Below are positions 1 through 64,000 of a stretch of 64,000 nucleotides of DNA, piece after piece. The notes beneath the pieces are model-generated. The model searched no databases and had not been told where the DNA came from. It saw nothing but the letters and a program-made list of their open reading frames with translations. The number at the start of each line of letters is the position of its first letter. Position 1 is the first letter of the stretch. The position numbers and the translations under genes are program-made. Origin of the DNA: Promethearchaeota archaeon (GTDB lineage Archaea; Asgardarchaeota; Lokiarchaeia; Sigyniarchaeales; SOKP01). Location: assembly GCA_011364925.1 (NCBI GenBank), contig RDOA01000003.1:32001-96000 (forward strand), in the 5' to 3' direction.

Positions 1-2045
1 TGGAATGTGTCTAACACAGCGTTTTCAAGTTTATATCTAATGAGCACGCCAGAAACGGGATAAAGGTACAACCTTATTATCAATTTCCCGAACTGTGAAC
101 ACTTAATAGTCCCGTTATCCCTCAATGTAATTAAGCCTTTTTCAAACAAGTAATTTAACACATATTGGTTCTTAACTGACTTAGGAACGATATCAATCAC
201 GTACTTTTGAAAATTGTTATCAGGAACATTTATTAAATGCAGTAAAAATGCTGTAATGTGATCGCAGAACTCAAACATAAATTGTTCGTTAGCGTAGTCG
301 TTAGATATACCGTTTTGAAATCCGCACGAACATCGGATGCCAACATCCGTGTCGAATTCGGTATAAAATAATCCGAAATTGGTCCTTACATATCCTGATA
401 TATTTGATTTAGATAGCTTTGTAATTTTTATCTGGTGGTGATTGCTTTTTAATTGTTGAACTTTTTGAGGATCGGAATGGAGTTTTAAAATATTAATTGG
501 AGTGATTTCTTTAATCATAAGCAATTCGTCGATCGGAATCCCTTGTTGACCCATTTTATCTTTTATTCCGTACCAAAAGTAAGTTTTTTGGAAAAACGCA
601 TTCAATTTCTCCAGATTGATATTTTTTTCTTCGTAAATTCGAAGGAGCACTTGTTCTTTTAATGTGTGTATCCGATTTAGCCCCGAAATTAGATCGTTAT
701 ACTTAGGTTTATAGGTTCGCGATTGTGAAACGATTTGGAAGTAATGGTCTTCTACCCAATCTTTCTCGTCTATATCGTTTACCAACAAGTAACCAAATCC
801 TTCATTATCTAAACCGGGTCGACCGGCTCGACCAAGCATTTGAAATATTGCATTAGCAGAAAAAGGTATGAAATAGGAAAATCCATCTCCGTTCTCGTAA
901 TAACCAGAGAAATTTTTTATGTTGTGCCCAGAGGTAACATATTTCTTAAAGTCTTTGACTATAACTACTCGGCTAGGGAGGTTTACCCCAGCGCTTAAGG
1001 TGGTTGTAGAGCAGATGACTTTAATAATACGTTTACGATACGCATCTTCTATTAATTTTCTCTCTCGTGGAAGTAAGCCCGCATGGTGGAAAGCAACGCC
1101 GAATTTTACGAGTTTTTTAAGTTCAGAGTGTCTTCCTTTAATATTACTTAGTCTATTTTCGACCCTTTTACAAGCTTTAAGTTCAGATTCGGAGATATGA
1201 GATTTAACCAAATTTTTAAGGTTTGCTGCCATCTGATGCGTTGATTTTCTTTTATTTAAAAAGATTAATATTTGACCTCCGTTATCTAAAGTAGCTTTGG
1301 TTATTTTTTTTATTGTGGAATCTTTATTTTGGGTCGTCTCAATTCTGTATTGGAGAGGAACAGGTCGATCATCTGATGTGATGAGCGTTGTTTTATTTCC
1401 AAGAGAAGATAGCCATTCGTTAAAAAATTCAGGATTTGCTATCGTTGCTGAAAGTCCTATAATCTGAGGATTGTTCAAAAACTCGTTTAACCTTACGATT
1501 AACGACTCTAGTCGGGGTCCTCGAGATCCACTGGCGTCGCCAAGGATGTGAATCTCATCAATAATGATTGTTGAAATGTTAAAAATCCATTCTTGATCGC
1601 TAAAATTTCGTAATATTGAATCCATTTTTTCGTACGTAGTTACTAAAACATCCACATTCGCAAGTCTTGAATCGTCTATATCGTAATCTCCAATAGACAA
1701 CTCGATTTTAATCCCAAATCTGTCGTAACTTTTTTTAAAGTGTACATATTTTTCAGTTGCTAACGCTTTGAACGGAACAAGATAAATACTTTTACCGAAT
1801 TTTTGAAAAACATTATTTACTGCGCAAATCTCACCTATAAGAGTTTTACCGGATCCTGAAGGAGCGCAAACCAAAAAAGACTTTTGGAAAAATATGCCTT
1901 TTCTAATAGCTTCTTTCTGAATGTCACGTAACTTAAATATCTTTAACTCGAGAAGAACTCTTAATATCCTCTCGTCAGTAACGTATTGAAAAATCTCATC
2001 TGTTCTCTTTTTTTCTTTGGTCGGTTCCGAGTCGGTAAATTTCAT
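1..2045 (-). CDS. Ski2/Hel308-like DExH helicase with inserted SWIM zinc finger (3' end runs off the window)
   Basis: Absent from the ORF track. Manual translation from ATG 2045 gives Q-motif LRDIQKEAI, Walker A APSGSGKT, VPFKALA, TTYEK, DEIH, GLSAT, FHHAGL, TTTLSAGVNLP and QMLGRAGRPG. A CxC-x19-CxH motif lies at 332-258. Confidence 0.9.
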   Translation of the reverse strand, partial: MKFTDSEPTKEKKRTDEIFQYVTDERILRVLLELKIFKLRDIQKEAIRKGIFFQKSFLVCAPSGSGKTLIGEICAVNNVFQKFGKSIYLVPFKALATEKYVHFKKSYDRFGIKIELSIGDYDIDDSRLANVDVLVTTYEKMDSILRNFSDQEWIFNISTIIIDEIHILGDASGSRGPRLESLIVRLNEFLNNPQIIGLSATIANPEFFNEWLSSLGNKTTLITSDDRPVPLQYRIETTQNKDSTIKKITKATLDNGGQILIFLNKRKSTHQMAANLKNLVKSHISESELKACKRVENRLSNIKGRHSELKKLVKFGVAFHHAGLLPRERKLIEDAYRKRIIKVICSTTTLSAGVNLPSRVVIVKDFKKYVTSGHNIKNFSGYYENGDGFSYFIPFSANAIFQMLGRAGRPGLDNEGFGYLLVNDIDEKDWVEDHYFQIVSQSRTYKPKYNDLISGLNRIHTLKEQVLLRIYEEKNINLEKLNAFFQKTYFWYGIKDKMGQQGIPIDELLMIKEITPINILKLHSDPQKVQQLKSNHHQIKITKLSKSNISGYVRTNFGLFYTEFDTDVGIRCSCGFQNGISNDYANEQFMFEFCDHITAFLLHLINVPDNNFQKYVIDIVPKSVKNQYVLNYLFEKGLITLRDNGTIKCSQFGKLIIRLYLYPVSGVLIRYKLENAVLDTF

Positions 2046-2296
2046 TAACGAGATTTACAATCACCAAGATCTATTACATGTTCTTAACTTATCTCCAAAT
2101 TTAAAGAAAAAAAAAAAGTGTTCGTGCCAAAGTACAAGCCCATCTAATAAGGATTAGAGATACAGATGTTTATGACATTTTGGGCTAAAATTTGACAAGA
2201 ACAATCTAGGGTGTATCTAATATTTAATACAGAGAATCTATATAAACAAAAATTTTATCTGAACTTGTCTAATTTGTCTAAAATGGAAAAATCTCT

Positions 2297-2749
2297 CTAT
2301 ATATGTATTAATAGAATGAATTGAAAATTTCTATTTATTTTCACGATATGATATGGTTGAGTTAAAGCCATTGTCACGCAATCAAATGGCGAGGGACTTG
2401 TTTCTCTTATGTATACCCATCTAAACAACCCACTTTCTCTAGTACTAGTAATTTCAATACGATAACCTCCAGTAACACGTTCTCCCATAAAAACGGCAAT
2501 AACTAGATGAGAATTGAAATTAACATATGGAGGTTCCGAAGAAGACGAATGAACTTTTTGCCATAATTCTTCCCATTCTTGTTGTGTTTGAATGATGTAA
2601 TCGCATCTTTCACGATGAGCACCAAAATATCCTAGTTCAATAGTTTCAAAATTTAAATTAGCTTTAGTAAAGGGTAAAAAAGCAACTAATATACTGAACG
2701 AGGTGATTAAAGAAACTAAAATGTAATTATAGTAAAGCGATTTCATCAT
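2297..2749 (-). CDS. Exported PrcB C-terminal-like domain protein
   Basis: N-terminal hydrophobic helix; VNF...VIAVFMGERVTGGYRIEI...VTMALTQPYHIVKI pattern. Confidence 0.7.
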   Translation of the reverse strand: MMKSLYYNYILVSLITSFSILVAFLPFTKANLNFETIELGYFGAHRERCDYIIQTQQEWEELWQKVHSSSSEPPYVNFNSHLVIAVFMGERVTGGYRIEITSTRESGLFRWVYIRETSPSPFDCVTMALTQPYHIVKINRNFQFILLIHI

Positions 2750-2819
2750 GATTTATACATTCATGTAAACTTAAATTTTTTTGTTTAAATATAAAGGCTA
2801 CATGTGATCTTCGATCCCT

Positions 2820-4538
2820 ATGACAAATGTGTTTGAAAATGCTCAGAGATTAGATGCCGAAGAACTCAAGGAAAAACCACTAAAATCGGATTTAACGGAA
2901 GATTTAACTATAATTAATGGAATTGGTCCCAGTACCGCTTCAAAGTTAAATAAAGCTAATATCAACACGATCAAACAGCTTGCAGATATTACGCCGAGTG
3001 AGCTTTCAGTAATTTCTGGGGTTAGCATCAATGCAGCACAAAAATTCATATCTGAAGCCAAAAACCTTCTTCCTGGATACGATTTTGAAACATTCGATGT
3101 TGCAGAGATATATTTTGAAGAGAAATTCCTACAAGAAGATAGTAATGGAGACTCAGAAATGTTCACATCTTCTCAACAAGAGGATCCCTCAATTTCAGAA
3201 AATCAATCGCAAGAGCATGAGTTAGTGATCGAGCAAATCCAAGATCGATCTCAGGAACAAATGGAAAATACATTCAATGAAGAATCTTTTATGGTTGAAG
3301 AACCTATATTCTTAGAAGAAGACTCTCGTGAAGAAACTCCGCTTGTTCCTGAGATACATGAAATGCAGGAGATTGAAACTATTCCGGAAGCATTCGAATC
3401 ATCAACAGAATTAGATATATTTGAGAATATGGTCGAACAATCGTTGAGAGCATCAGGATACTATATAATTCCAAATTCAATTAACTCATTAAACTCTATT
3501 ATGGATAATATTGACTATCTTGGATGTAAAGTTGTTCGCGTTTCGAGAAGTATCAACCACATTATCATAATTCCAATTAAGCTTTTAGATGTGGAAGAGA
3601 CCGTTTTAGTTAATGAATCGCAACTAAATTCTACTAATGTCGATTCTAGGAATAGGATACGACATTGTTATAAAGATTTATTAAAAACTGGAGATTTAAT
3701 ATTCGATGATATTTTGAACGACAATAAGCTCCGGGAATTCTTTCAAAAATATTTGCAGGTGAACTTAATACTTGAAAAAAGCGTAGAAAACAAAAAATTA
3801 TTTTTCATATCTGGTCAAACTCAGTATAAGATATTAATCGAACCAATTCTGGTCTGTAGAACGCCCCCAAGATGCATGGAAAAATCCATTTTGTTTCCAT
3901 ATCAAAGAAATACCAATGTTCATGTCGTGCAACACTCTTATTTATCCCAACTATTAGATTTTATAGAGCAAAAATACGGTTTTATCGAAACTCGCGGAAA
4001 AAGTTCGAATCCTGTCGAGGATTACCAGAAAAAAGACCATAAATTTCGAACAAACGTACGAGTCATTTCAATTCCGGTAATAGGCTATGCTATTGCGTTA
4101 GCAGTTATTTATTTCGCGGAACTCTATTTCTTGCTTAGGCTATTTAATAGTATTGGGTTTGCTATCGTAGGGATTTATCTCACAATGTTAAGCTACTTAT
4201 ACTCCAAGTCTTATAAAGCGAAAAAACAACTCGCCCTCGAATTTGAAACGCCGTATTACCTGCAAAATTTAGAATTTAGCGAAGCTGATTTATTAGAGTT
4301 TAAAGATATGTTCTCTACTGAGCTTTTAACGCAATTTGGGTACGAATGTTTTGGAAAAGAGAAGAGGTTCAAAGTTTTAGATAAGGTTGAGCAAGAAGAT
4401 TATATGAACAGCCTTCAGAAACATAAAAAAGAAGATATGTCTCATATCGTACACGAATCGAATAAAACTAATAAAAATTTTTTAACAGACGAAAATCCCG
4501 CTTATAACAGTAAGTATCTCTCATTCTTAGAAGATTAG
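2820..4538 (+). CDS. Helix-hairpin-helix protein with acidic linker and C-terminal TM hairpin
   Basis: INGIGPSTASKL and ISGVS HhH motifs, long E/D-rich linker, two hydrophobic helices near aa 415-460. Confidence 0.75.
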   Translation: MTNVFENAQRLDAEELKEKPLKSDLTEDLTIINGIGPSTASKLNKANINTIKQLADITPSELSVISGVSINAAQKFISEAKNLLPGYDFETFDVAEIYFEEKFLQEDSNGDSEMFTSSQQEDPSISENQSQEHELVIEQIQDRSQEQMENTFNEESFMVEEPIFLEEDSREETPLVPEIHEMQEIETIPEAFESSTELDIFENMVEQSLRASGYYIIPNSINSLNSIMDNIDYLGCKVVRVSRSINHIIIIPIKLLDVEETVLVNESQLNSTNVDSRNRIRHCYKDLLKTGDLIFDDILNDNKLREFFQKYLQVNLILEKSVENKKLFFISGQTQYKILIEPILVCRTPPRCMEKSILFPYQRNTNVHVVQHSYLSQLLDFIEQKYGFIETRGKSSNPVEDYQKKDHKFRTNVRVISIPVIGYAIALAVIYFAELYFLLRLFNSIGFAIVGIYLTMLSYLYSKSYKAKKQLALEFETPYYLQNLEFSEADLLEFKDMFSTELLTQFGYECFGKEKRFKVLDKVEQEDYMNSLQKHKKEDMSHIVHESNKTNKNFLTDENPAYNSKYLSFLED

Positions 4539-4663
4539 CATCTCAATTTAATTTAAAATTAATTATTCATACTTATTTTTACTTAGGACTCCTTATTATT
4601 ATAATAATGAATAAATAAATTTCTAATACTACAAAAAAGACAATCGTTAAAATAATTAAACAG

Positions 4664-5611
4664 ATGACGCAAAAAATAGTCTTAATAATCGGGTACCCGG
4701 CTTCTGGAAAAACCGTAGCTGCTAAAAAGTACGTAGATCAAGGTTATCACCGCTTAAATCGCGACGAAATAGGGGGCAAATTAGATGATCTTGTTGATCA
4801 CTTAGAAAGATTACATAAAGACAAGGGGATATCTAATTTCGTCATGGACAATACATATTCGACTAAAAAATCTCGTGAGAGCGTTGTTCGATGGGCTCGT
4901 GAAAATAATTTCGAGATAGTGTGTGAGTGGATTGATCTAGATGTGGGAGACGCTCTCTATAACGCCGCACAAAGAATGATTAACACATACGGAAAAATAT
5001 TGACTCCCGAACAAATTAAGAATTGTAACGACATAGGAGTTTACCCTCCAGTGGTGATTTACAAGATACGGAAAGCTTTTGAAGAACCGAATATTGAAGA
5101 AGGGTTCAATAATGTTGTAAGAGTTAAATTTAAGCGAGAATTAGATAAATCTGTATATACAAATAAAGCAATTGTGTTAGATTATGACGGAACATTAAGA
5201 ACGACAAAATCGGGGGAAAAGTATCCTAAAACTCCCGACGACATTAAAATCCTTCCTAATAGAACTGAAATCCTAAAAAGATACGTAAAGGAAGGATATT
5301 TATTGTTAGGCGCTTCGAATCAATCTTTTGTTTCTAAAAAAGTAATGACTGAAGAACAAGCAATCGAATGCTTTGATAAATCAAATAAATTGCTAGATTT
5401 GAATATAGATTATAAGTTTTGCCCACACCCTTCGTATCCTCAGATTTGTTATTGCCGAAAGCCTATGCCGGGAATGGCTGTGGAGTTTATAGAAAAATAC
5501 AAGTTAGATCCATCGCAGTGTATTATGGTTGGAGATTCGAAAACGGATAAAACCTTTGCTAACCGTTGTGGATTTCAATACATTAAACCTGAAGTGTTTT
5601 TCAATAAATAG
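4664..5611 (+). CDS. Polynucleotide kinase / 3'-phosphatase (P-loop kinase + HAD-IIIA)
   Basis: GYPASGKT, NRD and DNT kinase motifs; DYDGT, SNQ, CRKP and MVGD HAD motifs. Confidence 0.85.
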   Translation: MTQKIVLIIGYPASGKTVAAKKYVDQGYHRLNRDEIGGKLDDLVDHLERLHKDKGISNFVMDNTYSTKKSRESVVRWARENNFEIVCEWIDLDVGDALYNAAQRMINTYGKILTPEQIKNCNDIGVYPPVVIYKIRKAFEEPNIEEGFNNVVRVKFKRELDKSVYTNKAIVLDYDGTLRTTKSGEKYPKTPDDIKILPNRTEILKRYVKEGYLLLGASNQSFVSKKVMTEEQAIECFDKSNKLLDLNIDYKFCPHPSYPQICYCRKPMPGMAVEFIEKYKLDPSQCIMVGDSKTDKTFANRCGFQYIKPEVFFNK

Positions 5612-5632
5612 CAACTTCTTCTGATTCTTTAA

Positions 5633-6130
5633 TTAATTGTGAGGTGGCAAATAATGTTCATTAGATGAAATGATGGTTCCATTTATAAGATAATAGTTGA
5701 TTGCTTTTTCCCAATGTTTCATTTGTTGATTAAAACTCTCCTCAGTAAATTTCTCCACTTCAGCATTTCCTCTTTCAGTTAAACCTGTCTTAGTGTACCT
5801 AATGGTTGTTTTAGTATGCTTATTATCATGATTTACTAATTGAATATTAATACTAACAACCATTATGCTAGGAATAACATATATCATTTCAATCAGACTA
5901 TTTGGATTGTATTTTGTGATAATCCAAGTGATTGATACATCACCATGGAAAGTTTGAAAAATTGCTCCATCTTCTGAAATTCCTGTTGAAGAATAAACGA
6001 TTTCTGCTTTAAAATGTGGAAGCCATTCTGATTCCCTAACAGGACATAATAAAGGAAATACTTTTTCAGGTTGTCCTGCATTCATTTGTATATATTCACG
6101 CGTAATCCTTTTTGATAGAAATTTTGACAT
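5633..6130 (-). CDS. SRPBCC/START-like protein
   Basis: PEKVFPLLCPVRESEW and C-terminal W-x-x-A-I-N-Y-Y-L helix. Confidence 0.65.
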   Translation of the reverse strand: MSKFLSKRITREYIQMNAGQPEKVFPLLCPVRESEWLPHFKAEIVYSSTGISEDGAIFQTFHGDVSITWIITKYNPNSLIEMIYVIPSIMVVSINIQLVNHDNKHTKTTIRYTKTGLTERGNAEVEKFTEESFNQQMKHWEKAINYYLINGTIISSNEHYLPPHN

Positions 6131-6312
6131 GAGTAAACTTTGTGTTTTTTTTTATAAAATTATCTTTTAGAATGAATAGCCATTTATTAACCTCTAAGCG
6201 TTAGAAATGTTTTTTGAGAGATTGACTACATTTAAATTTTTTATTAGAATTTTTTCCTTTATATATTTCTACCCTCTTATATGATATAGGAATTATAAGA
6301 GTTTAGTTCAAT

Positions 6313-7062
6313 ATGCCGATAAATTTTAAGTCAGTTTGCAAAGGACTATTTGTAATTGGGTTACTACTGGGATTTGTTTCTGTCTTCTTAGATTGGTATT
6401 ATTTACAGGGTATTAGTGATTCTGGAGAAACAGTAGTGTGTTGGATTTACAATGTTTTGTTTGACTGGAGCACCCCCTTTTCCGAGGGTGCGTTCTTCAA
6501 CGAAACGTACCAACCAAAGAACGCAACAATGCCGGTTTTGATTATTATAGTTTTTCTTATTACACTGTTCGTGTCTACCTATTCTGTGTTATTTCACGAT
6601 GTTGAACGAGGAGATAAGTTGTTAAAAGTAAGAAAATTTAATTTCGTAAACTTGTCATTGGTGATGTTATTTGGTTTCTTTATATTAGTATTCCCTTTAT
6701 TTTTTTTGTTGCCAAACGGCCTTTATTACCCGTATTTATTGTTTCATGATTACGATTTAAACATCACATTTTACTATTCAATTGGTCCTGGCTATTTTAT
6801 TCAGTTCATCTCTTTTAGCTGTACGTTTCCCTACGCTTTATTTAATCACTCTGTCATTACTACTTTCGATAAGGAACAATCCAGCGTAGAAAACACAGTT
6901 AATCGATACATTTCAAGCGTTCGGGAGGAGTTGGATTTAGACAAACTTATCGCCAAGGAAGAATTCGAGCTTGAATCGACAAATAGTACCCAAAGTCAAG
7001 TTCCTAAAAGTCAAGAGGAAGAAATTTACGAGGATTTTTTAGCAACTAGGGGGAGAAAATGA
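6313..7062 (+). CDS. Four-TM membrane protein, first gene of operon
   Basis: Four hydrophobic segments, acidic tail; ATGA overlap with next gene. Confidence 0.75.
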   Translation: MPINFKSVCKGLFVIGLLLGFVSVFLDWYYLQGISDSGETVVCWIYNVLFDWSTPFSEGAFFNETYQPKNATMPVLIIIVFLITLFVSTYSVLFHDVERGDKLLKVRKFNFVNLSLVMLFGFFILVFPLFFLLPNGLYYPYLLFHDYDLNITFYYSIGPGYFIQFISFSCTFPYALFNHSVITTFDKEQSSVENTVNRYISSVREELDLDKLIAKEEFELESTNSTQSQVPKSQEEEIYEDFLATRGRK

Positions 7063-7913
7063 ACGAACAACTGTTGGACTTAAAATTAAAAAGGTTGATT
7101 CAACTTTGTAGAGAAACTCAAAACTATAAAAAGTTAGCGGTTGTTAGTTTTGTTCTTACAAGTAATACAGTTGACGAGATCGGGATTAAGCTTGGGATGA
7201 GACCGAGAGAAAAAAATGCTGGCGAAAAGATTTTTGAGTATATGGAGCTCGTGAACAAAGTTTTTTCACTCAATTTTAATATAAAGGTGTTTAAACCTGA
7301 GATTGTCGAAGGGCTCTCCCAAATCGAACTTCTATTCCTCAAAAAAGAAGGGGAAATAGGATTAGAATACATAAGAGAAGTTTTTGGTATTTACTACGAA
7401 CTTAGGAAGCTAGAAGTTCCTAATTTGCACGAGAACTTAAACTCAGACATATTAGATCGGAATAGGGCAATATCGTTATTTTCGTTCTTATCTGGAGGGC
7501 AGAGCTCGCGAAAGAATAAAGACGGGGCGTTTAATCCGATCCTTCTGCACAAAATTAGAGAAGAAGAAAAAGCTCTCCAAATTCAGCTCGAGCGAGAGTT
7601 CGATAAGGACACTTTCGAGAAGATCTTACACCTCAAAACTATGAGAAAAAACATCGAGCACCGTTCCAAGGGAAAAATTGTTATTTCCGGCTCATTAAAG
7701 GACAATATATCCTATAGGCAATCAAAAGAAAGAATTGGACAGTTTTTAATCTTCGGACTGATTGTATTATTCGCTATGATTGGAATTATAACTGCAATCG
7801 AATCATTCATGTATGGTGTGTTATCAGAAGCTATTGGTTATAACATGCTTATCTGTTTTGGAGCAATAATCGTGCTCTATTTTATTAATAAAAGCTACTA
7901 TAGGAGAGGGTGA
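7059..7913 (+). CDS. Helical protein with two C-terminal TM helices
   Basis: 284-aa ORF translationally coupled on both sides (ATGA, GTGA). Confidence 0.75.
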   Translation: MNEQLLDLKLKRLIQLCRETQNYKKLAVVSFVLTSNTVDEIGIKLGMRPREKNAGEKIFEYMELVNKVFSLNFNIKVFKPEIVEGLSQIELLFLKKEGEIGLEYIREVFGIYYELRKLEVPNLHENLNSDILDRNRAISLFSFLSGGQSSRKNKDGAFNPILLHKIREEEKALQIQLEREFDKDTFEKILHLKTMRKNIEHRSKGKIVISGSLKDNISYRQSKERIGQFLIFGLIVLFAMIGIITAIESFMYGVLSEAIGYNMLICFGAIIVLYFINKSYYRRG

Positions 7914-10900
7914 TAAATAGTTTGGTAAAATCGTACGCGCACATGTTAAAAAATTCAGATAAAAAGAAAGGTAAAACTTTTTCGGCAGAATTTACTAAAA
8001 TAGACGACCAGGAGAAGAAATTTTTAAAGATTTGGAAAGTTAATCCGTCTTATAAGGACATAGAAAAAAAAGAAACTCTCCTTAAGACGGGTTCTCTAAC
8101 AATCCTTGGATTTATATTTTTTAGCTGTGCGCTATACGCAACGAGGAACCTTGTTTTATCGATTATCATTACTTCTATTATCGTGATTAGTTACGTTGTA
8201 GTATTTCATAAAAGTATTTTTAGCTTGAAACATGTTTTCGAGTTTAAATCCTTCGATCCTTTTCAAAAACTCGTATTCTGGCAACCAATATACGACAAAT
8301 CCATCTTATTTTTTACTAATCATAAAGACTTGACTACAACAGGAATGAGAATATTTCAGATCAAAGTTATCCCTGAAAACGTTCACGCAAACTTGAAACG
8401 ATTCATTAAAGGTTTGCATGCCGTAAAAGTGCCGTATTCTTATCAAATTATTCAAAAGCCTTTGCAAATTGCTAATGACACGCGTTCTGGGGCACAGATT
8501 TCTTCGTTCGAAACCTTAATCTACTTCAGCACTTTTTACTTCTTCAATGGGAGAGTAACCGAATCAAAAATGCTAAAACTCGTCGAATCATTGCGAGAGT
8601 ACACAGTATCTTTACAATCAGCTTTTGCTTCTAACTTTCACCACTTTAAAATCGCGCTTTTAACTGAGTCAGAGTTGATAGAAGTATTTAGAAATTCGGT
8701 TTTGAAACAAAATATAGGAATAGAAAACGAATCTACTAACGCCTCACATAAGCCTTATACGCATGAAAAAGTTAATTCTATTATAAAGCTTATTTATATT
8801 CTTTCGATCGTAATATCTCTTGATTTCTTTCTTTTAATTTTAAGCTTCCCTATAGGAATCCGGATATTGTTAATCGCTTTTATTATAGCAAGCTCAATTT
8901 TAATTTGGTGGCGTGAGTTGCTGTTCCAAGTTAACAAAGGAAAGCTGTTTAAATCGAAAGATATTGAAGTTCTGGCTCCCTTTTCGGGAATTCAGTTCTA
9001 TAAGTCTAGTAAAACGCCAGAAACTCTTTTTTTCAAGGCCAAGGGAAGTTTAATTGGAGGATTAAAGATGCTCAATCTTAATTTTAGTTATCCTCCTTCT
9101 TACTGTTCTCCCGATAAATTTTACGCGGCGTTAATTAGGGATAGTATGCCCTTTACAGTTACTTTTCAGTTAAGACCGTTAACCTTCAGCCAATTTGATA
9201 AAGAGGGATTTAAATACTTAAGAGATAACATAAAGAAAAAGCTGCTTTCTAAAACAGAAAAGTTCATTGACGGTAATAATTGGCTTAGCTTACGTTCGGG
9301 AATTTGGAGCACTATCGGAACGTATTCCACATGCGTAGTGTTTAATTCTCCGGATTTCACCTATGAGTTAGTGGATAAGATGGAACAAAAGCTAATTACC
9401 CAAAAAACGGTTCTATACAACACATTTAAGCAATTCTTCACTAATTTCGAAATTATTCCTCTTAGACATAATAAATTGGAGGCGGGGTTTCTGTTCGAAA
9501 ATTTGAAAAATAAGTTTTTCTTAAGAAATGGAACTCATCTAAATTACATATTATACCAAGGTATAAACTTATGTTATATAGCAGCGTTATCTGACCAATT
9601 TAAAAAGGGAGTAGAAACAAAGTTAGCAACAGAATTCAATACACCGTTACAATTAACTAACTACGTTACGGTAGGAAATACGATTAATACCGAATTCCTT
9701 GAAGGAGAAGTCCCAGCAGGATTTCTATTAAATCAACTACGAAACATACTTATCACAAATGGAACTTACTCGAATCGAGAATTACTTGCTCAAAAAATCG
9801 TAATCGAACTAGTTAAAATGGGACATAACGCGGTAATCTTCGATTTTACGGGGAACTGGTCTAAAGTTATGAATTGGTTTAGAGGAACTCGATATGAAGA
9901 TCAATTCATATACCATAAATTAGGCAAAACATTTGTGATCAATCCTCTTCGTTCTGGGATTCCTTACGATACTGATAATCCAGGATTTTTAGATTACATG
10001 CTCGATGTATACGCTATGTGCTTTAAAAAAGATGAAAAAACTATAGAAACTTTTAGGAACACCATCTTACGCAACCCAGATATCGATGTCTCCACACTCG
10101 TTTTGGATTTAACTACTATGCGTGAATGGGATAAGTCTGCTGTAACTGACACGTTGCTTTCTTTTTTTAAAGAATTTACGCCACACGATTCGAATTTTAT
10201 TCCCCAGCAACAAGTTGATACTCAGGATAATACTTTTGCTTACGAATTTATCACTAATGATAAAACGGTAATAATTGACCTTTCAGATTTAAACGATTAC
10301 GATAAACAATGCTATTTCTCTTTTGTAGCAATTTCTAAATTCATTCACTATTTAAAAACTGGAAAATCCTTTAATCCCAAATTTATAGTGATGCCGCACA
10401 TTGACATCATCTTCGATGGATTTTTCCTTGAAAGTAAAATTCAGTACGGTAAAATTGATAAGTTTTTCAGACCACTACTTGAAAACAATTTTGGGACTAT
10501 ATTCTCTGCGTCTCAGATTAGGTATCTTCATACCAATGTGTTTAACTTCTTAGTTAATATTGTGGCATTTCGGGCAACCGATAATCGAGACATCGCAGTA
10601 TTTAACGGTCAGATGAACTTAGAGAGCCTTCATGGAGTAGGGTACTACAGCACTAGTAGAAACGAAGGATATCAAGCGAGGTACATTGGGAACATGAAAC
10701 AAGACGAAGCCGTAGTTAAAAGAGATGATATTTATCAATCTTTTCCTGTTAAGTTTGATTTAGACGACATTCGAAATATGGAGCCGCTATCCTGGCAAGA
10801 AATCGTAAGTTATATGAAAAATCAAGGCTACGATCTTGAGAATACTGAACGAAAAGTCATGAAGAGGGCTCAGACAACGCTATTTGAATCCGATTTCGCG

Positions 10901-11686
10901 GGTTACAGCAACTTAGTTGACGGTATTATTAAATTTTTAAACAACCTCCAAGCAGTAGATAAAGTGGGAAATATGTACAGAAAGAAAATAAGGGAAGAGC
11001 TCCAAAAGGTATTACACCCTTACATTTTAAAAATAACTCGAGAGAAAAAAAGAGAAAAAGATATTGTTGATAGAGTGTTCGCTATTTTAATTAGACAGCA
11101 ATACTTAATAGAGAGCCATCCCAAAAGAGCGAGCGGTTCAGAATCGATGCAAACATCGTTCGCGGTCGGTCCACGATATCAAAAAGTTTTAAAAGATTAC
11201 TACGAATCCCGGGACAGCTCAATCATCAGTTACGAACCAATAGATCTCGAATCCGATATAACACCTCAAACAGAGCGTACGAATACTACTAATTTAAAAA
11301 ACGCGTTAACAGAACACTTTGCACCTATTCTATATTACGAATTTTTCAATATTCATAAATTCATCGCTCAGCAAAAATACGAAAAAGCTTTGAAAATAGC
11401 AAAAACGCTTCTGAGAAGATATCTTTACGAAGTTTACAATAGCTATTATAGCGTTGATTACACAATAACGAGCGCAGACATAAATAAATTTATAACTCTT
11501 ATGACCACTACAGAGAATTTTCCATTTACAGAAAAGGAGTTAAGCACATTCTTGTCTATGTGTGATGAAATTACTCCGGACGAAAAGAACCTAAAGCAAC
11601 AGAGTAAAAACTTATTCAACTCTTATTCAAAACTTTTCAACAAGTTCAAATCCTACTTAGAAGGAGAGGTGGAAGTAGTATCGTAG
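7910..11686 (+). CDS. Membrane-anchored VirB4/HerA-like protein with degenerate ATPase motifs
   Basis: Two TM hairpins, each followed by a repeated soluble domain. HerA-type landmarks VIFDFTGNW, INPL, VIIDLSDL and SASQ are present. The Walker A position reads NGTYSNRE and the Walker B position reads FIVMPHID. Confidence 0.7.
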   Translation: MINSLVKSYAHMLKNSDKKKGKTFSAEFTKIDDQEKKFLKIWKVNPSYKDIEKKETLLKTGSLTILGFIFFSCALYATRNLVLSIIITSIIVISYVVVFHKSIFSLKHVFEFKSFDPFQKLVFWQPIYDKSILFFTNHKDLTTTGMRIFQIKVIPENVHANLKRFIKGLHAVKVPYSYQIIQKPLQIANDTRSGAQISSFETLIYFSTFYFFNGRVTESKMLKLVESLREYTVSLQSAFASNFHHFKIALLTESELIEVFRNSVLKQNIGIENESTNASHKPYTHEKVNSIIKLIYILSIVISLDFFLLILSFPIGIRILLIAFIIASSILIWWRELLFQVNKGKLFKSKDIEVLAPFSGIQFYKSSKTPETLFFKAKGSLIGGLKMLNLNFSYPPSYCSPDKFYAALIRDSMPFTVTFQLRPLTFSQFDKEGFKYLRDNIKKKLLSKTEKFIDGNNWLSLRSGIWSTIGTYSTCVVFNSPDFTYELVDKMEQKLITQKTVLYNTFKQFFTNFEIIPLRHNKLEAGFLFENLKNKFFLRNGTHLNYILYQGINLCYIAALSDQFKKGVETKLATEFNTPLQLTNYVTVGNTINTEFLEGEVPAGFLLNQLRNILITNGTYSNRELLAQKIVIELVKMGHNAVIFDFTGNWSKVMNWFRGTRYEDQFIYHKLGKTFVINPLRSGIPYDTDNPGFLDYMLDVYAMCFKKDEKTIETFRNTILRNPDIDVSTLVLDLTTMREWDKSAVTDTLLSFFKEFTPHDSNFIPQQQVDTQDNTFAYEFITNDKTVIIDLSDLNDYDKQCYFSFVAISKFIHYLKTGKSFNPKFIVMPHIDIIFDGFFLESKIQYGKIDKFFRPLLENNFGTIFSASQIRYLHTNVFNFLVNIVAFRATDNRDIAVFNGQMNLESLHGVGYYSTSRNEGYQARYIGNMKQDEAVVKRDDIYQSFPVKFDLDDIRNMEPLSWQEIVSYMKNQGYDLENTERKVMKRAQTTLFESDFAGYSNLVDGIIKFLNNLQAVDKVGNMYRKKIREELQKVLHPYILKITREKKREKDIVDRVFAILIRQQYLIESHPKRASGSESMQTSFAVGPRYQKVLKDYYESRDSSIISYEPIDLESDITPQTERTNTTNLKNALTEHFAPILYYEFFNIHKFIAQQKYEKALKIAKTLLRRYLYEVYNSYYSVDYTITSADINKFITLMTTTENFPFTEKELSTFLSMCDEITPDEKNLKQQSKNLFNSYSKLFNKFKSYLEGEVEVVS

Positions 11687-12072
11687 TCCAAGACCAGAAA
11701 AGAAGAACCTACGAGCAAATCATAGAAAAAATTGTGTTCGACGAAGATGAATTAAACAAACTTAAAGATAAAATTCGGGATTTAGTCGAGGGTAAGATTC
11801 AAGCTAAGCAGCTTAAACAAAATTTGTTGCAATCAAGAGATCGTATAGTCAAAGATTTATCGAAATTTTTAATTTTTTGCATCGAACGTGTGGAAAGTAA
11901 CAATCAAAATCGAAACCTTGAAAAAAACTCGGCTTCTAATAAACCAGATTTGGAATTTGAACGATTACGTAAAGATATAGCAGAAAAAAATGAGTTTTTA
12001 GAAATCGTTGCTAAAAAAGTTGATAATCTTGTGTCTAAAGTTAAGGTCGCTAATAAATCTGAAATTTCATGA
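11680..12072 (+). CDS. Coiled-coil protein, last gene of operon (probable ATC start; track start is GTG 11734)
   Basis: Open frame extends to ATC 11680, 7 nt after GAGGTGG, overlapping the upstream stop. Confidence 0.6.
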   Translation: MVVQDQKRRTYEQIIEKIVFDEDELNKLKDKIRDLVEGKIQAKQLKQNLLQSRDRIVKDLSKFLIFCIERVESNNQNRNLEKNSASNKPDLEFERLRKDIAEKNEFLEIVAKKVDNLVSKVKVANKSEIS

Positions 12073-13022
12073 CCTATAAGATTAAAAAAAAGTGAAAAAA
12101 CGCTTTTAATATTCTAGATTTGATAAAAACGCTTCCCGTATTTCCATGTTTATGTAATCATACCCTTTCAGGTGCGGTGCTAAGTTCTTTGGTTTTATTC
12201 CTAAAATACCAGAAAAGATTATGTCAACAGAGAGTAAGTCAGAAGTTATTCTCACAAAAGGTGTGAAAGATCGAGCTCCGATATTTCCTGACATCATCTC
12301 TTCAAAAATTCCGGGTTCGCGGTCGTATTTTTCTCTAACTCCTGGTATCGTAAAAACTTTTGGCAACAACGCCTGGTAAGTTGCGAGGTTAATCTCGCTT
12401 TTCAGGTTAGTGAGTTCATAATAATCGAATTCTTTAGTGTCTAAACCGTAGCAAGTTTCGTAATCGACGCTTTCAGGAGTAAACCACCAAGTAAACAAGA
12501 ATGGGATCCCCCAAGACTCGATCATCGGAATCCCATGCTTACGACTTTCCCTAGCAATAAAAATCGAAGTTGCAGGATCGTCTAAAGTTAATGCTACAAC
12601 CTTTACATCTTTAAGGACAGAATCTATGTTATTCTGTGTAATTTTAGAGAGCTTTTTTATACTTACTTCGGGATCGATTTTATGTAAAAACGATTCTAAT
12701 ACATCAATTTTCCTTTTACCTATATCTTCAGTAGTACATATCTGTCGATTCAGGTTAGACTCATCAAACACATCAGAATCGCATATCACTAAGTTTTGGC
12801 AACCAGCTCTTATCAGATTCTCGGATAATGGCCCACCTAACCCACCTACTCCAAGAACTGCTACGCGCGATGTCCGAATAGTTTCTTGCTCTTGGAAGGT
12901 AATCGGACCTATATTTCGATTTATATGTTCCCAATAAGGATCCGACCAAGACTGTAATTTTTGATTAGCAAACATAATTTCACCTTATCTTTATTTTTTT
13001 GATTTTATGACCTATAAAATTA
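12064..13022 (+). repeat. 21-bp imperfect direct repeat flanking the ThiF gene (12064-12084 and 13002-13022)
   Basis: ATTTCATGACCTATAAGATTA vs ATTTTATGACCTATAAAATTA (19/21). Confidence 0.6.
12106..12975 (-). CDS. ThiF/E1-like adenylyltransferase
   Basis: VAVLGVGGLG, DSDVFDESNLNRQ, GKRK. Confidence 0.9.
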   Translation of the reverse strand: MFANQKLQSWSDPYWEHINRNIGPITFQEQETIRTSRVAVLGVGGLGGPLSENLIRAGCQNLVICDSDVFDESNLNRQICTTEDIGKRKIDVLESFLHKIDPEVSIKKLSKITQNNIDSVLKDVKVVALTLDDPATSIFIARESRKHGIPMIESWGIPFLFTWWFTPESVDYETCYGLDTKEFDYYELTNLKSEINLATYQALLPKVFTIPGVREKYDREPGIFEEMMSGNIGARSFTPFVRITSDLLSVDIIFSGILGIKPKNLAPHLKGYDYINMEIREAFLSNLEY

Positions 13023-13131
13023 TGAGGACTATATAAAAAAAAATCCAGAGGCTGTTTTAGTCTCTTTTTGTTATTTATATATTCTCATTGGGTGGGTTAA
13101 GTAATCAATAACAGCAGTTACCATTTAAAAA

Positions 13132-14367
13132 ATGATCACTCAAGAAGTTGTATCCTGCCCTATAATCCCCTATAAGAAGTTAAATCCCGGTTCCGTAGAC
13201 GAATTTTTAGGCATATTTGAGGATGTGTTAAACTTAGACCTAGAACGCGGTATGGAATTAGACTTCGTGATCGACAGTAAATTAGGTAATAATAAAATTA
13301 GTCCGACTCTCGTGCTTGCCAAACCTTGCGATGCAGAAGATATTGCCAATATTTGTAAAGAAGTGTACGAATGCTCGTATCCCTATAAAGAGATTGAGGA
13401 CAAGCATAGTGTCAAAAAAATGATTGAAAGTCCCGAACATCATTTTATCCTCTTTAAAATAGGTGATGATATAGCCGGATGCTTCAGATGTGCGTTAGAT
13501 TTCGAGCATAAAAAGGGGTATACCGGTGGGTTCATGGTCAGAAAGGAATATCAGAAGTCCCTTGATGTTACCAAAGCAATTATAGGTTCGTATGCTTGGA
13601 TGTGGAGCACCTATCGAAAGGAAATTCTGATGTGGTATTGCGAGAATCGGACAGCACACGCAGCTTCCCAGTATATTACTTCCGTTTGCGGTATCAATAC
13701 TGTCGCGTTTTTTCCAAACAAAGATGTCTTTTACAATCGAGTAGAATCCGATGTTATGGGTGTCATTTATCAAGAAAAAGCTTTAATCGAACAGAGAGAG
13801 CGTCAAACTCCTAGCCTAATTAGGAGCGCCCTCGATAGTTTTTTACATTGCGATAACCTATATGGATTGGGAGGGTTCAAGTTAGTTTCTCCTGATCTTA
13901 TGATTGATTACGCGAAGGTTTCGGAACTACAAAAAAGGTTTCGAAAGGATGTGATCGCAGATAAATACGGCTACAAATATTATCAATTTTTTTTAAGTGG
14001 AACAAAATCATATTTTACATTTTTACACACGCCTAACATTCAGAATATAGAGAAAACTAAGTATTACGTTAATTCCTTGGAAGAATTATATGTATATTTA
14101 GAAGAGTTATTGAAGTGTATAAAAGAAAACGCTATTAGATATAGCGAAGTGTTTGTTTCTGCTTTCTGTCCAGAGCACCAACAATTGTTTTATGAGTTTG
14201 GATTTAGAGCGAGAGGATATGTGCCATGTTGGGCTTACAATAAATCAGAAAATGTGTTTGAGGATTATGTCGTTTTTAACTATTTCGAAGGAGAAGTGTC
14301 TCAAGCTGAGCTTCTACCGATAGGCCAAGAGCTATTCGATATTTTAAATCTACAAATTAATGTTTAA
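13132..14367 (+). CDS. Tandem GNAT-fold acyltransferase-like protein
   Basis: GGFMVRKEYQ, ENRTAHAASQ, and second lobe QQLFYEFGFRARGYVPCW. Confidence 0.7.
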   Translation: MITQEVVSCPIIPYKKLNPGSVDEFLGIFEDVLNLDLERGMELDFVIDSKLGNNKISPTLVLAKPCDAEDIANICKEVYECSYPYKEIEDKHSVKKMIESPEHHFILFKIGDDIAGCFRCALDFEHKKGYTGGFMVRKEYQKSLDVTKAIIGSYAWMWSTYRKEILMWYCENRTAHAASQYITSVCGINTVAFFPNKDVFYNRVESDVMGVIYQEKALIEQRERQTPSLIRSALDSFLHCDNLYGLGGFKLVSPDLMIDYAKVSELQKRFRKDVIADKYGYKYYQFFLSGTKSYFTFLHTPNIQNIEKTKYYVNSLEELYVYLEELLKCIKENAIRYSEVFVSAFCPEHQQLFYEFGFRARGYVPCWAYNKSENVFEDYVVFNYFEGEVSQAELLPIGQELFDILNLQINV

Positions 14368-14396
14368 TTGAATTACCAACTTTTAAATAACGAATT

Positions 14397-14996
14397 TTGT
14401 TATTAAAGTTTATGAATAAATTTCCAAGAGATAAATACGAAATTATAGATCTAATTTTTACATTCCTTTTTGCTATAAGTTTTACCTTAACAGCTCTCCT
14501 CCTTTTAGATAATTTGATAGTTTCTATAATTTATATCATTTTAGTTGGTCTTTTTTCGCTTGTAACCATATTTTTGTGGTTTGTACAGAATCCATTTAAT
14601 ATGTATTTAGTCAGAACATTTGCCTTTACCAACTTTTTATTCACATTTATAGCGATTATTGCTTACGTTTTACCACCAATTGAAGATGTAGTAAATCCAT
14701 ATATCTCAATTATTATGATATTGCTGCTTATCCCTTCAATTTTCTATCTCGCAATTACAACTAGGTTTGTAGCAACTTCAACCCTTAAGTATAAAAGAAC
14801 AGGGGCAGCGCTAGCTTTTATGGGAAGAATTAAAAATGTCGAGCAAGCTTTATATGGAGATACAGTAGAGAATAAAATAAGACGAGAAGAAGCAATGGCT
14901 AAAATCAAGAAAGCATACAACCAAAAAATCGTAATAGTGTTATGCATCGTTTTTGCTTTATGTAGTATTTCTGCACTAATTTTTGGATTTTATTAG
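14397..14996 (+). CDS. Five-TM membrane protein (paralog of 15075)
   Basis: Shares DLxFT, NPF...RxFAxTNFLF and GAxLAFxGxIKNxExALxGD with the next ORF. Confidence 0.8.
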   Translation: MLLKFMNKFPRDKYEIIDLIFTFLFAISFTLTALLLLDNLIVSIIYIILVGLFSLVTIFLWFVQNPFNMYLVRTFAFTNFLFTFIAIIAYVLPPIEDVVNPYISIIMILLLIPSIFYLAITTRFVATSTLKYKRTGAALAFMGRIKNVEQALYGDTVENKIRREEAMAKIKKAYNQKIVIVLCIVFALCSISALIFGFY

Positions 14997-15074
14997 GTTT
15001 GTAAATTGAGTAAATGAAATTTATATCTAATCTATATACGAATATTTATATGCCGAATTGTATCAGTATAGTGT

Positions 15075-15659
15075 ATGAACGATCTTCCTAGAAAGAAATC
15101 CGAAATTCTGGATTTAACATTTACAATTCTTTTCACAATAAGTATGGTGTTAAACGTTTTATTTCTTCGTTTGAATTTAATAATATCTACAACATCTGTC
15201 ATTATATTCTTTCTCTTATCCGCTCGGGTTATACTTTATTGGATAGCAAGGAATCCTTTTAAAACATTATTAATTAGATCGTTTGCTTATACTAATTTCT
15301 TGTTTAGTATTGTAGCACTCATAACTTTAACGAGGCCTTCTTTTTCCGATACTCCAGACTATTTTCCATTTGGTATTGTATTTCTCCTCTTTTTACCATC
15401 TGGGATTTATACCTTACTTGCGATTTTCTCTCATAGAAGCTCAAGCCCCTTGGATAAAATTGCAGGGGCTGAGTTAGCTTTTTATGGGAAAATTAAAAAT
15501 ATTGAAATCGCTTTGTTTGGAGATAGCTTAGAGGTTGAAAAGAAGAGAAAAGAAGCAATTACTCAATTGAAAACAGTCTACAGGTATAAATTGATTGTAA
15601 TATTAAGTGTTCTATTTCCGATAATCAGTTTTATAGCTCTTATCATTGGATTTTTGTAA
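15075..15659 (+). CDS. Five-TM membrane protein (paralog of 14397)
   Basis: Same shared motifs as 14397; tandem duplicate. Confidence 0.8.
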   Translation: MNDLPRKKSEILDLTFTILFTISMVLNVLFLRLNLIISTTSVIIFFLLSARVILYWIARNPFKTLLIRSFAYTNFLFSIVALITLTRPSFSDTPDYFPFGIVFLLFLPSGIYTLLAIFSHRSSSPLDKIAGAELAFYGKIKNIEIALFGDSLEVEKKRKEAITQLKTVYRYKLIVILSVLFPIISFIALIIGFL

Positions 15660-15713
15660 TGGAATTTAGCCTTCAAATTTTGATTTTTTCCTTTATATAC
15701 ATACCTTGGAGAA

Positions 15714-16916
15714 TTGGTTATAGAACTAAAAAAATGTGATTATAGAGTGGAAATTAGTTTAAAAAAACCAGTTCACCAGGAAGTTGTAGTTTTTAACACA
15801 CGCAAGATCGCTGAGATTCAATTAGTGTTGACAGAAATTTTATACGTACCTAACGAAAAATTAAAACTTGTAGTCGTTTTAGAATTACTTGATTATTTAA
15901 AAGACAAGTTTTCAAAGCCAAACTATAAAATCGAATTCGTTTACACAAAAGAAGGAAATGTCATCACGGGTTTTGTAGTGTGTCAAATAGATACAGATTA
16001 CAGAAGTTACGGCATGAAATGTCCGAGTTTTGGGTGGCTTCACGCTAAGGATTTTCGCTCCTGTGAACTACTAATGAACGAGTGCGAAGATTTTGTAAGG
16101 AGGAATAAATTTCGAAAAATTCGAGGTCCAATCAATTTTCCAAAAAAAATAGGGGGAATTGGATTTCAAACTGAAGGTTTTGAGGCTCCTATGCTTAGTG
16201 GAGTCGCGTTCAACGAGCCAAGTTCGAGAATCTTGGAGTACTTAGAGGAGTTGGGTTATAAAAAGGACTCAAAATATAGCTGTGTGGAAGTAATCCAAAC
16301 GAATTGGAAGAAGGGGTACGCACTAGATAAGAATCTAATAATGCGATTTCTGCCTTTGAATGAAATCAGAAAATTACGCTCTGAAATATTATCTCTTGCT
16401 CAACATTCCTTTCACTCGGTTTTAGCAGATGCTCTAGGAGGTCACTCTCGTTTCGAAGAGTTCATGGATTCGTATAAGCATCTTTATGGAGAAGGGGCTG
16501 AAATTAAAAAAGAATTGGATCAAAGCTCTTATTCGTCAATACCTGAGTTCATCGAGATGTGGGAATCAATAGATTTCAATAGTATCGTTCCTTGTTGTGA
16601 TATGGCTTTCGATCGAACCACGGGTGAACTTGTGGGAATAATAATGGCCTTTCCCAACTTATTCCAGTTATGGAGTAGGGAACCACTCACCCAATTAAAT
16701 ATCGATACGGTGATTATCAAAAAAGAGTACGCGGGACGCGGTATATTTTCTTCTCTGGGCAATGTAGGGCAATTAACATGTAAATTATACGGTCTTGATT
16801 ACCTTGAAGGTACAACCATTTGGGCAAACAACGATCGCGCCGTAAAAACCATTTTTCCTCATTGTAAACCAGTTAGAACGCATTATGTTGTTCAGAAGCG
16901 GATTTTAAGAAAATAA
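15714..16916 (+). CDS. YghO / bacterial ceramide synthase-like tandem GNAT acyltransferase
   Basis: FGW, IRGPINF, EGFEAP, FNEP...LEELGYKKD, KKEYAGRGI, TIWANN. Confidence 0.7.
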   Translation: MVIELKKCDYRVEISLKKPVHQEVVVFNTRKIAEIQLVLTEILYVPNEKLKLVVVLELLDYLKDKFSKPNYKIEFVYTKEGNVITGFVVCQIDTDYRSYGMKCPSFGWLHAKDFRSCELLMNECEDFVRRNKFRKIRGPINFPKKIGGIGFQTEGFEAPMLSGVAFNEPSSRILEYLEELGYKKDSKYSCVEVIQTNWKKGYALDKNLIMRFLPLNEIRKLRSEILSLAQHSFHSVLADALGGHSRFEEFMDSYKHLYGEGAEIKKELDQSSYSSIPEFIEMWESIDFNSIVPCCDMAFDRTTGELVGIIMAFPNLFQLWSREPLTQLNIDTVIIKKEYAGRGIFSSLGNVGQLTCKLYGLDYLEGTTIWANNDRAVKTIFPHCKPVRTHYVVQKRILRK

Positions 16917-17032
16917 TTTTTCCTTTTTTTATTTTTACTGGGCTGTAAAGTCGATTTTTGCTATACTTTTTATATTTATTCACTATTATTAATGTAAATA
17001 TTATTTTTTCGATAAAATAAGGATGATTTGAT

Positions 17033-17497
17033 ATGGAGAAATTTAATTTAGAACTTATTAAAAAATACTTCTGGCTGATAAATTTAGTCACAGGGTTATT
17101 GGGAGTTGTTTCGGCGTTCATTCCATCTTGGGGTGGTACAGAGGGAGCAAATCTGATAAGTGTGTGGTACTGGGGATTTTATTACTTGGAAGGATTTCAT
17201 GATCTTGAGGAGCCGGCAATAACAGCTACTGGAGTAGTAGTAGCAATTATGTTATTGGTAGGAGCAGCCTTAATCCTCTATTCCGCAATATCGGCTAAAA
17301 GAAAGGAAGAACCTAAAAAATTATTTACCTTAATAGGCGGAATCCTCTATCTTGTAGCACCAAGTTTGTTTATGATTACCATGGCAGGTCTTATGGATAC
17401 CTTTTGGGTCGAATACTTTGCTAGTGTTGGTTTGATTTTTCCCTATATTGCCGGTGTGATCACAATATTTAGTTGGTTTTCGCTAAGACGGAATTAA
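17033..17497 (+). CDS. Four-TM membrane protein
   Basis: Four hydrophobic helices. Confidence 0.75.
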   Translation: MEKFNLELIKKYFWLINLVTGLLGVVSAFIPSWGGTEGANLISVWYWGFYYLEGFHDLEEPAITATGVVVAIMLLVGAALILYSAISAKRKEEPKKLFTLIGGILYLVAPSLFMITMAGLMDTFWVEYFASVGLIFPYIAGVITIFSWFSLRRN

Positions 17498-17522
17498 TTT
17501 CGAAATTAATTCTTTTTTTTTT
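17491..17522 (+). terminator. Perfect 22-bp palindrome followed by a T-run
   Basis: GAATTAATTTCGAAATTAATTC then T10 at the stop of the 17033 ORF. Confidence 0.65.
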
Positions 17523-17634
17523 GTTTACACATCCGCTTTCTACAAACTTGTAAAACCTTAAATATCTCCGAATAACTTTAATAATTACTAGAAAATCTAA
17601 TCGTAAAAATTAAAAAAACAAAGAGGAAATAATC

Positions 17635-17958
17635 ATGCCATATATTATTGTATATATTACGTACCCTTCTGATATAAATGATGAGGTAAGGGATAAGTTT
17701 TTTGAGGTAGTAAAAGAATTTCCTTTCGAAAAGGAGCTTGGAAAAGAGACGATTCAAGTCGCTTCAAATACTAATGCTCACGGTGTAGAAGTAGTAAGCG
17801 TTGTGGATGTAAAACAAGGGAAATTAGAAGAAGCCTGGAAATGGGCTCGTAATAGAATGAGACCCTTCCAGAGTATTAAGGGTTTAGAGTACGATCTGAG
17901 GCTCTGGAACACGCTAGCTGAAGCTTTAGAAGGAACTGGGCGTTCTCCCCCAGAGTAA
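17635..17958 (+). CDS. Small alpha/beta hypothetical protein
   Basis: GAGG RBS; clean 107-aa ORF. Confidence 0.7.
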   Translation: MPYIIVYITYPSDINDEVRDKFFEVVKEFPFEKELGKETIQVASNTNAHGVEVVSVVDVKQGKLEEAWKWARNRMRPFQSIKGLEYDLRLWNTLAEALEGTGRSPPE

Positions 17959-17987
17959 ACTATCCAAAATTATTTTTAACTTTTTTT

Positions 17988-18530
17988 TTAACTTCTAGTT
18001 CTTAAACCGATAATTCGACGAGTTAATGCATTAACAGCATCTTCGACCACCTTAATATCATCTGGACTGGCTTCTACATACAACCCGCCTTCCCTTTCGG
18101 CAAAAGCTCTTGCTTCTTCTCGATCAATGACTTCTCCTACATCTTCGAGGAGATCTGCTTTATTACCAATTAAAACAAACGGAATGTTTTCATTACTGAA
18201 CTCTCGAACTTCAGTGAGCCATTTCCTTGTTTCTAGATAATTCTGCTCCCGAGTTAGGTCGAAAACCAATAAGGCACCAGCCGCACCTTTATAAAAAGTT
18301 GATCTTATGAACTCAAACTTTTGTTGCCCTCCAATATCCCATATTGAAAGCGTTGCAACCTCTCCGGGTATAAACTCCACATCTTTGGTGAGGATGTCTA
18401 CTCCGACCGTTAACTTGTAATTCGCAGCAAATCGGTTTTTGATAATTCTTTGAATTACCCGATTATTAGCTAAATTCCTTCCAATCAGCAATATTTTCAA
18501 TTTAAAACTCGACATTATTTGCTTCGACAA
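17988..18530 (-). CDS. Rab-like small GTPase fold with degenerate G1 and G5
   Basis: YKLTVGVD, WDIGGQ, FYKGA and NKAD are intact. G1 reads GRNLANNR and G5 reads EASP. Confidence 0.85.
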   Translation of the reverse strand: MSKQIMSSFKLKILLIGRNLANNRVIQRIIKNRFAANYKLTVGVDILTKDVEFIPGEVATLSIWDIGGQQKFEFIRSTFYKGAAGALLVFDLTREQNYLETRKWLTEVREFSNENIPFVLIGNKADLLEDVGEVIDREEARAFAEREGGLYVEASPDDIKVVEDAVNALTRRIIGLRTRS

Positions 18531-18644
18531 AACCCATGTTGTTATAAGAAAATCTAGACTTATAAATAGATTCCATATATGGATTATCAGTTTGAAATTT
18601 TTCCTTTAAATTATGATGAATATTTTGAGTTATAACTAAATTAG

Positions 18645-20351
18645 ATGATAATTAATTCGAGTTTAAAAAGAATGACACTAGCGTTAGTCAAAGTATCGTG
18701 TATTAACGATCGCCTAATCCCTTTAGGTTTGGCGTGTTTACAGGCGTATTTGAAGCAACAGACACAACCAGTTCGCGTTTTTAACTTCAGGACTTCGAAT
18801 TACACTTTGCCAAAAGTGATGTTCGATCCTCTCATTCAATTAGATTTAACAGATTTCATTATGAACCATCAAGACTTTCCAATAATGATTCCCCTCGTGG
18901 ACGATCTCCTTCGAAATCTTCGACCTAACTTTGAGGAAGGCGTATATCCTGAGATCGTGAAAGATTATTCTAAGAGGATGTTCGAAGCTCCGGAAACGAC
19001 CATAAAGCGTTTTGAAGCGATGATGAAGTATTGTAAGAGTACTGTTCTAGAAGAATTAAAAGAATATGATATAATTGCATTTTCGGTGAATTACCTTAAC
19101 ATTTTGGAAACAGTGATTTCTTCTTGCTTCTTAAAGCAACATAATCCAGACTGTATAATCGTTTGGGGCGGACCCTCCATCACTCAATCCTTTGAAGCGT
19201 ACAAGCTTTTTTTGAGGAGAAGAATATGTAATGGCCTTGTAATTGGAGAAGGAGAAAATCCGTTATTAGAAATTGCAAAAGGAACGGAGTTAACCAAAAT
19301 AAAGGGCGTAATGACCTTAGATCACCAACAAAATTATAGTTATTCACCTGGAATTCAACTTGATTTAGATACACTTCCTACTCCCGATTACACCGATATC
19401 CCATTAGATACCTATTATCAAATTGCTTCAACCTATAGATCGCGTGGGTGTACAAATAGGTGTCAATTTTGTGCCGAGTGGAAGCTCTTCGGTCCGCGTT
19501 TTAGAATTCGGTCAGTAGAAAAAGTAGTCCAAGATATAGAGATCATCGTGCGAACATTTAAACCGAGGTTCATGTTGTTTGGAGAGTCGTTAATCAACGA
19601 TAATCTCGAATATTTTGAGCAACTTTGCGATCAACTTATAGAAAAGCACTTAAATATCAAGTTTGGAACTCATTTTCGAGCCAACATTACTCCGAGCCTC
19701 GCTAGAAAGGCAAAATTAGCGGGATTTGAGGACGCGTGGGTGGGACTCGAAGCGTTCTCAGATTCGGAACTTAAAGAAATGAATAAAGGAACCAGCGTTA
19801 ACCATAACATGGAAACCATTGAAAACCTAACTCAGGCGGGTGTAAACGTGCTCGCGATGCTTGTTGTAGGTTATAGCGATTACGAGAACGAGATAGCCAA
19901 CTGTAACAATGTGATCCGAACGATAGAACACTTCTCTAAACAATATTACGTTGATCTGAAGGGAATTGAGCGTCCGCTTCCGATTCAATTTCGTCCAGCA
20001 CCAATGTATATCGTCCCTGGTTCATTTGATTACCAAGCGAAAAAAGGTACCGCGACATTTCCGTGGATATGTGCTTTTAAGAGTCAGAAGAACACACAAC
20101 AGATTACTGAATTAGAAAAAGAGTTAAGTGATATACCTTATTCGTTTGACCGTCCGATATCTAAGGACCAAATAGTAAGTTTTATGGCGCAAATTCAAGA
20201 CGCTGATAGAAATGCCGGTTTTATGATTGGTGGCGTTATGAAATATGCGATCGAATACACTATGGAAATGAGGAGAAAGAACCGTCAGAATCGAAAAACT
20301 GAAAGAATAGGAATATCAGCTCAGAGATTCGAAGCGAAAGTCAAACATTAA
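18645..20351 (+). CDS. Cobalamin-binding radical SAM enzyme
   Basis: PLGLACLQAYL, WGGP, GEGE, LPTPDY, SRGCTNRCQFC. Confidence 0.9.
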   Translation: MIINSSLKRMTLALVKVSCINDRLIPLGLACLQAYLKQQTQPVRVFNFRTSNYTLPKVMFDPLIQLDLTDFIMNHQDFPIMIPLVDDLLRNLRPNFEEGVYPEIVKDYSKRMFEAPETTIKRFEAMMKYCKSTVLEELKEYDIIAFSVNYLNILETVISSCFLKQHNPDCIIVWGGPSITQSFEAYKLFLRRRICNGLVIGEGENPLLEIAKGTELTKIKGVMTLDHQQNYSYSPGIQLDLDTLPTPDYTDIPLDTYYQIASTYRSRGCTNRCQFCAEWKLFGPRFRIRSVEKVVQDIEIIVRTFKPRFMLFGESLINDNLEYFEQLCDQLIEKHLNIKFGTHFRANITPSLARKAKLAGFEDAWVGLEAFSDSELKEMNKGTSVNHNMETIENLTQAGVNVLAMLVVGYSDYENEIANCNNVIRTIEHFSKQYYVDLKGIERPLPIQFRPAPMYIVPGSFDYQAKKGTATFPWICAFKSQKNTQQITELEKELSDIPYSFDRPISKDQIVSFMAQIQDADRNAGFMIGGVMKYAIEYTMEMRRKNRQNRKTERIGISAQRFEAKVKH

Positions 20352-20409
20352 TATTGTTTATTCTAAACACCGTACTAAAAATTTAAATAAGAAGCATTCA
20401 ATTTCAAAC

Positions 20410-20820
20410 TTGGTTACAAAAATGTCGAATCCAACAAAAGAAGATGCAGCATTATTACTTCAATTAATGTCGTATTTTGCTGCGAATGAAAAAAATAGTC
20501 TAGCCTCCGACTGGGTTTACGAAAAATTTAGCGAAAAGAGCTATGATGATTTCAAAACCAAGTATCCGCCTGGGAGTGAAGGATATAAAAACGTAATGCG
20601 AGTAGCTAGTAATGGGGAGCTTATCGGCATGCTCGTTAACAAAGATCTTCTCAGTGAAGATCTAGTCTTTGATTTAATGGGAGCTTTGCTTTGGGAAAAA
20701 TTAGGACCTATTGTTCATGGTATCCGAAAGGACGCAAATATGTCTAGACTTTTCGAAAATTATGAAGTTTGTGCCAAGAAATATCAAGCATGGGCAGATC
20801 AAAATCCTCCTAAAGTTTAG
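20410..20820 (+). CDS. DUF4760-like helical protein
   Basis: ELIGMLVNKDLLSEDLV...WEKLGPIVHGIR...FENYE. Confidence 0.6.
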   Translation: MVTKMSNPTKEDAALLLQLMSYFAANEKNSLASDWVYEKFSEKSYDDFKTKYPPGSEGYKNVMRVASNGELIGMLVNKDLLSEDLVFDLMGALLWEKLGPIVHGIRKDANMSRLFENYEVCAKKYQAWADQNPPKV

Positions 20821-20998
20821 AAAATTAAAATTTTTTACAATTTTTTTTTTAATTGAAAACTATTCTAATTCAACTTAAATAAACGCTAAATTTTCTTTAT
20901 AAGATTGAAAATGTTTATTCTTTCGTTTAATGAATTAATTAAATTTATTAACTGCTATTTTTTTTCAATTATAAAAATGAAGTAGTTGATTTTGCTCT

Positions 20999-21259
20999 AT
21001 GGATCAAATTACTGGTATACTTTCAGCAGAAGTAGTTGGAAAAGGTACTAAATCTGAAGGCCCAAAGTATTTTCTACAACCGTTAGACGATTACGCTACT
21101 AAATGGTCTAAAATACTAGTGAGAAAGCAAGCTCATTTATGGGAAAACGATCGAGTCCTTCACCATTATGTAGGTAAAAAAGTGGTGATTTTAGGCAAGA
21201 TCACTGAAACTAAAAGCACTATAACAGTAGATTATGAGTTCGTGGAAGAAGTAGATTGA
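20999..21259 (+). CDS. Small beta-rich (OB-like) hypothetical protein
   Basis: GKGTKSE...YVGKKVVILGKI. Confidence 0.6.
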   Translation: MDQITGILSAEVVGKGTKSEGPKYFLQPLDDYATKWSKILVRKQAHLWENDRVLHHYVGKKVVILGKITETKSTITVDYEFVEEVD

Positions 21260-21264
21260 GGAAG

Positions 21265-21489
21265 TTATACTTTCATTTTTTCAGTTTTAAGGTACTTGCA
21301 GAAATAATCGTCTTTACGAGCATCGTTTTGTTTAGATTTTCGTTCCCGCAGCACTTCGTTTATCAATTCTACGCTACCTCTTTTTAAAAACATTCGAATA
21401 AATTTTAATTCGTTTACACTGATATTGAGCGTTTGTAAGAATTCGGGATGACGATACTGCCCCCAATCTAAATTACGAATCTTTCTCAT
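21265..21489 (-). CDS. Small basic hypothetical protein
   Basis: ATG 21489 preceded by GAGGT; ATGA overlap with the upstream ORF. Confidence 0.55.
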   Translation of the reverse strand: MRKIRNLDWGQYRHPEFLQTLNISVNELKFIRMFLKRGSVELINEVLRERKSKQNDARKDDYFCKYLKTEKMKV

Positions 21490-21641
21490 GGCGGTAACCT
21501 CTTTTTTATGTATGATCGCATCACAATGTCCCAATATTCAGGACTATAACATCCAGCATCGATTGTGTTCTCAAACGAGTGAAAGTCGCGTTTAAAATCA
21601 TCCCCCTTGATTGGTTCTCTTCCTAATTTAAACTTATAAAT
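21486..21641 (-). CDS. Unannotated 51-aa ORF, probable ATT start
   Basis: (I)YKFKLGREPIKGDDFKRDFHSFENTIDAGCYSPEYWDIVMRSYIKKRLPP; GGTG upstream; TGA overlaps the next ATG. Confidence 0.45.
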   Translation of the reverse strand: MYKFKLGREPIKGDDFKRDFHSFENTIDAGCYSPEYWDIVMRSYIKKRLPP

Positions 21642-21804
21642 TTTAACGCACCATTGACTTGTTTATACTTTCTAAATACCCCTAAACTATTTAAAGGAAA
21701 ATTTGAAAATCGACTATTAGAACAATTTTGACAAAATTTTTTTTTAAATAAAAATAAATCTTTAATTCCTCAATATAATCAAATTTAGTTATCTGAAACC
21801 AATA

Positions 21805-22149
21805 ATGACATGCGAATTTTGCGGTATTTCGCTTAAAGGATCTAGAAAGAAAACTGTCGAGCACATTAACATATCGCAACCACATCAAACTCATCATTTC
21901 TGCTCGTTATCTTGTAAAGATAGATGGTGTTTACAGCTTCAGAGATACAAAGCTCGACTTATAGTTATTTGGTCAATAGGTTCTTATGCAGGAAGGTATT
22001 TTTTCGTGAAGAAACTAATGAAAGTTCGAAGTCCATCTTTGTTAAGCTTAGCAACGAATAGATCTTATTTTAAACCTAAGCTTCAAGAGATTGAATTATT
22101 ACAATTAGTAAATTTACATGATAGAAAGGTATTGAAGGTAAGGGACTGA
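21805..22149 (+). CDS. TRASH/treble-clef zinc-finger protein
   Basis: CEFC...HHFCSLSC. Confidence 0.65.
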   Translation: MTCEFCGISLKGSRKKTVEHINISQPHQTHHFCSLSCKDRWCLQLQRYKARLIVIWSIGSYAGRYFFVKKLMKVRSPSLLSLATNRSYFKPKLQEIELLQLVNLHDRKVLKVRD

Positions 22150-22165
22150 AAGTAAAGAGGATTTT

Positions 22166-22456
22166 TTACTTTCGCGGTTCAATATGCTCAAGAGAAGTAA
22201 GATGACTCATCGAATAATCGTGATATCCGTCATTAGCAGGCGATTTAATACCTTCTGCCCGGATGTAGTGCCCAACGCGTGGTAAAAAACCGTAGGTATT
22301 AATTTTGGAAGAATTCACCAGCACAGAATACATCTCCGTTCCTACTCGAACAGTTAACGACATGTATCCATAAGTATAGCTACGAGAAATTCTTCTTTCG
22401 CCACCCCTAACTTCTACTATTCTTCCTTCGATGGTACTTCTTCCTTTATGAGACAT
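22166..22456 (-). CDS. Small OB-fold-like protein
   Basis: IEGRIVEV...PRVGHYIRAEG pattern. Confidence 0.55.
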   Translation of the reverse strand: MSHKGRSTIEGRIVEVRGGERRISRSYTYGYMSLTVRVGTEMYSVLVNSSKINTYGFLPRVGHYIRAEGIKSPANDGYHDYSMSHLTSLEHIEPRK

Positions 22457-22629
22457 TAATTAATTCACATCAATTTGAAAACTTAATAACAAACAAGAAA
22501 GAAATACTTTTGTTTCATAGTTTAATTGATCATTAGTAGGAACTCCTGAGCATTTCTTGCTTATAGACAGAAAGAAGAAACTGAAATTGGATTTTCAATC
22601 AAAATCCAGTGAAAATTTCAAGATCTTTC

Positions 22630-23034
22630 TTAAAAAAAAGGTCCAAACTTTTCGTAAACGCGAATGAGATTATCGCGGTAGAATTGAATCTTTTCATCAA
22701 GTGGATTTAATTCAACCGCAGTTTTCATTACTTCTTGTGCTTTCTGGAGATCTCCTTTGTCCATATAAGTTAATGTGAGTAACCCCCAAGCTTCTATCAT
22801 AGCGTTGTCTAATTCCGTAGCGGTTTCAAAACTACTAATGGCGATATCTAATTTTCCCATGCGGCGATTTACAATACCTAAATAGAGCCAAGCGTTTTCG
22901 TTTGTAGGATCCTTATCTAATAAGTCGTTTACAGCAGCTAACGCTTTATGGTTTTCCTTATCTGCTAAGAATTTATTGATCTGTTCAATGGCTTGCTTGT
23001 TTTTAATTTCGTCGAGTTCCAAGATATGCTTCAC
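22630..23034 (-). CDS. TPR protein
   Basis: DPTNENAWLYLG, AWGLL, AVELNP repeats. Confidence 0.85.
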   Translation of the reverse strand: MKHILELDEIKNKQAIEQINKFLADKENHKALAAVNDLLDKDPTNENAWLYLGIVNRRMGKLDIAISSFETATELDNAMIEAWGLLTLTYMDKGDLQKAQEVMKTAVELNPLDEKIQFYRDNLIRVYEKFGPFF

Positions 23035-23161
23035 AAATAATTTTTTCCTAATTATAACTTACCCACACTTATTTAAATAGATATAACATACCCTTTTAAA
23101 AAAAAAGAATACGATAGGTATATCACATAGTAAGAAAGATAAAAAGGAGATTAAATTTCCT

Positions 23162-23413
23162 TTAAAATAACGCAGGATGCTTTTTCTCAATGTTATTTAA
23201 GGTAGATACGAGATCGTAAAGGAGTTTTTCGTCTTGGCATTGATTAATTGACTCAGACAATTTATTTAGGAGCGCATTAGCAAGGTTTTTTTCGTATTCC
23301 GTAGGCCGATTTGTTGTTTGCTTAAAAATTTCATCGAACTCTGCTTCAAACCACCGTAACTGTTCCTGGAATTCCTCCTTTTGAAGGTTTTCACTATTGT
23401 AGTTTAGAAACAT
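23162..23413 (-). CDS. Small helical hypothetical protein
   Basis: ATG 23413 after GAGGAG; the longer track start is unlikely. Confidence 0.6.
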   Translation of the reverse strand: MFLNYNSENLQKEEFQEQLRWFEAEFDEIFKQTTNRPTEYEKNLANALLNKLSESINQCQDEKLLYDLVSTLNNIEKKHPALF

Positions 23414-24013
23414 ATGTCTCCTCAACTCACTTTTTTTATAAATTATTGAGCTAAAATAATAGTTATATAACTTATTTAAAAACTTAAGCAAGTCTGCGGG
23501 TTTTCTAATATTTCCTACGACAAACGGGAAAACGAATCGTATCATATTACACTGAAATACGTCGGATCAGACAATTCCAATTATTTAACGATTAGAGCGC
23601 TTGTTCTTAAATTTAACGGGAATAATACTATGAAAGTATTTTTGTCGGGATTCTAAAAAAAAGGAAAAAAAGTAGGTATTGTCGAAATCATATAACCAGT
23701 AAGACACCTATAATACTAATAGTTAAGATTAAAAAGAGATTACCGAAATTTACTGCGATTACGAAAACAACGAATTGGAGAATAAGGGTAAATTGAATAA
23801 CCACTCCTATCTCTTTCACGTAGCACCTATTGGCTAATAAAATCCTAACAACCATGTTGACAACAAATGACAACCGTTATTAACTGTCAAGGAAAAAATT
23901 CTCTTTATTTGTAGCTTCTATCTCTATTACATTAGCTTTATTATATGCATGATTCCTATTGTGGTAAGATTTAAATAGAGAACTAACAAAAATGTATAAT
24001 AGAGGTCGTAATC

Positions 24014-24517
24014 ATGATCGAAAAAGAACCATTTTCTGAGAAGCAAGCTGACGAAAAACTCAGAAGCGAAATTAAGGAAGAAATAAAACGGGAAATGCGA
24101 GAAGAGCAAAGAGTAAAATCAGGGAAATCGAGAAAAACAGCGGGTGTAATTATAAGCGGCGTTGGTGCGATATTATATCTTATTTTTGGATTCTTTCTTT
24201 TAATATTAGGTTCAGGAATGGGAATTATGCGCAACATCGCTATTATGATGTTAATTGCAGGAGGAATTTCAATCACAGGAGTAATAGTAGCAATGTATAA
24301 AGTAAAAATAGGCGGTATAATCACTTTAATCTCAATACCGATCGCTATCGTTATTGGAATAATCTTACAGTTCACGGAACTTCATTACTATTATTATTAT
24401 TACTGGTTATATCTCCTTGAATATATGTTGGCGTATACACCGTATGCATATTTACACGTCATACCTGGTGGAATTATATGTTTAACTGCTAATGACATGG
24501 AAGAAATTAGCCGGTAA
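24014..24517 (+). CDS. Four-TM array protein 1 (charged N-tail, Tyr-rich loop)
   Basis: Paralog of 24743, 25477 and 26208. Confidence 0.85.
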   Translation: MIEKEPFSEKQADEKLRSEIKEEIKREMREEQRVKSGKSRKTAGVIISGVGAILYLIFGFFLLILGSGMGIMRNIAIMMLIAGGISITGVIVAMYKVKIGGIITLISIPIAIVIGIILQFTELHYYYYYYWLYLLEYMLAYTPYAYLHVIPGGIICLTANDMEEISR

Positions 24518-24742
24518 AACGAACTACATATAATTTTTTTATTTTAATTTATTTTTTCCGATTTAGTAAAGTCGTGAGAAATTCTTAGCAGTATTATTTC
24601 CTACTAAGATTGTGAAAGTCAAAAAAATTCTCTTTATTTATAGCTTCTACCTCTATTTCATTAGCTTTATTATATCCATGATACCTATTATGTAAAGATT
24701 TAAATAGAGAACTAACAAAAATGTATAATAGAGGTCGTAATC

Positions 24743-25234
24743 ATGATCGAAAAAAAACCATTTTATGAAGAAGAAGCTGACGAAAAACTCAGAAGCGAAA
24801 TTAAAGAAGAAATAAAAAGGGAATTGAAAGAAGAAAAAAGAGTAAAATCAAGGAAATCGAGAAAAACAGCGGGAATAATTATAAGTGGTGTTGGTGCGAT
24901 ATTATATCTTGTTTTTGGATTCTTTTTTTTAATATTGGGCTCGTCATATGGATATATGCGCGATGCTGCTGTTTCTATGTTGATTGCGGGAGGAATTTCA
25001 ATTGCAGGTATAATAGTAGCATTATATAAAGTAAAAATAGGAGGCATAATCACTTTAATCTCAATTCCGATCGCTATCGTTATTGGAGTAATCTTAATGC
25101 TCATGGAACCTTATTCTTATTATTATTACTGGTTAAATTTCATCCAATACGTAATATTTCCTCTCCCTATTCCGCACTCGTTACACGTCATCCCTGGTGG
25201 AATTATATGTTTAACTGCTAAGGACATAGAATAA
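24743..25234 (+). CDS. Four-TM array protein 2
   Basis: Shared KSRKTAG.IISGVGA, KVKIGGIITLIS.P and LHVIPGGIICLTA. Confidence 0.85.
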   Translation: MIEKKPFYEEEADEKLRSEIKEEIKRELKEEKRVKSRKSRKTAGIIISGVGAILYLVFGFFFLILGSSYGYMRDAAVSMLIAGGISIAGIIVALYKVKIGGIITLISIPIAIVIGVILMLMEPYSYYYYWLNFIQYVIFPLPIPHSLHVIPGGIICLTAKDIE

Positions 25235-25476
25235 AATAGACATCAAAACGATCTAAATATCCTTTTTTTATTTTAATTTATTTTTTCCGATTTAATAAAG
25301 TCGTGAGAAATTCTTAGCAGTATTATATCCTAATAAGATCGTATAAGGCGAAAAATTTCTATTTATTTATAGTTTCTATCTCTATTTCGTTATCTTTATT
25401 TATTATAAGAGAGATTTTCGATGATGTAAACATTTAAATAACCTAACCACAAAGATGTATATCAGAGGTCGTAATC

Positions 25477-25971
25477 ATGAACGAAGGAGAGCCAATTTCT
25501 GAAAATCAAGTTAAAGAAAAACCCAGAAACGAAATCAAAGAAGAAATAAAACGGGAAATGCGAGATGGACAAAGAGAAAAAAAAGGGGAGTCAAGAAAAA
25601 CAGCGGGAATAATTATAAGTGGTGTTGGTGCGGTATTATATCTTGGTTTTGGATTTCTTTTTTTAACTTTGGATTTTGGATATAGTTATTTGCGCAGCTT
25701 CCCTCTTACATTAGTGGTTATTGGAGGAATTTCAATGACAGGAGTAATAGTAGCGCTGTCTAAAGTAAAAATAGGTGGTATAATTACTTTAATTTCGTTG
25801 CCGATTGCATTCGTTATTGGAATCGCCATGGAACCTTATTACTATACCTATTACTCGACGTATCCTCTTCTATATATGTTGATATATGGTACACCATTTG
25901 GGTATTTACATGTCATACCCGGTGGAATTATATGTTTGACTGCTAGCGATGTAGAATTAAGTACCCACTAA
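25477..25971 (+). CDS. Four-TM array protein 3
   Basis: Same scaffold motifs as 24014 and 24743. Confidence 0.85.
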   Translation: MNEGEPISENQVKEKPRNEIKEEIKREMRDGQREKKGESRKTAGIIISGVGAVLYLGFGFLFLTLDFGYSYLRSFPLTLVVIGGISMTGVIVALSKVKIGGIITLISLPIAFVIGIAMEPYYYTYYSTYPLLYMLIYGTPFGYLHVIPGGIICLTASDVELSTH

Positions 25972-26207
25972 ACCAATCTTAATTTCCTTTTTTTACTTTA
26001 ATATACTTCCTTATTAAGTAAACTCGTGAGAAATTCTTAGCAGTAGTATTTCCACGATCTTAAAAGATCTTTATTTATAGTTTTTATTAAGAGTATCAAT
26101 TTTTTATGATAGATTCTTGTCTATCTGATGATCCAGCTTTGTATACTTTTATATAGAGGTTCGACAATAATGTATTATTATACAATAATAATCGGTTATC
26201 AAGGGTA

Positions 26208-26624
26208 ATTCCAATTTCTGAAATTGAAAATCACGTTGAAGAAAAAGTTGAAGAAAAAAAAAAAAGAGAAGTTACTGAAGAATTAACCAAAAAAAAGAGC
26301 GGTGTGCCCATCAAAAAGGTAGCAGCTTTAATTCTAAGCGGTATTGGAGGCGGAATATATCTCTTCGTAGGCATCATGTTTCGAGTCGGATGGTGGAGTT
26401 CTGTTAGCCCAACACTCATAGCTGCCGGGATAATTTCACTGATAGGAACAGGAATAGGAGCAGTAAGAATAAAAATAGGTGGTGTGGTCATTTTGCTTTC
26501 AATTCCGCTTTCTATCCTTATTGGAATTTCTGGTGGGATTTATAGTATTCTTTTTGTATTAATTCCAGTCCCGTTCCCACATTCAATATTGGTTATGATT
26601 GGCGGTATTCTTTGCGAATTCTAA
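26208..26624 (+). CDS. Four-TM array protein 4 (divergent; probable non-canonical start upstream of GTG 26304)
   Basis: In-frame upstream IPISEIENHVEEKVEEKKKREVTEELTKKK matches the charged tails of the paralogs; KIGGVVILLSIP; PVPFPHS. Confidence 0.7.
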   Translation: MPISEIENHVEEKVEEKKKREVTEELTKKKSGVPIKKVAALILSGIGGGIYLFVGIMFRVGWWSSVSPTLIAAGIISLIGTGIGAVRIKIGGVVILLSIPLSILIGISGGIYSILFVLIPVPFPHSILVMIGGILCEF

Positions 26625-26834
26625 AATTAAACAAGTAAAACCGATTATATCATAAATAATTTTTTTTTTTAATCCAATATAACTCCCATTAATTCTTATT
26701 ACAATATGATCGTGAAAGCAGACTTTTACGAAGAAAATCTAATCGCTTATTCTTTTAAGTTTTTTAAAAGAGGGAAGTTTTTATAATCTTCAAGACTCTC
26801 AATCCTTTTAATTTTTGATTTTCATTTTATAAAT

Positions 26835-27314
26835 GTGGACAAAAGGATAAAAGATTCAGCAAATTCATCTACAAAGCATAGTATAGTAGATTATAAAGAA
26901 TGTTAAAAATGTAGAGTATTATATCCAAGCACTTCAGAACATTTCTATAAGAATAAAAATCGTAAAATGGGACTAGATGCATGGTGTAAAAAATGTAAGA
27001 AGGATTATGATCATAAACGACATAAAGTCTATAGATACGGTATAAGTTTACAAAAAGTAAATGAATAAATTGCTGCGCAAGAGAAGAAATGTGCGATATG
27101 TGGACGACTATTTGATGATATTTTTAACACATACAAGGATAAGAATACGATACGCTCTCCGAGAGTTGATCACGACCATAAATCGGGAAAAATTAGAGGA
27201 ATTTTATGCAACCGATGCAATATCCTCTTGGGGTTAGTAAAAGATAGTATATCAATATTATGTAGAGCAATAAATTACCTCAATGAAGAAAGAAAGGAGA
27301 TTAAAAAAAAGTAA
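26835..27314 (+). pseudogene. Recombination endonuclease VII-family nuclease pseudogene
   Basis: Single frame: KEC*KC...WCKKC...YGIS...NE*IAAQEKKCAICG...VDHDHKSGKIRGILCNRCNILLGLVKD...RAINYL. In-frame TAA at 26904 and 27066. Confidence 0.85.
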
Positions 27315-27438
27315 ATTAGATCCTTGTAAACATTTATTAAATTTTAACATAGAAATAGAATTAATATATACAAGCTATGCATAAGTACATATTAAATACC
27401 AATTGTTTGAAATTACAACAAAAGAAAGGTAATTTGTA

Positions 27439-27663
27439 ATGAGAAAGAGAAATATCGCTTTTATTTTGTTTGCCGTTGCGGGAGTTAACCTTCTAACGCT
27501 TCCTATATTAATTCTTATATATACACCGTTATTTGCACAACTTGGATTGCCATCTACCGTTGTAAACAGGGTTATGATGACTGTTGCTATATCTGGAGTA
27601 ATCCCAGCTATCGCCCTCATAATCGCGGGAATAATAGTTCTTATTAAATTTAGAAATACTTGA
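27439..27663 (+). CDS. Small two-TM protein
   Basis: Basic N-terminus and two hydrophobic helices. Confidence 0.65.
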   Translation: MRKRNIAFILFAVAGVNLLTLPILILIYTPLFAQLGLPSTVVNRVMMTVAISGVIPAIALIIAGIIVLIKFRNT

Positions 27664-27729
27664 ATTATTTTTGATTCAAAATTTTTACTTTTTCCTCTTT
27701 ATTATCGATTGAATTACGAATTAGAGGTT

Positions 27730-28473
27730 TCAGTCTTGAAAAAAATCAATGTTAAATTCTTCTAGATCATCTGGCGGCCATGCAGAAGGCGTTTTGGAGT
27801 TTTTTACGAACCTATGGGTGCATAGTGGAGCGCCAAATCCAAGCGTTTTGTCTCGAGAGAAGCCAAATCCTAAACCTTCTGCTTCGTAATAATCCCCTAA
27901 ACAAATTAACGGTAAGTATTTCTCGTCTCCTAATTTCTTATAAGCTTTTTGAACCCCACACTCCGTTATATCCCACCCCCATTCAAACTTTTTGCCATCG
28001 CCTTCCACGAATTCCATAACCCAATCGTCTGGATAAACCCTCAATTGTGTTTCTTGAGTAAGTTTCTTTTGATAATCAACATACACGGGATCAAAAGGAT
28101 ATTGCGAAGGATCTCTTCCCGTGCTTTCTAATAATTCTTTTCTCTTCTTTTGGTCGCATAGGACATAGTGATAGTGAAATTCTCCTATTTCCCTAAACGA
28201 AAGTCCTGCTCTTTCTAATACGCGAAAAACTGCCAAATCAGACATGCATTTGACTAAGACTAGTGTAGTTGGATTCTTCTGTCCTCCTATGTATGGAATA
28301 TCAGGCAGAATTTTCTCGAATTCTTCTCGCATTTGATTTAACAAATCTTCAGTTTTCTTCTCGTCAAATTTCACTTTTAGTTCTGAGCTTACAGCCTTTA
28401 AACGCTCGTTAAAACCATTCATGAATTTAGATTTCTTTTTAACGTAAAAGTCTTCAACAATTTTAGGAGTCAT
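27730..28473 (-). CDS. L-2-amino-thiazoline-4-carboxylate hydrolase-like (V4R-like) protein
   Basis: IPYIGG, DITECG, ICLGDY, RDKTLGFGAPLCTHRF. Confidence 0.8.
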   Translation of the reverse strand: MTPKIVEDFYVKKKSKFMNGFNERLKAVSSELKVKFDEKKTEDLLNQMREEFEKILPDIPYIGGQKNPTTLVLVKCMSDLAVFRVLERAGLSFREIGEFHYHYVLCDQKKRKELLESTGRDPSQYPFDPVYVDYQKKLTQETQLRVYPDDWVMEFVEGDGKKFEWGWDITECGVQKAYKKLGDEKYLPLICLGDYYEAEGLGFGFSRDKTLGFGAPLCTHRFVKNSKTPSAWPPDDLEEFNIDFFQD

Positions 28474-28535
28474 AGTAATTTATGATGAGTTCTTTTTATA
28501 TCAATTTAACTGAGGATCGTTCTCTAGATCTTCTT

Positions 28536-28554
28536 TTCTAGTGTTATACTAGAA
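28536..28554. promoter_or_regulatory. Inverted repeat between divergent genes (candidate operator)
   Basis: TTCTAGT-GTTAT-ACTAGAA. Confidence 0.35.
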
Positions 28555-28631
28555 CAAAATTAAATATTTCAACTCTAATTATTAAGGTATACTTTATTTG
28601 ATAATTCAATCGATCATTAAAAGATGAGTTA

Positions 28632-28907
28632 ATGGACATAATTAAGCATCTTGCAAGCAGATTAGCGGAATTAATAAATATTAGTGCTCCCGCTGCTCGA
28701 GGTTTAATTAAATTAGCTATTAAAGACGAGATTGGTCCTTTCAGGCCGTTAAATCAAGTTTCTTTTAATGAATTTAAAAGTACAATAGAAAATTCGCTAA
28801 AAAAAAGGTTAATTAATTTGGAGATAGCTACGCACGAATTGATCGTACAGTATTTAGTCAGAGAACTTACAGAATATCAGTCATTAATTACATTAGGAGG
28901 TGTGTAA
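28632..28907 (+). CDS. Small helical protein co-transcribed with 7-TM protein
   Basis: 91 aa; its 3' end carries the GGAGGTG RBS of the next gene. Confidence 0.75.
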   Translation: MDIIKHLASRLAELINISAPAARGLIKLAIKDEIGPFRPLNQVSFNEFKSTIENSLKKRLINLEIATHELIVQYLVRELTEYQSLITLGGV

Positions 28908-28909
28908 AG

Positions 28910-29704
28910 TTGACTCCTGAGCTTTTCTACATTGTGTTCGTGATCCTGTTTGGGATTTTTATTATCACTTTAGCGGTTATGGGCATTTTTCTTCTGATTA
29001 AAGGAGTAAGAAATAAGATGATTAACATCGTGCTGGTAGGATTAGCATTTATTTCACTACCAATTGGATTTATTGGAAATTTCATTTTTCAGTTGGGTTC
29101 AATTTTTCAAGAAACATTTATTGTGGCATGTTTTATTTTAACTGTGATTTTCACCAATTTAACATTTTATAAGAATAGGGGTTCATTTTCAAAGATACTT
29201 TTGTGTACAGTAATAATTTTAGCGTGCATTCAGTTATGGTTTTTCTTTATATCAGTTTACGGTGAATGGACTTATTATCTCTATTACATCCGTGTTGCTT
29301 TTGATTTTCCATATACATTTATAGTTTTTAACTGGTTATCGTATTCAGCTTATTCGGCTTATAAGCTCGTTAAATCGCAGAATATAGACCCGTGGATTAA
29401 GTTTAGATATAAGATGCTCGCAATATTCTCCTTTATCTTTAGTTTTCACAGTATTCCAGAATTTTTCCAACCTCCCGGAACTGTGTGGGGTGATCCTTAT
29501 AATATTGTGAGTTTAGCGGTTTTTGGAGGAACTGCTATTTTAGTAGTTGTATTCTCAATAGGATTTTCAACCGCTTGGATTATGCCGGGATGGTTGAAAA
29601 CCAGACTAAATAGAAACTACCACGCAATTGAAGACAAAGATTATCAAGAAAAAGAATTACTTGAATTGATAAAAAAAGAATTATCACAAAAAAGAACGCT
29701 CTAA
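28910..29704 (+). CDS. Seven-TM membrane protein (standalone sensor-like)
   Basis: About 7 hydrophobic helices; AWIMPGWLK tail. Confidence 0.75.
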   Translation: MTPELFYIVFVILFGIFIITLAVMGIFLLIKGVRNKMINIVLVGLAFISLPIGFIGNFIFQLGSIFQETFIVACFILTVIFTNLTFYKNRGSFSKILLCTVIILACIQLWFFFISVYGEWTYYLYYIRVAFDFPYTFIVFNWLSYSAYSAYKLVKSQNIDPWIKFRYKMLAIFSFIFSFHSIPEFFQPPGTVWGDPYNIVSLAVFGGTAILVVVFSIGFSTAWIMPGWLKTRLNRNYHAIEDKDYQEKELLELIKKELSQKRTL

Positions 29705-29769
29705 TGTCGAATGTTCAATCCTTTTAATTTTATTTTCCTTTTAATTATTAACAAGAAATAAGTAATACA

Positions 29770-30765
29770 GTGGACTCAAACTTGAATATTAATAGAAAAC
29801 AAGAATTCATCGCCTATGCATTACTCATAGTGACATCGATTATTTGGGGAGGTACGTGGCCATTGGGGCGATGGTTAGTATCGGAGGAGGTTGGTGGAGC
29901 AACCATCCCTCCATTGATGATTGCAACTATTCGCTATTTTCTCGCGGTAGTTTGCTTTCTTCTAATCCTTAAGCTTAAAGAAGGAACATTAAACTGGAAG
30001 TTTGCGAAAAAGTACTGGAAGACAATAGTTATGATGGGAATGTTGTCGGTGACAATATATCAAGCTGGTTATTTAATAGGAGAATTACTTACAAGTGCGA
30101 GTGATGCGAGCATAACGATTGCAACTAATGCTGTTTGGGTAGTCATACTTTCAAGCATCTTTTTAAAGACCGAGAAGTTTTCGTGGAACAAGATCGTTGG
30201 TTTATTATTAGCATTTATAGCAGTAGTGTTTGTAGTAGGCTTTTCTCCTAATGTAAATGTTGCAAATCGAATCGTTGGCGATATTATTATCCTCCTAGCA
30301 GCATTAGGATACGCAGCGTACACGGTCATATCTCGTTACTTTTTTAATAAAACTCGTGAAATCGAAGAATTGTTTAAACCAAGTTCACTTTGGCTAATAA
30401 CCTGGGTTTCCTTGTTTGGCTTTTTGATAACCCTCCCAATATCCTTAATTGTAAGCCCAGAATATTTAATTCCAGTGACATATTTGACAATTCCATCTCG
30501 AGTTTGGATCGGGATCTCATATCTTGCTTTCATTTCTACTATAGGAGCATATACTTTCTACCTAGAAGGAGTTAAGCGCCTAGACGCTAGTAGAGCAGCG
30601 ATTTTTCAGGCTTTAGTCCCTCTTTTTGGCGTTCTTTTTTCAGCACTGTTTTTACAAGAAAAGTTTGATTTCTTTATATATCCACTCTCCCTTTTGTTAG
30701 TTGTTGTAGGAATTATACTTGTAAACCTTAAAAAAAATCGAGATAATCCCAGTGATTTAAAATGA
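29770..30765 (+). CDS. EamA/DMT family transporter
   Basis: IIWGGTW, IRY, two 5-TM repeats, LDASRAAIF. Confidence 0.9.
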   Translation: MDSNLNINRKQEFIAYALLIVTSIIWGGTWPLGRWLVSEEVGGATIPPLMIATIRYFLAVVCFLLILKLKEGTLNWKFAKKYWKTIVMMGMLSVTIYQAGYLIGELLTSASDASITIATNAVWVVILSSIFLKTEKFSWNKIVGLLLAFIAVVFVVGFSPNVNVANRIVGDIIILLAALGYAAYTVISRYFFNKTREIEELFKPSSLWLITWVSLFGFLITLPISLIVSPEYLIPVTYLTIPSRVWIGISYLAFISTIGAYTFYLEGVKRLDASRAAIFQALVPLFGVLFSALFLQEKFDFFIYPLSLLLVVVGIILVNLKKNRDNPSDLK

Positions 30766-31223
30766 GAATACCGATACAGGTTTTAGTTTACCCAGTTAGG
30801 AGGATTAAGAAAGGATGGGAGTATCTAATGCTCAAAAGGGTTGAGAGCCGAGGAGGATTTTGGCAAGGAGTAACAGGAGCCCCTGAAAATAGCGAGACTA
30901 TTACTAAAGGAGCATATAGAGAGTTGATAGAAGAAACAGGTTATACATCGTTTATTCTAATCAAAACCGATATCTCTTATACAATTCCTATGGAGGAAAG
31001 ATGGGAGAATATCTATCCCAAAGGGACTAAAGAAATTCCTGAATATCTTTTTATAGCGCTAATCCACCAATCAATTCCACCTAAAATAGATCCAAATGAA
31101 CATACAGAATGGAAATGGTGTACATTCGAAGAAGCAATGCAACTTCTCAAATGGGACGATAATAAGAGCGCTCTCAAGTGTGTAAAAAAATATATAAACG
31201 AAGATAAGAAAAAAAAAGATTAA
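30762..31223 (+). CDS. NUDIX hydrolase (NudB-like)
   Basis: FWQGVTG...ET...AYRELIEETG; NEHTEWKW. Confidence 0.9.
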   Translation: MRIPIQVLVYPVRRIKKGWEYLMLKRVESRGGFWQGVTGAPENSETITKGAYRELIEETGYTSFILIKTDISYTIPMEERWENIYPKGTKEIPEYLFIALIHQSIPPKIDPNEHTEWKWCTFEEAMQLLKWDDNKSALKCVKKYINEDKKKKD

Positions 31224-31229
31224 CTTAAT

Positions 31230-31475
31230 TTAATCTGACCTTCTTGCTCTTAATATCAAAAGAAGTATCCCTACGCAAATTAAAATAATTCCAATTATTA
31301 GTCCTGAATACAAGACTACCCAAACCGCAGGAACTATATCTGGTCCTGGATATTCAGCTTCCAAATCTAAACCGAACTTGAGCAGAAAACCAAAAATAAA
31401 CGAAAGTATCGCACCACCTACAGTACTAATAATACCAAAAACTAAGAAGACATTTTTTGACACTCTTAACACCAT
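31230..31475 (-). CDS. Small two-TM protein (paralog of 31584)
   Basis: FGIISTVGGAI...YPG...LRARRSD vs FAILTLVGGAI...FPG...VRARVKD. Confidence 0.7.
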   Translation of the reverse strand: MVLRVSKNVFLVFGIISTVGGAILSFIFGFLLKFGLDLEAEYPGPDIVPAVWVVLYSGLIIGIILICVGILLLILRARRSD

Positions 31476-31583
31476 TCTTTTATAGATTTCTTTAAGATAT
31501 GCAAGAATAGTTTCTTGTGTATTTAAGTTTAACACATTAGTCAATAATTATCGCATCAAAAAATAAAAAAAATAGAATTTGAA

Positions 31584-31826
31584 TTAATCTTTTACTCGGG
31601 CTCTTACAATAAAGAGAATAATCGACACAACTATTAATGCAATACCCATAGAAAAGAAGAAATATAAGAAAAAATAACCTTGAGGATCCATTGTAGCTCC
31701 AGGAAATTGTGATGTTATAGCCACATGTAACATGACAATAATAGCACCAAGTGTCGTAAAGATTGCTCCTCCAACTAAGGTTAATATCGCAAATATTAAT
31801 AGAACTGTTCTTGCCACCTTATTCAC
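31584..31826 (-). CDS. Small two-TM protein (paralog of 31230)
   Basis: Same shared motifs; similar upstream GTATTTAAGTTT box. Confidence 0.7.
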   Translation of the reverse strand: MNKVARTVLLIFAILTLVGGAIFTTLGAIIVMLHVAITSQFPGATMDPQGYFFLYFFFSMGIALIVVSIILFIVRARVKD

Positions 31827-31922
31827 CTAAACTTTAAGACTTTGATATGACATATAAGGTTCGTTTCTTAAGTATTTAAGTTTTACATTTTCGTCTATTC
31901 TGTTAATTTATTGACAAAATTG

Positions 31923-33031
31923 TTAAGGATCTATGAAAATGTTTTTACACTTCGACTTAATTACTTTTTCTCCTACATTTGCAACCCTACGAGCTAACTC
32001 AGAGATTTTCCATCTCTCGTATCCTTTTACATAAGTGGAAAAAGTATCCTGAAGCGGTTCCTTCCATTTTATTGGGATTTTCTCTGCACCCAATCGAGTC
32101 CCAAGTATGGCACCAATCCACAGTTACAATCAGCATCGTATCCCATCATACCAGCAATGCAAATGGATCGACCAAACGAATCCTCCTTGTCATGATCGCC
32201 ATACAAGAGTGATAAGATAATGATCCCGATATTTGGAAGCACGTGTATTTTTGATTCGTATCCTTTTAGTACTGTAGCTCTTTCAGTATTCGACGCAGGT
32301 TCAAGATTAATGAAATCTTTCTTTATTTTGCTCCAGTGCTCGTAAATCAAGATTTCTCTTGCTTTTCTGAAATCGTTTGGATATAGTTCGTACATTTCAA
32401 TAGCTTTTTTTACTGTTCTAGTGTATAAACTCTCATTTTCATTGGGCAAAAAGCGTAAAGCTTGTTCGATAGTTGTTCTAATATCTTTCTCAAAAAATGC
32501 ATTAGAAATTAGAAGCGCTACAAATACCTCTCCTTCTATGCCAATGCCGGAGTGAGAGATCGAGCCATCCAATTCGCAATAATATTTAACAATTTCTGGA
32601 CATCCAGGAGCAATTTGACCCCAAATATCTGCTCTCATTTGAGCCCCTATAAAATCGAAATATGGATTATTATAAGTTCCAGATTTTGGAGGTAAAATGC
32701 CTGACTTTATGTTATTTAAAGCTACTTTTTCAGCGGTGAAAACTGCTTTGTCATACTTAAGTAGGCTTACCCATTCTAACGCGATGTCTTTTGATTTTAA
32801 ATCTAATCCGTATTTTTCTAAAGCTAATAAAGCGATGATTTCATACATTTCATCGTCGTTAACAGCATTTAAATTGATTTCTTGAGGGTAGTAATCAATT
32901 TCGCCATATCTTCTTGTAATAGTTTTAATTGTTCTTAATTCTAACGGTGCGCCAACGAAATCTCCTACAACTCTACCTATCCAAGATCCATGGACTCTTT
33001 CGTAGTATTCACTCGAAGTCAAATATTTCAT
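31923..33031 (-). pseudogene. ADP-ribosylglycohydrolase-family gene frameshifted near the 3' end
   Basis: GDFVGAPLE, NDDE, GAQMRAD, SH, DADCN. The homologous continuation IGAILGTRLGAEKIPIKWKEPL...FIDP* lies in another frame from 32117. Confidence 0.8.
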
Positions 33032-33138
33032 GATGCTCGAAATTTATTTAATCTAAATGTAATTACAATTAATTCCAGATAATAAATAAAATAAAGCTCA
33101 ATAAAAAAAAATATAGTTATTATCTATATCTATAATAA

Positions 33139-34626
33139 CTATTCTATGTATCTATTGTATCTTGTGAAATATACAGCATAGATAAAGAAAATTAGCATAG
33201 AGACGTACGCCATCCAATGATAACTTGGTGGCAATAAATAGACTTGAAGAATCATCGCAATAAAGCTACAAACGAGAAACGCTGTCCATACGAGTACTAT
33301 CAATCTAGGTATCGGTCTTTTTATTGTTAAATGCACAATAAAAGCAGCAATTGCATAACACATAATCACTATAAGAGAGATTGGAATCCAAAATCCTTGT
33401 AACCAAAATACAAACAATAGTGTACACGCAAAAAGTATGAAGAAATTCAAGTAATACAAGATTTTTCTGAAAATGTCTTTCTGATTATCAATTTTATACC
33501 ACCCTACGCCGAACCAAACAAATAGAATCCATACAGCTACTAAGTCTATTAAGTCGTAAGGATTGAAGGGAGCATCCATCAAATAATGAGTGCCCCACCA
33601 TGCAGTGATCATTCCGTATCCTAATATCTGAGTGAGCAAAATGTGATATGTTGAGTTACTTATAAGGGATATTTTCCTTGAAATCCACGATTTTGAAGTT
33701 TTAGGCAGTAAATTGAGCGCCAGCAAAACTAAGAACGCTGAATACGGAAAGACTAGAAGAGTATAATCTCCTCTAAGGAAGCGTTCACCCCCAATAATAA
33801 TGCGATAGTCAAAAAACTGATAGTCAATTATATACCCCAAACTTATTGGCAGCAAAACTAATATTACAACCCAAATGTGTACATCTCTTTTTTTAGTTAG
33901 TTTATAACCAAGCGAAAGCCACAGACCTAATCCAACAGCTGAAAGATAATAGGGTAAGCTACTCGCGAACATCGTGTACAGGTACACTTCCTCCCAAGAT
34001 GAATACGGAGAGCCAATCTGAGCGAAAAATACAATTAATTGCATTATAATTTCCACAACAAAAGTTAAAATCAATGTTAAAATTGGTGCTAAAATTCGAC
34101 TTCTCGTGAAAAGCCAATAAAGGAATGGGACAATGAGAATCGATTGAAATAAAACTGGAATGAACCAATTACCAGGTCCCCAAAAAGGCATGTACAAGTA
34201 AAACAGGTTGATAAATCCGTGATTATGATTAAGGTATTGGTTGTTATACATCAATTCAAAATCGAATCCATACATAAATAATCCAATAAATGTGGATACA
34301 GCATACAGAATGGCAAACGGGACGATGTAGCGCAAAATTTTACTCTTGAAATATCTCCAGGAATATACTTGCTTTAAAGAAGAAGCGCCGTGCCTTCTAA
34401 ATGAATGCCCCATGTTAAATCCAAGGATTACTAAAAAGACGGGTATGGAAATTCTTTCCCAGAGAGCAACCCCAAGATCATTTTTGATGTTCCAAGATAC
34501 CATGTGATCAAAAATAACTAAAAAGATCATTAGTGCTTTTAAAAAATCGATCTGAAAGAAGTGCGTGTCTCTTGAGGGTGAAGTTTCTTCATCTAGTTTA
34601 ATGATTGGAGGATCAATTTCATTCAT
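33139..34626 (-). CDS. Acyltransferase-3 (OafA-like) membrane protein
   Basis: IDFLKALMIFLVIFDH, IPVFLVILG, GNWFIP, STYHILLTQ. Confidence 0.85.
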   Translation of the reverse strand: MNEIDPPIIKLDEETSPSRDTHFFQIDFLKALMIFLVIFDHMVSWNIKNDLGVALWERISIPVFLVILGFNMGHSFRRHGASSLKQVYSWRYFKSKILRYIVPFAILYAVSTFIGLFMYGFDFELMYNNQYLNHNHGFINLFYLYMPFWGPGNWFIPVLFQSILIVPFLYWLFTRSRILAPILTLILTFVVEIIMQLIVFFAQIGSPYSSWEEVYLYTMFASSLPYYLSAVGLGLWLSLGYKLTKKRDVHIWVVILVLLPISLGYIIDYQFFDYRIIIGGERFLRGDYTLLVFPYSAFLVLLALNLLPKTSKSWISRKISLISNSTYHILLTQILGYGMITAWWGTHYLMDAPFNPYDLIDLVAVWILFVWFGVGWYKIDNQKDIFRKILYYLNFFILFACTLLFVFWLQGFWIPISLIVIMCYAIAAFIVHLTIKRPIPRLIVLVWTAFLVCSFIAMILQVYLLPPSYHWMAYVSMLIFFIYAVYFTRYNRYIE

Positions 34627-34947
34627 TTTTTATATCACTCTATTTTAGTTGTAATTTCGTTAAAAAATTGTTAATAACTCTTAACCATATGTAATTTTTT
34701 AATGTTAAAGGAGTCCGATTTTTAAAATCAAACTTAAAAATTATTTTATTAAAGTAAGGTATTGTAGTCAATTAAAAAAAATTCCCTTTTGATACTATTT
34801 TTATTTTATCAAATCATTAATGTTTGAGTTCGGCGAGAATAAAATCTACAACATACTGGCTAAGAAGTTATAGAAGTATTATGATAAATTATTTTCCATG
34901 GAATGATTTCCAGCGTGTCAACATTGAACTGATATCACATCCCCAAA

Positions 34948-35355
34948 TTAGATCTTATTCCAATCGTTCACAATGAGATCATCAATACGCTCGAAATGTT
35001 TAATATTTCCAGTATATAGGGATTCTTGATGAATAATACAAATACTAGCAATCAATTCATCTATAATCCCGATAGTTTGACCTCTTTTTTTAAGATCGGA
35101 AGAAAGTTTAGCAAATTCTTCTGCTGAGTCGTTTTCAAATAAAAATATTTCATCTAAAGCATCGACTAGTAATTTAACTTTCATTAGTCCTTTAGCAACG
35201 TTTTTCATAGAATAACAACCCTTGTATAATTCAGCTACATTGAAAATTGTTGTATTCAAAGATTCCTTTTCTTTTTTTAGATTATTAATTTTTGTATAGC
35301 TATCATTCTTACCCCTAAGATAATAAACTAAAACATCTGTGTCTAATACTGCCAT
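34948..35355 (-). CDS. vapC: PIN-domain toxin
   Basis: VLDTDVLV, AELYKG, DELIASIC, TGNIKHFERI. Confidence 0.9.
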   Translation of the reverse strand: MAVLDTDVLVYYLRGKNDSYTKINNLKKEKESLNTTIFNVAELYKGCYSMKNVAKGLMKVKLLVDALDEIFLFENDSAEEFAKLSSDLKKRGQTIGIIDELIASICIIHQESLYTGNIKHFERIDDLIVNDWNKI

Positions 35356-35366
35356 TTACTATCTCC

Positions 35367-35594
35367 TCAAATTCTAGCCGGTCTTCTTCGTTCTTGGTAC
35401 AAATCTTCTACGATTGTGTCCCATTCATCATCCTCTTTGAAAATCCCGGCTAAATCTTCTAACAATTTCTTTCTTGATTTTGATCTTTTTAATAATCTAT
35501 TTATTAAATCTGCAAAAGATTCTCCTTTCCGCTTTTCTTTACGCAGTCTATCGTATGTTTCAAGAGGTAATGATATCGTTTTATTTGCCATCAT
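35367..35594 (-). CDS. vapB: Antitoxin
   Basis: KTISL...YDRL...KRKGESFADLINRL, directly upstream of vapC. Confidence 0.88.
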   Translation of the reverse strand: MMANKTISLPLETYDRLRKEKRKGESFADLINRLLKRSKSRKKLLEDLAGIFKEDDEWDTIVEDLYQERRRPARI

Positions 35595-35719
35595 ATAATT
35601 ATAGTTATAAATTATATATATAAACTTGTATTGGATGATATTAACATCAGCAATCTATAAATTTAAGAGCATTATATTAATTTAAACATTAAAAAATAAT
35701 CAAAAAATGTGAGAATAAA

Positions 35720-36124
35720 CTGAAATCTAATTTGCATCACGCTCATCTTTTCGCGTCTAATCTTGACGAGAGCATTAAATTTTACCGAGAAATGTTTGGG
35801 GCAGAAGTTCTTTTTGATCTTGAATTAGCAGGAGCAAGAAATGTAATGATTGCCATTGGTTCATCAAAAATCAACTTTTACGATCAACCTCCCAAAGACA
35901 ATGGTAAGGGAGCTGTGCACCACCTTGGGATTGAAACAGATGATCTTGAAGCGCTTGTTGAACATATGAAGAACATCGGATTTGAATTCAGAAAGTCAAT
36001 TAAAAGTGTAGGTACTTTGAGGTATGTTATGGCTGAAGCACCGGACCATGTGCTTCTAGAGCTTTTTGAAGTTCTAAAAGATAAAGTTCCTGAGGATTTG
36101 TATAGTAAAATTTCCTCTTTATAA
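35720..36124 (+). CDS. VOC/glyoxalase family protein (probable CTG start)
   Basis: HHAHL...SIKFYREMFG, HHLGI, APDHVLLELF. Confidence 0.85.
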   Translation: MKSNLHHAHLFASNLDESIKFYREMFGAEVLFDLELAGARNVMIAIGSSKINFYDQPPKDNGKGAVHHLGIETDDLEALVEHMKNIGFEFRKSIKSVGTLRYVMAEAPDHVLLELFEVLKDKVPEDLYSKISSL

Positions 36125-36125
36125 C

Positions 36126-38039
36126 TTATTTCTGCTTGGCTTTTGTAAGAAATAAATCTGCTATTGCTAACCATTTTTGCTCGGTTTCAGCGTCGAGAGT
36201 ACTCTTTTTTGCTAAATTTTTACCTTCATCAAGGTTTTTAAGAGCTAAATCATACTTTTCAAGCGATTGATAACAAATTCCTAATTTAATATAAGTTTGA
36301 TAAATATACCAATCGTCGCTTCCAAGAACCATCGCTTTGAGAAATTTATTCACCGCTTCTTCGTAATCTTCAAAATACATTAATATTTCACCATATGTAT
36401 CTTGATAAAGTCCATTATTTGGTTCTTTTTTGGTAAGTTTCTGGATTAAGTTTAACGCTCCTTCTCTATCATCTAAGTATTGGAGCCAATAAGCTTTATA
36501 GCAAATAAGATCGTTATCATTTGGGTAGTTAGTGATTAATTCGTTAATGATTTCTAAACCAACTTCAACATTTTGCATTCTTCTAAGAACCGTTGCCTTT
36601 AATATTTTGAGATCTTTTTCATTTTCGGGAAATCTTTCCAGCAGGTCCTCTAGGTAATCTAAGGCTTCTCTATATTGATTAAAGTAGATTAAAATTCTAA
36701 GCTTCTGATAATATAAATTAAGATCACTTGGTTCCAGTTCAATTTTTTTCTCAATTTCCTGTATTTGTGGTTCTAATTGATCACCAAAAGATTTAGTCAT
36801 ATCTGATTGAAAAATAGTTGAAATTTTCTGCCAAATTATACCTTCTAGTTTATCGTAGCTCTCTTTTAATTTTCTTTTAGTCTCAATTTTATAAGCTAAA
36901 TAATTGATATATTCCAATAAGAATTCTTTTAAGGAAGGCTTTAATTCAATATTAAACAAGAACTCACAGCTCTTTTCTGCAATATCGTCTATAATAGATT
37001 CTACATCAGATCTAGGAAAAATTGGAGTGGATTTTGAAAAAAGTTTATTCAAATAGAAAAATTTAGCCAAGCTCTCCTCAATCAATGCGCGCAACATACT
37101 TTCTATTTTTCCTCCTGATTGAAAATAATAGTGTTCACCAGAAGAATGCCTTAATTCAAAAAATCTCAAAGGATATATTCTCCCCTCAGATATTTCAATT
37201 ATATAATAATCGAGCGTCGTTTTTTTAATATCATAGCGTTTTGAGAAATCTTCGGAGGAAATAGAGTTTGGATAGTTATCAGGATGATTAATTGAAAAGA
37301 AGAGTATAATTTTGTGAAACGAGCCCTCGTCTTTCAATAGCGGTTTAACTTTTTCGTAATCTAAAATTAAAATGTAGTTGAGAAATCTGAATTGAATATC
37401 CTTGTCTTTAATTTTATATTTATCAAAAAAATTGAGCGTTTTTTCCGTAATTTCTTCGATCCTTTTACCTTCCTCCTCTAAAATAGTTTGTCTATCCAAG
37501 TCGTAATTTTTAAGCATCCGTGAGTATTCAGATTTACCTAATCGGGTAATTGTATACTTTCCATCCTCTTTTACGATATTACCCTTTTCGATTAATGTAC
37601 TTAAATTCTTAGACAACGAAGATTGATTAATTGAAAGTGGTTCTTCAAGAAATTCAGACCTTCTACAGAAATTATTATTGTAGACCATCCAAAGAATCCA
37701 GTGAGTGTAATTTCTTCCACTCTTTAAAAGCACATCAGGTGGATAATTTAGTATGCGTGCTTTTTTCTTTGCGCTTGAGAGTTCGTTAAATTTCTTTTTT
37801 CCATCTGATGTGATTCTATAATGTCCTCTTGTGACTTTTTCAATAAATCCCTTACGTTGTAGGGGTTCCAAATGCCTAGAAAGCGTTCCTGGTGGAATCT
37901 TGAGCGGATCCTGACAGAAATCTGCCCATTTACACATTTCATTGTTGGTCAACATCCAGAGAATAATATGGTCATAATTAGGTCTATTCCACTTAGAAGG
38001 GGTATAAATCTTGTCTGGAGGGTAATTTACATTTTCCAT
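36126..38039 (-). CDS. Tandem winged-HTH + C-terminal TPR regulator (module A)
   Basis: Two repeats NYxHxILWM.xNN.xC...LSxxL..L..KG.I.K...Y.IT..GK, a third degenerate wHTH, and about 5 TPRs (YQDTYGEIL). Confidence 0.85.
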   Translation of the reverse strand: MENVNYPPDKIYTPSKWNRPNYDHIILWMLTNNEMCKWADFCQDPLKIPPGTLSRHLEPLQRKGFIEKVTRGHYRITSDGKKKFNELSSAKKKARILNYPPDVLLKSGRNYTHWILWMVYNNNFCRRSEFLEEPLSINQSSLSKNLSTLIEKGNIVKEDGKYTITRLGKSEYSRMLKNYDLDRQTILEEEGKRIEEITEKTLNFFDKYKIKDKDIQFRFLNYILILDYEKVKPLLKDEGSFHKIILFFSINHPDNYPNSISSEDFSKRYDIKKTTLDYYIIEISEGRIYPLRFFELRHSSGEHYYFQSGGKIESMLRALIEESLAKFFYLNKLFSKSTPIFPRSDVESIIDDIAEKSCEFLFNIELKPSLKEFLLEYINYLAYKIETKRKLKESYDKLEGIIWQKISTIFQSDMTKSFGDQLEPQIQEIEKKIELEPSDLNLYYQKLRILIYFNQYREALDYLEDLLERFPENEKDLKILKATVLRRMQNVEVGLEIINELITNYPNDNDLICYKAYWLQYLDDREGALNLIQKLTKKEPNNGLYQDTYGEILMYFEDYEEAVNKFLKAMVLGSDDWYIYQTYIKLGICYQSLEKYDLALKNLDEGKNLAKKSTLDAETEQKWLAIADLFLTKAKQK

Positions 38040-38132
38040 AATTTTAGAAAATTCGATGTTAATTATCTAATTTATAGATCGGGATCTTTCATATTTATAT
38101 CTTTTTTATCAAACCTTCGAAAAAAATCGATA

Positions 38133-38209
38133 CTATCGTGAATCTATCGTGAGCGGAATTATAAATGGAACAATATCTGAAGAGCAATTAATCATCATAA
38201 AGATGATTA
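38133..38209 (+). promoter_or_regulatory. Conserved promoter module, copy 1
   Basis: CTATCGTG at 38133 and 38144, TTATAAAT at 38159, TAATCATC-ATAAA-GATGATTA at 38189. Confidence 0.8.
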
Positions 38210-38259
38210 TTTACCAAAAAAAAGTTGAATTAAAAAAATTATGTAAGGTGAAAATGATA

Positions 38260-38907
38260 ATGAAAAAAAAATCAAAAGTGATTAAAGGTTTTCTTGCAAC
38301 ATCATTTTTCATAACTATCATAGCAATTGTTCCATCGGCGTTAGCTTTTGATCCTAATCGCTTCTACTTCGTAGCAATAGGAGATGATCTAGATATCCCA
38401 AGAACTACTAATTTTATCATAGGGAAGATTGAATTCGGTGAAGATGGTGAACTCCCATCAGCGAGCATACTTTTCTATTCAAAAGTCCGTGATGAATCAA
38501 GAAAAGTCTATACGATGACAGGAATGCTCAACGAGGTATATTTTATTGATAAGAGCTTTTCATTTTTCTGCCCACTCTTTAAAGTCTGGTTTGTTAATGT
38601 GTGGCAAGTCATGGGTCAGGGAAAGTTTAGGACTACTGGTACCAGCCCCCAAGTATACTTTCGAGATTTGTTTACAATAACCATGCCAAATACTGGAGGT
38701 GAAGTTGTATCAGCACAGATTTTAGTGTTATTAAGCCCTACAGCTGAATATAGAGAGGGTGATCCCATAAATGGACCGACAGGACCAGTTAAAATTTGGG
38801 AACAAGGAAAATGGGCCCTTGCTGCGGTTATATGGTATGTTCCTGAAATTGATGATTATATGCCAATTGGTCCGATATCCGATATGACAATATTCATAGG
38901 AAGATGA
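38260..38907 (+). CDS. Exported beta-rich protein
   Basis: AGGTGA RBS then MKKKSK...SALA signal peptide. The track start at 38149 lies inside the promoter. Confidence 0.75.
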   Translation: MKKKSKVIKGFLATSFFITIIAIVPSALAFDPNRFYFVAIGDDLDIPRTTNFIIGKIEFGEDGELPSASILFYSKVRDESRKVYTMTGMLNEVYFIDKSFSFFCPLFKVWFVNVWQVMGQGKFRTTGTSPQVYFRDLFTITMPNTGGEVVSAQILVLLSPTAEYREGDPINGPTGPVKIWEQGKWALAAVIWYVPEIDDYMPIGPISDMTIFIGR

Positions 38908-39153
38908 ATCCTATAGTGCTAAATCAATCGTAACAGATAATAAATATATTTTAAATTCTTTTTTTTTTTATAATATCCTTTAGACTATTATTAATTTATT
39001 TACTCTTAAAGAGATTTTTGTCAAGAGAAATCTAATCCAATAATATATGAAATTAATAGAAAAGAATGTTAAGATCCATAATCTATTACACTACATTTAA
39101 AACACTAATTAGCTTATAATATTCATAGGTTTATTATCCAAACAGTTGAGTAT

Positions 39154-41103
39154 ATGTCCCATTCTGAACTAAATCAATTAGCAAGAGCGGAAGAACTTTT
39201 TGATGAAGGTGAGCTTGACAAGGCTTATGGGATCTTAAACGATCGGAGCCAATTTGAGGAGCTAAATCCCCAACAAAAAGAGCATTTCCAGTTTCTTAAG
39301 GGCTTAATTCTATTTTCCCAGTGGAAACATGTAGAGCTTTTTAAGCATGGTGAGGAAATATTTAAAGAAGGTCAAAACCTTAATGATAATCTCCAATCGC
39401 TTGATGGACTATTTTTTATAATCGCTGGATTAGGTCAAGCTAACAGATTTAAAGAAGCCATTCAAAAATTTGAAACTGCTGAAGTGCTATTAGAGCTTAG
39501 TTCTAATGAATCCAGAACCATTTTTACTCAAAGAAAAGCTCGGATGAGACTTCTAAAAGGATGGATTAATCTGGAGTCAAATAATCTAGATGTAGCAGAA
39601 AAGTGCTTAGATTGGGTCTTAAATTCCCAAAATGATCTGGGTAATACATTTGAAATTGTTTGGGCTACTTTATTGAAGGCACGACTTAAGTTTCAAGGAA
39701 AATTGATGTATAATCTCTGTGGAGAATACGCTAAGAAAGCTTTTTCAATGGCAAAACAAATTAAATTTAACCACTTCTGGATTGCTCTTTGTCAAGTGAT
39801 TTTAGGGGCGCTATATTCTAGTCTAGGCGAGATAGATATCAGTTTGAAATATTTCATGAAAAGTTTGGCGATATTTAGAAAAATCAAAAGCAATTATTGG
39901 ATTGCATTTGTGCTTAACGGCGTAGGCTGTATCTATTATGAACTTGGCAATTTCAAACTAAGTCTTAAATACTACGAAGAATGTTTATCAATTCATGAAA
40001 AATTAACTGGTTATCTGGTTCTACCTCTTTCTAATTTAGTTGAAGTGGCGCTTGAAATAGGTGATAATGAACTTGCTCGGCAATACTTCAATCGACTAAA
40101 AAATTTTTACAATCCAAAAGAAGATAGGCTAAGTGAATTAGCATACTTATCTACTAAGGCATTAATGCTAAAAAAGAGTCCTCGAATTCGCGATAAAGCA
40201 AAAGCTGAAGAGATATTTAGAAAAATCATAAACATTGATGCTTTATGGAGTGAATTTGTGATTCACGCAACAATTCATCTGTGTGACCTGCTTCTTTCAG
40301 AATATCATTTTACTAATAGTAATGAAGTACTTGAAGAGCTTAATCACTACATTGCTAAATTATTAACTATAGCGGAAAAAACACAATCATATACTTACTC
40401 TTGTAATACTTTCATATTACAAGCAAAACTAGCTTTAATAAAGTTTGATATAAAATCAGCTCGACGACTTTTTACTCAAGCACAGAAAATAGCGGAATCC
40501 AATGGGATGAACCGATTAGCAATGAAAATTTCACAGGAACACGATGAGTTAATCAAGCAAATAAAGGTATGGGAAATGTTAAAAGAATCAGAAGCGTCAT
40601 TATCTGAACGCTTTGAACTCGCTGGTTTAAGTAAGCAGATAGAAAGTATGGTGAAAAGGAGAATCATTGAAGTTCCAGAGCTTTCAGATGAAGAACCTGT
40701 GCTACTTTTAATAATTTCTGAGGGAGGCACACCATTTTTCTCACAATCTTTTAATGTGGAAAAATCATTCGAATCACACCTTTTTGGCGGCTTTTTGAGC
40801 ACTATAGATTACTTTATTAACGAGGTGTTTTCCGAAGGATTAGATCGCGCCGTATTCGGCGAACACACTCTTCTTATGAAGTCCGTTCCGCCTTTTTTTA
40901 TTGCCTATATATTTAAAGGTCAATCTTACTATGCTCTTCAAAAAATGAGTAGTTTCATTAGTAACCTCCAAAAAAATACTGATATTTGGAATAAATTACT
41001 TAGACATTTTCGAGCAAATCAGACTATTCAATTGAAAGATTTTCCTTTAATCGATTCCTTAATTACAAATACTTTTCTCGCAGGACATACATCTTCGAAA
41101 TAA
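39154..41103 (+). CDS. TPR + C-terminal longin-like domain protein 1
   Basis: Multiple TPRs; EEPVLLLIISEGG.PFFS...LFGGFLSTIDYF...LDRAVFG..TLLMK...YIFKG longin-type pattern. Confidence 0.8.
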   Translation: MSHSELNQLARAEELFDEGELDKAYGILNDRSQFEELNPQQKEHFQFLKGLILFSQWKHVELFKHGEEIFKEGQNLNDNLQSLDGLFFIIAGLGQANRFKEAIQKFETAEVLLELSSNESRTIFTQRKARMRLLKGWINLESNNLDVAEKCLDWVLNSQNDLGNTFEIVWATLLKARLKFQGKLMYNLCGEYAKKAFSMAKQIKFNHFWIALCQVILGALYSSLGEIDISLKYFMKSLAIFRKIKSNYWIAFVLNGVGCIYYELGNFKLSLKYYEECLSIHEKLTGYLVLPLSNLVEVALEIGDNELARQYFNRLKNFYNPKEDRLSELAYLSTKALMLKKSPRIRDKAKAEEIFRKIINIDALWSEFVIHATIHLCDLLLSEYHFTNSNEVLEELNHYIAKLLTIAEKTQSYTYSCNTFILQAKLALIKFDIKSARRLFTQAQKIAESNGMNRLAMKISQEHDELIKQIKVWEMLKESEASLSERFELAGLSKQIESMVKRRIIEVPELSDEEPVLLLIISEGGTPFFSQSFNVEKSFESHLFGGFLSTIDYFINEVFSEGLDRAVFGEHTLLMKSVPPFFIAYIFKGQSYYALQKMSSFISNLQKNTDIWNKLLRHFRANQTIQLKDFPLIDSLITNTFLAGHTSSK

Positions 41104-41170
41104 TTTTTAACTATGTTTTATTGCGTTCGAATTATTCCCAATTTTCAAGCTGTATCATAGAGAATTGAAA

Positions 41171-41246
41171 CTATCGTGAAACTATCGCGAGCTCAATTAT
41201 AAATGCAACAATACCTCAAAATCTATTTAGTCATCGTAAAGATGAT
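41171..41246 (+). promoter_or_regulatory. Conserved promoter module, copy 2
   Basis: CTATCGTG 41171, CTATCGCG 41182, TTATAAAT 41197, GTCATC-GTAAA-GATGAT 41230. Confidence 0.8.
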
Positions 41247-41282
41247 AAAATTGAGATTTCAATAAAAAAGCGGATTCAGAAA

Positions 41283-41678
41283 ATGACTGAAATTAAAAAA
41301 TTTACAAAAATCGTGCTTATAGTGGATGCTATTCTTTGGTTCATGTTTACGATATTCCTTATATTTATTTTTGATATGACTATGAATCCTGAGGGTTGGA
41401 CAAACCCCTATCTCCCAAAATTATTTGGGGGTGTTATTTTTGTATCTGCTATTTTCGCAATTTTAATGCTTCGTAAAAAAGAATGGGAAGAAATTAAACT
41501 GTTATTTGCGTATTTTATAGGGTTACTAATATCGACATTATTCTTTGAAGCTACTGTATTTGCTATTGTAGGATTTGCTTTTGGAACTCTAACGATTATG
41601 GTACATTCATTTAATATAACAGTAGAGGCTGTACTTCTAGCGCTTGCAATTATCAGCTGGATAAAACAAAGAGTATAA
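41283..41678 (+). CDS. Four-TM membrane protein
   Basis: Four hydrophobic helices; GWTNPY loop. Confidence 0.8.
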   Translation: MTEIKKFTKIVLIVDAILWFMFTIFLIFIFDMTMNPEGWTNPYLPKLFGGVIFVSAIFAILMLRKKEWEEIKLLFAYFIGLLISTLFFEATVFAIVGFAFGTLTIMVHSFNITVEAVLLALAIISWIKQRV

Positions 41679-41854
41679 AGCAAAAATCAAAATTAAATTT
41701 AAAAAATTTTTTTCTTTTTTTGACATTGAATATCCATTCTAATAGGTATTAGAATTTTAATAGCAGATTGGTGAACATTATATTTAAAACCCAATTTAGC
41801 TTATATTAGTAATTATATCCAAAAATGTCTTAAATTAAAATGATTTTTGAGTAG

Positions 41855-43549
41855 ATGTTTTTTCTTAATCCTGAGATTAAAGGTTTGAATTCAGTTAGGC
41901 AACTTATGGAAGATGGGAAAATGCAGAAAGCCTTCCAAATTGTTTTAGAATTAGAACAAGGAGACGATCTTTCTCCCAAAGAATTACTCTCGTGTAAGCT
42001 CGTAAAGGCTAATCTATTACGTGTAATAGGAAATTATCCAGACGCAATTGAAATTGCTAAGGAAATTTTTCGAGAATTTCAAAAACAAGGTGATTTAGTA
42101 TCATCGTTAGACGCTTTACTTATTCAAGCATATACCTATATGATAACGGTTAATTTAACTCAAAGTGAACATCTTATTCCACAGATAGAAAATTTATTCA
42201 AAGCAATTAAAGAACCATTATCAATAGATCTCAAAGAAAGAGAATCTTTTTTCTTAAGAATAAAAGCTGCTATTCATTCTCTCAAAGGCGAATTTCAACG
42301 ATCCTTAGAACTTAACAAAAAAGCTTATGATCTAGCTAAAGAGACTGGAAACACAGTATTGATTGTTGCGAGTCTTAATAATACTGCTAATGATTATTTC
42401 CATATGAAAGAATATGACATGGCAATAATGTATGGTAAACAAGCTATTAAGAATGATAGTCTAAATTTGGCAGTTGCGTACGCTACCTTAATTGAAACTT
42501 ATGTCAGCAAGGGAGACATTAAAGAAGCGATAATTTATCTCGATCGTTTGCATGAATTTTCAGAGAATTACGATTCTAAATGGAATAGAACTTTATATTC
42601 CCTAAATAAAGCTTTGATATTAAAATCAAGTCTCCGAGCAAGAGATCGTATTAAAGCAGAAGATCTATTTAAAAAAATAGCTTTGGACAGTACTGTAGCT
42701 GGTACAATGCGGATTGATGCGATTATATATTTATGCGATTTATACTTAACTGAACTTCGGATAACTCACGACCCAGAAATAATAAACGAGATTCACCCAT
42801 ATATTCAAGAGTTATTAAGTATTGCTAAAAAACAAGATTCACATTTATATTTAGCCGAAACTCTACTTTTGCAAGCAAAACTTTCACTATTGACTTTAGA
42901 TATAAAAGAAGCTAAACGATTTTTAACTCGAGGCCAAAAAGTAGCAGAATCACATGGTATTAAACAACTAGCAATGAGAATCTCAAACGAACACGATTAT
43001 TTACTCGGTCAAGAAAAACTCTGGAATAATTTCAAGCAATCAAAAGTTCCTTTCTCTGAACGCTTGGAACTCGCTGGTTTGAATCAACAGATGGATTATA
43101 TGACAAAAAGGCAAATATTCACTATTCCACAACAACCAGACGAGGAACCGGTGCTCCTTTTATTGCTTTCAGAGGGGGGAGTACCCTTTTTCTCCCACAC
43201 TTTTGTAGAAGATCGATCCTTCAAATCGCATCTTTTTGGTGGATTTCTAACCACTATTGATTACTTTATTCGAGAAATGTTTTCTGAAGGATTAGATCGA
43301 GCAATCTTTGGAGATTACACACTTGTTATGAAGTCTCTAACACCTTTTTTTGTTTCCTATATATTTAAAGGTAATTCTTATTACGCTCTCCAAAAAACAG
43401 ATTATTTTATTGAATGTATTAAGAAAGATGAGCATATATGGGCAAAACTACTAAAATATCTTCAAGCAAACCAGTCAATTCAATTAAAAGACATCCCTCA
43501 ACTTGATTCTTTGATAATAGAAATCTTTATCCCAGAAAAATCTGTATGA
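41855..43549 (+). CDS. TPR + longin-like protein 2
   Basis: Same architecture as 39154. Confidence 0.8.
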   Translation: MFFLNPEIKGLNSVRQLMEDGKMQKAFQIVLELEQGDDLSPKELLSCKLVKANLLRVIGNYPDAIEIAKEIFREFQKQGDLVSSLDALLIQAYTYMITVNLTQSEHLIPQIENLFKAIKEPLSIDLKERESFFLRIKAAIHSLKGEFQRSLELNKKAYDLAKETGNTVLIVASLNNTANDYFHMKEYDMAIMYGKQAIKNDSLNLAVAYATLIETYVSKGDIKEAIIYLDRLHEFSENYDSKWNRTLYSLNKALILKSSLRARDRIKAEDLFKKIALDSTVAGTMRIDAIIYLCDLYLTELRITHDPEIINEIHPYIQELLSIAKKQDSHLYLAETLLLQAKLSLLTLDIKEAKRFLTRGQKVAESHGIKQLAMRISNEHDYLLGQEKLWNNFKQSKVPFSERLELAGLNQQMDYMTKRQIFTIPQQPDEEPVLLLLLSEGGVPFFSHTFVEDRSFKSHLFGGFLTTIDYFIREMFSEGLDRAIFGDYTLVMKSLTPFFVSYIFKGNSYYALQKTDYFIECIKKDEHIWAKLLKYLQANQSIQLKDIPQLDSLIIEIFIPEKSV

Positions 43550-43704
43550 TCTCAATTTGATAGAATCTCAAAAAATGTTTTAATAGGGATATGTTCTTTA
43601 AAAAATTGAATATAATCATAAGTTCACATTATATTTAAAACACAAATTAGCTTATATTAGTAATTATAACCAAAAAGTTTTGGTTTAGCGAGATTTTTGA
43701 TTAG

Positions 43705-45387
43705 ATGATTCATTTTGATGATAAAGAACTGATTGAAATCAGTCAAATTATAGAAGAGGGCAAACTGAAGGAAGCTTACCAGGCTATTTTAGAATTGGAG
43801 CAAAAAGATGATCTATCTAATAAAGAAAAAATCTCATGTAAACTCATTAAAGCTAATCTTTTCCGAGTTATGGGACAATATTTGGAATCTATTGAATATG
43901 CTGAAACAGTTTTTCAAGAATCTCAAAAAGGAGGAGATATTCTTTCATCTTTCGATGCTTTAACCATTCAAGCGCATTGCTATACATATATGGTTGACAT
44001 AATTAAAAGTGAAGAACTTTACACTCAAGCACAAGAGATATTTAAAATAATAAAAGAAAGATTTTCCATAGATCTAAGGGAGAGAGAATCTTTCTTGGTA
44101 AGGATAAAAGCTGGAATTAACTTTTTTAAGGGAGATATTAAATCTTATATAAAATTAAATGAGGAGGCTTATGACCTCGCAAAAAATACAAAGAGTGAAA
44201 ACCTAATTGCTTCTAGCCTTAACAACCTTGCTCAAGGTTACTTTCATTTAAAAGAATATGACAAAGCCATACAGTATGCTAAAGAAGCCGTTAAGATTGG
44301 AAAATCTTTTACTTTAGCTTATGCATTAGGAACATTAATTGATATATATCTCGGGATGGGCGATATTAACGAAGCAAAAGCTAATCTTGGAATCTTTCAT
44401 GATCATGCCAAAGAACTTGGTACTGAAAGATACAAAACTCTCTATAATTACTCTAAAGCATCAGTTTTAAAAGCTAGTCTAAGAGCCAGAGACCGTATCA
44501 AATCTGAAGATATCTTCCTGAGTATTGCATTGGATCATGCAAGACCTAGCGAACAAAGGATTGATGCGATTCTTAGTTTATGTGATTTATACATAACTGA
44601 ACTTCGGATAACTAATGACCCCGAAATAATAAACGAGATTCACCCATATATTCAAGAATTGTTAAATATTGCTAAAAAACAACATTCACGTTTATATTTA
44701 GCCGAAACATTACTTTTGCAAGCAAAACTTTCACTACTAACTTTAGATATAAAAGAAACTAAACGATTTTTAAATCAAGGTCAAAAAATAGCAGAATTGT
44801 ACGGTATTAAACAACTGGCAATGAGAATCTCAAATGAACATGATAATTTACTCAGTCAAGAAAAAATTTGGGAGAATTTCAAGCAATCAAAAGTACCCTT
44901 CTCCGAACGTTTGGAACTCGCCGGTTTGAATCAACAGATGGATTATATGACGAGAAGGCGAATATCTGTTATCCCACAACAACCCGGCGAGGAACCAGTG
45001 CTGCTTTTATTGCTTTCAGAGGGAGGAGTCCCTTTTTTCTCATACACATTTGGAGAAGATCGATCCTTTAAATCGCATCTTTTTGGTGGATTTTTAACCA
45101 CTATCGATTACTTTATTCGAGAAATGTTTTCTGAAGGATTAGATCGCGCAATCTTTGGAGATTACACTCTTGTCATGAAGTCTGTGACGCCATTTTTCGT
45201 TTCCTATATATTTAAAGGCAATTCTTATTACGCTCTCCAGAAAGCGGATAATTTTATTGATACTATTAAAAACAACGAGCAACTTTGGAAAAAGCTGCTT
45301 AAATATTTTCAAGCGAACCAAGCAATTCAATTAAATGACATCCCTCAACTTGATTCTCTAATAAATGAGGTCTTTATAACAAAATAA
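43705..45387 (+). CDS. TPR + longin-like protein 3
   Basis: 3' half nearly identical to 41855; 5' half divergent. Confidence 0.8.
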   Translation: MIHFDDKELIEISQIIEEGKLKEAYQAILELEQKDDLSNKEKISCKLIKANLFRVMGQYLESIEYAETVFQESQKGGDILSSFDALTIQAHCYTYMVDIIKSEELYTQAQEIFKIIKERFSIDLRERESFLVRIKAGINFFKGDIKSYIKLNEEAYDLAKNTKSENLIASSLNNLAQGYFHLKEYDKAIQYAKEAVKIGKSFTLAYALGTLIDIYLGMGDINEAKANLGIFHDHAKELGTERYKTLYNYSKASVLKASLRARDRIKSEDIFLSIALDHARPSEQRIDAILSLCDLYITELRITNDPEIINEIHPYIQELLNIAKKQHSRLYLAETLLLQAKLSLLTLDIKETKRFLNQGQKIAELYGIKQLAMRISNEHDNLLSQEKIWENFKQSKVPFSERLELAGLNQQMDYMTRRRISVIPQQPGEEPVLLLLLSEGGVPFFSYTFGEDRSFKSHLFGGFLTTIDYFIREMFSEGLDRAIFGDYTLVMKSVTPFFVSYIFKGNSYYALQKADNFIDTIKNNEQLWKKLLKYFQANQAIQLNDIPQLDSLINEVFITK

Positions 45388-45431
45388 CTTGTTTGATCTC
45401 TATTTAGGTAATTGATTAAAAATAATTGAAA

Positions 45432-45509
45432 CTATCGCGAAACTATCGATAGCTCAATTATAAATGAGATTTTACCTCCAGATTTAATTAGTCATCGCAA
45501 AGATGATTA
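45432..45509 (+). promoter_or_regulatory. Conserved promoter module, copy 3
   Basis: CTATCGCG 45432, CTATCGAT 45443, TTATAAAT 45458, TAGTCATC-GCAAA-GATGATTA 45489. Confidence 0.8.
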
Positions 45510-45532
45510 CTTTAAATCTAAACACAAGAGAG

Positions 45533-46255
45533 TTGATAAAAATTAATAGATCAAAAATAGTTAAAAATATAACATTACTTGCGACTATCGGAATTTTACT
45601 TCTGGTGTTTTCCACATCAGTGCAAGGTTGGGGTGGATATAGGAGTCGAATCAATATTAGACCTATAGAGGATTGGAAAGGAGAAGATGTTGTAGGCTGG
45701 GCAGATCCAGAATCTGGGTTAGTTATCCATCCTCAAGCTGTCGAATGGGTCCCCGCTGATCCAGAGAGTCCTAACTTTCCATTTACTCTCTTAGATTGGG
45801 AGCGAAAACCCATATGGGAGTGCGAATATTGGGGAACGATTCTGGAACGAGAATTAGATGATCAAAACACATTAATCTCTATTTATATTTATGTAAAGGA
45901 AGTTCCCTTCATGATCTTCACTCTTACTGGAGCAGATTATATCTATTATCCCCCACTCTATTATGGTGTGATGCAATACTATTTCCAATGCAAGATGCAA
46001 TTCAATACAGAGTCCCTTTATAATATATTTGAAGCTGATGGAAAAATTCCTGCTCTCAATGAAATATTTGGTGCATCCTACGGTTTTTGGCCTTATCCCG
46101 AAGAACCAGTTCCACTTGTGACATACATGCACATTTTAGGAGTGGGTGAAATAACTGAAGGAGGAGATGGAACTGTATATCTCCATCAACTTGGGATTTT
46201 TAACACAGAAATAGGAGATTATGATTATCCGTACGAAACGGTAGTCGTTAAGTAG
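45533..46255 (+). CDS. Exported acidic/aromatic-rich protein
   Basis: TTG start MIKINRSKIV mirrors 49116; signal peptide ending SVQG. Confidence 0.75.
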   Translation: MIKINRSKIVKNITLLATIGILLLVFSTSVQGWGGYRSRINIRPIEDWKGEDVVGWADPESGLVIHPQAVEWVPADPESPNFPFTLLDWERKPIWECEYWGTILERELDDQNTLISIYIYVKEVPFMIFTLTGADYIYYPPLYYGVMQYYFQCKMQFNTESLYNIFEADGKIPALNEIFGASYGFWPYPEEPVPLVTYMHILGVGEITEGGDGTVYLHQLGIFNTEIGDYDYPYETVVVK

Positions 46256-46293
46256 AGAGCTTTAGGGCGAGGTTTTATATATTTAAATTACAT

Positions 46294-46364
46294 AATAGAA
46301 CATGGAGGAATTGGATTAGAAATTAAATTTCTACCAATAAACCTCCGTTCTATTTTTTTTTTTT
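46294..46364 (+). terminator. Long bulged hairpin + T-run (terminator or small RNA)
   Basis: ATAGAAC(AT)GGAGG/CCTCCGTTCTAT, ATTGG/CCAAT and TAGAAAT/ATTTCTA stems followed by poly-T. Confidence 0.6.
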
Positions 46365-46457
46365 AATTCCTTAGAAAAGGTAAAATTAATTCAATTGAAT
46401 AAATATCGAATTCAATTAACTAAAGTTTTATATTAGGCTATATCTAATTTTACATTA

Positions 46458-47012
46458 ATGACTAATTCTTCTGAATTTGGCTTTAAAATATCTATAATCG
46501 GTGATGGCGGGGTTGGTAAGACCTCCCTAATCAAAAAGTATACAATGGGAACTTTTGAGAAGGATTATGTTAAGACGATAGGTGCTCAATTCTCTAGATA
46601 TGATCAAGAAATCGATGGAGATCTAATTAATTTAATATTTTGGGATATCGCAGGTCAGGATGATTTTAAATTCCTGCATCCTTTATTTTATAAAGAGAGC
46701 CGAGCTGCTATTATTGTATATAGTCTTGAAGAAAATGATTTAGGTAATGATAGCTACAAGCATATAATCAATTGGTATAACGAATTAAAGAAATATTGTG
46801 GAATTATTCCTGTGGTTATTATTGCCAATAAAATTGATTTAATTAATCAATCTGAGTTGGATGAGTTTGCAATTCAAAATTTAGTCAAAGAAAATAACTT
46901 TCTTGGATATTTTATTACTTCTGCAAAAACAGGCGAGGGAGTAATAGATGCTTTTAACGCAATTATCAAAAACTTATACTATAAGTATAAAGATTTATCT
47001 AGCTCTCAGTAG
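46458..47012 (+). CDS. Rab-like small GTPase (module A)
   Basis: GDGGVGKTS, YVKTIG, WDIAGQ, NKID, TSAK; no C-terminal Cys tail. Confidence 0.95.
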   Translation: MTNSSEFGFKISIIGDGGVGKTSLIKKYTMGTFEKDYVKTIGAQFSRYDQEIDGDLINLIFWDIAGQDDFKFLHPLFYKESRAAIIVYSLEENDLGNDSYKHIINWYNELKKYCGIIPVVIIANKIDLINQSELDEFAIQNLVKENNFLGYFITSAKTGEGVIDAFNAIIKNLYYKYKDLSSSQ

Positions 47013-48927
47013 CGTGATTTAAAGGTATCAAAGATCTATGTTCCTCTATCTCTGCGAGAAAAAGGTCTACAATTGCTAACCATTTATTTTTTGATTCCAA
47101 ATCGCTTATAATTTTGCTTGTTAATTCTTTTCCTCTCTTAAGATTTTGTACAGCTAATTCAAAATTTTCGAGAGCTGTATAACAAATTCCAATTTTGATA
47201 TAAGTCTGATAGATAAACCAATCGTTAGAATCAATTTCTATGGCTTTTTGGAATTCATTTATCGCTTCTTCGTATTCTTTAAAGTTTATTAAAATTTCTC
47301 CGAATGTATCGTGGAAAATTCCATTTTCTGGTTCTTTTTTTACGAGTTCCCGAAGAAGTTCCAATGCTTCTTGTTCTTTATCTAAATAAGATAACCAATA
47401 CGCTTTATAATTATGAAGCAGAGTATTGTTTGGATATTTTTCGATTAAATCTTCAATAATTTTTAAGCCTTCTTCTAAGTTTTTATCTTTTTTAAGAGTA
47501 TAAGCTTTTTTTATCGTAATATCTATCTCTTTTTTAGGAAATATCTCGAACATGTTTTCTAGTACCATTAAAACATCGTTATACTGATTAAAATAGAGTA
47601 AAATTCGTACTTTTGAATTGTATAAATCGTAATTCTTTGGACTTAATTCAATTTCATTTTCTATTTCTTTAATTTTCTCTTTGTATTGAGATTCAAATGT
47701 TTCAGAATTCTGCGATTGCATTATCTCCGTCATGTTCTGCCAAATAATTCCTTCTAGTTTATCGTATGTCTCTACTAATTCTTTTTTTATCTCAATTTTA
47801 TATGCTAGATATTCCATATACTCTGGTAAAAATTCTCTTAATGGTTCCTCGAAATCCTTATGAAATAAAAATTGACATACTTCTTCGAGAATATCGTCAA
47901 TCATCGAATTCATACTTCCTAATTCAGCAAATTTTTCTAAATATTTGTTTGCTGCTATATGTTCTTCCGTAATAGCTCGAAGAATTTTCTCTAATTTTTC
48001 GTCAAAATGGAAATAGTACCGTTTCTTGGGGGAAATATCTAAAATAAAAAACTTTAAGTCGTAGAATTCGCTTTCTACAATCTCATGTACCCAATAATCA
48101 AGCATTCTCTTCTCTATTTTGTAAAATCTCGAAAAATCCTCAAAAGATAAGTAATCAGGATAAAAATCGGGATGATTTATTGAAATAAAGAGCAAAATTT
48201 TGTAAAAATCCTCCTCATCTTTTAAGATTGAGTTAACTTTTAAATAATCTAATTTTAAAACCTTATTGAGAAATCTAAATTTTACACGATCGTCAATAAT
48301 ATTGAACTTATCGAAGAAATGCGACGCTTTTACAGTGATTTCGTCTATTCGCTTTCTTTCTTCTTCTAAAATTGTTTGTCTGTCTAAATTATAATTTTGT
48401 AGAATCCTCGAATATTCTATTTTCCCTAATTGAGTAATGATATATCTTTTGTTTTCTCTGACGATAAATCCCTTTTGAATTAATAAACTTAGAGTTTTTG
48501 ATAAAGAGGACTGATTTATAGAGAAAGGTTTTTCAAGAAAATCAGACCTTTTACAAAACCCATTATTGTACACCATCCAAATAATCCAGTGGGCATAATT
48601 TCGCCCTCTCTTCAAAATGACATCAGGGGGGAAACTTAGTTTTCGTTCCCTGGTTCTTTCTCTTGATAATTCTTGAAATTTTTGTTCCCCTTCTGGAGTT
48701 ATCTGGTATTGTCCTCTAGAAAGTTTCTCTACGAAGCCTTTGAGGATTAATTTTGTTAAATGACGGGAAATTGTAGATATGGGAATTTCAAGCGGTTTTT
48801 GTTCGAAATAGGACCATTCACAACTTTCATTATTCTTTAACATCCAAAGAATAATATGGTCATAGTTTGGCCTTTTCAGTTTAGAGGAATTAAGAATCTC
48901 ATCGGAAGGATAATTTATTTTGCTCAT
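46999..48927 (-). CDS. Tandem winged-HTH + TPR regulator (module B)
   Basis: Full-length paralog of 36126. Confidence 0.85.
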   Translation of the reverse strand: MSKINYPSDEILNSSKLKRPNYDHIILWMLKNNESCEWSYFEQKPLEIPISTISRHLTKLILKGFVEKLSRGQYQITPEGEQKFQELSRERTRERKLSFPPDVILKRGRNYAHWIIWMVYNNGFCKRSDFLEKPFSINQSSLSKTLSLLIQKGFIVRENKRYIITQLGKIEYSRILQNYNLDRQTILEEERKRIDEITVKASHFFDKFNIIDDRVKFRFLNKVLKLDYLKVNSILKDEEDFYKILLFISINHPDFYPDYLSFEDFSRFYKIEKRMLDYWVHEIVESEFYDLKFFILDISPKKRYYFHFDEKLEKILRAITEEHIAANKYLEKFAELGSMNSMIDDILEEVCQFLFHKDFEEPLREFLPEYMEYLAYKIEIKKELVETYDKLEGIIWQNMTEIMQSQNSETFESQYKEKIKEIENEIELSPKNYDLYNSKVRILLYFNQYNDVLMVLENMFEIFPKKEIDITIKKAYTLKKDKNLEEGLKIIEDLIEKYPNNTLLHNYKAYWLSYLDKEQEALELLRELVKKEPENGIFHDTFGEILINFKEYEEAINEFQKAIEIDSNDWFIYQTYIKIGICYTALENFELAVQNLKRGKELTSKIISDLESKNKWLAIVDLFLAEIEEHRSLIPLNHATES

Positions 48928-49010
48928 GATAGTTGAAAACTTAGTCTTATGATTAATTATGAATATTTATATTTATATCTATTTTTCGAAACTTCCACTT
49001 TTTTTCGGAA

Positions 49011-49086
49011 TTTCCGTGGAATTATCGGAAGCTTAATTATATATGCAAATTTATCTCAAGATTTAATTAATCATCGTAAAGATGAT
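49011..49086 (+). promoter_or_regulatory. Conserved promoter module, copy 4 (diverged repeats)
   Basis: TTTCCGTG 49011, TTATCGGA 49022, TTATATAT 49037, ATCATC-GTAAA-GATGAT 49070. Confidence 0.7.
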
Positions 49087-49115
49087 AAAATCTAATATAA
49101 CTGAAAAAAAAAGAG

Positions 49116-49664
49116 TTGATTAAAATTAATAGAACAAAATTAGTACCAAAATTAATACTAGTACTCTTAGTATTTACCACTATAACTGGCTTTGCATTTA
49201 CTTTTGTTGTAGCTAAAGGAGATCAAAGGGCAAGTAGATTATCTTTTACAGCTACAGAAACTATGATATGGCCAGATGGTTGGGTTCCTATAGGTGATCC
49301 ATGGGGTGATGGTAAGTTCATACATCAGATGTACTATAAAAAAGCAATTCTTGATGGCACAATTGAGGAAATAGGGGACTTTTCAGGGTATGATGAATTA
49401 TATTTGCATGTTAAAATGGACCCAAATACCTTTGAGGTTATAAGCATTGGTAAAGTAACGATGTATATCTTTTGCGATAACGGACTAGAAGGAACTTTTT
49501 ATGGATCTGTTATTGCGAAGGGTACAGCTGGCTTTGGTCCTTTCGACGGTAAATATACGTTGCAAGGAGCTGGAGGATTTGAAGGAATGAAGCTTTTTGG
49601 TATAGTCTGGCTTGAAAGTGGTCTAGTAAACGGACTTTCTGGTACAATCTTAATCCCAAATTAA
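49116..49664 (+). CDS. Exported all-beta protein
   Basis: Signal peptide MIKINRTKLV...VVA; Gly-rich beta strands (GAGGFEGMKLFG). Confidence 0.75.
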   Translation: MIKINRTKLVPKLILVLLVFTTITGFAFTFVVAKGDQRASRLSFTATETMIWPDGWVPIGDPWGDGKFIHQMYYKKAILDGTIEEIGDFSGYDELYLHVKMDPNTFEVISIGKVTMYIFCDNGLEGTFYGSVIAKGTAGFGPFDGKYTLQGAGGFEGMKLFGIVWLESGLVNGLSGTILIPN

Positions 49665-49688
49665 AATCAAGAATAAAGGTGAATTCAA

Positions 49689-50777
49689 ATGCAAAAATCA
49701 ATGCAAAGAAAACTATTGTTGATGTTTCTCCTTGGTTCAATATTTTTCGTAATTCCTATTGCGAGCTCTAATGGAACTACATTCACTCCAAAGAAGGTTG
49801 CAGAACAATCTCTGTCCGGTGCTACAACTCACGTTTATTTGGATGGAGATTACGCATTCATGGGAGTTGGAACATCCGGTCTGGCCATCGTTGATATTTC
49901 CCACCCGAAAAATCCAGGAACCCCGGTCTATAGAGACACCTCCGGCAGGGCGTATAACCTTTGGGTAGAGGGAGGCTACGCCTATGTGGCAGATTTTGAT
50001 AAGGGTTTAGCTGTCATTGATGTTTCCGACCCAACAAACCCAGGACCTGCTACGCACGTACTAACAACCCAAGCTTGTGGTGATGTATGTGTTAGTGGAA
50101 ATTACGCTTATGTGGACGGTGGTGGCTTAGCGGTTATCGACATTTCTGACCCAGTGCATCCGAACCTGGTCGTAACCAAACCTTTAACTGGAATTCCGTA
50201 TGGTCTTTGCGTGAGTGGAGAATACGCATACATAGCAACTGCTGATACTGGTTTGGCGATCGTCAATATTTCCGATCCGACCAATCCAGGAACTCCCATT
50301 TACGAAGATACGACCGGAACTGCGTGGGATGTGTGTGTAAGTGGCGGTTACGCCTATGTAACAACCGGTAGTACCGGTTTAGCGATTATCGATGTTTCCG
50401 ACCCGACAAATCCGGGAACGCCTGTTTATAGAGACACGACAGGAACTGCATATTTTATTTTTCTAAACGGAAGTTACGCCTATATAGCGGCTGATACTGG
50501 AGGCGTGGCGATCATTGATGTATCCGACCCGACAAATCCGGGAACGCCGACCTATATAGATGTGGAAGGTCAAGCAATTGATGTGTATGTCAGGGGAGAC
50601 TATGCTTATGTGGCGGATGAACATTACGGCTTGAAAGTCTACGATCTTTTCTATACTACTCCAGAACCTGGTATTCCATTCGATAATTTCTACTTATTAT
50701 TTATTGGGTTTAGCGTACTATGCTTAGTATTCATCGTTTCAAAAAAACGCAAAATTACTAGTGAATCTCAAAAATAA
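49689..50777 (+). CDS. LVIVD-repeat beta-propeller surface protein with C-terminal TM anchor
   Basis: About 7 repeats of V.G.YAYVA....GLAIIDVSDPTNPG; signal peptide; PGIPF-TM-KKRK sorting-like tail. Confidence 0.9.
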   Translation: MQKSMQRKLLLMFLLGSIFFVIPIASSNGTTFTPKKVAEQSLSGATTHVYLDGDYAFMGVGTSGLAIVDISHPKNPGTPVYRDTSGRAYNLWVEGGYAYVADFDKGLAVIDVSDPTNPGPATHVLTTQACGDVCVSGNYAYVDGGGLAVIDISDPVHPNLVVTKPLTGIPYGLCVSGEYAYIATADTGLAIVNISDPTNPGTPIYEDTTGTAWDVCVSGGYAYVTTGSTGLAIIDVSDPTNPGTPVYRDTTGTAYFIFLNGSYAYIAADTGGVAIIDVSDPTNPGTPTYIDVEGQAIDVYVRGDYAYVADEHYGLKVYDLFYTTPEPGIPFDNFYLLFIGFSVLCLVFIVSKKRKITSESQK

Positions 50778-50799
50778 ATCAAAAATCTAATAATTAATG

Positions 50800-50832
50800 T
50801 TAACACCTAATTGGTGTTAAACAAATTTTTTT
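50800..50832 (+). terminator. Hairpin + T-run
   Basis: TTAACACC-TAATT-GGTGTTAA followed by a T tract. Confidence 0.6.
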
Positions 50833-51093
50833 CTTATCTTTTACTGGATTTATAATGCATTTTATCATTTATTTTCAGATTTTATTAATCTTAGAATTCA
50901 TTTACTAATTCAAGTGATATATATGATTTTTAACGAAGTGAATAAATTGAACTTTATAGGGAAGATACATTAAGGTTATCTCTCTTTTCAAATCAAAAAT
51001 CAATTACATTTAAAATTATAACAAACATAATATTTTAATTAAATATTATACAATAATGTATCTTTTTCAATCCAATAATTTAGGGACAGGGTC

Positions 51094-53169
51094 TTGTCTC
51101 ATTCAAAACCTCAAGAATTGGTTCAGGTAAAACGACTCATTGATCTCGTAAGATTTGATGAAGCTAACCAATTAATTAAAGAGTTTGAGGAAAAACAAGG
51201 TCATGCTCTGTATGATGAAGTACTATGTAATCTTTTCATGTGTGACATATTATATTACCAAGGATTATATGATGAGGTTATCAAGCTTGCGGAACAAACC
51301 TATAAAGAGAGTTTAAAATTAGGAAAAAACCTACTGTCAGTTGATGCCTTACTAAGAATGGCAGGTGCGTTATCTGGGCATCGTCAATGGGAAAAATTCT
51401 GCGATAGGATTAAGCAAGGAGAAGAGCTGTTAAAGTCATTGACACATGAATTACCAGAAGAATACAAACGAAGAAAGGCTTATTTAGCTCAACTGAAAGG
51501 AGATTATTACGAAGTAAAAAATAAGTTAGATAAGTCAATACAGCAGTTTGAAATCAGTATATCATTGTACGAAGAACTTGGCAATAAAATAGAGATTGTT
51601 TGGCCTATTTTAGGAATTGCCACCGTGTTTTATTGGCATAAAGGCGATTTTGACGGTGCTTTAAAATATTTGGAGCGAGGGCTAGCAATCGCTAAGGAAA
51701 GCGGAAATATAAGGTGTATCGGGGCTTGTCTTAACCAGATGGCATATGTTCATTTTCTTAAAGGTGAGTTTGATCGCAGTATTATGCTTTTTGAGAAGAG
51801 CTTGACAATCTTCGAAGAAACTAACCTTGACCTCTGGAGAGCAAGAATTTTTTGTCTTCTAGGGGAATGTTATGCAATGAAAGGGGAAATTAATCGTAGC
51901 ATTAGATTTTTCGAACAAAGTTTAGAACTTTGGAAAAAAATAAAACATAAACCCATGATGGCTGATATCTTGAATAATGTATCTGAGTGTTATAGAATGA
52001 AAGGAGAATTTGAACATGCGTTAGAGTGTATAGAACAATCAATGGAGTTAAATCATGAGTTGGGAAACTTGGAAAGATTAGCTAATAATCACCTCTATTT
52101 TATTAAGATTTTAATTGATAGGGGTGAACTTACACGAGCATGGAGCTCTCTTCGTGATTTGGAGCAATTGAACAATCAATTAAAAGACAAAAAAATAAAT
52201 TATTATTATCTATTTGTTAAAGCTTTACTATTGAAAACAAGTATGCGAGCCCGTAATAGAGTAAAAGCTGAAGAAATTTTCAATCAACTCCTCGAAGAGG
52301 AGTTATATATGGATTTAGATTATGAATTGAATATGGGATCTCTTTTAAATTTATGCGAATTACTCCTTATTGAATTGCGCCTGATTAACGATGAAGAAAT
52401 ACTAGACGAAATTAATCCTCTACTTGTTCAACTATTGAACAGCGCTGAAAAGTCAAATTCATACTGGATACTTGGTGAAACCTATCTGCTGAGAGCAAAA
52501 CTCTCACTTTTAACCTTTGATGTTAAGAAGGCACAACTATTTTTAACCCAAGCTCAGAAGATCGCAGAATCGCACGGGATTAAACGACTAGCAATGCAAA
52601 TTTCATATGAACACGATGAATTGCTTAAAAAAGCAAAAGTTTGGGAGAATTTAAAAGAGACAGAAGCACCATTATCAAAACGTTGGGAATTAGCTGGGTT
52701 AAACGAACAAATAGAGAAAATGGTTTGGAAACGAATAGTAGAATCTCCTGAAATCTCTGAAGAAGACCCCGTTATGATATTAATCTTAACTGAGGGTGGT
52801 AATCTTTTGTTCTCACAAAAATTTGTATCGGATTTTTCTTTTGAAGAAGATCTTCTGGGGAGCTTTTTAACTACGACACATTACTTTATTAATGCCGCCT
52901 TTTCTGAGGGCCTTGATAGAGCTGTTTTTGGTCAATATACTCTTCTTATGACGCCCCTTCAACCGTTTTTAATATGTTACATCTTTAAAGGGCACTCCTA
53001 TTCTGCTCAATTTAAAATTACAAGTTTTATAGATTCTATACAAAAGGATAGAGATGTTTGGCAAACCTTACAAAAATTCTTCCAATTGAGCAGATCTGTT
53101 CACATAAACGATGTACCGATGCTAGATTCATTGATATCAAATATCTTTACTAAGAAAGTTTCTCAGTAG
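51094..53169 (+). CDS. TPR + longin-like protein 4
   Basis: Longer TPR array; EDPVMILILTEGG...LLGSFLTT...GLDRAVFG. Confidence 0.8.
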   Translation: MSHSKPQELVQVKRLIDLVRFDEANQLIKEFEEKQGHALYDEVLCNLFMCDILYYQGLYDEVIKLAEQTYKESLKLGKNLLSVDALLRMAGALSGHRQWEKFCDRIKQGEELLKSLTHELPEEYKRRKAYLAQLKGDYYEVKNKLDKSIQQFEISISLYEELGNKIEIVWPILGIATVFYWHKGDFDGALKYLERGLAIAKESGNIRCIGACLNQMAYVHFLKGEFDRSIMLFEKSLTIFEETNLDLWRARIFCLLGECYAMKGEINRSIRFFEQSLELWKKIKHKPMMADILNNVSECYRMKGEFEHALECIEQSMELNHELGNLERLANNHLYFIKILIDRGELTRAWSSLRDLEQLNNQLKDKKINYYYLFVKALLLKTSMRARNRVKAEEIFNQLLEEELYMDLDYELNMGSLLNLCELLLIELRLINDEEILDEINPLLVQLLNSAEKSNSYWILGETYLLRAKLSLLTFDVKKAQLFLTQAQKIAESHGIKRLAMQISYEHDELLKKAKVWENLKETEAPLSKRWELAGLNEQIEKMVWKRIVESPEISEEDPVMILILTEGGNLLFSQKFVSDFSFEEDLLGSFLTTTHYFINAAFSEGLDRAVFGQYTLLMTPLQPFLICYIFKGHSYSAQFKITSFIDSIQKDRDVWQTLQKFFQLSRSVHINDVPMLDSLISNIFTKKVSQ

Positions 53170-53269
53170 CATTATCTTTTTCTGTTAGTTTAATTTGCCA
53201 AAATTTTATATTAAACTAAAACCAATCTAACATTAAATACTTATAATTTGATTTAGATATAGAAATCTA

Positions 53270-53824
53270 ATGAAACCCTTTGAGGAATTTCGATTTAAAA
53301 TTGTAATCTTAGGAGATGGTGCAGTAGGTAAAACATCCCTAATTCAGAAATTCACTAAAGGGGTATTTGAAAAAGAATATGTAAAAACAATCGGAGCTCA
53401 GTTTTCAAAATACAACAAAAAGATTGATGGAGATATAATTAGATTAATATTTTGGGATATAGCAGGTCAGATAGATTTCAATTTTCTAAATCACTTATTT
53501 TATAAAGAAGCTAAAGCAGCAATTATAGTATTTAGTCTCGAAACTAATGATTTGGGTCAAAAAAGTTTCATCCATATAACAAACTGGTATAAGGAATTAG
53601 AAAAGTATTGCGGTACTATTCCTGTTGTTACATTTGCGAATAAAGTTGATTTGGTGGATAAAAATAGATTAAATGAGTCTAAAATCCAAAAATTAGCCAA
53701 GGAAAATAACTTCCTTGGATATTATATCACCTCTGCAAAAACAGGAGAGGGCGTAATAGAAGCTTTTAATGCTATTATTGATAAATTATATTTTAAATAT
53801 AAAAAATTATCATCAATTGATTGA
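53270..53824 (+). CDS. Rab-like small GTPase (module B)
   Basis: GDGAVGKTS, WDIAGQ, NKVD, TSAK; close paralog of 46458. Confidence 0.95.
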   Translation: MKPFEEFRFKIVILGDGAVGKTSLIQKFTKGVFEKEYVKTIGAQFSKYNKKIDGDIIRLIFWDIAGQIDFNFLNHLFYKEAKAAIIVFSLETNDLGQKSFIHITNWYKELEKYCGTIPVVTFANKVDLVDKNRLNESKIQKLAKENNFLGYYITSAKTGEGVIEAFNAIIDKLYFKYKKLSSID

Positions 53825-53987
53825 TTTACAATTAATTCTCAAAGAATCTTAACTATGGGAATCTAAAAATAAAGCGAAGTAGAAATTAATTACATTTAAT
53901 TTTATAAATTGTATATAATTTTAATAAATAAGTTTAATCTGACTTACAAAGATCAAGTCAAATTTAACTCTTTTATGGTTGAATTAA

Positions 53988-55445
53988 ATGAGTGATTTAA
54001 TATGCGTATTTGATATTGGCACCACAGGTGCTAGAACAATTGTTTTTGATGTTTATGGTAAAGAAATTGCAAGAAGTTACGAAGAATATCCAACTATTAA
54101 ACAGCCCGTAGGTGTTTCAGAGCAAGATCCTGAAGTATGGTGGAACAGTGTAAAAAATACTTGTAACCGAGTGATGAATAAAGTAAATGTCAACGATATT
54201 AGAGCAATAAGCGCCGGTATATTGCGTGTAAATTGTACCATATTAGACAGAGATAGAAAACCATTATATCCAATGATAATTGCAATGGATGAGAGGGGAG
54301 TAGATTTTGATAAAGAAGATGGATTAAGGTTATCATTACCCAAAATCTTATGGATAAAGCAAGAAAGACCTGATTTATATGAAAAAATCTACAAAATTAC
54401 TTTTCCAGATACTTATATTTATATGAAACTATGTGAAAACGATCTCCTAATCACAGAACCAACAAATGGAATTTATGGTATAATGGATATCAAAACTCAA
54501 AAATGGGACCAAGAATTAGCCAGTAAGTACGATTTACCAATAGATTTATGGCCTGAAATCCGTACTCCTGGAGAAATACTAGGAGATATTTCCGCTAAAA
54601 CTGCGAAAGAGCTTGGATTGAAAACCAATATTCCCGTTATCTTAGGTGGAGGAGATCAACAATGTTCTGCTCTCGGAATGGGTGTAATAAATAAAGGTCA
54701 AGCTAAAATAACTATGGGAACGTATACTTTTGCTAATTTGGTTACTGGAGATGAGCCAGCTGTCCCTCCAGGAGGAGACATTCCAATCTTCTCATTTCCC
54801 CATGTTATTAAAGGGAAATATATGCTAGAAGGAGCAATGCCAGGAACTGGAATAGCCTTAAAATGGTTTAAGGATAACTTTTCACGTCTTCTTATTAGGA
54901 AATCTGAGGAGAGTAATCTAAATATTTACGATCTTCTGAGCCAGGAAGCCAAGGAAGTAAAACCAGGAAGCGAGGGTTTATTATTTATCCCATTACAGAT
55001 GTTCAGGAAAGGAACAATCTATGGTATGGGGTGGAATCATACTCGAGCTCACATGGTTCGATCAATAATGGAAGCATCTGCTTTAAGCGCTCAAATGTAT
55101 TTAGGGCTAATCGAAGCAGTAAATCGCTCTAAAAGCACAGAAGTGGTAGCTGATGGTGGAGGAATGAACAGCGATGTTTGGGCTCAAATACTTGCTGATG
55201 TGACAAATAGAAAGATAATTATTCCTGAAAATAAAGACTGTTCTGCATTAGGTGCTGCTATTTTAGGATTTTGGGGCAATGGGATTTATAGTAATATTGA
55301 AGATGCCATACAAAATATGGTCAGATTCGAGAAAGAATTTAATCCTATTCAAGAAAATGTCAAGGTCTATAAGAAATTAAATAGATTATTCATGCCTACA
55401 GTTTTAGATCTCTACAACAAAAATCGTATCACTAAAAATCTCTAA
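53988..55445 (+). CDS. FGGY carbohydrate kinase (xylulokinase-like)
   Basis: DIGTTGAR, EQDPEVWW, GGGDQ, DGGG, ALGAAIL. Confidence 0.9.
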   Translation: MSDLICVFDIGTTGARTIVFDVYGKEIARSYEEYPTIKQPVGVSEQDPEVWWNSVKNTCNRVMNKVNVNDIRAISAGILRVNCTILDRDRKPLYPMIIAMDERGVDFDKEDGLRLSLPKILWIKQERPDLYEKIYKITFPDTYIYMKLCENDLLITEPTNGIYGIMDIKTQKWDQELASKYDLPIDLWPEIRTPGEILGDISAKTAKELGLKTNIPVILGGGDQQCSALGMGVINKGQAKITMGTYTFANLVTGDEPAVPPGGDIPIFSFPHVIKGKYMLEGAMPGTGIALKWFKDNFSRLLIRKSEESNLNIYDLLSQEAKEVKPGSEGLLFIPLQMFRKGTIYGMGWNHTRAHMVRSIMEASALSAQMYLGLIEAVNRSKSTEVVADGGGMNSDVWAQILADVTNRKIIIPENKDCSALGAAILGFWGNGIYSNIEDAIQNMVRFEKEFNPIQENVKVYKKLNRLFMPTVLDLYNKNRITKNL

Positions 55446-55592
55446 ATACCCTAGAGAAAAAAAAGCAATTTAGCTTTAATTTTTTTTAATCCTTTTACTA
55501 TTCTATCATACCATAAGTATAAAGGCAATAGCATCTTCAATTTTTAATGGTCATCTGTATTAATGACAAAAAAGTAAAAATGGTAGTAGATA

Positions 55593-56114
55593 ATGGAACA
55601 AAAAATGGAACAAGATATTTTTTTAAAATTTGATGAAGCTATTCAGAAACTGGAAAAGAATTTACCAAATGAAATGCCTAGTGGGTGTGCAGAAGCAACT
55701 ATGAAAAACATTTTGAACATATTAGGAATGGAAGAAACATTGATAGATAATATTATGATCCCCTTATCTGGGGGATTTGGTGGCTACAAGTCAGAAGAGG
55801 GGAGGTTTGGACCATGTGGGGCTGTAGTTGGAGGCTGTGGAGCTGTTGGGTTAATCTTAGCTGGAAAAGAAAAAATGGATCAAAGTAAAGTGCTTCCTGC
55901 TTATTTAAAATCAGCACAATTTGCTAAAGAATTCGAGAAGGAATTCGGTTCAATAGTTTGTCCAAATCTATCTGGATATGATTTCAGTGATCCTAATAAT
56001 ATTATGAAATACATGGAAGAGGGAGTCTGGGGGAAAAAATGCTATAAATATGTGTTGTGGGCAATTGATAACATAAGAAAACTCATGAGAAAAGAACTGA
56101 AAAAGAATTGGTAA
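55593..56114 (+). CDS. C_GCAxxG_C_C family putative redox protein
   Basis: GCAE, GPCGAVVG, GSIVC, KKC. Confidence 0.85.
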   Translation: MEQKMEQDIFLKFDEAIQKLEKNLPNEMPSGCAEATMKNILNILGMEETLIDNIMIPLSGGFGGYKSEEGRFGPCGAVVGGCGAVGLILAGKEKMDQSKVLPAYLKSAQFAKEFEKEFGSIVCPNLSGYDFSDPNNIMKYMEEGVWGKKCYKYVLWAIDNIRKLMRKELKKNW

Positions 56115-56350
56115 ATTGCTATTTTCATTTTAAATCATCTATTTTTTTTAATTTTATCTATGAATAATCACTTTAATGGTTAAAAGAAATCAACAAACGA
56201 GATCGTTTAAACGAAACTTTGATCAACTAATTTTTTTGAATACATGAAAATAAATACATAAATTCTTATATTTAACTAATAATTCAATCTAATCAAAACA
56301 AATGTTTTTAATAATTCTTTGATGATAAAAACTTTAGATCTGAAAATTCT

Positions 56351-56629
56351 ATGGGAAATGAATCTAAACCAGAATTAGTTAAAAGAATTAAATCCGAATA
56401 TCATAAAAATCTGAAAGATTTAGAAGCAAACTTAGCGGAACAGCATAAAGAGTTAAGTCAAATTGAACAAAAATTGCAGCACGAATCAAAAAAGAGGTAT
56501 ACTTCAACTACTTCCATGCTTTCTAAACTTAAAGCTGAAAAACTCGATGTAAATTCTAAGATTAGGAGCTTAAAAAAAGAGATCAAACGCCTAAGAGCGG
56601 ATTATCTCAAAAAGATAAAAAAAATATAA
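56351..56629 (+). CDS. Basic coiled-coil protein
   Basis: Heptad pattern across 92 aa. Confidence 0.6.
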   Translation: MGNESKPELVKRIKSEYHKNLKDLEANLAEQHKELSQIEQKLQHESKKRYTSTTSMLSKLKAEKLDVNSKIRSLKKEIKRLRADYLKKIKKI

Positions 56630-56707
56630 TAAATTGATATTCCCTCTTTTCTTATAATTAGGAAAAAACATAAATATTGATCACATAATTAGGTCTATTG
56701 AATAACC

Positions 56708-56860
56708 GTGAAAAAGAACAATAACTCAATCCATATCACAAAAGCAGACGTAGAAAGAGCATTTAAAAAAGCAGAACAATTCAAACGCTTGCTTAAGCAA
56801 GGAAGAACTAAGGAGCATATATTTAAAGAAATGCTGAGGTTGATTGAAGGTGGAGAGTAA
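56708..56860 (+). CDS. Unannotated 50-aa protein upstream of nucleotidyltransferase
   Basis: GTG start, MKKNNNSIHITKADVERAFKKAEQFKRLLKQGRTKEHIFKEMLRLIEGGE; overlaps the next gene. Confidence 0.6.
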   Translation: MKKNNNSIHITKADVERAFKKAEQFKRLLKQGRTKEHIFKEMLRLIEGGE

Positions 56861-57443
56861 TTTAACTCAAACTATTTTTGGCATCACAACCCACCTCAAA
56901 ATTCCAGCGATTATTCTTGGCGGTTTAGCTCTTCCAGCATATAATGTGTTCAGAACAACTTTGGATGTTGATATATGCGTTTTTATAAAAACTCAAGAGA
57001 GATTAGATGAATTAATTAACGCTTTAAAGAAAAAAAATATAATAACTCTACAACAACCTAAAATCCATCACGATTTGTTTACTGTTTTCAAAGATAATTC
57101 TGAGGCTGAAATATGGTTAAAACCATGTGATGCGTTTTCATGGGATCAACAGATGGTTGAAAAAATTCAGCATTATACTGATGATGTCTTTGTCTTAGCT
57201 ATAGAAGATTATATCTTAACAAAGTTAGCAAGAAGCGATCGCAGCTCGATTGATATTGACGACATCCTCCAGATCTTAATCAATAATCATAATGAGATTG
57301 ACTGGAAATATCTACACTTTAGAATAGAATGGGTAAATTTCGTGCAAGACTTTAAAGAAATTTTACGAGCTTTTGAAATTGGTATAGATAAAAAGTTCCA
57401 AAAAATTGCTAAAGAAATCATTGAAAAATTTAATGAAAAGTAA
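56844..57443 (+). CDS. AbiEii/DUF6036-like nucleotidyltransferase
   Basis: LGGLA...RTTLDVDI, EDYILTKL, DIDD. Confidence 0.8.
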   Translation: MKVESNLTQTIFGITTHLKIPAIILGGLALPAYNVFRTTLDVDICVFIKTQERLDELINALKKKNIITLQQPKIHHDLFTVFKDNSEAEIWLKPCDAFSWDQQMVEKIQHYTDDVFVLAIEDYILTKLARSDRSSIDIDDILQILINNHNEIDWKYLHFRIEWVNFVQDFKEILRAFEIGIDKKFQKIAKEIIEKFNEK

Positions 57444-57517
57444 AAATGGGCTATCCCCTGTAAGAGGAAACTGATTAAACCAGCTAAGTCATTAAATAGT
57501 TTTTTCGTCGTTTTAAT

Positions 57518-58624
57518 TTAAAACAAGAAGTTTATGGGGAGTCTTTTAGGATGGTCATTTTTTACTTTAACCATTTTAATTGCGTTATTAGGACAATTCG
57601 CAGCGCAAACACCACATCCTACGCAGAATTCTTCTCTGACTTTCATTCTTTCGTCTGATAGATCGGGTTTACTTGGCCAAAGATGATAAATCGCTTCATT
57701 TTGGCATTTGTTCATACAAATTTCGCATTTTGTGCAGAGGTCCATGTCAAATCTAGGAACAAAATTTGTCTCAACTACACCCTTATAGTCGTATTTCTTT
57801 GCTGGAAGTAATACTCCACAATGACAACTGCAACAGTTACAAATAAACCGTGAGCTTTCTTTACTCGTATCCGCAATTGTATTATGAATAAGACCAGCTT
57901 TCTCAGTTTTTCTAAGAAAGTCAATAGCCTCCTCTTTAGTTAACCTTCTTGCCTTCCCTCGATTAATCCATTTTTCTGCGCCTTCTCCAACAACAAAACA
58001 TCCCAATTCGGAACTCGCGACTTTACAAGGTTCTCCCGTTAATTCTCCAATTAACCGGCATTGGCACGGAATGACTGCAAAAGTATCGTTTTTATCAATC
58101 ATATCTTTTACTACCTCAAAAGGGAGAACCTGATTCTCGACCTCAAAGGATTCCTCCACTTTAATTAGCTTTTCTTCAGAATCGTATGGAAGTAATGGAC
58201 GGAATCCTTTTCGAATGCTATTAACATTCTCCAAATCGGGTGCCTTATTTTTAAAAATGTATCGGTATAATTCAGCTACTTTTAGTTGATTTTCTTCGGT
58301 ATCTTGACGTTTTATAAAATATGATTCAAATATACCAGGGACAAGAGGCATTAACCTATAGTCTGAATCGGTCTTTATTATCGTTCCAATATTTACTGAT
58401 CTCTCTAATATTTCTTCTATTTCTTGTTCTGGAATACCAGTCTTTTTGCTTAAATTTTTTAGTGAATTTTTTTTGCCAACACTGTCAAAATGGGAAAGTA
58501 ATTTTATCTCTTCTTCATTCCAGAGGATCTTCATCAATTTGAAAATTTCCTTGCGGTTAGGTGCTGTAATTCTTCCAATTTGCAGTTTTTGCCTTACGTT
58601 TTCGTAATTATCAACTTCAGTCAT
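57518..58624 (-). CDS. 4Fe-4S ferredoxin-domain protein
   Basis: PCQCR, ICNCCSCHC, CTKCEICMNKC, CVGCGVCAANCP. Confidence 0.9.
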   Translation of the reverse strand: MTEVDNYENVRQKLQIGRITAPNRKEIFKLMKILWNEEEIKLLSHFDSVGKKNSLKNLSKKTGIPEQEIEEILERSVNIGTIIKTDSDYRLMPLVPGIFESYFIKRQDTEENQLKVAELYRYIFKNKAPDLENVNSIRKGFRPLLPYDSEEKLIKVEESFEVENQVLPFEVVKDMIDKNDTFAVIPCQCRLIGELTGEPCKVASSELGCFVVGEGAEKWINRGKARRLTKEEAIDFLRKTEKAGLIHNTIADTSKESSRFICNCCSCHCGVLLPAKKYDYKGVVETNFVPRFDMDLCTKCEICMNKCQNEAIYHLWPSKPDLSDERMKVREEFCVGCGVCAANCPNNAIKMVKVKNDHPKRLPINFLF

Positions 58625-58818
58625 ATTATAAAGAACAGTAAGATTGATTTAAAGCTTAACGGTTTTGACATTATTGACAAAAATGTGAATTGTAAGAATT
58701 CTATTGAAACGCATTATTATACGTTTAAATATTTTTTCTTTTCTTGAAAAATCTTGAATCAAAATACCTCCTCATAACCAGTTTTTTCTTTTATAAGTAG
58801 AAACCTGAAGATAAATTT

Positions 58819-60285
58819 ATGAAAGGAATGGAATTAGAAAGAGAATTAAATTCCAAATATGGGTTATGTCTATTTTGTGGGTATTTTGAAAATGATTTTT
58901 GCTATAAATATTTATTACCTAGAAGTCCTATAGAAGGAAAATGTTGGAAATTTAAGAAAAGTATTCTGTTTTTGCGTAAAAAAGTTAAATCTCGTAACTT
59001 TCTTTTAATTTTCTCGCTTTATTTTATGATTTATTTCTGTGTAGGGATTATACCTCCAAATATTGAAGGTATTATAAACTCTTTACCGTCAATATCTGAG
59101 TTTTCAATAAGCACGGCAATATTATTTTATCTAATATGTAATTCGGTAAGTGTTCTGTTTTTTGGTTATTTTAGAGAGAGGATTTTGCATACTCTAAGTA
59201 GTAAAATCTTATTTTTGTTAACAAATTTGCTCTGGATTACAAGTTTTGGACTTATATCCATTTCTTTTAGTTATCCTTTTTTCTTCAGCTTGCTTATGAT
59301 TAGTGCTATCGGGACCGGCGGATATATCCCCTTAGGCTTTTCTAAAATCGGAGAAATGTTTCCAGCCCAAGAACGAGGATCAAGATTCGGGCTAATGCAG
59401 TTTGCTCTTATTTTAGGAAATGGAATTGGTATCATAACAGGTTCAATTTTACATTGGCGTATTGCTTTTAATTTAGGATTTTATATTAGTATGATAGTTA
59501 TCATTATTTATTTTGTACTCGCATTGGATTCATCACATAACACTTTAAATAGAGGAGATCAACTAAATCCTAATAGCTACAATTACAAGTTATCGCGTCA
59601 TGATCTAGTCTCTTTATTCAAAATAAGATCGGTTATAAGCATTCTATTTTATGTACTCACCGGTGGACTTGTCGTCTCTGTTCTTGGTAATTGGGGGATC
59701 TATATCTTGAGTTCTAACTTTAAGAATTCAGATCTAGCTACATTAATTTATCTAATAATTGGTATTGCAGCCCTTCCAGGAGCAATTATCGGAGGAAAAA
59801 TAAATGATCGTTTGTTTCGAAAAAGAAAACACCAATTACGCTTTTTAGTTGCTATGATAGGAGTTTTAGGAGGATCGCTCTCCTTATTAATTTTTTATGT
59901 CTTTCCATTCGCTATCATGGTTTTCACGCTCATGCTTGGATTCATAGGATATTTCTTTACCTCTTTTACTACAGGTACCCAATTTGCCGTGTATTCTGAA
60001 GTATGCCTTCCAGAAACCCGTAGTACTGCTAATGCCTTGAATGGTTTAATGGTGAATATAGGAGGAATATGTGGGAACTTTATTCTTTCCATTATTATCT
60101 TCCATGAAGGCTTGTCTATCCAAAATGCAGTGTTTCTAATACTTTTAGTGTGGTTAGCTGGTTCACTTCTTTGGCTATTCCCTATTTTTTATTATCATAA
60201 GGATATATTAAAACAACGAGATCGTCAGATAAAAAGAAGAATTGAAAAAAGTATATATCCAATAGTTCTGGATAACAGTACTTAA
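58819..60285 (+). CDS. MFS transporter with Cys-rich N-terminal extension
   Basis: About 12 TMs; FPAQERGSRFG, GGKINDR, PETRSTA. Confidence 0.85.
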   Translation: MKGMELERELNSKYGLCLFCGYFENDFCYKYLLPRSPIEGKCWKFKKSILFLRKKVKSRNFLLIFSLYFMIYFCVGIIPPNIEGIINSLPSISEFSISTAILFYLICNSVSVLFFGYFRERILHTLSSKILFLLTNLLWITSFGLISISFSYPFFFSLLMISAIGTGGYIPLGFSKIGEMFPAQERGSRFGLMQFALILGNGIGIITGSILHWRIAFNLGFYISMIVIIIYFVLALDSSHNTLNRGDQLNPNSYNYKLSRHDLVSLFKIRSVISILFYVLTGGLVVSVLGNWGIYILSSNFKNSDLATLIYLIIGIAALPGAIIGGKINDRLFRKRKHQLRFLVAMIGVLGGSLSLLIFYVFPFAIMVFTLMLGFIGYFFTSFTTGTQFAVYSEVCLPETRSTANALNGLMVNIGGICGNFILSIIIFHEGLSIQNAVFLILLVWLAGSLLWLFPIFYYHKDILKQRDRQIKRRIEKSIYPIVLDNST

Positions 60286-60335
60286 TCAGACTTTTTAAAA
60301 AAAAGAATTTGTAAATTTATATTTGAAAAAGGAAC

Positions 60336-61994
60336 TCACATTTTCCGCTTTTTAAGGTAACGATATGCTATGGCAATCACGGCAATTCCACCTATTATAG
60401 AAACAACTACAATTACTATAACTATAGTTGGATCAAATTCTCCGGGAAGATTCTTCCCTATCGTTACTTCAGCAGTTCCAATATTTCCTGCTATATCTAT
60501 TGCGTAAAACTTAATTGTAATAGCACCATCAGACATAGCACTCCAAGCAGATTGCGAGATGGTATCATCTTCTCCGGTAAACGTGTAATTATGCAAGCCA
60601 TCGTCAAGCGTGTACCACATCGAAACTACGTAAATATCACTGGCTGTTATAGAGAAAGTTGGCGCCGTATTCCCATATTTGCTGCCGTCTTGCGGAGAAT
60701 GAATAGTAAGAACTGGCGCTCCATCTTCCGCTAAAGGAAAATAATCAATGCTTCCGGCAGATCCACCTATATAAGTATAGGGATCGTCAACGATACCATC
60801 TACCGGACTAAAATCCGGATCAGTATGATTGTCCCAGTAATTACCGATAAAAGTGCTGCTCCATGCATTATCAATTCCATCATCGAACGCATGCACTCCA
60901 TTCTTTGAAAAGACATTTCGTTCATATATCGTGTTATTATCACTGTTATCAATATAGACACCAATAGTGTCATTATAGAGTAAATTTCTACGAACAGTAT
61001 TACGATCCGAAAAATCGTATATCCCTATTCCGTTTAATCCATTATAGCTTACGATATTATACGAAACTTTGTTGCCCTCACAATAATCGTACAATTCTAT
61101 TCCAATTTCTCCGTTGTAATTTGCAACATTGTTGTTAATGGAATTATCTTGACTATACCAATGTAATGATATTCCATAATCTTGAGTATCGTTTATGAAA
61201 TTATTCGAAATCTCATTATCCTCACAATAATAATATAAATATATACCATTATAGTTATTCTCTTTTATTATGTTTCCCGAGATAATGTTATCATTACTAT
61301 ATTCTTCCAGATATATCCCAGAATCTCCGTTTTCATTAAATGTATTGTTTAAAATCTTATTATTATCACAATTATACATATAAACCCCATTACCACCATT
61401 ATTGCTGACGCTGTTTCCCGAAATTGTGGTTAAATTACTATCTACTAAATAAATACCATCTAGTTGGTCATATATTGTATTGCCCGTGATGTTTATATTA
61501 TTGCAATCTTCTAACCTGATTCCATACCCTAAATGATGCATCATATTATCGGTTATTTGACCATGAGTTGTATTTCGTAAGTAAATCCCTGTCATGACTA
61601 TTGTATTAGTTAATTCGTTCCATTTGAAAGTACAATTTCTTATGATGAAATGTTTACTTTGAGAGTTATTAATTTTCAATCCGTCTATTCTCATAGACAT
61701 ATTCCAAATATTACTTTCAATGATATAGGGATCCAATAAGGTTCCTGACCCCGAACACCACTCTTGTGTCTCTGCCCACGCCCAATTACCTTCAGTTGTA
61801 GTATTAGAGATAAGAAGATCATCAATTATTATACTAGTATAAACTCCAGAAGTCTTAGGTTTTTTTACATTATTTACCTCATTCGATTGACCTGGTTTCA
61901 ATTCAGTATTGAAAAAAGAGTAATAATTAATAGTTAAAGAAAATACCAATCCGATTAAAAATAAGATTGCTAGCCTTTTTGTTTTAAATTTCAT
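60336..61994 (-). CDS. NosD/PbH1 beta-helix surface protein with Ig-like domain and TM anchor
   Basis: GSGTLLDPYIIE, N..SNN...GIYL repeats, GNYWD, DIAGN, C-terminal TM-KKRK. Confidence 0.9.
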   Translation of the reverse strand: MKFKTKRLAILFLIGLVFSLTINYYSFFNTELKPGQSNEVNNVKKPKTSGVYTSIIIDDLLISNTTTEGNWAWAETQEWCSGSGTLLDPYIIESNIWNMSMRIDGLKINNSQSKHFIIRNCTFKWNELTNTIVMTGIYLRNTTHGQITDNMMHHLGYGIRLEDCNNINITGNTIYDQLDGIYLVDSNLTTISGNSVSNNGGNGVYMYNCDNNKILNNTFNENGDSGIYLEEYSNDNIISGNIIKENNYNGIYLYYYCEDNEISNNFINDTQDYGISLHWYSQDNSINNNVANYNGEIGIELYDYCEGNKVSYNIVSYNGLNGIGIYDFSDRNTVRRNLLYNDTIGVYIDNSDNNTIYERNVFSKNGVHAFDDGIDNAWSSTFIGNYWDNHTDPDFSPVDGIVDDPYTYIGGSAGSIDYFPLAEDGAPVLTIHSPQDGSKYGNTAPTFSITASDIYVVSMWYTLDDGLHNYTFTGEDDTISQSAWSAMSDGAITIKFYAIDIAGNIGTAEVTIGKNLPGEFDPTIVIVIVVVSIIGGIAVIAIAYRYLKKRKM

Positions 61995-62121
61995 AATCTT
62001 ATTCCTATAGAGTGTTGAAGTACATTTATGTCAAGGATGTATATAAAAGTATGTAGAAGTATAAGTAAGATAAATATGTAGTAGTATCTTCCTTGATTCT
62101 ATCGAGAACGATCGATCAAAA

Positions 62122-62205
62122 AAGGATGCTATAAAACAACGGGATCGCTTGAAAAAGGGAAAATTTGAAAAGTATATCTTTCCACTAGCTCTGAATAATA
62201 ATTAG
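62122..62205 (+). pseudogene. Relic copy of the MFS gene 3' end
   Basis: KDAIKQRDRLKKGKFEKYIFPLALNNN* vs KDILKQRDRQIKRRIEKSIYPIVLDNST* (60199-60285). Confidence 0.7.
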
Positions 62206-62765
62206 GTAGGCTTTCGTTTCCAAATTTTCATCGATTCAAAAATGAATACACAGGTGCAATAACTTATAAAAAACAAAAAAAGTAGGCTAGCTGGATTTGT
62301 TATAAACACATCACCATACAGGATTGCAAGATATGCGTACAATATTACACCTAAAATATTAATAACTAAGTATAAAGAATATCGGGGAATCATAAGAGGT
62401 CCTATGCGAAAGTAAAAACCTAATATGCCTTTTTTAACTCCTTCCTTTACAAAATATTTACCATCTTTATCTTTTTTTGAAATAATCCCTGCTTTCATTA
62501 ATTTATCTAATTGATATGCTACCGTTCCAGAAGAGACCATCTTTAATGCCTTCTGAATTTCCCTTACTCCCGCGCTATGATGAGTCAAAATGTACCAATA
62601 GATTTGTAGAGTCTTTCCTTGTAATATTTTTTTATGATTATTCTTTAGAGCTTCTGCTTCTACCTCAAGATCTGACATCGCAAGGAAGGTTTCATTGTTT
62701 GATTTAGATGATATAGGTGTTATTGCAGGACTTTCGTTTATATACTTTCGTCTTCTTGGGGTCAT
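62202..62765 (-). CDS. Winged-HTH regulator with two C-terminal TM helices
   Basis: GKTLQIYWYIL...GVREIQKAL..VSSGTVAYQLDKL..AGII.K..GKY. Confidence 0.85.
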   Translation of the reverse strand: MTPRRRKYINESPAITPISSKSNNETFLAMSDLEVEAEALKNNHKKILQGKTLQIYWYILTHHSAGVREIQKALKMVSSGTVAYQLDKLMKAGIISKKDKDGKYFVKEGVKKGILGFYFRIGPLMIPRYSLYLVINILGVILYAYLAILYGDVFITNPASLLFLFFISYCTCVFIFESMKIWKRKPT

Positions 62766-64000
62766 AAAAACTCTATGTCCTCTTGAGGTTTTCTAAATCT
62801 TTTACGATTTTGATATATTATAAAAACAGAAACTGCAATGATTGTACTACTAATAACGAGAATAGTTGGCAAGTAATTTAACGATGGTGTAATGGGTGGG
62901 AGTGTACAATCATTATCTTCGATTACATTTCCTTGACAATTAAATTCAACGATGCATTCATCATTTCCTATTAAACTATTACCCGAAATAGTGTTATAAC
63001 TACTAGTGTAAAGAACTAATCCCCACTGGTTGTAATTTGCGGTGTTTCCCGAAATGGTGTTATAAATGCTTTCGATTAGAATTATCCCACATTCTATATT
63101 ATTAAGTGCGGTGTTTCCTGAGAGGGTGTTATAACTGCAACCTACTAAACATATCCCACTCCAATTATTGTTATTTACAATGTTTCCTGAAATGATATTA
63201 TTTTTACTATTTTCAAAACAAATCCCATGAAACCTTTTAATGTTATTCGCCGTGTTTTCTGAAATAGTATTATTGTCACAATTGATTAAATATAGCCCAC
63301 CATAATAGTAATTGTAATTAGCAACGTTTCCCGAAATAGTATTATTATTGCTATCCCATATCATTAACCCCGAGCAATTATTAGTATTTGCGGCATTTTC
63401 TGAAATATAATTGTTATTACTATTGTCTAAGAATATCCCATAATAGGTGTTGTTATTCACGGTGTTTCCCGAAATAACACTATTATTACAATAATGTAAT
63501 GAAATACCAATAGTAGTATAAGATATGTTCAAGTTTGATATTAATGACCCACTGCAGTTGACTAAAATCAATTGTCCAGCATTTGGAAAATCGGTTGATC
63601 TTAGATTTTCTTGGTTAGTACAATAATATACTGGTTTGCCATTCACTAGATTTGTTGTATCTATCTCAGTTGAAAGTAATATCTCAAGATTTCCAATTAT
63701 TCTAAACCCACATTCATACATTAAATTTTCCGTAAAAACATTATTAAAACCTTTAGTTTGGTCCGATAGCCATCCCTGCAACGCAATTCCAGAATAGGTA
63801 TTACTTATCGTGTTTCCTGAAATGGTATTGTTACCACTACCGTATAAAGCTATCCCATAACCATAATTATCTTTTACGATATTTCCTGAAATGATGCTAT
63901 TATTACAATTCCATAAACGGATTCCCTTATTGTTATTATTGGAACAATTATTGTTAAGTAGTTGTCCATTATTTACATCAACTAATTTTATTCCAGCATC
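62762..64000 (-). CDS. NosD/PbH1 beta-helix surface protein, 5' end beyond the window
   Basis: Frame open to 64000; ISGN..NNN..GI.L repeats, NLVNGKPVYY, C-terminal TM. Confidence 0.9.
   Translation of the reverse strand, partial: DAGIKLVDVNNGQLLNNNCSNNNNKGIRLWNCNNSIISGNIVKDNYGYGIALYGSGNNTISGNTISNTYSGIALQGWLSDQTKGFNNVFTENLMYECGFRIIGNLEILLSTEIDTTNLVNGKPVYYCTNQENLRSTDFPNAGQLILVNCSGSLISNLNISYTTIGISLHYCNNSVISGNTVNNNTYYGIFLDNSNNNYISENAANTNNCSGLMIWDSNNNTISGNVANYNYYYGGLYLINCDNNTISENTANNIKRFHGICFENSKNNIISGNIVNNNNWSGICLVGCSYNTLSGNTALNNIECGIILIESIYNTISGNTANYNQWGLVLYTSSYNTISGNSLIGNDECIVEFNCQGNVIEDNDCTLPPITPSLNYLPTILVISSTIIAVSVFIIYQNRKRFRKPQEDIEFL

Follow-up and report, generated by a model that had tools for sequence, protein, structure and literature searches.

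A tandemly duplicated, lineage-specific module coupling a predicted DNA-binding TPR regulator with a dedicated Rab-like GTPase in Loki-type Asgard archaea

The locus lies in a window of 64 kb, by which we mean the whole stretch of DNA that was analysed, and it contains the same gene order twice in tandem, module A (36126-47012) and module B (46999-53824). An earlier note on this DNA had proposed such a duplication, and all 13 of its open reading frames were found at the coordinates given there (Table 1); GTP_A and RegB overlap tail to tail by 14 nt. Its statement that the regulators and the GTPases are paralogous and the cargo genes are unrelated was also borne out by blastp: the regulators are 55% identical across 636 aa, the GTPases are 70% identical and the four TPR proteins are 37-68% identical, and no mutual match was obtained among ExpA1, ExpA2, ExpB1, TM4 and the LVIVD protein at E<=1e-3. 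Relatives are Asgard MAGs throughout.

Table 1. Positions of genes and promoter elements of the two modules within the window
Feature	Coordinates	Strand	Remarks and evidence
RegA, regulator, 637 aa	36126..38039	-	wHTH aa ~22-76 and ~111-164, helical middle, C-terminal TPR ~430-637; Pfam, AF2, VIA
TATA-like element for RegA	38088-38114		back-to-back with cassette copy 1
Cargo promoter cassette copy 1	38113..38208	+	GGAA-type repeats, families D5, D19
ExpA1, exported, no known family	38254..38907	+	signal peptide ...PSALA, hydropathy
TPR-longin upstream element	39088-39138		family D6
TPRL_A1, TPR + C-terminal longin	39154..41103	+	longin nt 40687-41100
Cargo promoter cassette copy 2	41151..41247	+	
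TM4, 131 aa, four hydrophobic segments	41283..41678	+	hydropathy
TPR-longin upstream element	41775-41825		family D6
TPRL_A2, TPR-longin	41855..43549	+	longin nt 43130-43546
TPR-longin upstream element	43626-43676		family D6
TPRL_A3, TPR-longin	43705..45387	+	longin nt 44968-45384; 68% identity with A2
Cargo promoter cassette copy 3	45414..45508	+	
ExpA2, exported, no known family	45503..46255	+	hydropathy
GTPase promoter/leader element	46411-46466		family D15
GTP_A, Rab-like small GTPase, 184 aa	46458..47012	+	Pfam Ras family
RegB, regulator, 642 aa	46999..48927	-	55% identity with RegA
TATA-like element for RegB	48966-48992		
Cargo promoter cassette copy 4	48991..49087	+	most divergent repeats, GGAATTTCCGTGGAATTATCGGAAGC
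ExpB1, exported, no known family	49116..49664	+	hydropathy
LVIVD-repeat beta-propeller surface protein	49689..50777	+	Pfam LVIVD E 1.7e-70, 7 repeats
TPRL_B, TPR-longin, 691 aa	51094..53169	+	longin nt 52750-53166
GTPase promoter/leader element	53189-53244		family D15
GTP_B, Rab-like GTPase	53270..53824	+	70% identity with GTP_A

By Pfam, RegA and RegB each carry two winged-helix (wHTH) domains and a C-terminal TPR region, the matches to HTH_45, HTH_34, MarR and PadR being sub-threshold to threshold. In an AF2 model of 430 residues (pLDDT 82), both wHTH domains resembled BldR, PadR and the MarR-operator and PadR-operator complexes (VIA Z 9-10), and they superposed on MarR/PadR folds with an rmsd of 1.6-3 A over 70-85 aligned residues. 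The predicted fold places the regulators among the MarR/PadR-type winged-helix proteins, and it is superposable on DNA-bound members. For the middle domain neither a relaxed Pfam scan nor the ESM Atlas gave a usable match, and in a fold search with the 430-residue model the matches were taken up by the two wHTH domains; this region (aa ~186-425) may include a third winged helix at ~213-307.

GTP_A and GTP_B belong to the Ras family (Pfam, E about 1e-40), with readable G1-G5 motifs (GDGGVGKTS, TIGAQF, WDIAGQ, NKID, SAK) and the catalytic Gln present. Their best PDB matches are Rab21, 9, 23, 18 and 5 and a Thorarchaeota Rab (E 1e-27 to 1e-23), so that they combine Ras-superfamily motifs with a closest similarity to Rabs, which Rho and Ran trail by only about 15 bits. 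A C-terminal Cys prenylation motif is absent in both (the ends are ...YKDLSSSQ and ...YKKLSSID), as are a lipidation motif and an amphipathic N-terminus. The genome contains 49 small-GTPase matches. Two of its GTPases of this subfamily are without a nearby regulator, and one paralogous regulator-GTPase pair in it faces two GPP34/GOLPH3-like genes.

The four TPR proteins gave TPR and MalT-like TPR matches in Pfam, and their C-terminal ~135 aa are without annotation. Four copies of this domain yielded nothing better than E 0.07 in a relaxed Pfam scan and no match in NCBIfam, and no curated longin, SNARE-like or roadblock profile recognised it. The AF2 model (pLDDT 82) has the topology b-b-a-b-b-b-a-a (E8-16, E21-26, H32-51, E59-62, E65-72, E75-82, H85-101, H103-114), that is, a five-stranded antiparallel sheet between helices without an N-terminal helix ahead of the sheet; such a helix would point to roadblock and not to longin. 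The best VIA matches were synbindin (Z 12.0) and the TRAPP core (11.1), followed by AP mu/sigma, Sec22, VAMP7, BLOC-3 and CPLANE at Z 10-11, with ~120-126 of 143 residues aligned to trafficking longins. SRX reached Z 8-9, and roadblock/MglB scored only ~7 with ~95 residues aligned. Foldseek placed COPI zeta and AP sigma first. In the motif GLDRA the Asp-Arg pair is almost invariant and represents a candidate arginine finger. The longin fold that had been proposed for this domain is thus supported by the model and by both structure searches.

According to hydropathy, there is an N-terminal hydrophobic segment in ExpA1, ExpA2 and ExpB1, four such segments in TM4, and an N-terminal signal plus a C-terminal membrane anchor in the LVIVD protein; none was seen in the regulators, TPR proteins or GTPases. 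The likely start codon of ExpA1 is ATG 38254 rather than GTG 38149, because the longer reading frame overlaps the promoter cassette; that of ExpA2 is TTG 45533. The signal peptides of ExpA2 and ExpB1 begin alike (MIKINRSK/MIKINRTK, family D12). In other modules, ExpA1 homologs occupy the equivalent position and TM4 homologs are also present. The content of the modules does vary, as expected from the earlier proposal of interchangeable cargo, but it is drawn from a restricted repertoire of families that recur (ExpA1-, TM4-, ExpA2-, ExpB1- and LVIVD-like and a few more) and is not freely exchangeable. The cargo is nearly all exported, and a trafficking role would fit as well.

Cargo genes are preceded by a cassette of ~100-140 nt composed of 11-nt-phased GGAA repeats, a TATA box and a hairpin; in copy 1 the TATA-like sequence AATTATAAAT is followed by a stem TCATC-loop-GATGA. 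The whole 3.9-Mb genome contains four copies, all within these two modules. In other genomes an exact-pattern operator search was too strict (2 matches), and an nhmmer profile used in its place found 42 copies in related loci. Wherever the downstream gene was recognisable, the cassette lay 14-110 nt upstream of a cargo gene, and among the 42 copies it was never found upstream of TPR-longin or GTPase genes, which have other promoters without GGAA repeats. In the window, TPRL_A1, A2 and A3 have a common upstream element, and the two GTPase genes have another (Table 1). The phased repeats are a candidate operator of the regulator, and a private repeat-bearing promoter at the cargo genes agrees with the regulator controlling the cargo. 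Across 32 distinct copies, TCATC-N5-GATGA showed one compensatory variant, TCACC/GGTGA, and a few single-sided changes; this variant is compatible with both an RNA hairpin and a DNA palindrome, and the element sits near the transcript start. Rfam recognised no known RNA in the window or in loci L008 and L042.

To follow the linkage of these genes, 50 regulators were surveyed in 40 loci centred on them, drawn from about 37 genomes; the regulators amount to about 1,180 clusters in all. A GTPase of the subfamily ends the divergent gene string of 26 of the 50 regulators, and contig ends interrupt many of the others. The order regulator(-)|...|GTPase(+) is conserved in many genomes of 7 genera, and the content in between varies. 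A co-phylogeny of the core genes had been suggested earlier as a check; regulator and GTPase do co-diverge (Mantel r 0.78, n=31). Moreover, for 11 regulators with both neighbours, r was 0.83 for the divergent GTPase versus 0.23 for the GTPase abutting at the 3' side. The module boundaries as originally drawn are therefore upheld, because regulators co-diverge with the GTPase that ends their own divergent operon. Co-divergence with the GTPase is much the same for all three domains of the regulator (r 0.76-0.81), and therefore the TPR is not singled out as the GTPase-binding part.

Within one family the regulator was found in 56 of 68 genomes and the GTPase subfamily in 67 of 68, as compared with 0 of 232 and 1 of 232 genomes, respectively, in the other families searched. 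This restricts the module to a single family, and the description as a general 'Asgard circuit' must therefore be abandoned. A core of three gene families had also been proposed. These are linked in the same order in many genomes, but TPR-longins are missing altogether from many modules, and pairs reduced to regulator|GTPase, without cargo or TPR-longin genes, are common. The TPR-longins form a family that spans the phylum (757 clusters at 50% identity), their arrays occur also on their own, and outside the lineage none of 22 TPR-longin loci has an adjacent GTPase, which rules out a general TPR-longin-GTPase linkage across Asgard archaea. Therefore, the invariant core consists of regulator and GTPase, and action of longin on GTPase does not characterise the TPR-longin family as a whole. 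Inside the modules the GTPase gene is usually preceded immediately by the last TPR-longin gene, and GTPase divergence is followed better by the longin domain (r 0.73, mean distance 0.47) than by the N-terminal TPR (r 0.49, mean distance 0.70).

Taken together, the locus carries two tandem copies of a lineage-specific module that recurs in one family of Loki-type Asgard archaea. A tandem-wHTH/TPR regulator, predicted to bind DNA, and a dedicated Rab-like GTPase form the core of the module and are inherited together and diverge in step; in expanded modules, cassette-driven exported or membrane genes and 1-4 cytosolic TPR-longins lie between the two. Gene order and co-divergence are signs of co-inheritance and not proof of contact. 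With this in mind we tentatively propose, at slightly less than an even chance, that the module is a signalling chain from TPR-longin to GTPase to regulator to cargo transcription. TPR-longins would be made constitutively and, probably as longin-longin dimers, would act as GEF, GAP or platform to determine the nucleotide state of their cognate GTPase; their N-terminal TPR, which evolves fast, would receive the input. The regulator would read the GTP-bound GTPase, most plausibly via its own TPR, and its two winged helices would bind the phased repeats and switch transcription of the cargo, probably also of the regulator itself. The position of the repeat site, immediately upstream of BRE/TATA, suggests an activator. 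Modules that lack TPR-longin would need a different control of the GTPase.

Precedents exist for the single steps. In the polarity module of Myxococcus, MglA-GTP binds the TPR protein SgmX, which is the effector of this form of MglA; Rac-GTP binds the TPR of p67phox; and dimers of longin domains serve as GEFs (Mon1-Ccz1, TRAPP) or as GAPs (FLCN, NPRL2). The specific form in which a GTP-bound, longin-regulated Rab-like protein binds the regulator TPR and switches a private surface-protein regulon, that is, a one-step GTPase-to-DNA pathway, is possible and yet somewhat unlikely.

Alternatively, the GTPase and TPR-longins may deliver or position exported cargo at the membrane, in a logic like that of SRX-SRbeta, Sec22 or TRAPP/Rab, with the regulator only setting cargo expression and not acting downstream of the GTPase. 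The signal peptides or TM segments in nearly all products of cassette-driven genes, the trafficking longins (TRAPP, AP, SNARE) and SRX among the fold matches and the pair facing GPP34/GOLPH3-like genes would all suit such targeting. However, minimal pairs that lack both cargo and TPR-longin are common, the GTPase has no lipidation motif or amphipathic N-terminus, and neither it nor the TPR-longins have a hydrophobic segment; the cargo promoter is absent from both their genes, and the tight regulator-GTPase co-divergence is unexpected if the regulator merely shares a locus with cargo. We consider this explanation unlikely. Another possibility is that a duplication hotspot has co-amplified a transcription factor and its target surface genes with a separate GTPase/TPR-longin pair, and that no signal passes from one to the other. 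The heavy local amplification of paralogs, the solitary TPR-longin arrays and the two GTPases lacking a regulator nearby are in line with this, but it seems quite improbable in view of the order kept in 7 genera despite variable content, the divergent pairing that beats the adjacent-neighbour control, and the one narrow phyletic range that regulator and GTPase subfamily have in common. Finally, it is very improbable that a secreted product is processed to a peptide and then sensed again through the TPR of regulator or TPR-longin, as in RRNPP systems, with the GTPase as an accessory: an HTH+TPR regulator divergent from exported-protein genes, a weak ComR_TPR match in TPRL_A1 (Pfam, E 1e-6) and two 23-29-codon ORFs behind GGAA-repeat promoters in the related locus L039 recall such sensing, but no micro-ORF follows the four cassettes of the window (nor 13 copies without an assigned gene), the cargo proteins in the window, among them a beta-propeller and a 4-TM protein, measure 131-362 aa, the HTH is of the tandem winged-helix and not of the XRE type, the module has no peptide permease or processing protease, and the dedicated GTPase is left unexplained.

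Returning to the proposed signalling chain, Asgard genomes have dozens of small GTPases and many roadblock/longin proteins, and for one subfamily of orphan archaeal GTPases the module supplies partners that can be tested, namely a cognate longin protein, a candidate DNA-binding effector, a candidate operator and a candidate output regulon. The many naturally diverged paralogous sets permit comparisons of cognate with non-cognate partners, and the components, all small soluble proteins, are suited to in-vitro work, which matters since the organisms are uncultured. The unannotated, phylum-wide TPR-longin family joins the catalogue of eukaryote-like domains in Asgard archaea. If the GTPase-to-DNA reading is true, the cognate GTPase/regulator/longin sets would show GTPase specificity diversifying by module duplication. 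Since the module is restricted to one family, it can inform on the way in which such circuits are assembled, but not on the ancestry of trafficking in eukaryotes.

No description of the module was found in the literature searched, and several known systems resemble parts of it. The RRNPP regulators ComR, Rgg and PlcR, to which the regulators had been likened, also join HTH and TPR sensor in one polypeptide beside exported-product genes; the analogy breaks down on the tandem winged helices in place of one XRE-type HTH, on the presence of a GTPase and on the lack of a short pro-peptide gene within the window. In Group 3 MglA neighbourhoods a small GTPase is predicted to feed a neighbouring receiver-like/wHTH regulator (PMC4316618), but these are bacterial, of the MglA family and of other regulator architecture, without longin or TPR. 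The MglA/MglB/SgmX system likewise has a small GTPase with a dimeric roadblock-superfamily regulator (PMC9481161, PMC13408092), but its output is protein localisation at the cell pole and not transcription, and it has no DNA-binding domain, longin-TPR fusion or private promoter regulon. Eukaryotic longin GEFs/GAPs (Mon1-Ccz1, TRAPP, BLOC-3, CPLANE; FLCN-FNIP, GATOR1 NPRL2; PMC12290439) share the fold (Z 8.5-12); several paralogs per module would permit hetero-dimeric platforms, and a gene for a partner small GTPase lies alongside. In contrast to them, the TPR-longin has one longin domain, which ends its TPR solenoid, and neither a tri-longin nor a longin-DENN architecture; it has no relationship at the sequence level (no Pfam match), and its GEF/GAP role is a candidate one. 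Among Asgard archaea, an operon of Rab-like GTPase, LAMTOR1-like roadblock and DENN, and NPRL2-like longins fused to two-component domains, have been described (Liu et al., 10.1101/2020.10.19.343400); these neighbourhoods too join small GTPases with roadblock/longin proteins and longin with prokaryotic signalling domains, but the present module lacks DENN and LAMTOR and has the TPR fusion and the tandem-wHTH/TPR regulator. The conservon CvnA-D (PMC13343842, PMC13621833, PMC4316618) is, like the module, a multi-copy paralogous operon round a dedicated small Ras-like GTPase, with a likely GTPase regulator of the roadblock/longin superfamily, a sensor component and an effect on gene expression. 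Unlike it, the module has longin fused to TPR and not roadblock/MglB, no histidine-kinase-like CvnA and no DUF742 (HATPase_c, Robl_LC7 and DUF742 are all absent from it by Pfam), and a Rab-like GTPase in place of one from the MglA group; its host is archaeal, and it includes a predicted DNA-binding protein together with its candidate target promoters.

The 13 open reading frames of the two modules were confirmed on the window sequence at the positions given beforehand. According to Pfam, RegA and RegB carry two winged-helix domains and a C-terminal TPR, four forward-strand proteins of 560-691 aa contain TPR or MalT-like TPR, the LVIVD protein has seven LVIVD repeats, and GTP_A and GTP_B (184 aa each) belong to the Ras family (E ~1e-40). 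All-against-all blastp bore out the earlier note in that regulators and GTPases are close paralogs (55% identity over full length and 70%, respectively) and that the five cargo proteins are mutually unrelated, with no similarity among them; the TPR proteins share 37-68% identity. Hydropathy profiles were those expected if the cargo is exported or sits in the membrane and the core proteins are cytosolic. ExpA1 and ExpA2 probably start at the codons listed in the table; with the TTG start of ExpA2, its signal peptide and that of ExpB1 begin alike, MIKINR(S/T)K. Since GTP_A and RegB overlap tail to tail, there is no terminator-sized gap between the neighbouring modules.

Positions of features in the window and in related loci (L-numbers, own coordinates)
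Feature	Location	Position	Remark
PIN-domain protein gene	window	34948-35355	close upstream of RegA
RegA	window	36126-38039(-)	regulator
ExpA1 start	window	38254	probable
ExpA2 start	window	45533	probable, TTG
GTP_A/RegB overlap	window	46999-47012	14 nt
RegB	window	46999-48927(-)	regulator
LVIVD	window	49689-50777	cargo
C_GCAxxG_C_C protein	window	55593-56114	a short way downstream of module B
ATG (GATGAT) in 3' arm of stem	window	38196-38212, 41231-41247, 45492-45508, 49071-49087	all four cassette copies
Cassette-driven protein	L010	4271-4792	173 aa, same SGCAEA-type motif as window 55593-56114 protein
Regulator|GTPase intergenic region	L039	9211-9894	two micro-ORFs, 23 and 29 codons long, each after GGAA-repeat/TATA promoter
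GC-rich inverted-repeat element	L008	~11990-12200	between regulator and GTPase
GC-rich inverted-repeat element	L042	~11450-11700	between regulator and GTPase
GC-rich inverted-repeat element	L021, L053 (reverse strand)		between regulator and GTPase
Longer regulator paralog and GTPase	L014 (G000:C23)	8007-14372	842 aa, co-directional with its GTPase
Subfamily GTPase, then V4R/DUF2507 protein	L015 (G000:C20)	7631-9019	same strand; TBP gene adjoins

The core families are linked in other genomes too. Twelve loci collected via the longin domain and 40 regulator-centred loci (~37 other genomes) were scored by tblastn, and the full order, regulator(−) | cargo(+) … TPR-longin ×1-4 … GTPase(+), recurred, often in tandem. 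The minimal form, a regulator and a GTPase in divergent orientation, is common too, occurring on two contigs of the genome under study (C56, C23). The subfamily GTPase ends the divergent string of 26 of the 50 regulators sampled; many of the remainder hit contig ends or are longer forms (830-990 aa). Regulator and GTPase are co-inherited and co-diverging: their distance matrices correlate with r 0.78 (n = 31), and where a regulator has a GTPase on either side (n = 11), r is 0.83 for the divergent partner versus 0.23 for the 3′-abutting one, a within-genome control that supports the module boundaries as drawn. Among 301 sampled Asgard genomes, the regulator is present in 56 of 68 of one family and 0 of 232 others, and the GTPase subfamily in 67 of 68 and 1 of 232. 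Genomes with the TPR-longin domain number 137 and represent many families; outside the module lineage, no GTPase is adjacent to the TPR-longin genes (0 of 22 loci). Therefore, the regulator and the GTPase make up the invariant core, and the module of this lineage seems to have acquired its TPR-longin proteins from a family found throughout the phylum.

An element conserved among some minimal modules of other genomes is GC-rich, contains a long inverted repeat (AGAGAGCTC...GAGCTCTCT) and has flanking GGGAGAG/GGGC motifs. It has no Rfam match, is absent from the window, and may be a structured non-coding RNA. Facing the L014 pair in divergent orientation are genes that encode a histidine-kinase ATPase domain, a response-regulator receiver and two GPP34/GOLPH3-like proteins. 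L015 possibly represents a second GTPase-partner pairing in the genome under study; V4R is considered a relative of the Bet3/TRAPPC3 fold.

The four TPR proteins end in a region of ~135 residues that shows 53-61% identity to the first copy and matched no Pfam or NCBIfam model. Exhaustive phmmer gave 757 representative clusters, mostly proteins of 550-700 aa that end in this domain; they are recorded publicly only as "tetratricopeptide repeat protein" or "hypothetical". An AlphaFold2 model built on 35 of the 757 representatives (pLDDT 82, pTM 0.78; topology β-β-α-β-β-β-α-α) was compared with 48,161 PDB representatives. Longin proteins alone ranked on top: synbindin (Z 12.0, 124 residues aligned), the TRAPP core (Z 11.1), AP μ/σ, Sec22, VAMP7, BLOC-3 and CPLANE (Z ~10), and Mon1-Ccz1 and SRX (Z 8-9); roadblock/MglB/LAMTOR chains were lower (Z ~7 over ~95 residues). 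Foldseek agreed, so the assignment to the longin fold holds.

A ~95-nt repeat (family D5) precedes ExpA1, TM4, ExpA2 and ExpB1. When the window copies were aligned with 28 more distinct ones taken from other genomes, a conserved unit of ~140 nt emerged, …AACTTCCA…N8…cGGAACTATCatGGAACTATCGGAAGCTCAATTATAAA…~22 nt…TTAATTAATCATC-loop-GATGATAAA. It can be seen that this cassette holds 11-nt-phased GGAA-type repeats, whose end is separated by 9 nt from a TATA-like box, and, close to where the transcript should start, a stem or palindrome; copies facing a regulator gene have a second TATA-like element in the opposite direction. The stem ATG shares the reading frame of the ORF that follows in the ExpA1 and ExpA2 copies; in the remaining two it begins a mini-ORF of 7 or 13 codons. 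The cassette profile found only 4 sites in the 3.9-Mb genome, all upstream of window cargo, and 42 in related loci, where a cargo gene follows after 14-110 nt at every site with a recognisable downstream gene; the remaining sites are mostly ahead of further signal-peptide proteins. None of these sites precedes a TPR-longin or GTPase gene, which have their own conserved upstream elements (D6 and D15). Cargo genes bear a private regulon signature and transducer genes have separate promoters. The cargo thus belongs to a limited, recurring set of families and is not made up of arbitrary genes, nor is it as freely interchangeable as proposed. Given the SGCAEA-type motif of the L010 protein, the C_GCAxxG_C_C family may sometimes be cargo.

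Regulator residues 1-430 were modelled with pLDDT 82 (AlphaFold2). The two winged helices superpose on MarR/PadR/BldR, including operator complexes (Z 9-10, rmsd 1.6-3 Å), and are followed by a long helix, a possible third winged helix and helices leading into the TPR. Two winged helices per chain, for which SarS is a solved precedent, would fit a tandem direct-repeat operator. The GTPases retain every G motif and the catalytic Gln, and lack a C-terminal Cys. Their nearest solved relatives are Rabs and the Thorarchaeota Rab, but Rho and Ran score only ~15 bits less; they are Rab-like, not bona fide Rabs.

We propose that TPR-longin dimers set the nucleotide state of the GTPase, which would be read by the regulator, its TPR being the obvious candidate surface. 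The regulator would then act at the phased GGAA repeats, probably as an activator because these lie directly upstream of BRE/TATA. Divergence correlates with that of the GTPase more for the longin part (r 0.73) than for the fast-evolving N-terminal TPR (r 0.49), which fits, if weakly, a longin facing the GTPase and a TPR serving as input. A role of the GTPase and TPR-longin proteins in cargo targeting seems unlikely, and we give still less credence to mere co-amplification of neighbours sharing no pathway. An RRNPP-like peptide loop is improbable: micro-ORFs are present in one related locus (L039), but no cassette-driven ones lie within the window.

In the papers searched, neither a TPR-longin fusion nor a regulator–longin–GTPase unit was found described. 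Other Asgard longin/roadblock-GTPase neighbourhoods have been reported (Liu et al., 10.1101/2020.10.19.343400), and such operons are generally missing from the cultured strain MK-D1 (Tran et al.). Bacterial group 3 MglA GTPases have been predicted to feed into a wHTH regulator (PMC4316618), and the closest functional analogue of the module is the actinobacterial conservon (PMC13343842, PMC13621833, PMC4316618).

Follow-up and report, generated by a model that had tools for sequence, protein, structure and literature searches.

The four copies of an approximately 90-bp module on the + strand of the window (the whole stretch of Promethearchaeota archaeon DNA analysed here, 64,000 nucleotides) probably represent a conserved archaeal promoter-plus-leader cassette, in which phased upstream boxes are the candidate site of the neighbouring regulator. 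We infer that short transcription units, encoding exported or membrane proteins, are expressed from the cassette inside Lokiarchaeial loci of regulator, TPR-longin and small-GTPase genes. The coordinates are listed in Table 1.

The preliminary description had placed two direct repeats (consensus CTATCGYG) 11 bp apart, the second 15 bp before TTATAWAT, with a hairpin about 30 bp further on, and direct checking of the window coordinates confirmed this spacing in all four modules. The repeat pairs, each with an 11-bp period, were CTATCGTG/CTATCGTG (38133/38144), CTATCGTG/CTATCGCG (41171/41182), CTATCGCG/CTATCGAT (45432/45443) and TTTCCGTG/TTATCGGA (49011/49022), and the TATA element (TTATAAAT or TTATATAT) began exactly 15 bp after the second repeat. 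The two repeats and their period stand; the unit itself is better read as the 11-mer GRAAC-TATCG-Y in two tandem copies (GAAACTATCGY ×2; GGAATTTCCGT/GGAATTATCGG in copy 4), followed by a degenerate third box overlapping the BRE (TFB recognition element) and then by TTATAWAT. The three boxes have a GRAAC/GGAA core and are phased by 11, 11 and about 10 bp, and would therefore lie on one face of the helix. Downstream, an inverted repeat (A/G)TCATC-N5-GATGAT (38191-38207, 41230-41246, 45491-45507 and 49070-49086) lies 32–33 bp after the TATA start, and the 6–7-bp hairpin that it gives begins at 31–32 bp, roughly at the predicted transcript start. The 3′ end of the cassette is an A-rich leader with a GAGTTGA box.

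Table 1 Coordinates of the regulators, modules and downstream genes in the window.
Feature	Position	Strand	Details
REG_A, 637 aa	36126..38039	-	Pfam, AF2, internal-duplication comparison
REG_A own promoter region	38090..38119	-	TATA-like ATATTTATATC; degenerate inverted box CAAACCTTCG 38110-38119
Module copy 1	38123..38214	+	85.6 bits (covariance model); four-copy profile match
Copy 1 R1; R2; R3/BRE	38129-38139; 38140-38150; 38151-38158	+	GATACTATCGT; GAATCTATCGT; GAGCGGAA
Copy 1 TATA; hairpin	38159-38166; 38190-38208	+	TTATAAAT; AATCATC-ATAAA-GATGATT
Cargo 1, 217 aa	38254..38907	+	Signal-peptide-like N-terminus, no Pfam family; AGGTGA Shine-Dalgarno before ATG; T11 run downstream, 38959-38969
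Module copy 2	41161..41253	+	97.8 bits; profile match; no adjoining regulator
Copy 2 R1; R2; TATA; hairpin	41167-41177; 41178-41188; 41197-41204; 41230-41246	+	Hairpin GTCATC-GTAAA-GATGAT
Cargo 2, 131 aa	41283..41678	+	Multi-span membrane protein; T7+T7 runs downstream, 41707-41721
Module copy 3	45422..45514	+	90.8 bits; profile match; no adjoining regulator
Copy 3 R1; R2; TATA; hairpin	45428-45438; 45439-45449; 45458-45465; 45490-45508	+	Hairpin AGTCATC-GCAAA-GATGATT, one G-U-compatible pair
Cargo 3, 240 aa	45533..46255	+	Exported protein; conserved TTG start (MIKINRSK...); stem plus T12 downstream, 46353-46364
REG_B, 642 aa	46999..48927	-	56% identical to REG_A
REG_B own promoter region	48969..48997	-	TATA-like ATATTTATATCTATTT; inverted box GAAACTTCCA 48988-48997 (TGGAAGTTTC on the - strand), abutting the regulator's TATA
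Module copy 4, B-type repeats	49001..49093	+	96.9 bits; profile match
Copy 4 R1; R2; TATA; hairpin	49007-49017; 49018-49028; 49037-49044; 49070-49086	+	GGAATTTCCGT; GGAATTATCGG; TTATATAT; ATCATC-GTAAA-GATGAT
Cargo 4 unit	49116..50777	+	182-aa protein, TTG start (MIKINRTK...); 24 bp after it, LVIVD-repeat beta-propeller of 362 aa (signal peptide, C-terminal TM); T7 run 50826-50832
Fifth module-like site, weak and doubtful	55482..55574	+	Covariance model, 30.5 bits, E 0.034; precedes cytoplasmic C_GCAxxG_C_C protein gene, 55593-56114 (Pfam)

The motif scan of the genome and its relatives proposed in the preliminary description was carried out with nhmmer and covariance models in place of a regular expression; a loose expression of three GRAA boxes plus TATA missed three true copies and returned random A-rich matches across the genome. 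An nhmmer profile built from the four copies retrieved those four only from the 3.9-Mb genome (E about 1e-20; next match E>1), and the hairpin pattern matched six times (the four sites, two also on the - strand) against 0.06 expected. A chance origin of the four modules is excluded. A broader covariance model added three diverged copies on contig C24 of the same genome. Across the genus, covariance model R1 recovered about 60 copies in 25 of 42 Promethearchaeota MAGs, and 39 additional copies were located in other contigs by covariance model; the five outgroup genomes searched gave no match. The repeat-to-TATA-to-spacer columns were gap-free in 57 of 61 aligned copies, and information content peaked at TCG-GAAC, (C/T)G-GAAAC, TCGG-AAG, TATAAA and TCATC/GATGA. 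In about 100 copies TTATAWAT hardly varied, and its distance to the repeats and the hairpin was constant; a T|A or T|G step lies 27–28 nt from the TATA centre. Archaeal BRE/TATA promoters typically have an A/T-rich TATA octamer some 26–28 bp before the transcription start, preceded directly by a purine-rich BRE. A search of positions 36000-54000 of the window against Rfam 15 gave no family at E≤1 save a chance miRNA match far below threshold. The idea that copy 4 is a chimera of B-type repeats and an A-type downstream half was rejected, as REG_B-adjacent cargo-4 modules in other genomes (L029:823, L026:6630) share that downstream half.

T-runs lie downstream of the cargo genes, and the promoter of the TPR-longin genes is separate and of another type. 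The proposal that the module precedes only cargo genes held across the genus, where no TPR-longin or GTPase gene was found among 63 downstream genes. A strict N-terminal hydrophobic-segment rule was satisfied by 43 of the 63, compared with 10.9% of background ORFs, and by about 56 when judged by eye; most modules precede genes for predicted signal-peptide or membrane proteins. The GAGTTGA box supplies the TTG start of cargo 3 and 4 and is an untranslated remnant in other leaders.

REG_A comprises two homologous winged helix-turn-helix (wHTH) units (aa ~4-90 and ~97-180), a helical middle and C-terminal TPR (aa ~420-637), with predicted recognition helices at aa 50-62 (PGTLSRHLEPLQRK) and 139-152 (QSSLSKNLSTLIEK). 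The units are an internal duplication with 39% identity (E 2e-19), and the AF2 model shows both with H-H-H-beta-beta-H topology (pLDDT 85). Pfam matched REG_A to HTH_45 (31.8 bits, cut-off 25.5) and HTH_34 (28.6, cut-off 27) and REG_B to MarR (28.2, cut-off 24.6), and Foldseek matched single domains of MarR, PadR, AspA and HlyU; the regulators thus carry winged helix-turn-helix domains of MarR/PadR/HTH_45-like type. The TPR part was also matched by Pfam and fits generic TPR families, and a PDB sequence search returned generic TPR proteins only. When the two-domain model was compared with the PDB by Foldseek, no match was convincing over both domains (TM about 0.3; best E 7.6e-4). All of the about 970 family members are labelled hypothetical, and we found no description of the regulator, the module or any Asgard promoter motif in the literature.

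The back-to-back arrangement reported for copies 1 and 4 was borne out, with the start codons of the divergent REG_A and REG_B lying 83 and 73 bp from the respective modules. Genus-wide, a divergent start codon of a REG_A/B-type (two-wHTH/TPR) gene lay 73–86 bp from 31 of 64 module copies. With the regulator counted as present at ≥53% identity in the 42 genomes, the module occurred in 23 of 24 genomes with the regulator and in 2 of 18 without. The exceptions were one genome with a regulator 54% identical and no match to model R1 (G015) and one with the module and no regulator at this threshold (G055); of the two module-bearing genomes scored as lacking the regulator, one has a contig-truncated regulator beside its module. 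The difference between recognition helices PPGTLSRHL and PISTISRHL is present in the translations: REG_B carries ISTISRHL in wHTH1 and a wHTH2 helix of the same type as REG_A (NQSSLSK), and the repeats of copy 4 have diverged. Regulators with the helix IPIST(I/L)SRH always flank GGAATTTyC / GGAATTrYCG repeats, whatever the cargo, those with IP(P/T)GTLSRH flank GrAACTATCr repeats, and other helix variants pair with other repeats. In the sequences compared, the repeat thus tracks the variable first recognition helix; the A-versus-B correlation reflects one or a few events among linked neighbours and does not count as independent evidence. More generally, adjacent genes and the intergenic DNA between them are co-inherited, so both this correlation and the co-occurrence are partly trivial and represent few independent events.

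Other copies and paralogues were compared as well. Some modules away from a regulator were closer to their own genome's regulator-adjacent repeats than to orthologous cargo modules elsewhere (0.84 vs 0.49; 0.84 vs 0.59), and their downstream halves had no own-genome resemblance; this within-genome test was small, the best outside match being beaten in only 4 of 15 cases, and local gene conversion could also yield such similarity. Every paralogue clade examined but one has GAAC-type boxes at its own divergent promoter; in distant paralogues these abut the divergent TATA (TTCGAACTT-N7-AAGTTTCG-CAATAAAAACTAT and GAACTTCGAAGTTCGTTCGAACTTC). The REG_A inverted box is the counterpart of an rGAACTTCCA box that occurs genus-wide next to the TATA of the regulator. 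The C24 boxes are similar to the boxes in the promoter of an unlinked C23 paralogue.

These observations also bear on whether some other factor, such as a transcription factor encoded elsewhere or a basal-factor paralogue specific to the lineage, reads the phased boxes while the wHTH-TPR proteins act elsewhere or bind no DNA. Half of the module copies do not adjoin a regulator, the three C24 copies have none nearby, and linkage alone would explain the co-occurrence. We nevertheless consider such a factor improbable: apart from the regulator, the conserved locus encodes no predicted DNA-binding protein, and the paralogue boxes, the C23/C24 resemblance and the tracking of repeat variants with wHTH1 all point to the regulator. 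The repeats are supported as the candidate operator of the double winged-helix/TPR regulators, a reading we infer from comparison of sequences.

The proposed link between promoter module and regulator is partly supported, by the conserved cassette, adjacency, co-occurrence, helix tracking and paralogue GAAC boxes, and the suggestion that head-to-tail wHTH domains read head-to-tail repeats has been weakened. Both repeats change from clade to clade, yet the wHTH2 helix INQSSLSK never varies, and inverted or palindromic boxes occur in paralogues that share the two-domain layout; the picture of one domain per repeat may thus be wrong. The inter-domain orientation in the AF2 model is unreliable (pTM 0.49), and head-to-tail geometry cannot be judged from it.

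We propose that the neighbouring regulator, whose single chain joins a homologous pair of winged-helix domains to a C-terminal TPR sensor, would bind the phased boxes just upstream of BRE/TATA and so control TBP/TFB recruitment. Activation is more likely than repression because of the position of the site; a third box overlapping the BRE would suit a repressor. The choice of repeat variant would depend on the first recognition helix, which is variable; the second, which is invariant, may recognise the constant GRAAC core or have some other function, and the inverted box beside the regulator's own TATA may allow autoregulation. The inverted repeat, after about 24 bp from the TATA, would start at the predicted transcript start (TATA centre +27).

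This inverted repeat would most likely act as a 5′-terminal RNA stem-loop in control of mRNA stability or translation. All seven stem pairs showed double changes, at values reached in 0 of 500 shuffles, and in diverged copies the stem at this position is replaced by one of entirely unlike sequence (GATTTTC/GAAAATC, GGTTATC/GATAATC, AAAAGCA/TGCTTTT). Over 96 distinct modules, the stems gave 481 Watson-Crick, 17 G-U and 8 A-C pairs; an RNA hairpin would be expected to allow G-U and not A-C pairs, but these counts are non-independent and the G-U excess (17 vs 8) is not significant and suggestive only. Two further readings were rejected. The ATG in the 3′ arm (GATGAT) was considered as the true start codon, but only 6 of about 55 copies keep it in an open frame with the gene, approximately as expected by chance; and the GAGTTGA box, considered as an alternative pairing partner of the 5′ arm, is unchanged where the stem becomes GCATC/GATGC.

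Alternatively, the palindrome ATCATC-N5-GATGAT over the predicted start could be the operator, at which a dimeric protein, possibly the regulator as repressor, blocks RNA polymerase, the upstream repeats being separate or auxiliary. The half-sites are nearly invariant, and the 5-nt spacer, although it seldom changes in length, is unconstrained in sequence, as would fit a dimeric DNA-binding protein; symmetric double changes are equally expected from a DNA palindrome; and archaeal repressors such as Phr, LrpA and MDR1 typically bind around the transcription start, which matches the position of about +1 to +19. This operator is nonetheless unlikely. The spacer varies from 3 to 5 nt or more with pairing kept (GATCATC-ATA-GATGAT, AAGCATC-ATA-GATGCTT, and 4-nt loops in C24 and C43), and the palindrome is common to A and B regulators that differ in wHTH1. 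Reading by wHTH2 in particular was rejected: the stems change (GCATC, TCACC, GATTTTC) with its helix constant, and paralogue promoters keep their GAAC boxes and have no palindrome.

A broader interpretation of the cassette is a portable two-layer switch coupling Asgard small-GTPase/TPR-longin modules to exported-protein production. The TPR domain of the regulator would sense the state of the GTPase/TPR-longin proteins or the cargo itself and turn on cargo promoters through the phased boxes; the hairpin, shared as a tag by secretory mRNAs, would be recognised by an RNA-binding factor that governs their stability, localisation or translation. The dual status of the GAGTTGA box, start codon in some leaders and remnant in others, suggests repeated capture of the promoter-leader unit by unrelated exported-protein genes, as portability would require. 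We regard this interpretation as quite unlikely. Least credible, to the point of being very nearly dismissible, is that recent segmental duplication or gene conversion alone made the four copies alike, their sub-elements having no specific function: the locus does consist of paralogous genes (two for regulators, four for TPR-longin proteins, two for GTPases) and its cargo order is shuffled between genomes, hence recombination is active, but the comparative data already contradict this origin through fixed spacing, compensatory stem changes, mutually unrelated cargo coding regions and retention in dozens of species-level genomes, where conservation is very uneven from column to column.

Asgard archaea are mostly uncultured, and we know of no transcription factor-operator pair, and of almost no cis-regulatory logic, described for them. 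The locus offers a concrete candidate regulon with a ~45-bp DNA target, natural A-type and B-type variants and two regulators differing mainly in one recognition helix. It lies inside gene clusters for TPR-longin/roadblock proteins and Rab/Ras-like GTPases, proteins of interest as possible precursors of the eukaryotic trafficking machinery, and knowing how the exported cargo is controlled would show what the GTPase modules do.

The conserved 5′ hairpin may represent a new archaeal leader motif; to our knowledge, no archaeal 5′-terminal stem-loop mRNA stabiliser has been described. It resembles the stabilisers of E. coli ompA and the B. subtilis aprE and ermC leaders in being short, within 1–2 nt of the (here only predicted) transcript 5′ end and on exported-protein genes, whereas the latter come from bacteria and counter RNase E or RNase J. 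There is nothing unusual in a system of a divergent regulator and a target promoter that carries phased boxes. RNPP-type regulators (PlcR, NprR, ComR, Rgg, PrgX, phage AimR) also join an N-terminal HTH to a C-terminal TPR ligand sensor and are encoded beside a controlled secreted-product gene. However, these proteins of Firmicutes and their phages contain only one HTH, of XRE type, and respond to small processed peptides that are secreted and re-imported, whereas here the winged helix is duplicated and not of XRE type, the neighbours are exported proteins of 130–2000 aa and no small peptide gene was seen; the resemblance is of logic only. Two winged-helix domains per polypeptide are also found in Staphylococcus SarS/SarU, SarS (1p4x) being among the weak Foldseek matches, and in Rep initiators (RepE, RepA, pi), whose monomers read direct repeats (iterons) with both domains; Rep proteins, however, initiate replication, the halves of SarS form a pseudo-dimer, and the Foldseek similarity is weak (TM 0.3), with no sequence relation detected. 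Ptr2 of Methanocaldococcus and similar archaeal activators have paired sites immediately upstream of BRE/TATA, in a position that stimulates TBP/TFB recruitment, but Ptr2 is of the Lrp/AsnC family, with another fold and oligomer, no TPR and no single-chain tandem wHTH. Bacterial PhoB/OmpR-type activators, which activate by recruiting the polymerase machinery, similarly place head-to-tail winged helices on 11-bp direct repeats (pho-box-like) directly upstream of a core promoter element. In that system two separate phosphorylated monomers dimerise and contact sigma70, whereas in the regulators described here, which have no receiver domain, the two wHTH units are fused in one chain with TPR at an archaeal BRE/TATA promoter.

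The window carries four copies of a promoter module, and alignment showed a conserved block of about 88 bp common to them. This confirms the four modules seen in the preliminary description, along with the spacings it gave: CTATCG-type octamers are 11 bp apart in all four copies, the TATA element (TTATAAAT in copies 1–3, TTATATAT in copy 4) lies 15 bp past the second octamer, and the hairpin placed about 30 bp past the TATA start, (A/G)TCATC-N5-GATGAT, begins 32–33 bp after it. This inverted repeat had six matches with both strands counted, all from the four sites (0.06 expected). A tandem 11-mer describes the repeat better than an octamer pair: GAAACTATCGY occurs twice in copies 1–3, GGAATTTCCGT is followed by GGAATTATCGG in copy 4, and next to the TATA box, with no gap, comes a third and degenerate box (GAGCTCAA / AAGCTTAA). 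These boxes are termed R1, R2 and R3.

Coordinates of the promoter module copies in the window
Feature	Position	Strand	Basis
Module copy 1	38123-38214	+	reading and alignment of the four sites
Module copy 2	41161-41253	+	reading and alignment of the four sites
Module copy 3	45422-45514	+	reading and alignment of the four sites
Module copy 4	49001-49093	+	reading and alignment of the four sites

In its own 3.9-Mb assembly (33% G+C), an nhmmer profile of the four copies matched only these sites (E about 1e-20; next match E > 1). Covariance model R1, a search model distinct from repeat box R1 and built on 17 module copies, also matched contig C24, where three diverged copies lie, and, weakly, 55482–55574 in the window (30.5 bits, E 0.034). 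The gene behind the weak site encodes a cytoplasmic C_GCAxxG_C_C protein (55593–56114), and in another genome (L060) a homologue of this gene likewise has a weak site of this kind in front of it. The same model found about 60 copies in 25 of the 42 genus genomes, none in five outgroup genomes, and another 39 in contigs from further genomes and metagenomes; regulator orthologues of relatives, too, have the module upstream of them. The scan of the whole genome and its relatives that had been suggested shows a recurrent cassette. Fifty-seven of 61 aligned copies were gap-free over the aligned repeat, TATA and spacer columns, and conservation was concentrated at TCG-GAAC, (C/T)G-GAAAC, TCGG-AAG, TATAAA and both stem arms. 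Such uneven conservation points to selection on sub-elements, not mere recent duplication.

The locus runs in the order REG_A (−), module–cargo 1, TPR-longin, module–cargo 2, two TPR-longin genes, module–cargo 3, Ras-family GTPase, REG_B (−), module–cargo 4–LVIVD propeller, TPR-longin and GTPase. Because a long T-run ends every cargo unit (T11, T7 + T7, T12 and T7) and the TPR-longin genes have a conserved promoter of their own, unlike the cargo module, the module appears to drive short cargo units only. As first described, it precedes cargo genes and never TPR-longin or GTPase genes (0 of 63 downstream genes). The downstream genes include the cargo-1 to cargo-4 types and giant LVIVD proteins (1000–2000 aa); under a strict rule for N-terminal hydrophobic segments 43 of the 63 proteins qualified, compared with 10.9% of background ORFs, and by eye about 56 show a hydrophobic stretch behind a K-rich N-terminus. 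For 31 of 64 copies, a divergent REG_A/B-type gene has its start codon 73–86 bp away; the other copies lie deeper within the same kind of locus. The cargo paired with a given regulator varies from genome to genome, so the cassette behaves as a portable unit.

Gene order within the regulator/cargo/TPR-longin/GTPase locus also differs among species (L022, L025, L026, L029, L032, L045 and L054 compared with 36126–53824 of the window). One regulator type has different cargo types behind it in different species, and the modules may therefore serve as recombination points. The promoter-like block of the TPR-longin genes, ACATT(ATA)TTTAAAAC(A/C)C(A/T)AATTAGCTTATAT (39093–39135, 41775–41805, 43626–43656 and 51006–51015), bears no relation to the cargo module; a second candidate regulon is therefore present in the locus. 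About 25 nt 3' of the hairpin there is a conserved (A)AGAGTTGA(T) box (38224–38232, 45527–45535 and 49110–49118; also in the L021–L025 leaders). Cargo 3 and cargo 4 (MIKINR...) start at a TTG inside this box, which is untranslated or out of frame in the cargo 1 and 2 leaders, as if other genes had captured a promoter-leader unit. Past cargo 3 (46300–46364), a stem rich in G+C (GGAGGAATTGG...CCTCC) precedes T12, the shape of a bacterial-style hairpin-plus-T-run terminator in an archaeon. At 34948–35594 (−), a PIN-domain protein (135 aa) lies directly 3' of a 75-aa ORF; the two look like a VapBC-type toxin-antitoxin pair, and a glyoxalase-fold protein and an Acyl_transf_3 membrane protein are nearby.

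The two regulators, REG_A (637 aa) and REG_B (642 aa), share 56% identity. Pfam placed winged-helix families (HTH_45, HTH_34, MarR) twice within the first 180 residues and TPR from about residue 420. An AF2 model of residues 1–190, from an alignment of 30 orthologues, contained two winged-helix units (mean pLDDT 85) with recognition helices at 50–62 and 139–152; their relative orientation is unreliable because pTM was 0.49. The units share 39% identity (E 2e-19) and represent an internal duplication. In Foldseek the only matches were single domains of MarR/PadR/AspA-like type and, weakly, tandem-WH proteins, SarS among them. Public data contain about 970 members of the family, every one from Asgard MAGs and labelled hypothetical or 'TPR protein'. 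The recognition helices had been said to diverge as the repeats do; this holds for the variable wHTH1 helix (IP(P/T)GTLSRH vs IPIST(I/L)SRH) but not for wHTH2, whose helix INQSSLSK is constant across all clades and paralogues.

A full-length regulator with 53% identity or more is encoded in 24 of the genus genomes, and 23 of them have the module; among the 18 without such a regulator the module occurs in 2, one of these two having a contig-truncated regulator beside the module; the motif is not, then, equally common with and without the regulator. All IPIST(I/L)SRH regulators flank GGAATTTyC / GGAATTrYCG repeats, be cargo 1, 2 or 4 next, IP(P/T)GTLSRH regulators flank GrAACTATCr repeats, and further wHTH1 helix variants pair with further repeat types, with the caveat that adjacent genes are co-inherited and the A/B contrast represents few events. 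In several non-adjacent copies the repeats are closer to the regulator-adjacent repeats of their own genome than to orthologous cargo modules elsewhere (0.84 vs 0.49, 0.84 vs 0.59 and 0.92 vs 0.71), with no such likeness in the downstream halves of the same copies, in a small test whose result gene conversion could mimic. Distant paralogues have other target genes and no hairpin, yet GAAC-type boxes of their own are conserved in them, abutting a divergent TATA: TTCGAACTT-N7-AAGTTTCG-CAATAAAAACTAT in the C23 type and GAACTTCGAAGTTCGTTCGAACTTC in the C61 type; the C43 paralogue has ATGAAAsyyTC repeats. In the promoters of the regulators themselves, a single inverted box (rGAACTTCCA) sits beside the TATA, an arrangement that would fit autoregulation. 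From these sequence comparisons, the repeats are probably the regulator's operator. Co-occurrence, helix/repeat tracking and paralogue boxes thus support the regulon and candidate operator of the preliminary description; the geometry of reading and the activator role we infer.

The boxes of these paralogue clades (about 850 and 990 aa; L100–L115 in relatives, C23, C61 and C43 in the own genome) are palindromic GAAC boxes beside a divergent TATA, and their targets are different, apparently cytoplasmic genes. The diverged C24 modules (25060–25151, 26172–26264 and 29550–29642) have no nearby regulator and precede exported proteins, one a cargo 3 homologue. Their boxes read GGAACTCCCAyGAATGTTCC, resembling the divergent promoter of an unlinked paralogue regulator (C23:13402–15084; the C23-type candidate operator), and their hairpins are replaced (GATTTTC/GAAAATC, GGTTATC/GATAATC).

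Head-to-tail wHTH domains reading head-to-tail repeats, as proposed earlier, would give a coherent picture of tandem homologous domains on tandem repeats one turn apart, comparable to PhoB on the pho box. This reading calls for caution on three counts: wHTH2 is invariant even though the A and B clades have different versions of both repeats (R1 differing more than R2), the boxes are inverted or palindromic in paralogues that share the two-domain layout, and the domain orientation in the model cannot be relied on. One domain per repeat is no more likely than a division of labour: wHTH1 would set specificity and wHTH2 would read the constant GRAAC core or do something else, possibly within an oligomer that the TPR part holds together. 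That R1–R2 lie upstream of BRE favours activation; R3 overlaps BRE, and the regulator may instead repress.

Archaeal transcripts are generally known to start at a characteristic distance from the TATA box. The hairpin starts 27–28 nt past the TATA centre, right behind a conserved T–purine step. From this position and the general archaeal TATA-to-start distance (PMC8553660), it is predicted to lie at or 1–2 nt from the transcript 5' end; +1 would be the purine just ahead of the stem, at about 38189–38191, 41228–41230, 45489–45491 and 49068–49070. Each copy folds into a stem; among 66 aligned copies, double changes occurred at all seven pairs, at values reached by 0 of 500 shuffles. At this position diverged copies carry stems of quite another sequence, and the loops are 3–5 nt and free in sequence. 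Inner pairs over 96 distinct modules comprised 481 Watson–Crick, 17 G-U and 8 A-C, a tilt towards RNA structure on the sense strand that, in view of relatedness, falls short of significance. Rfam had no match for the hairpin. A 5'-terminal RNA stem-loop is slightly favoured; a DNA operator over the start site, which the invariant half-sites and free 5-nt spacer would suit as a target for a dimeric DNA-binding protein, is distinctly less likely. The 3' arm GATGAT (GGTGAT in several relatives) also resembles the Shine-Dalgarno core AGGTGA before cargo 1, and the 5' arm ATCA(T/C)C its complement (e.g. 49081–49090; L026:10171, L029:7905, L054:10645).

We found no description of the regulator family, box motif or leader hairpin in the literature, and all three are undescribed. 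With the operator role a candidate, the system offers a first case of cis-regulation at Asgard GTPase loci that is clean and open to experiment, though of a familiar type whose logic is an ordinary divergent regulator/target arrangement. RNPP regulators are alike in domain logic, with HTH and TPR beside a secreted product, but REG_A and REG_B lack their defining XRE-type HTH and peptide signal. Most alike in working would be the PhoB/OmpR winged-helix activators on phased direct repeats and, among archaeal upstream-site activators, Ptr2.
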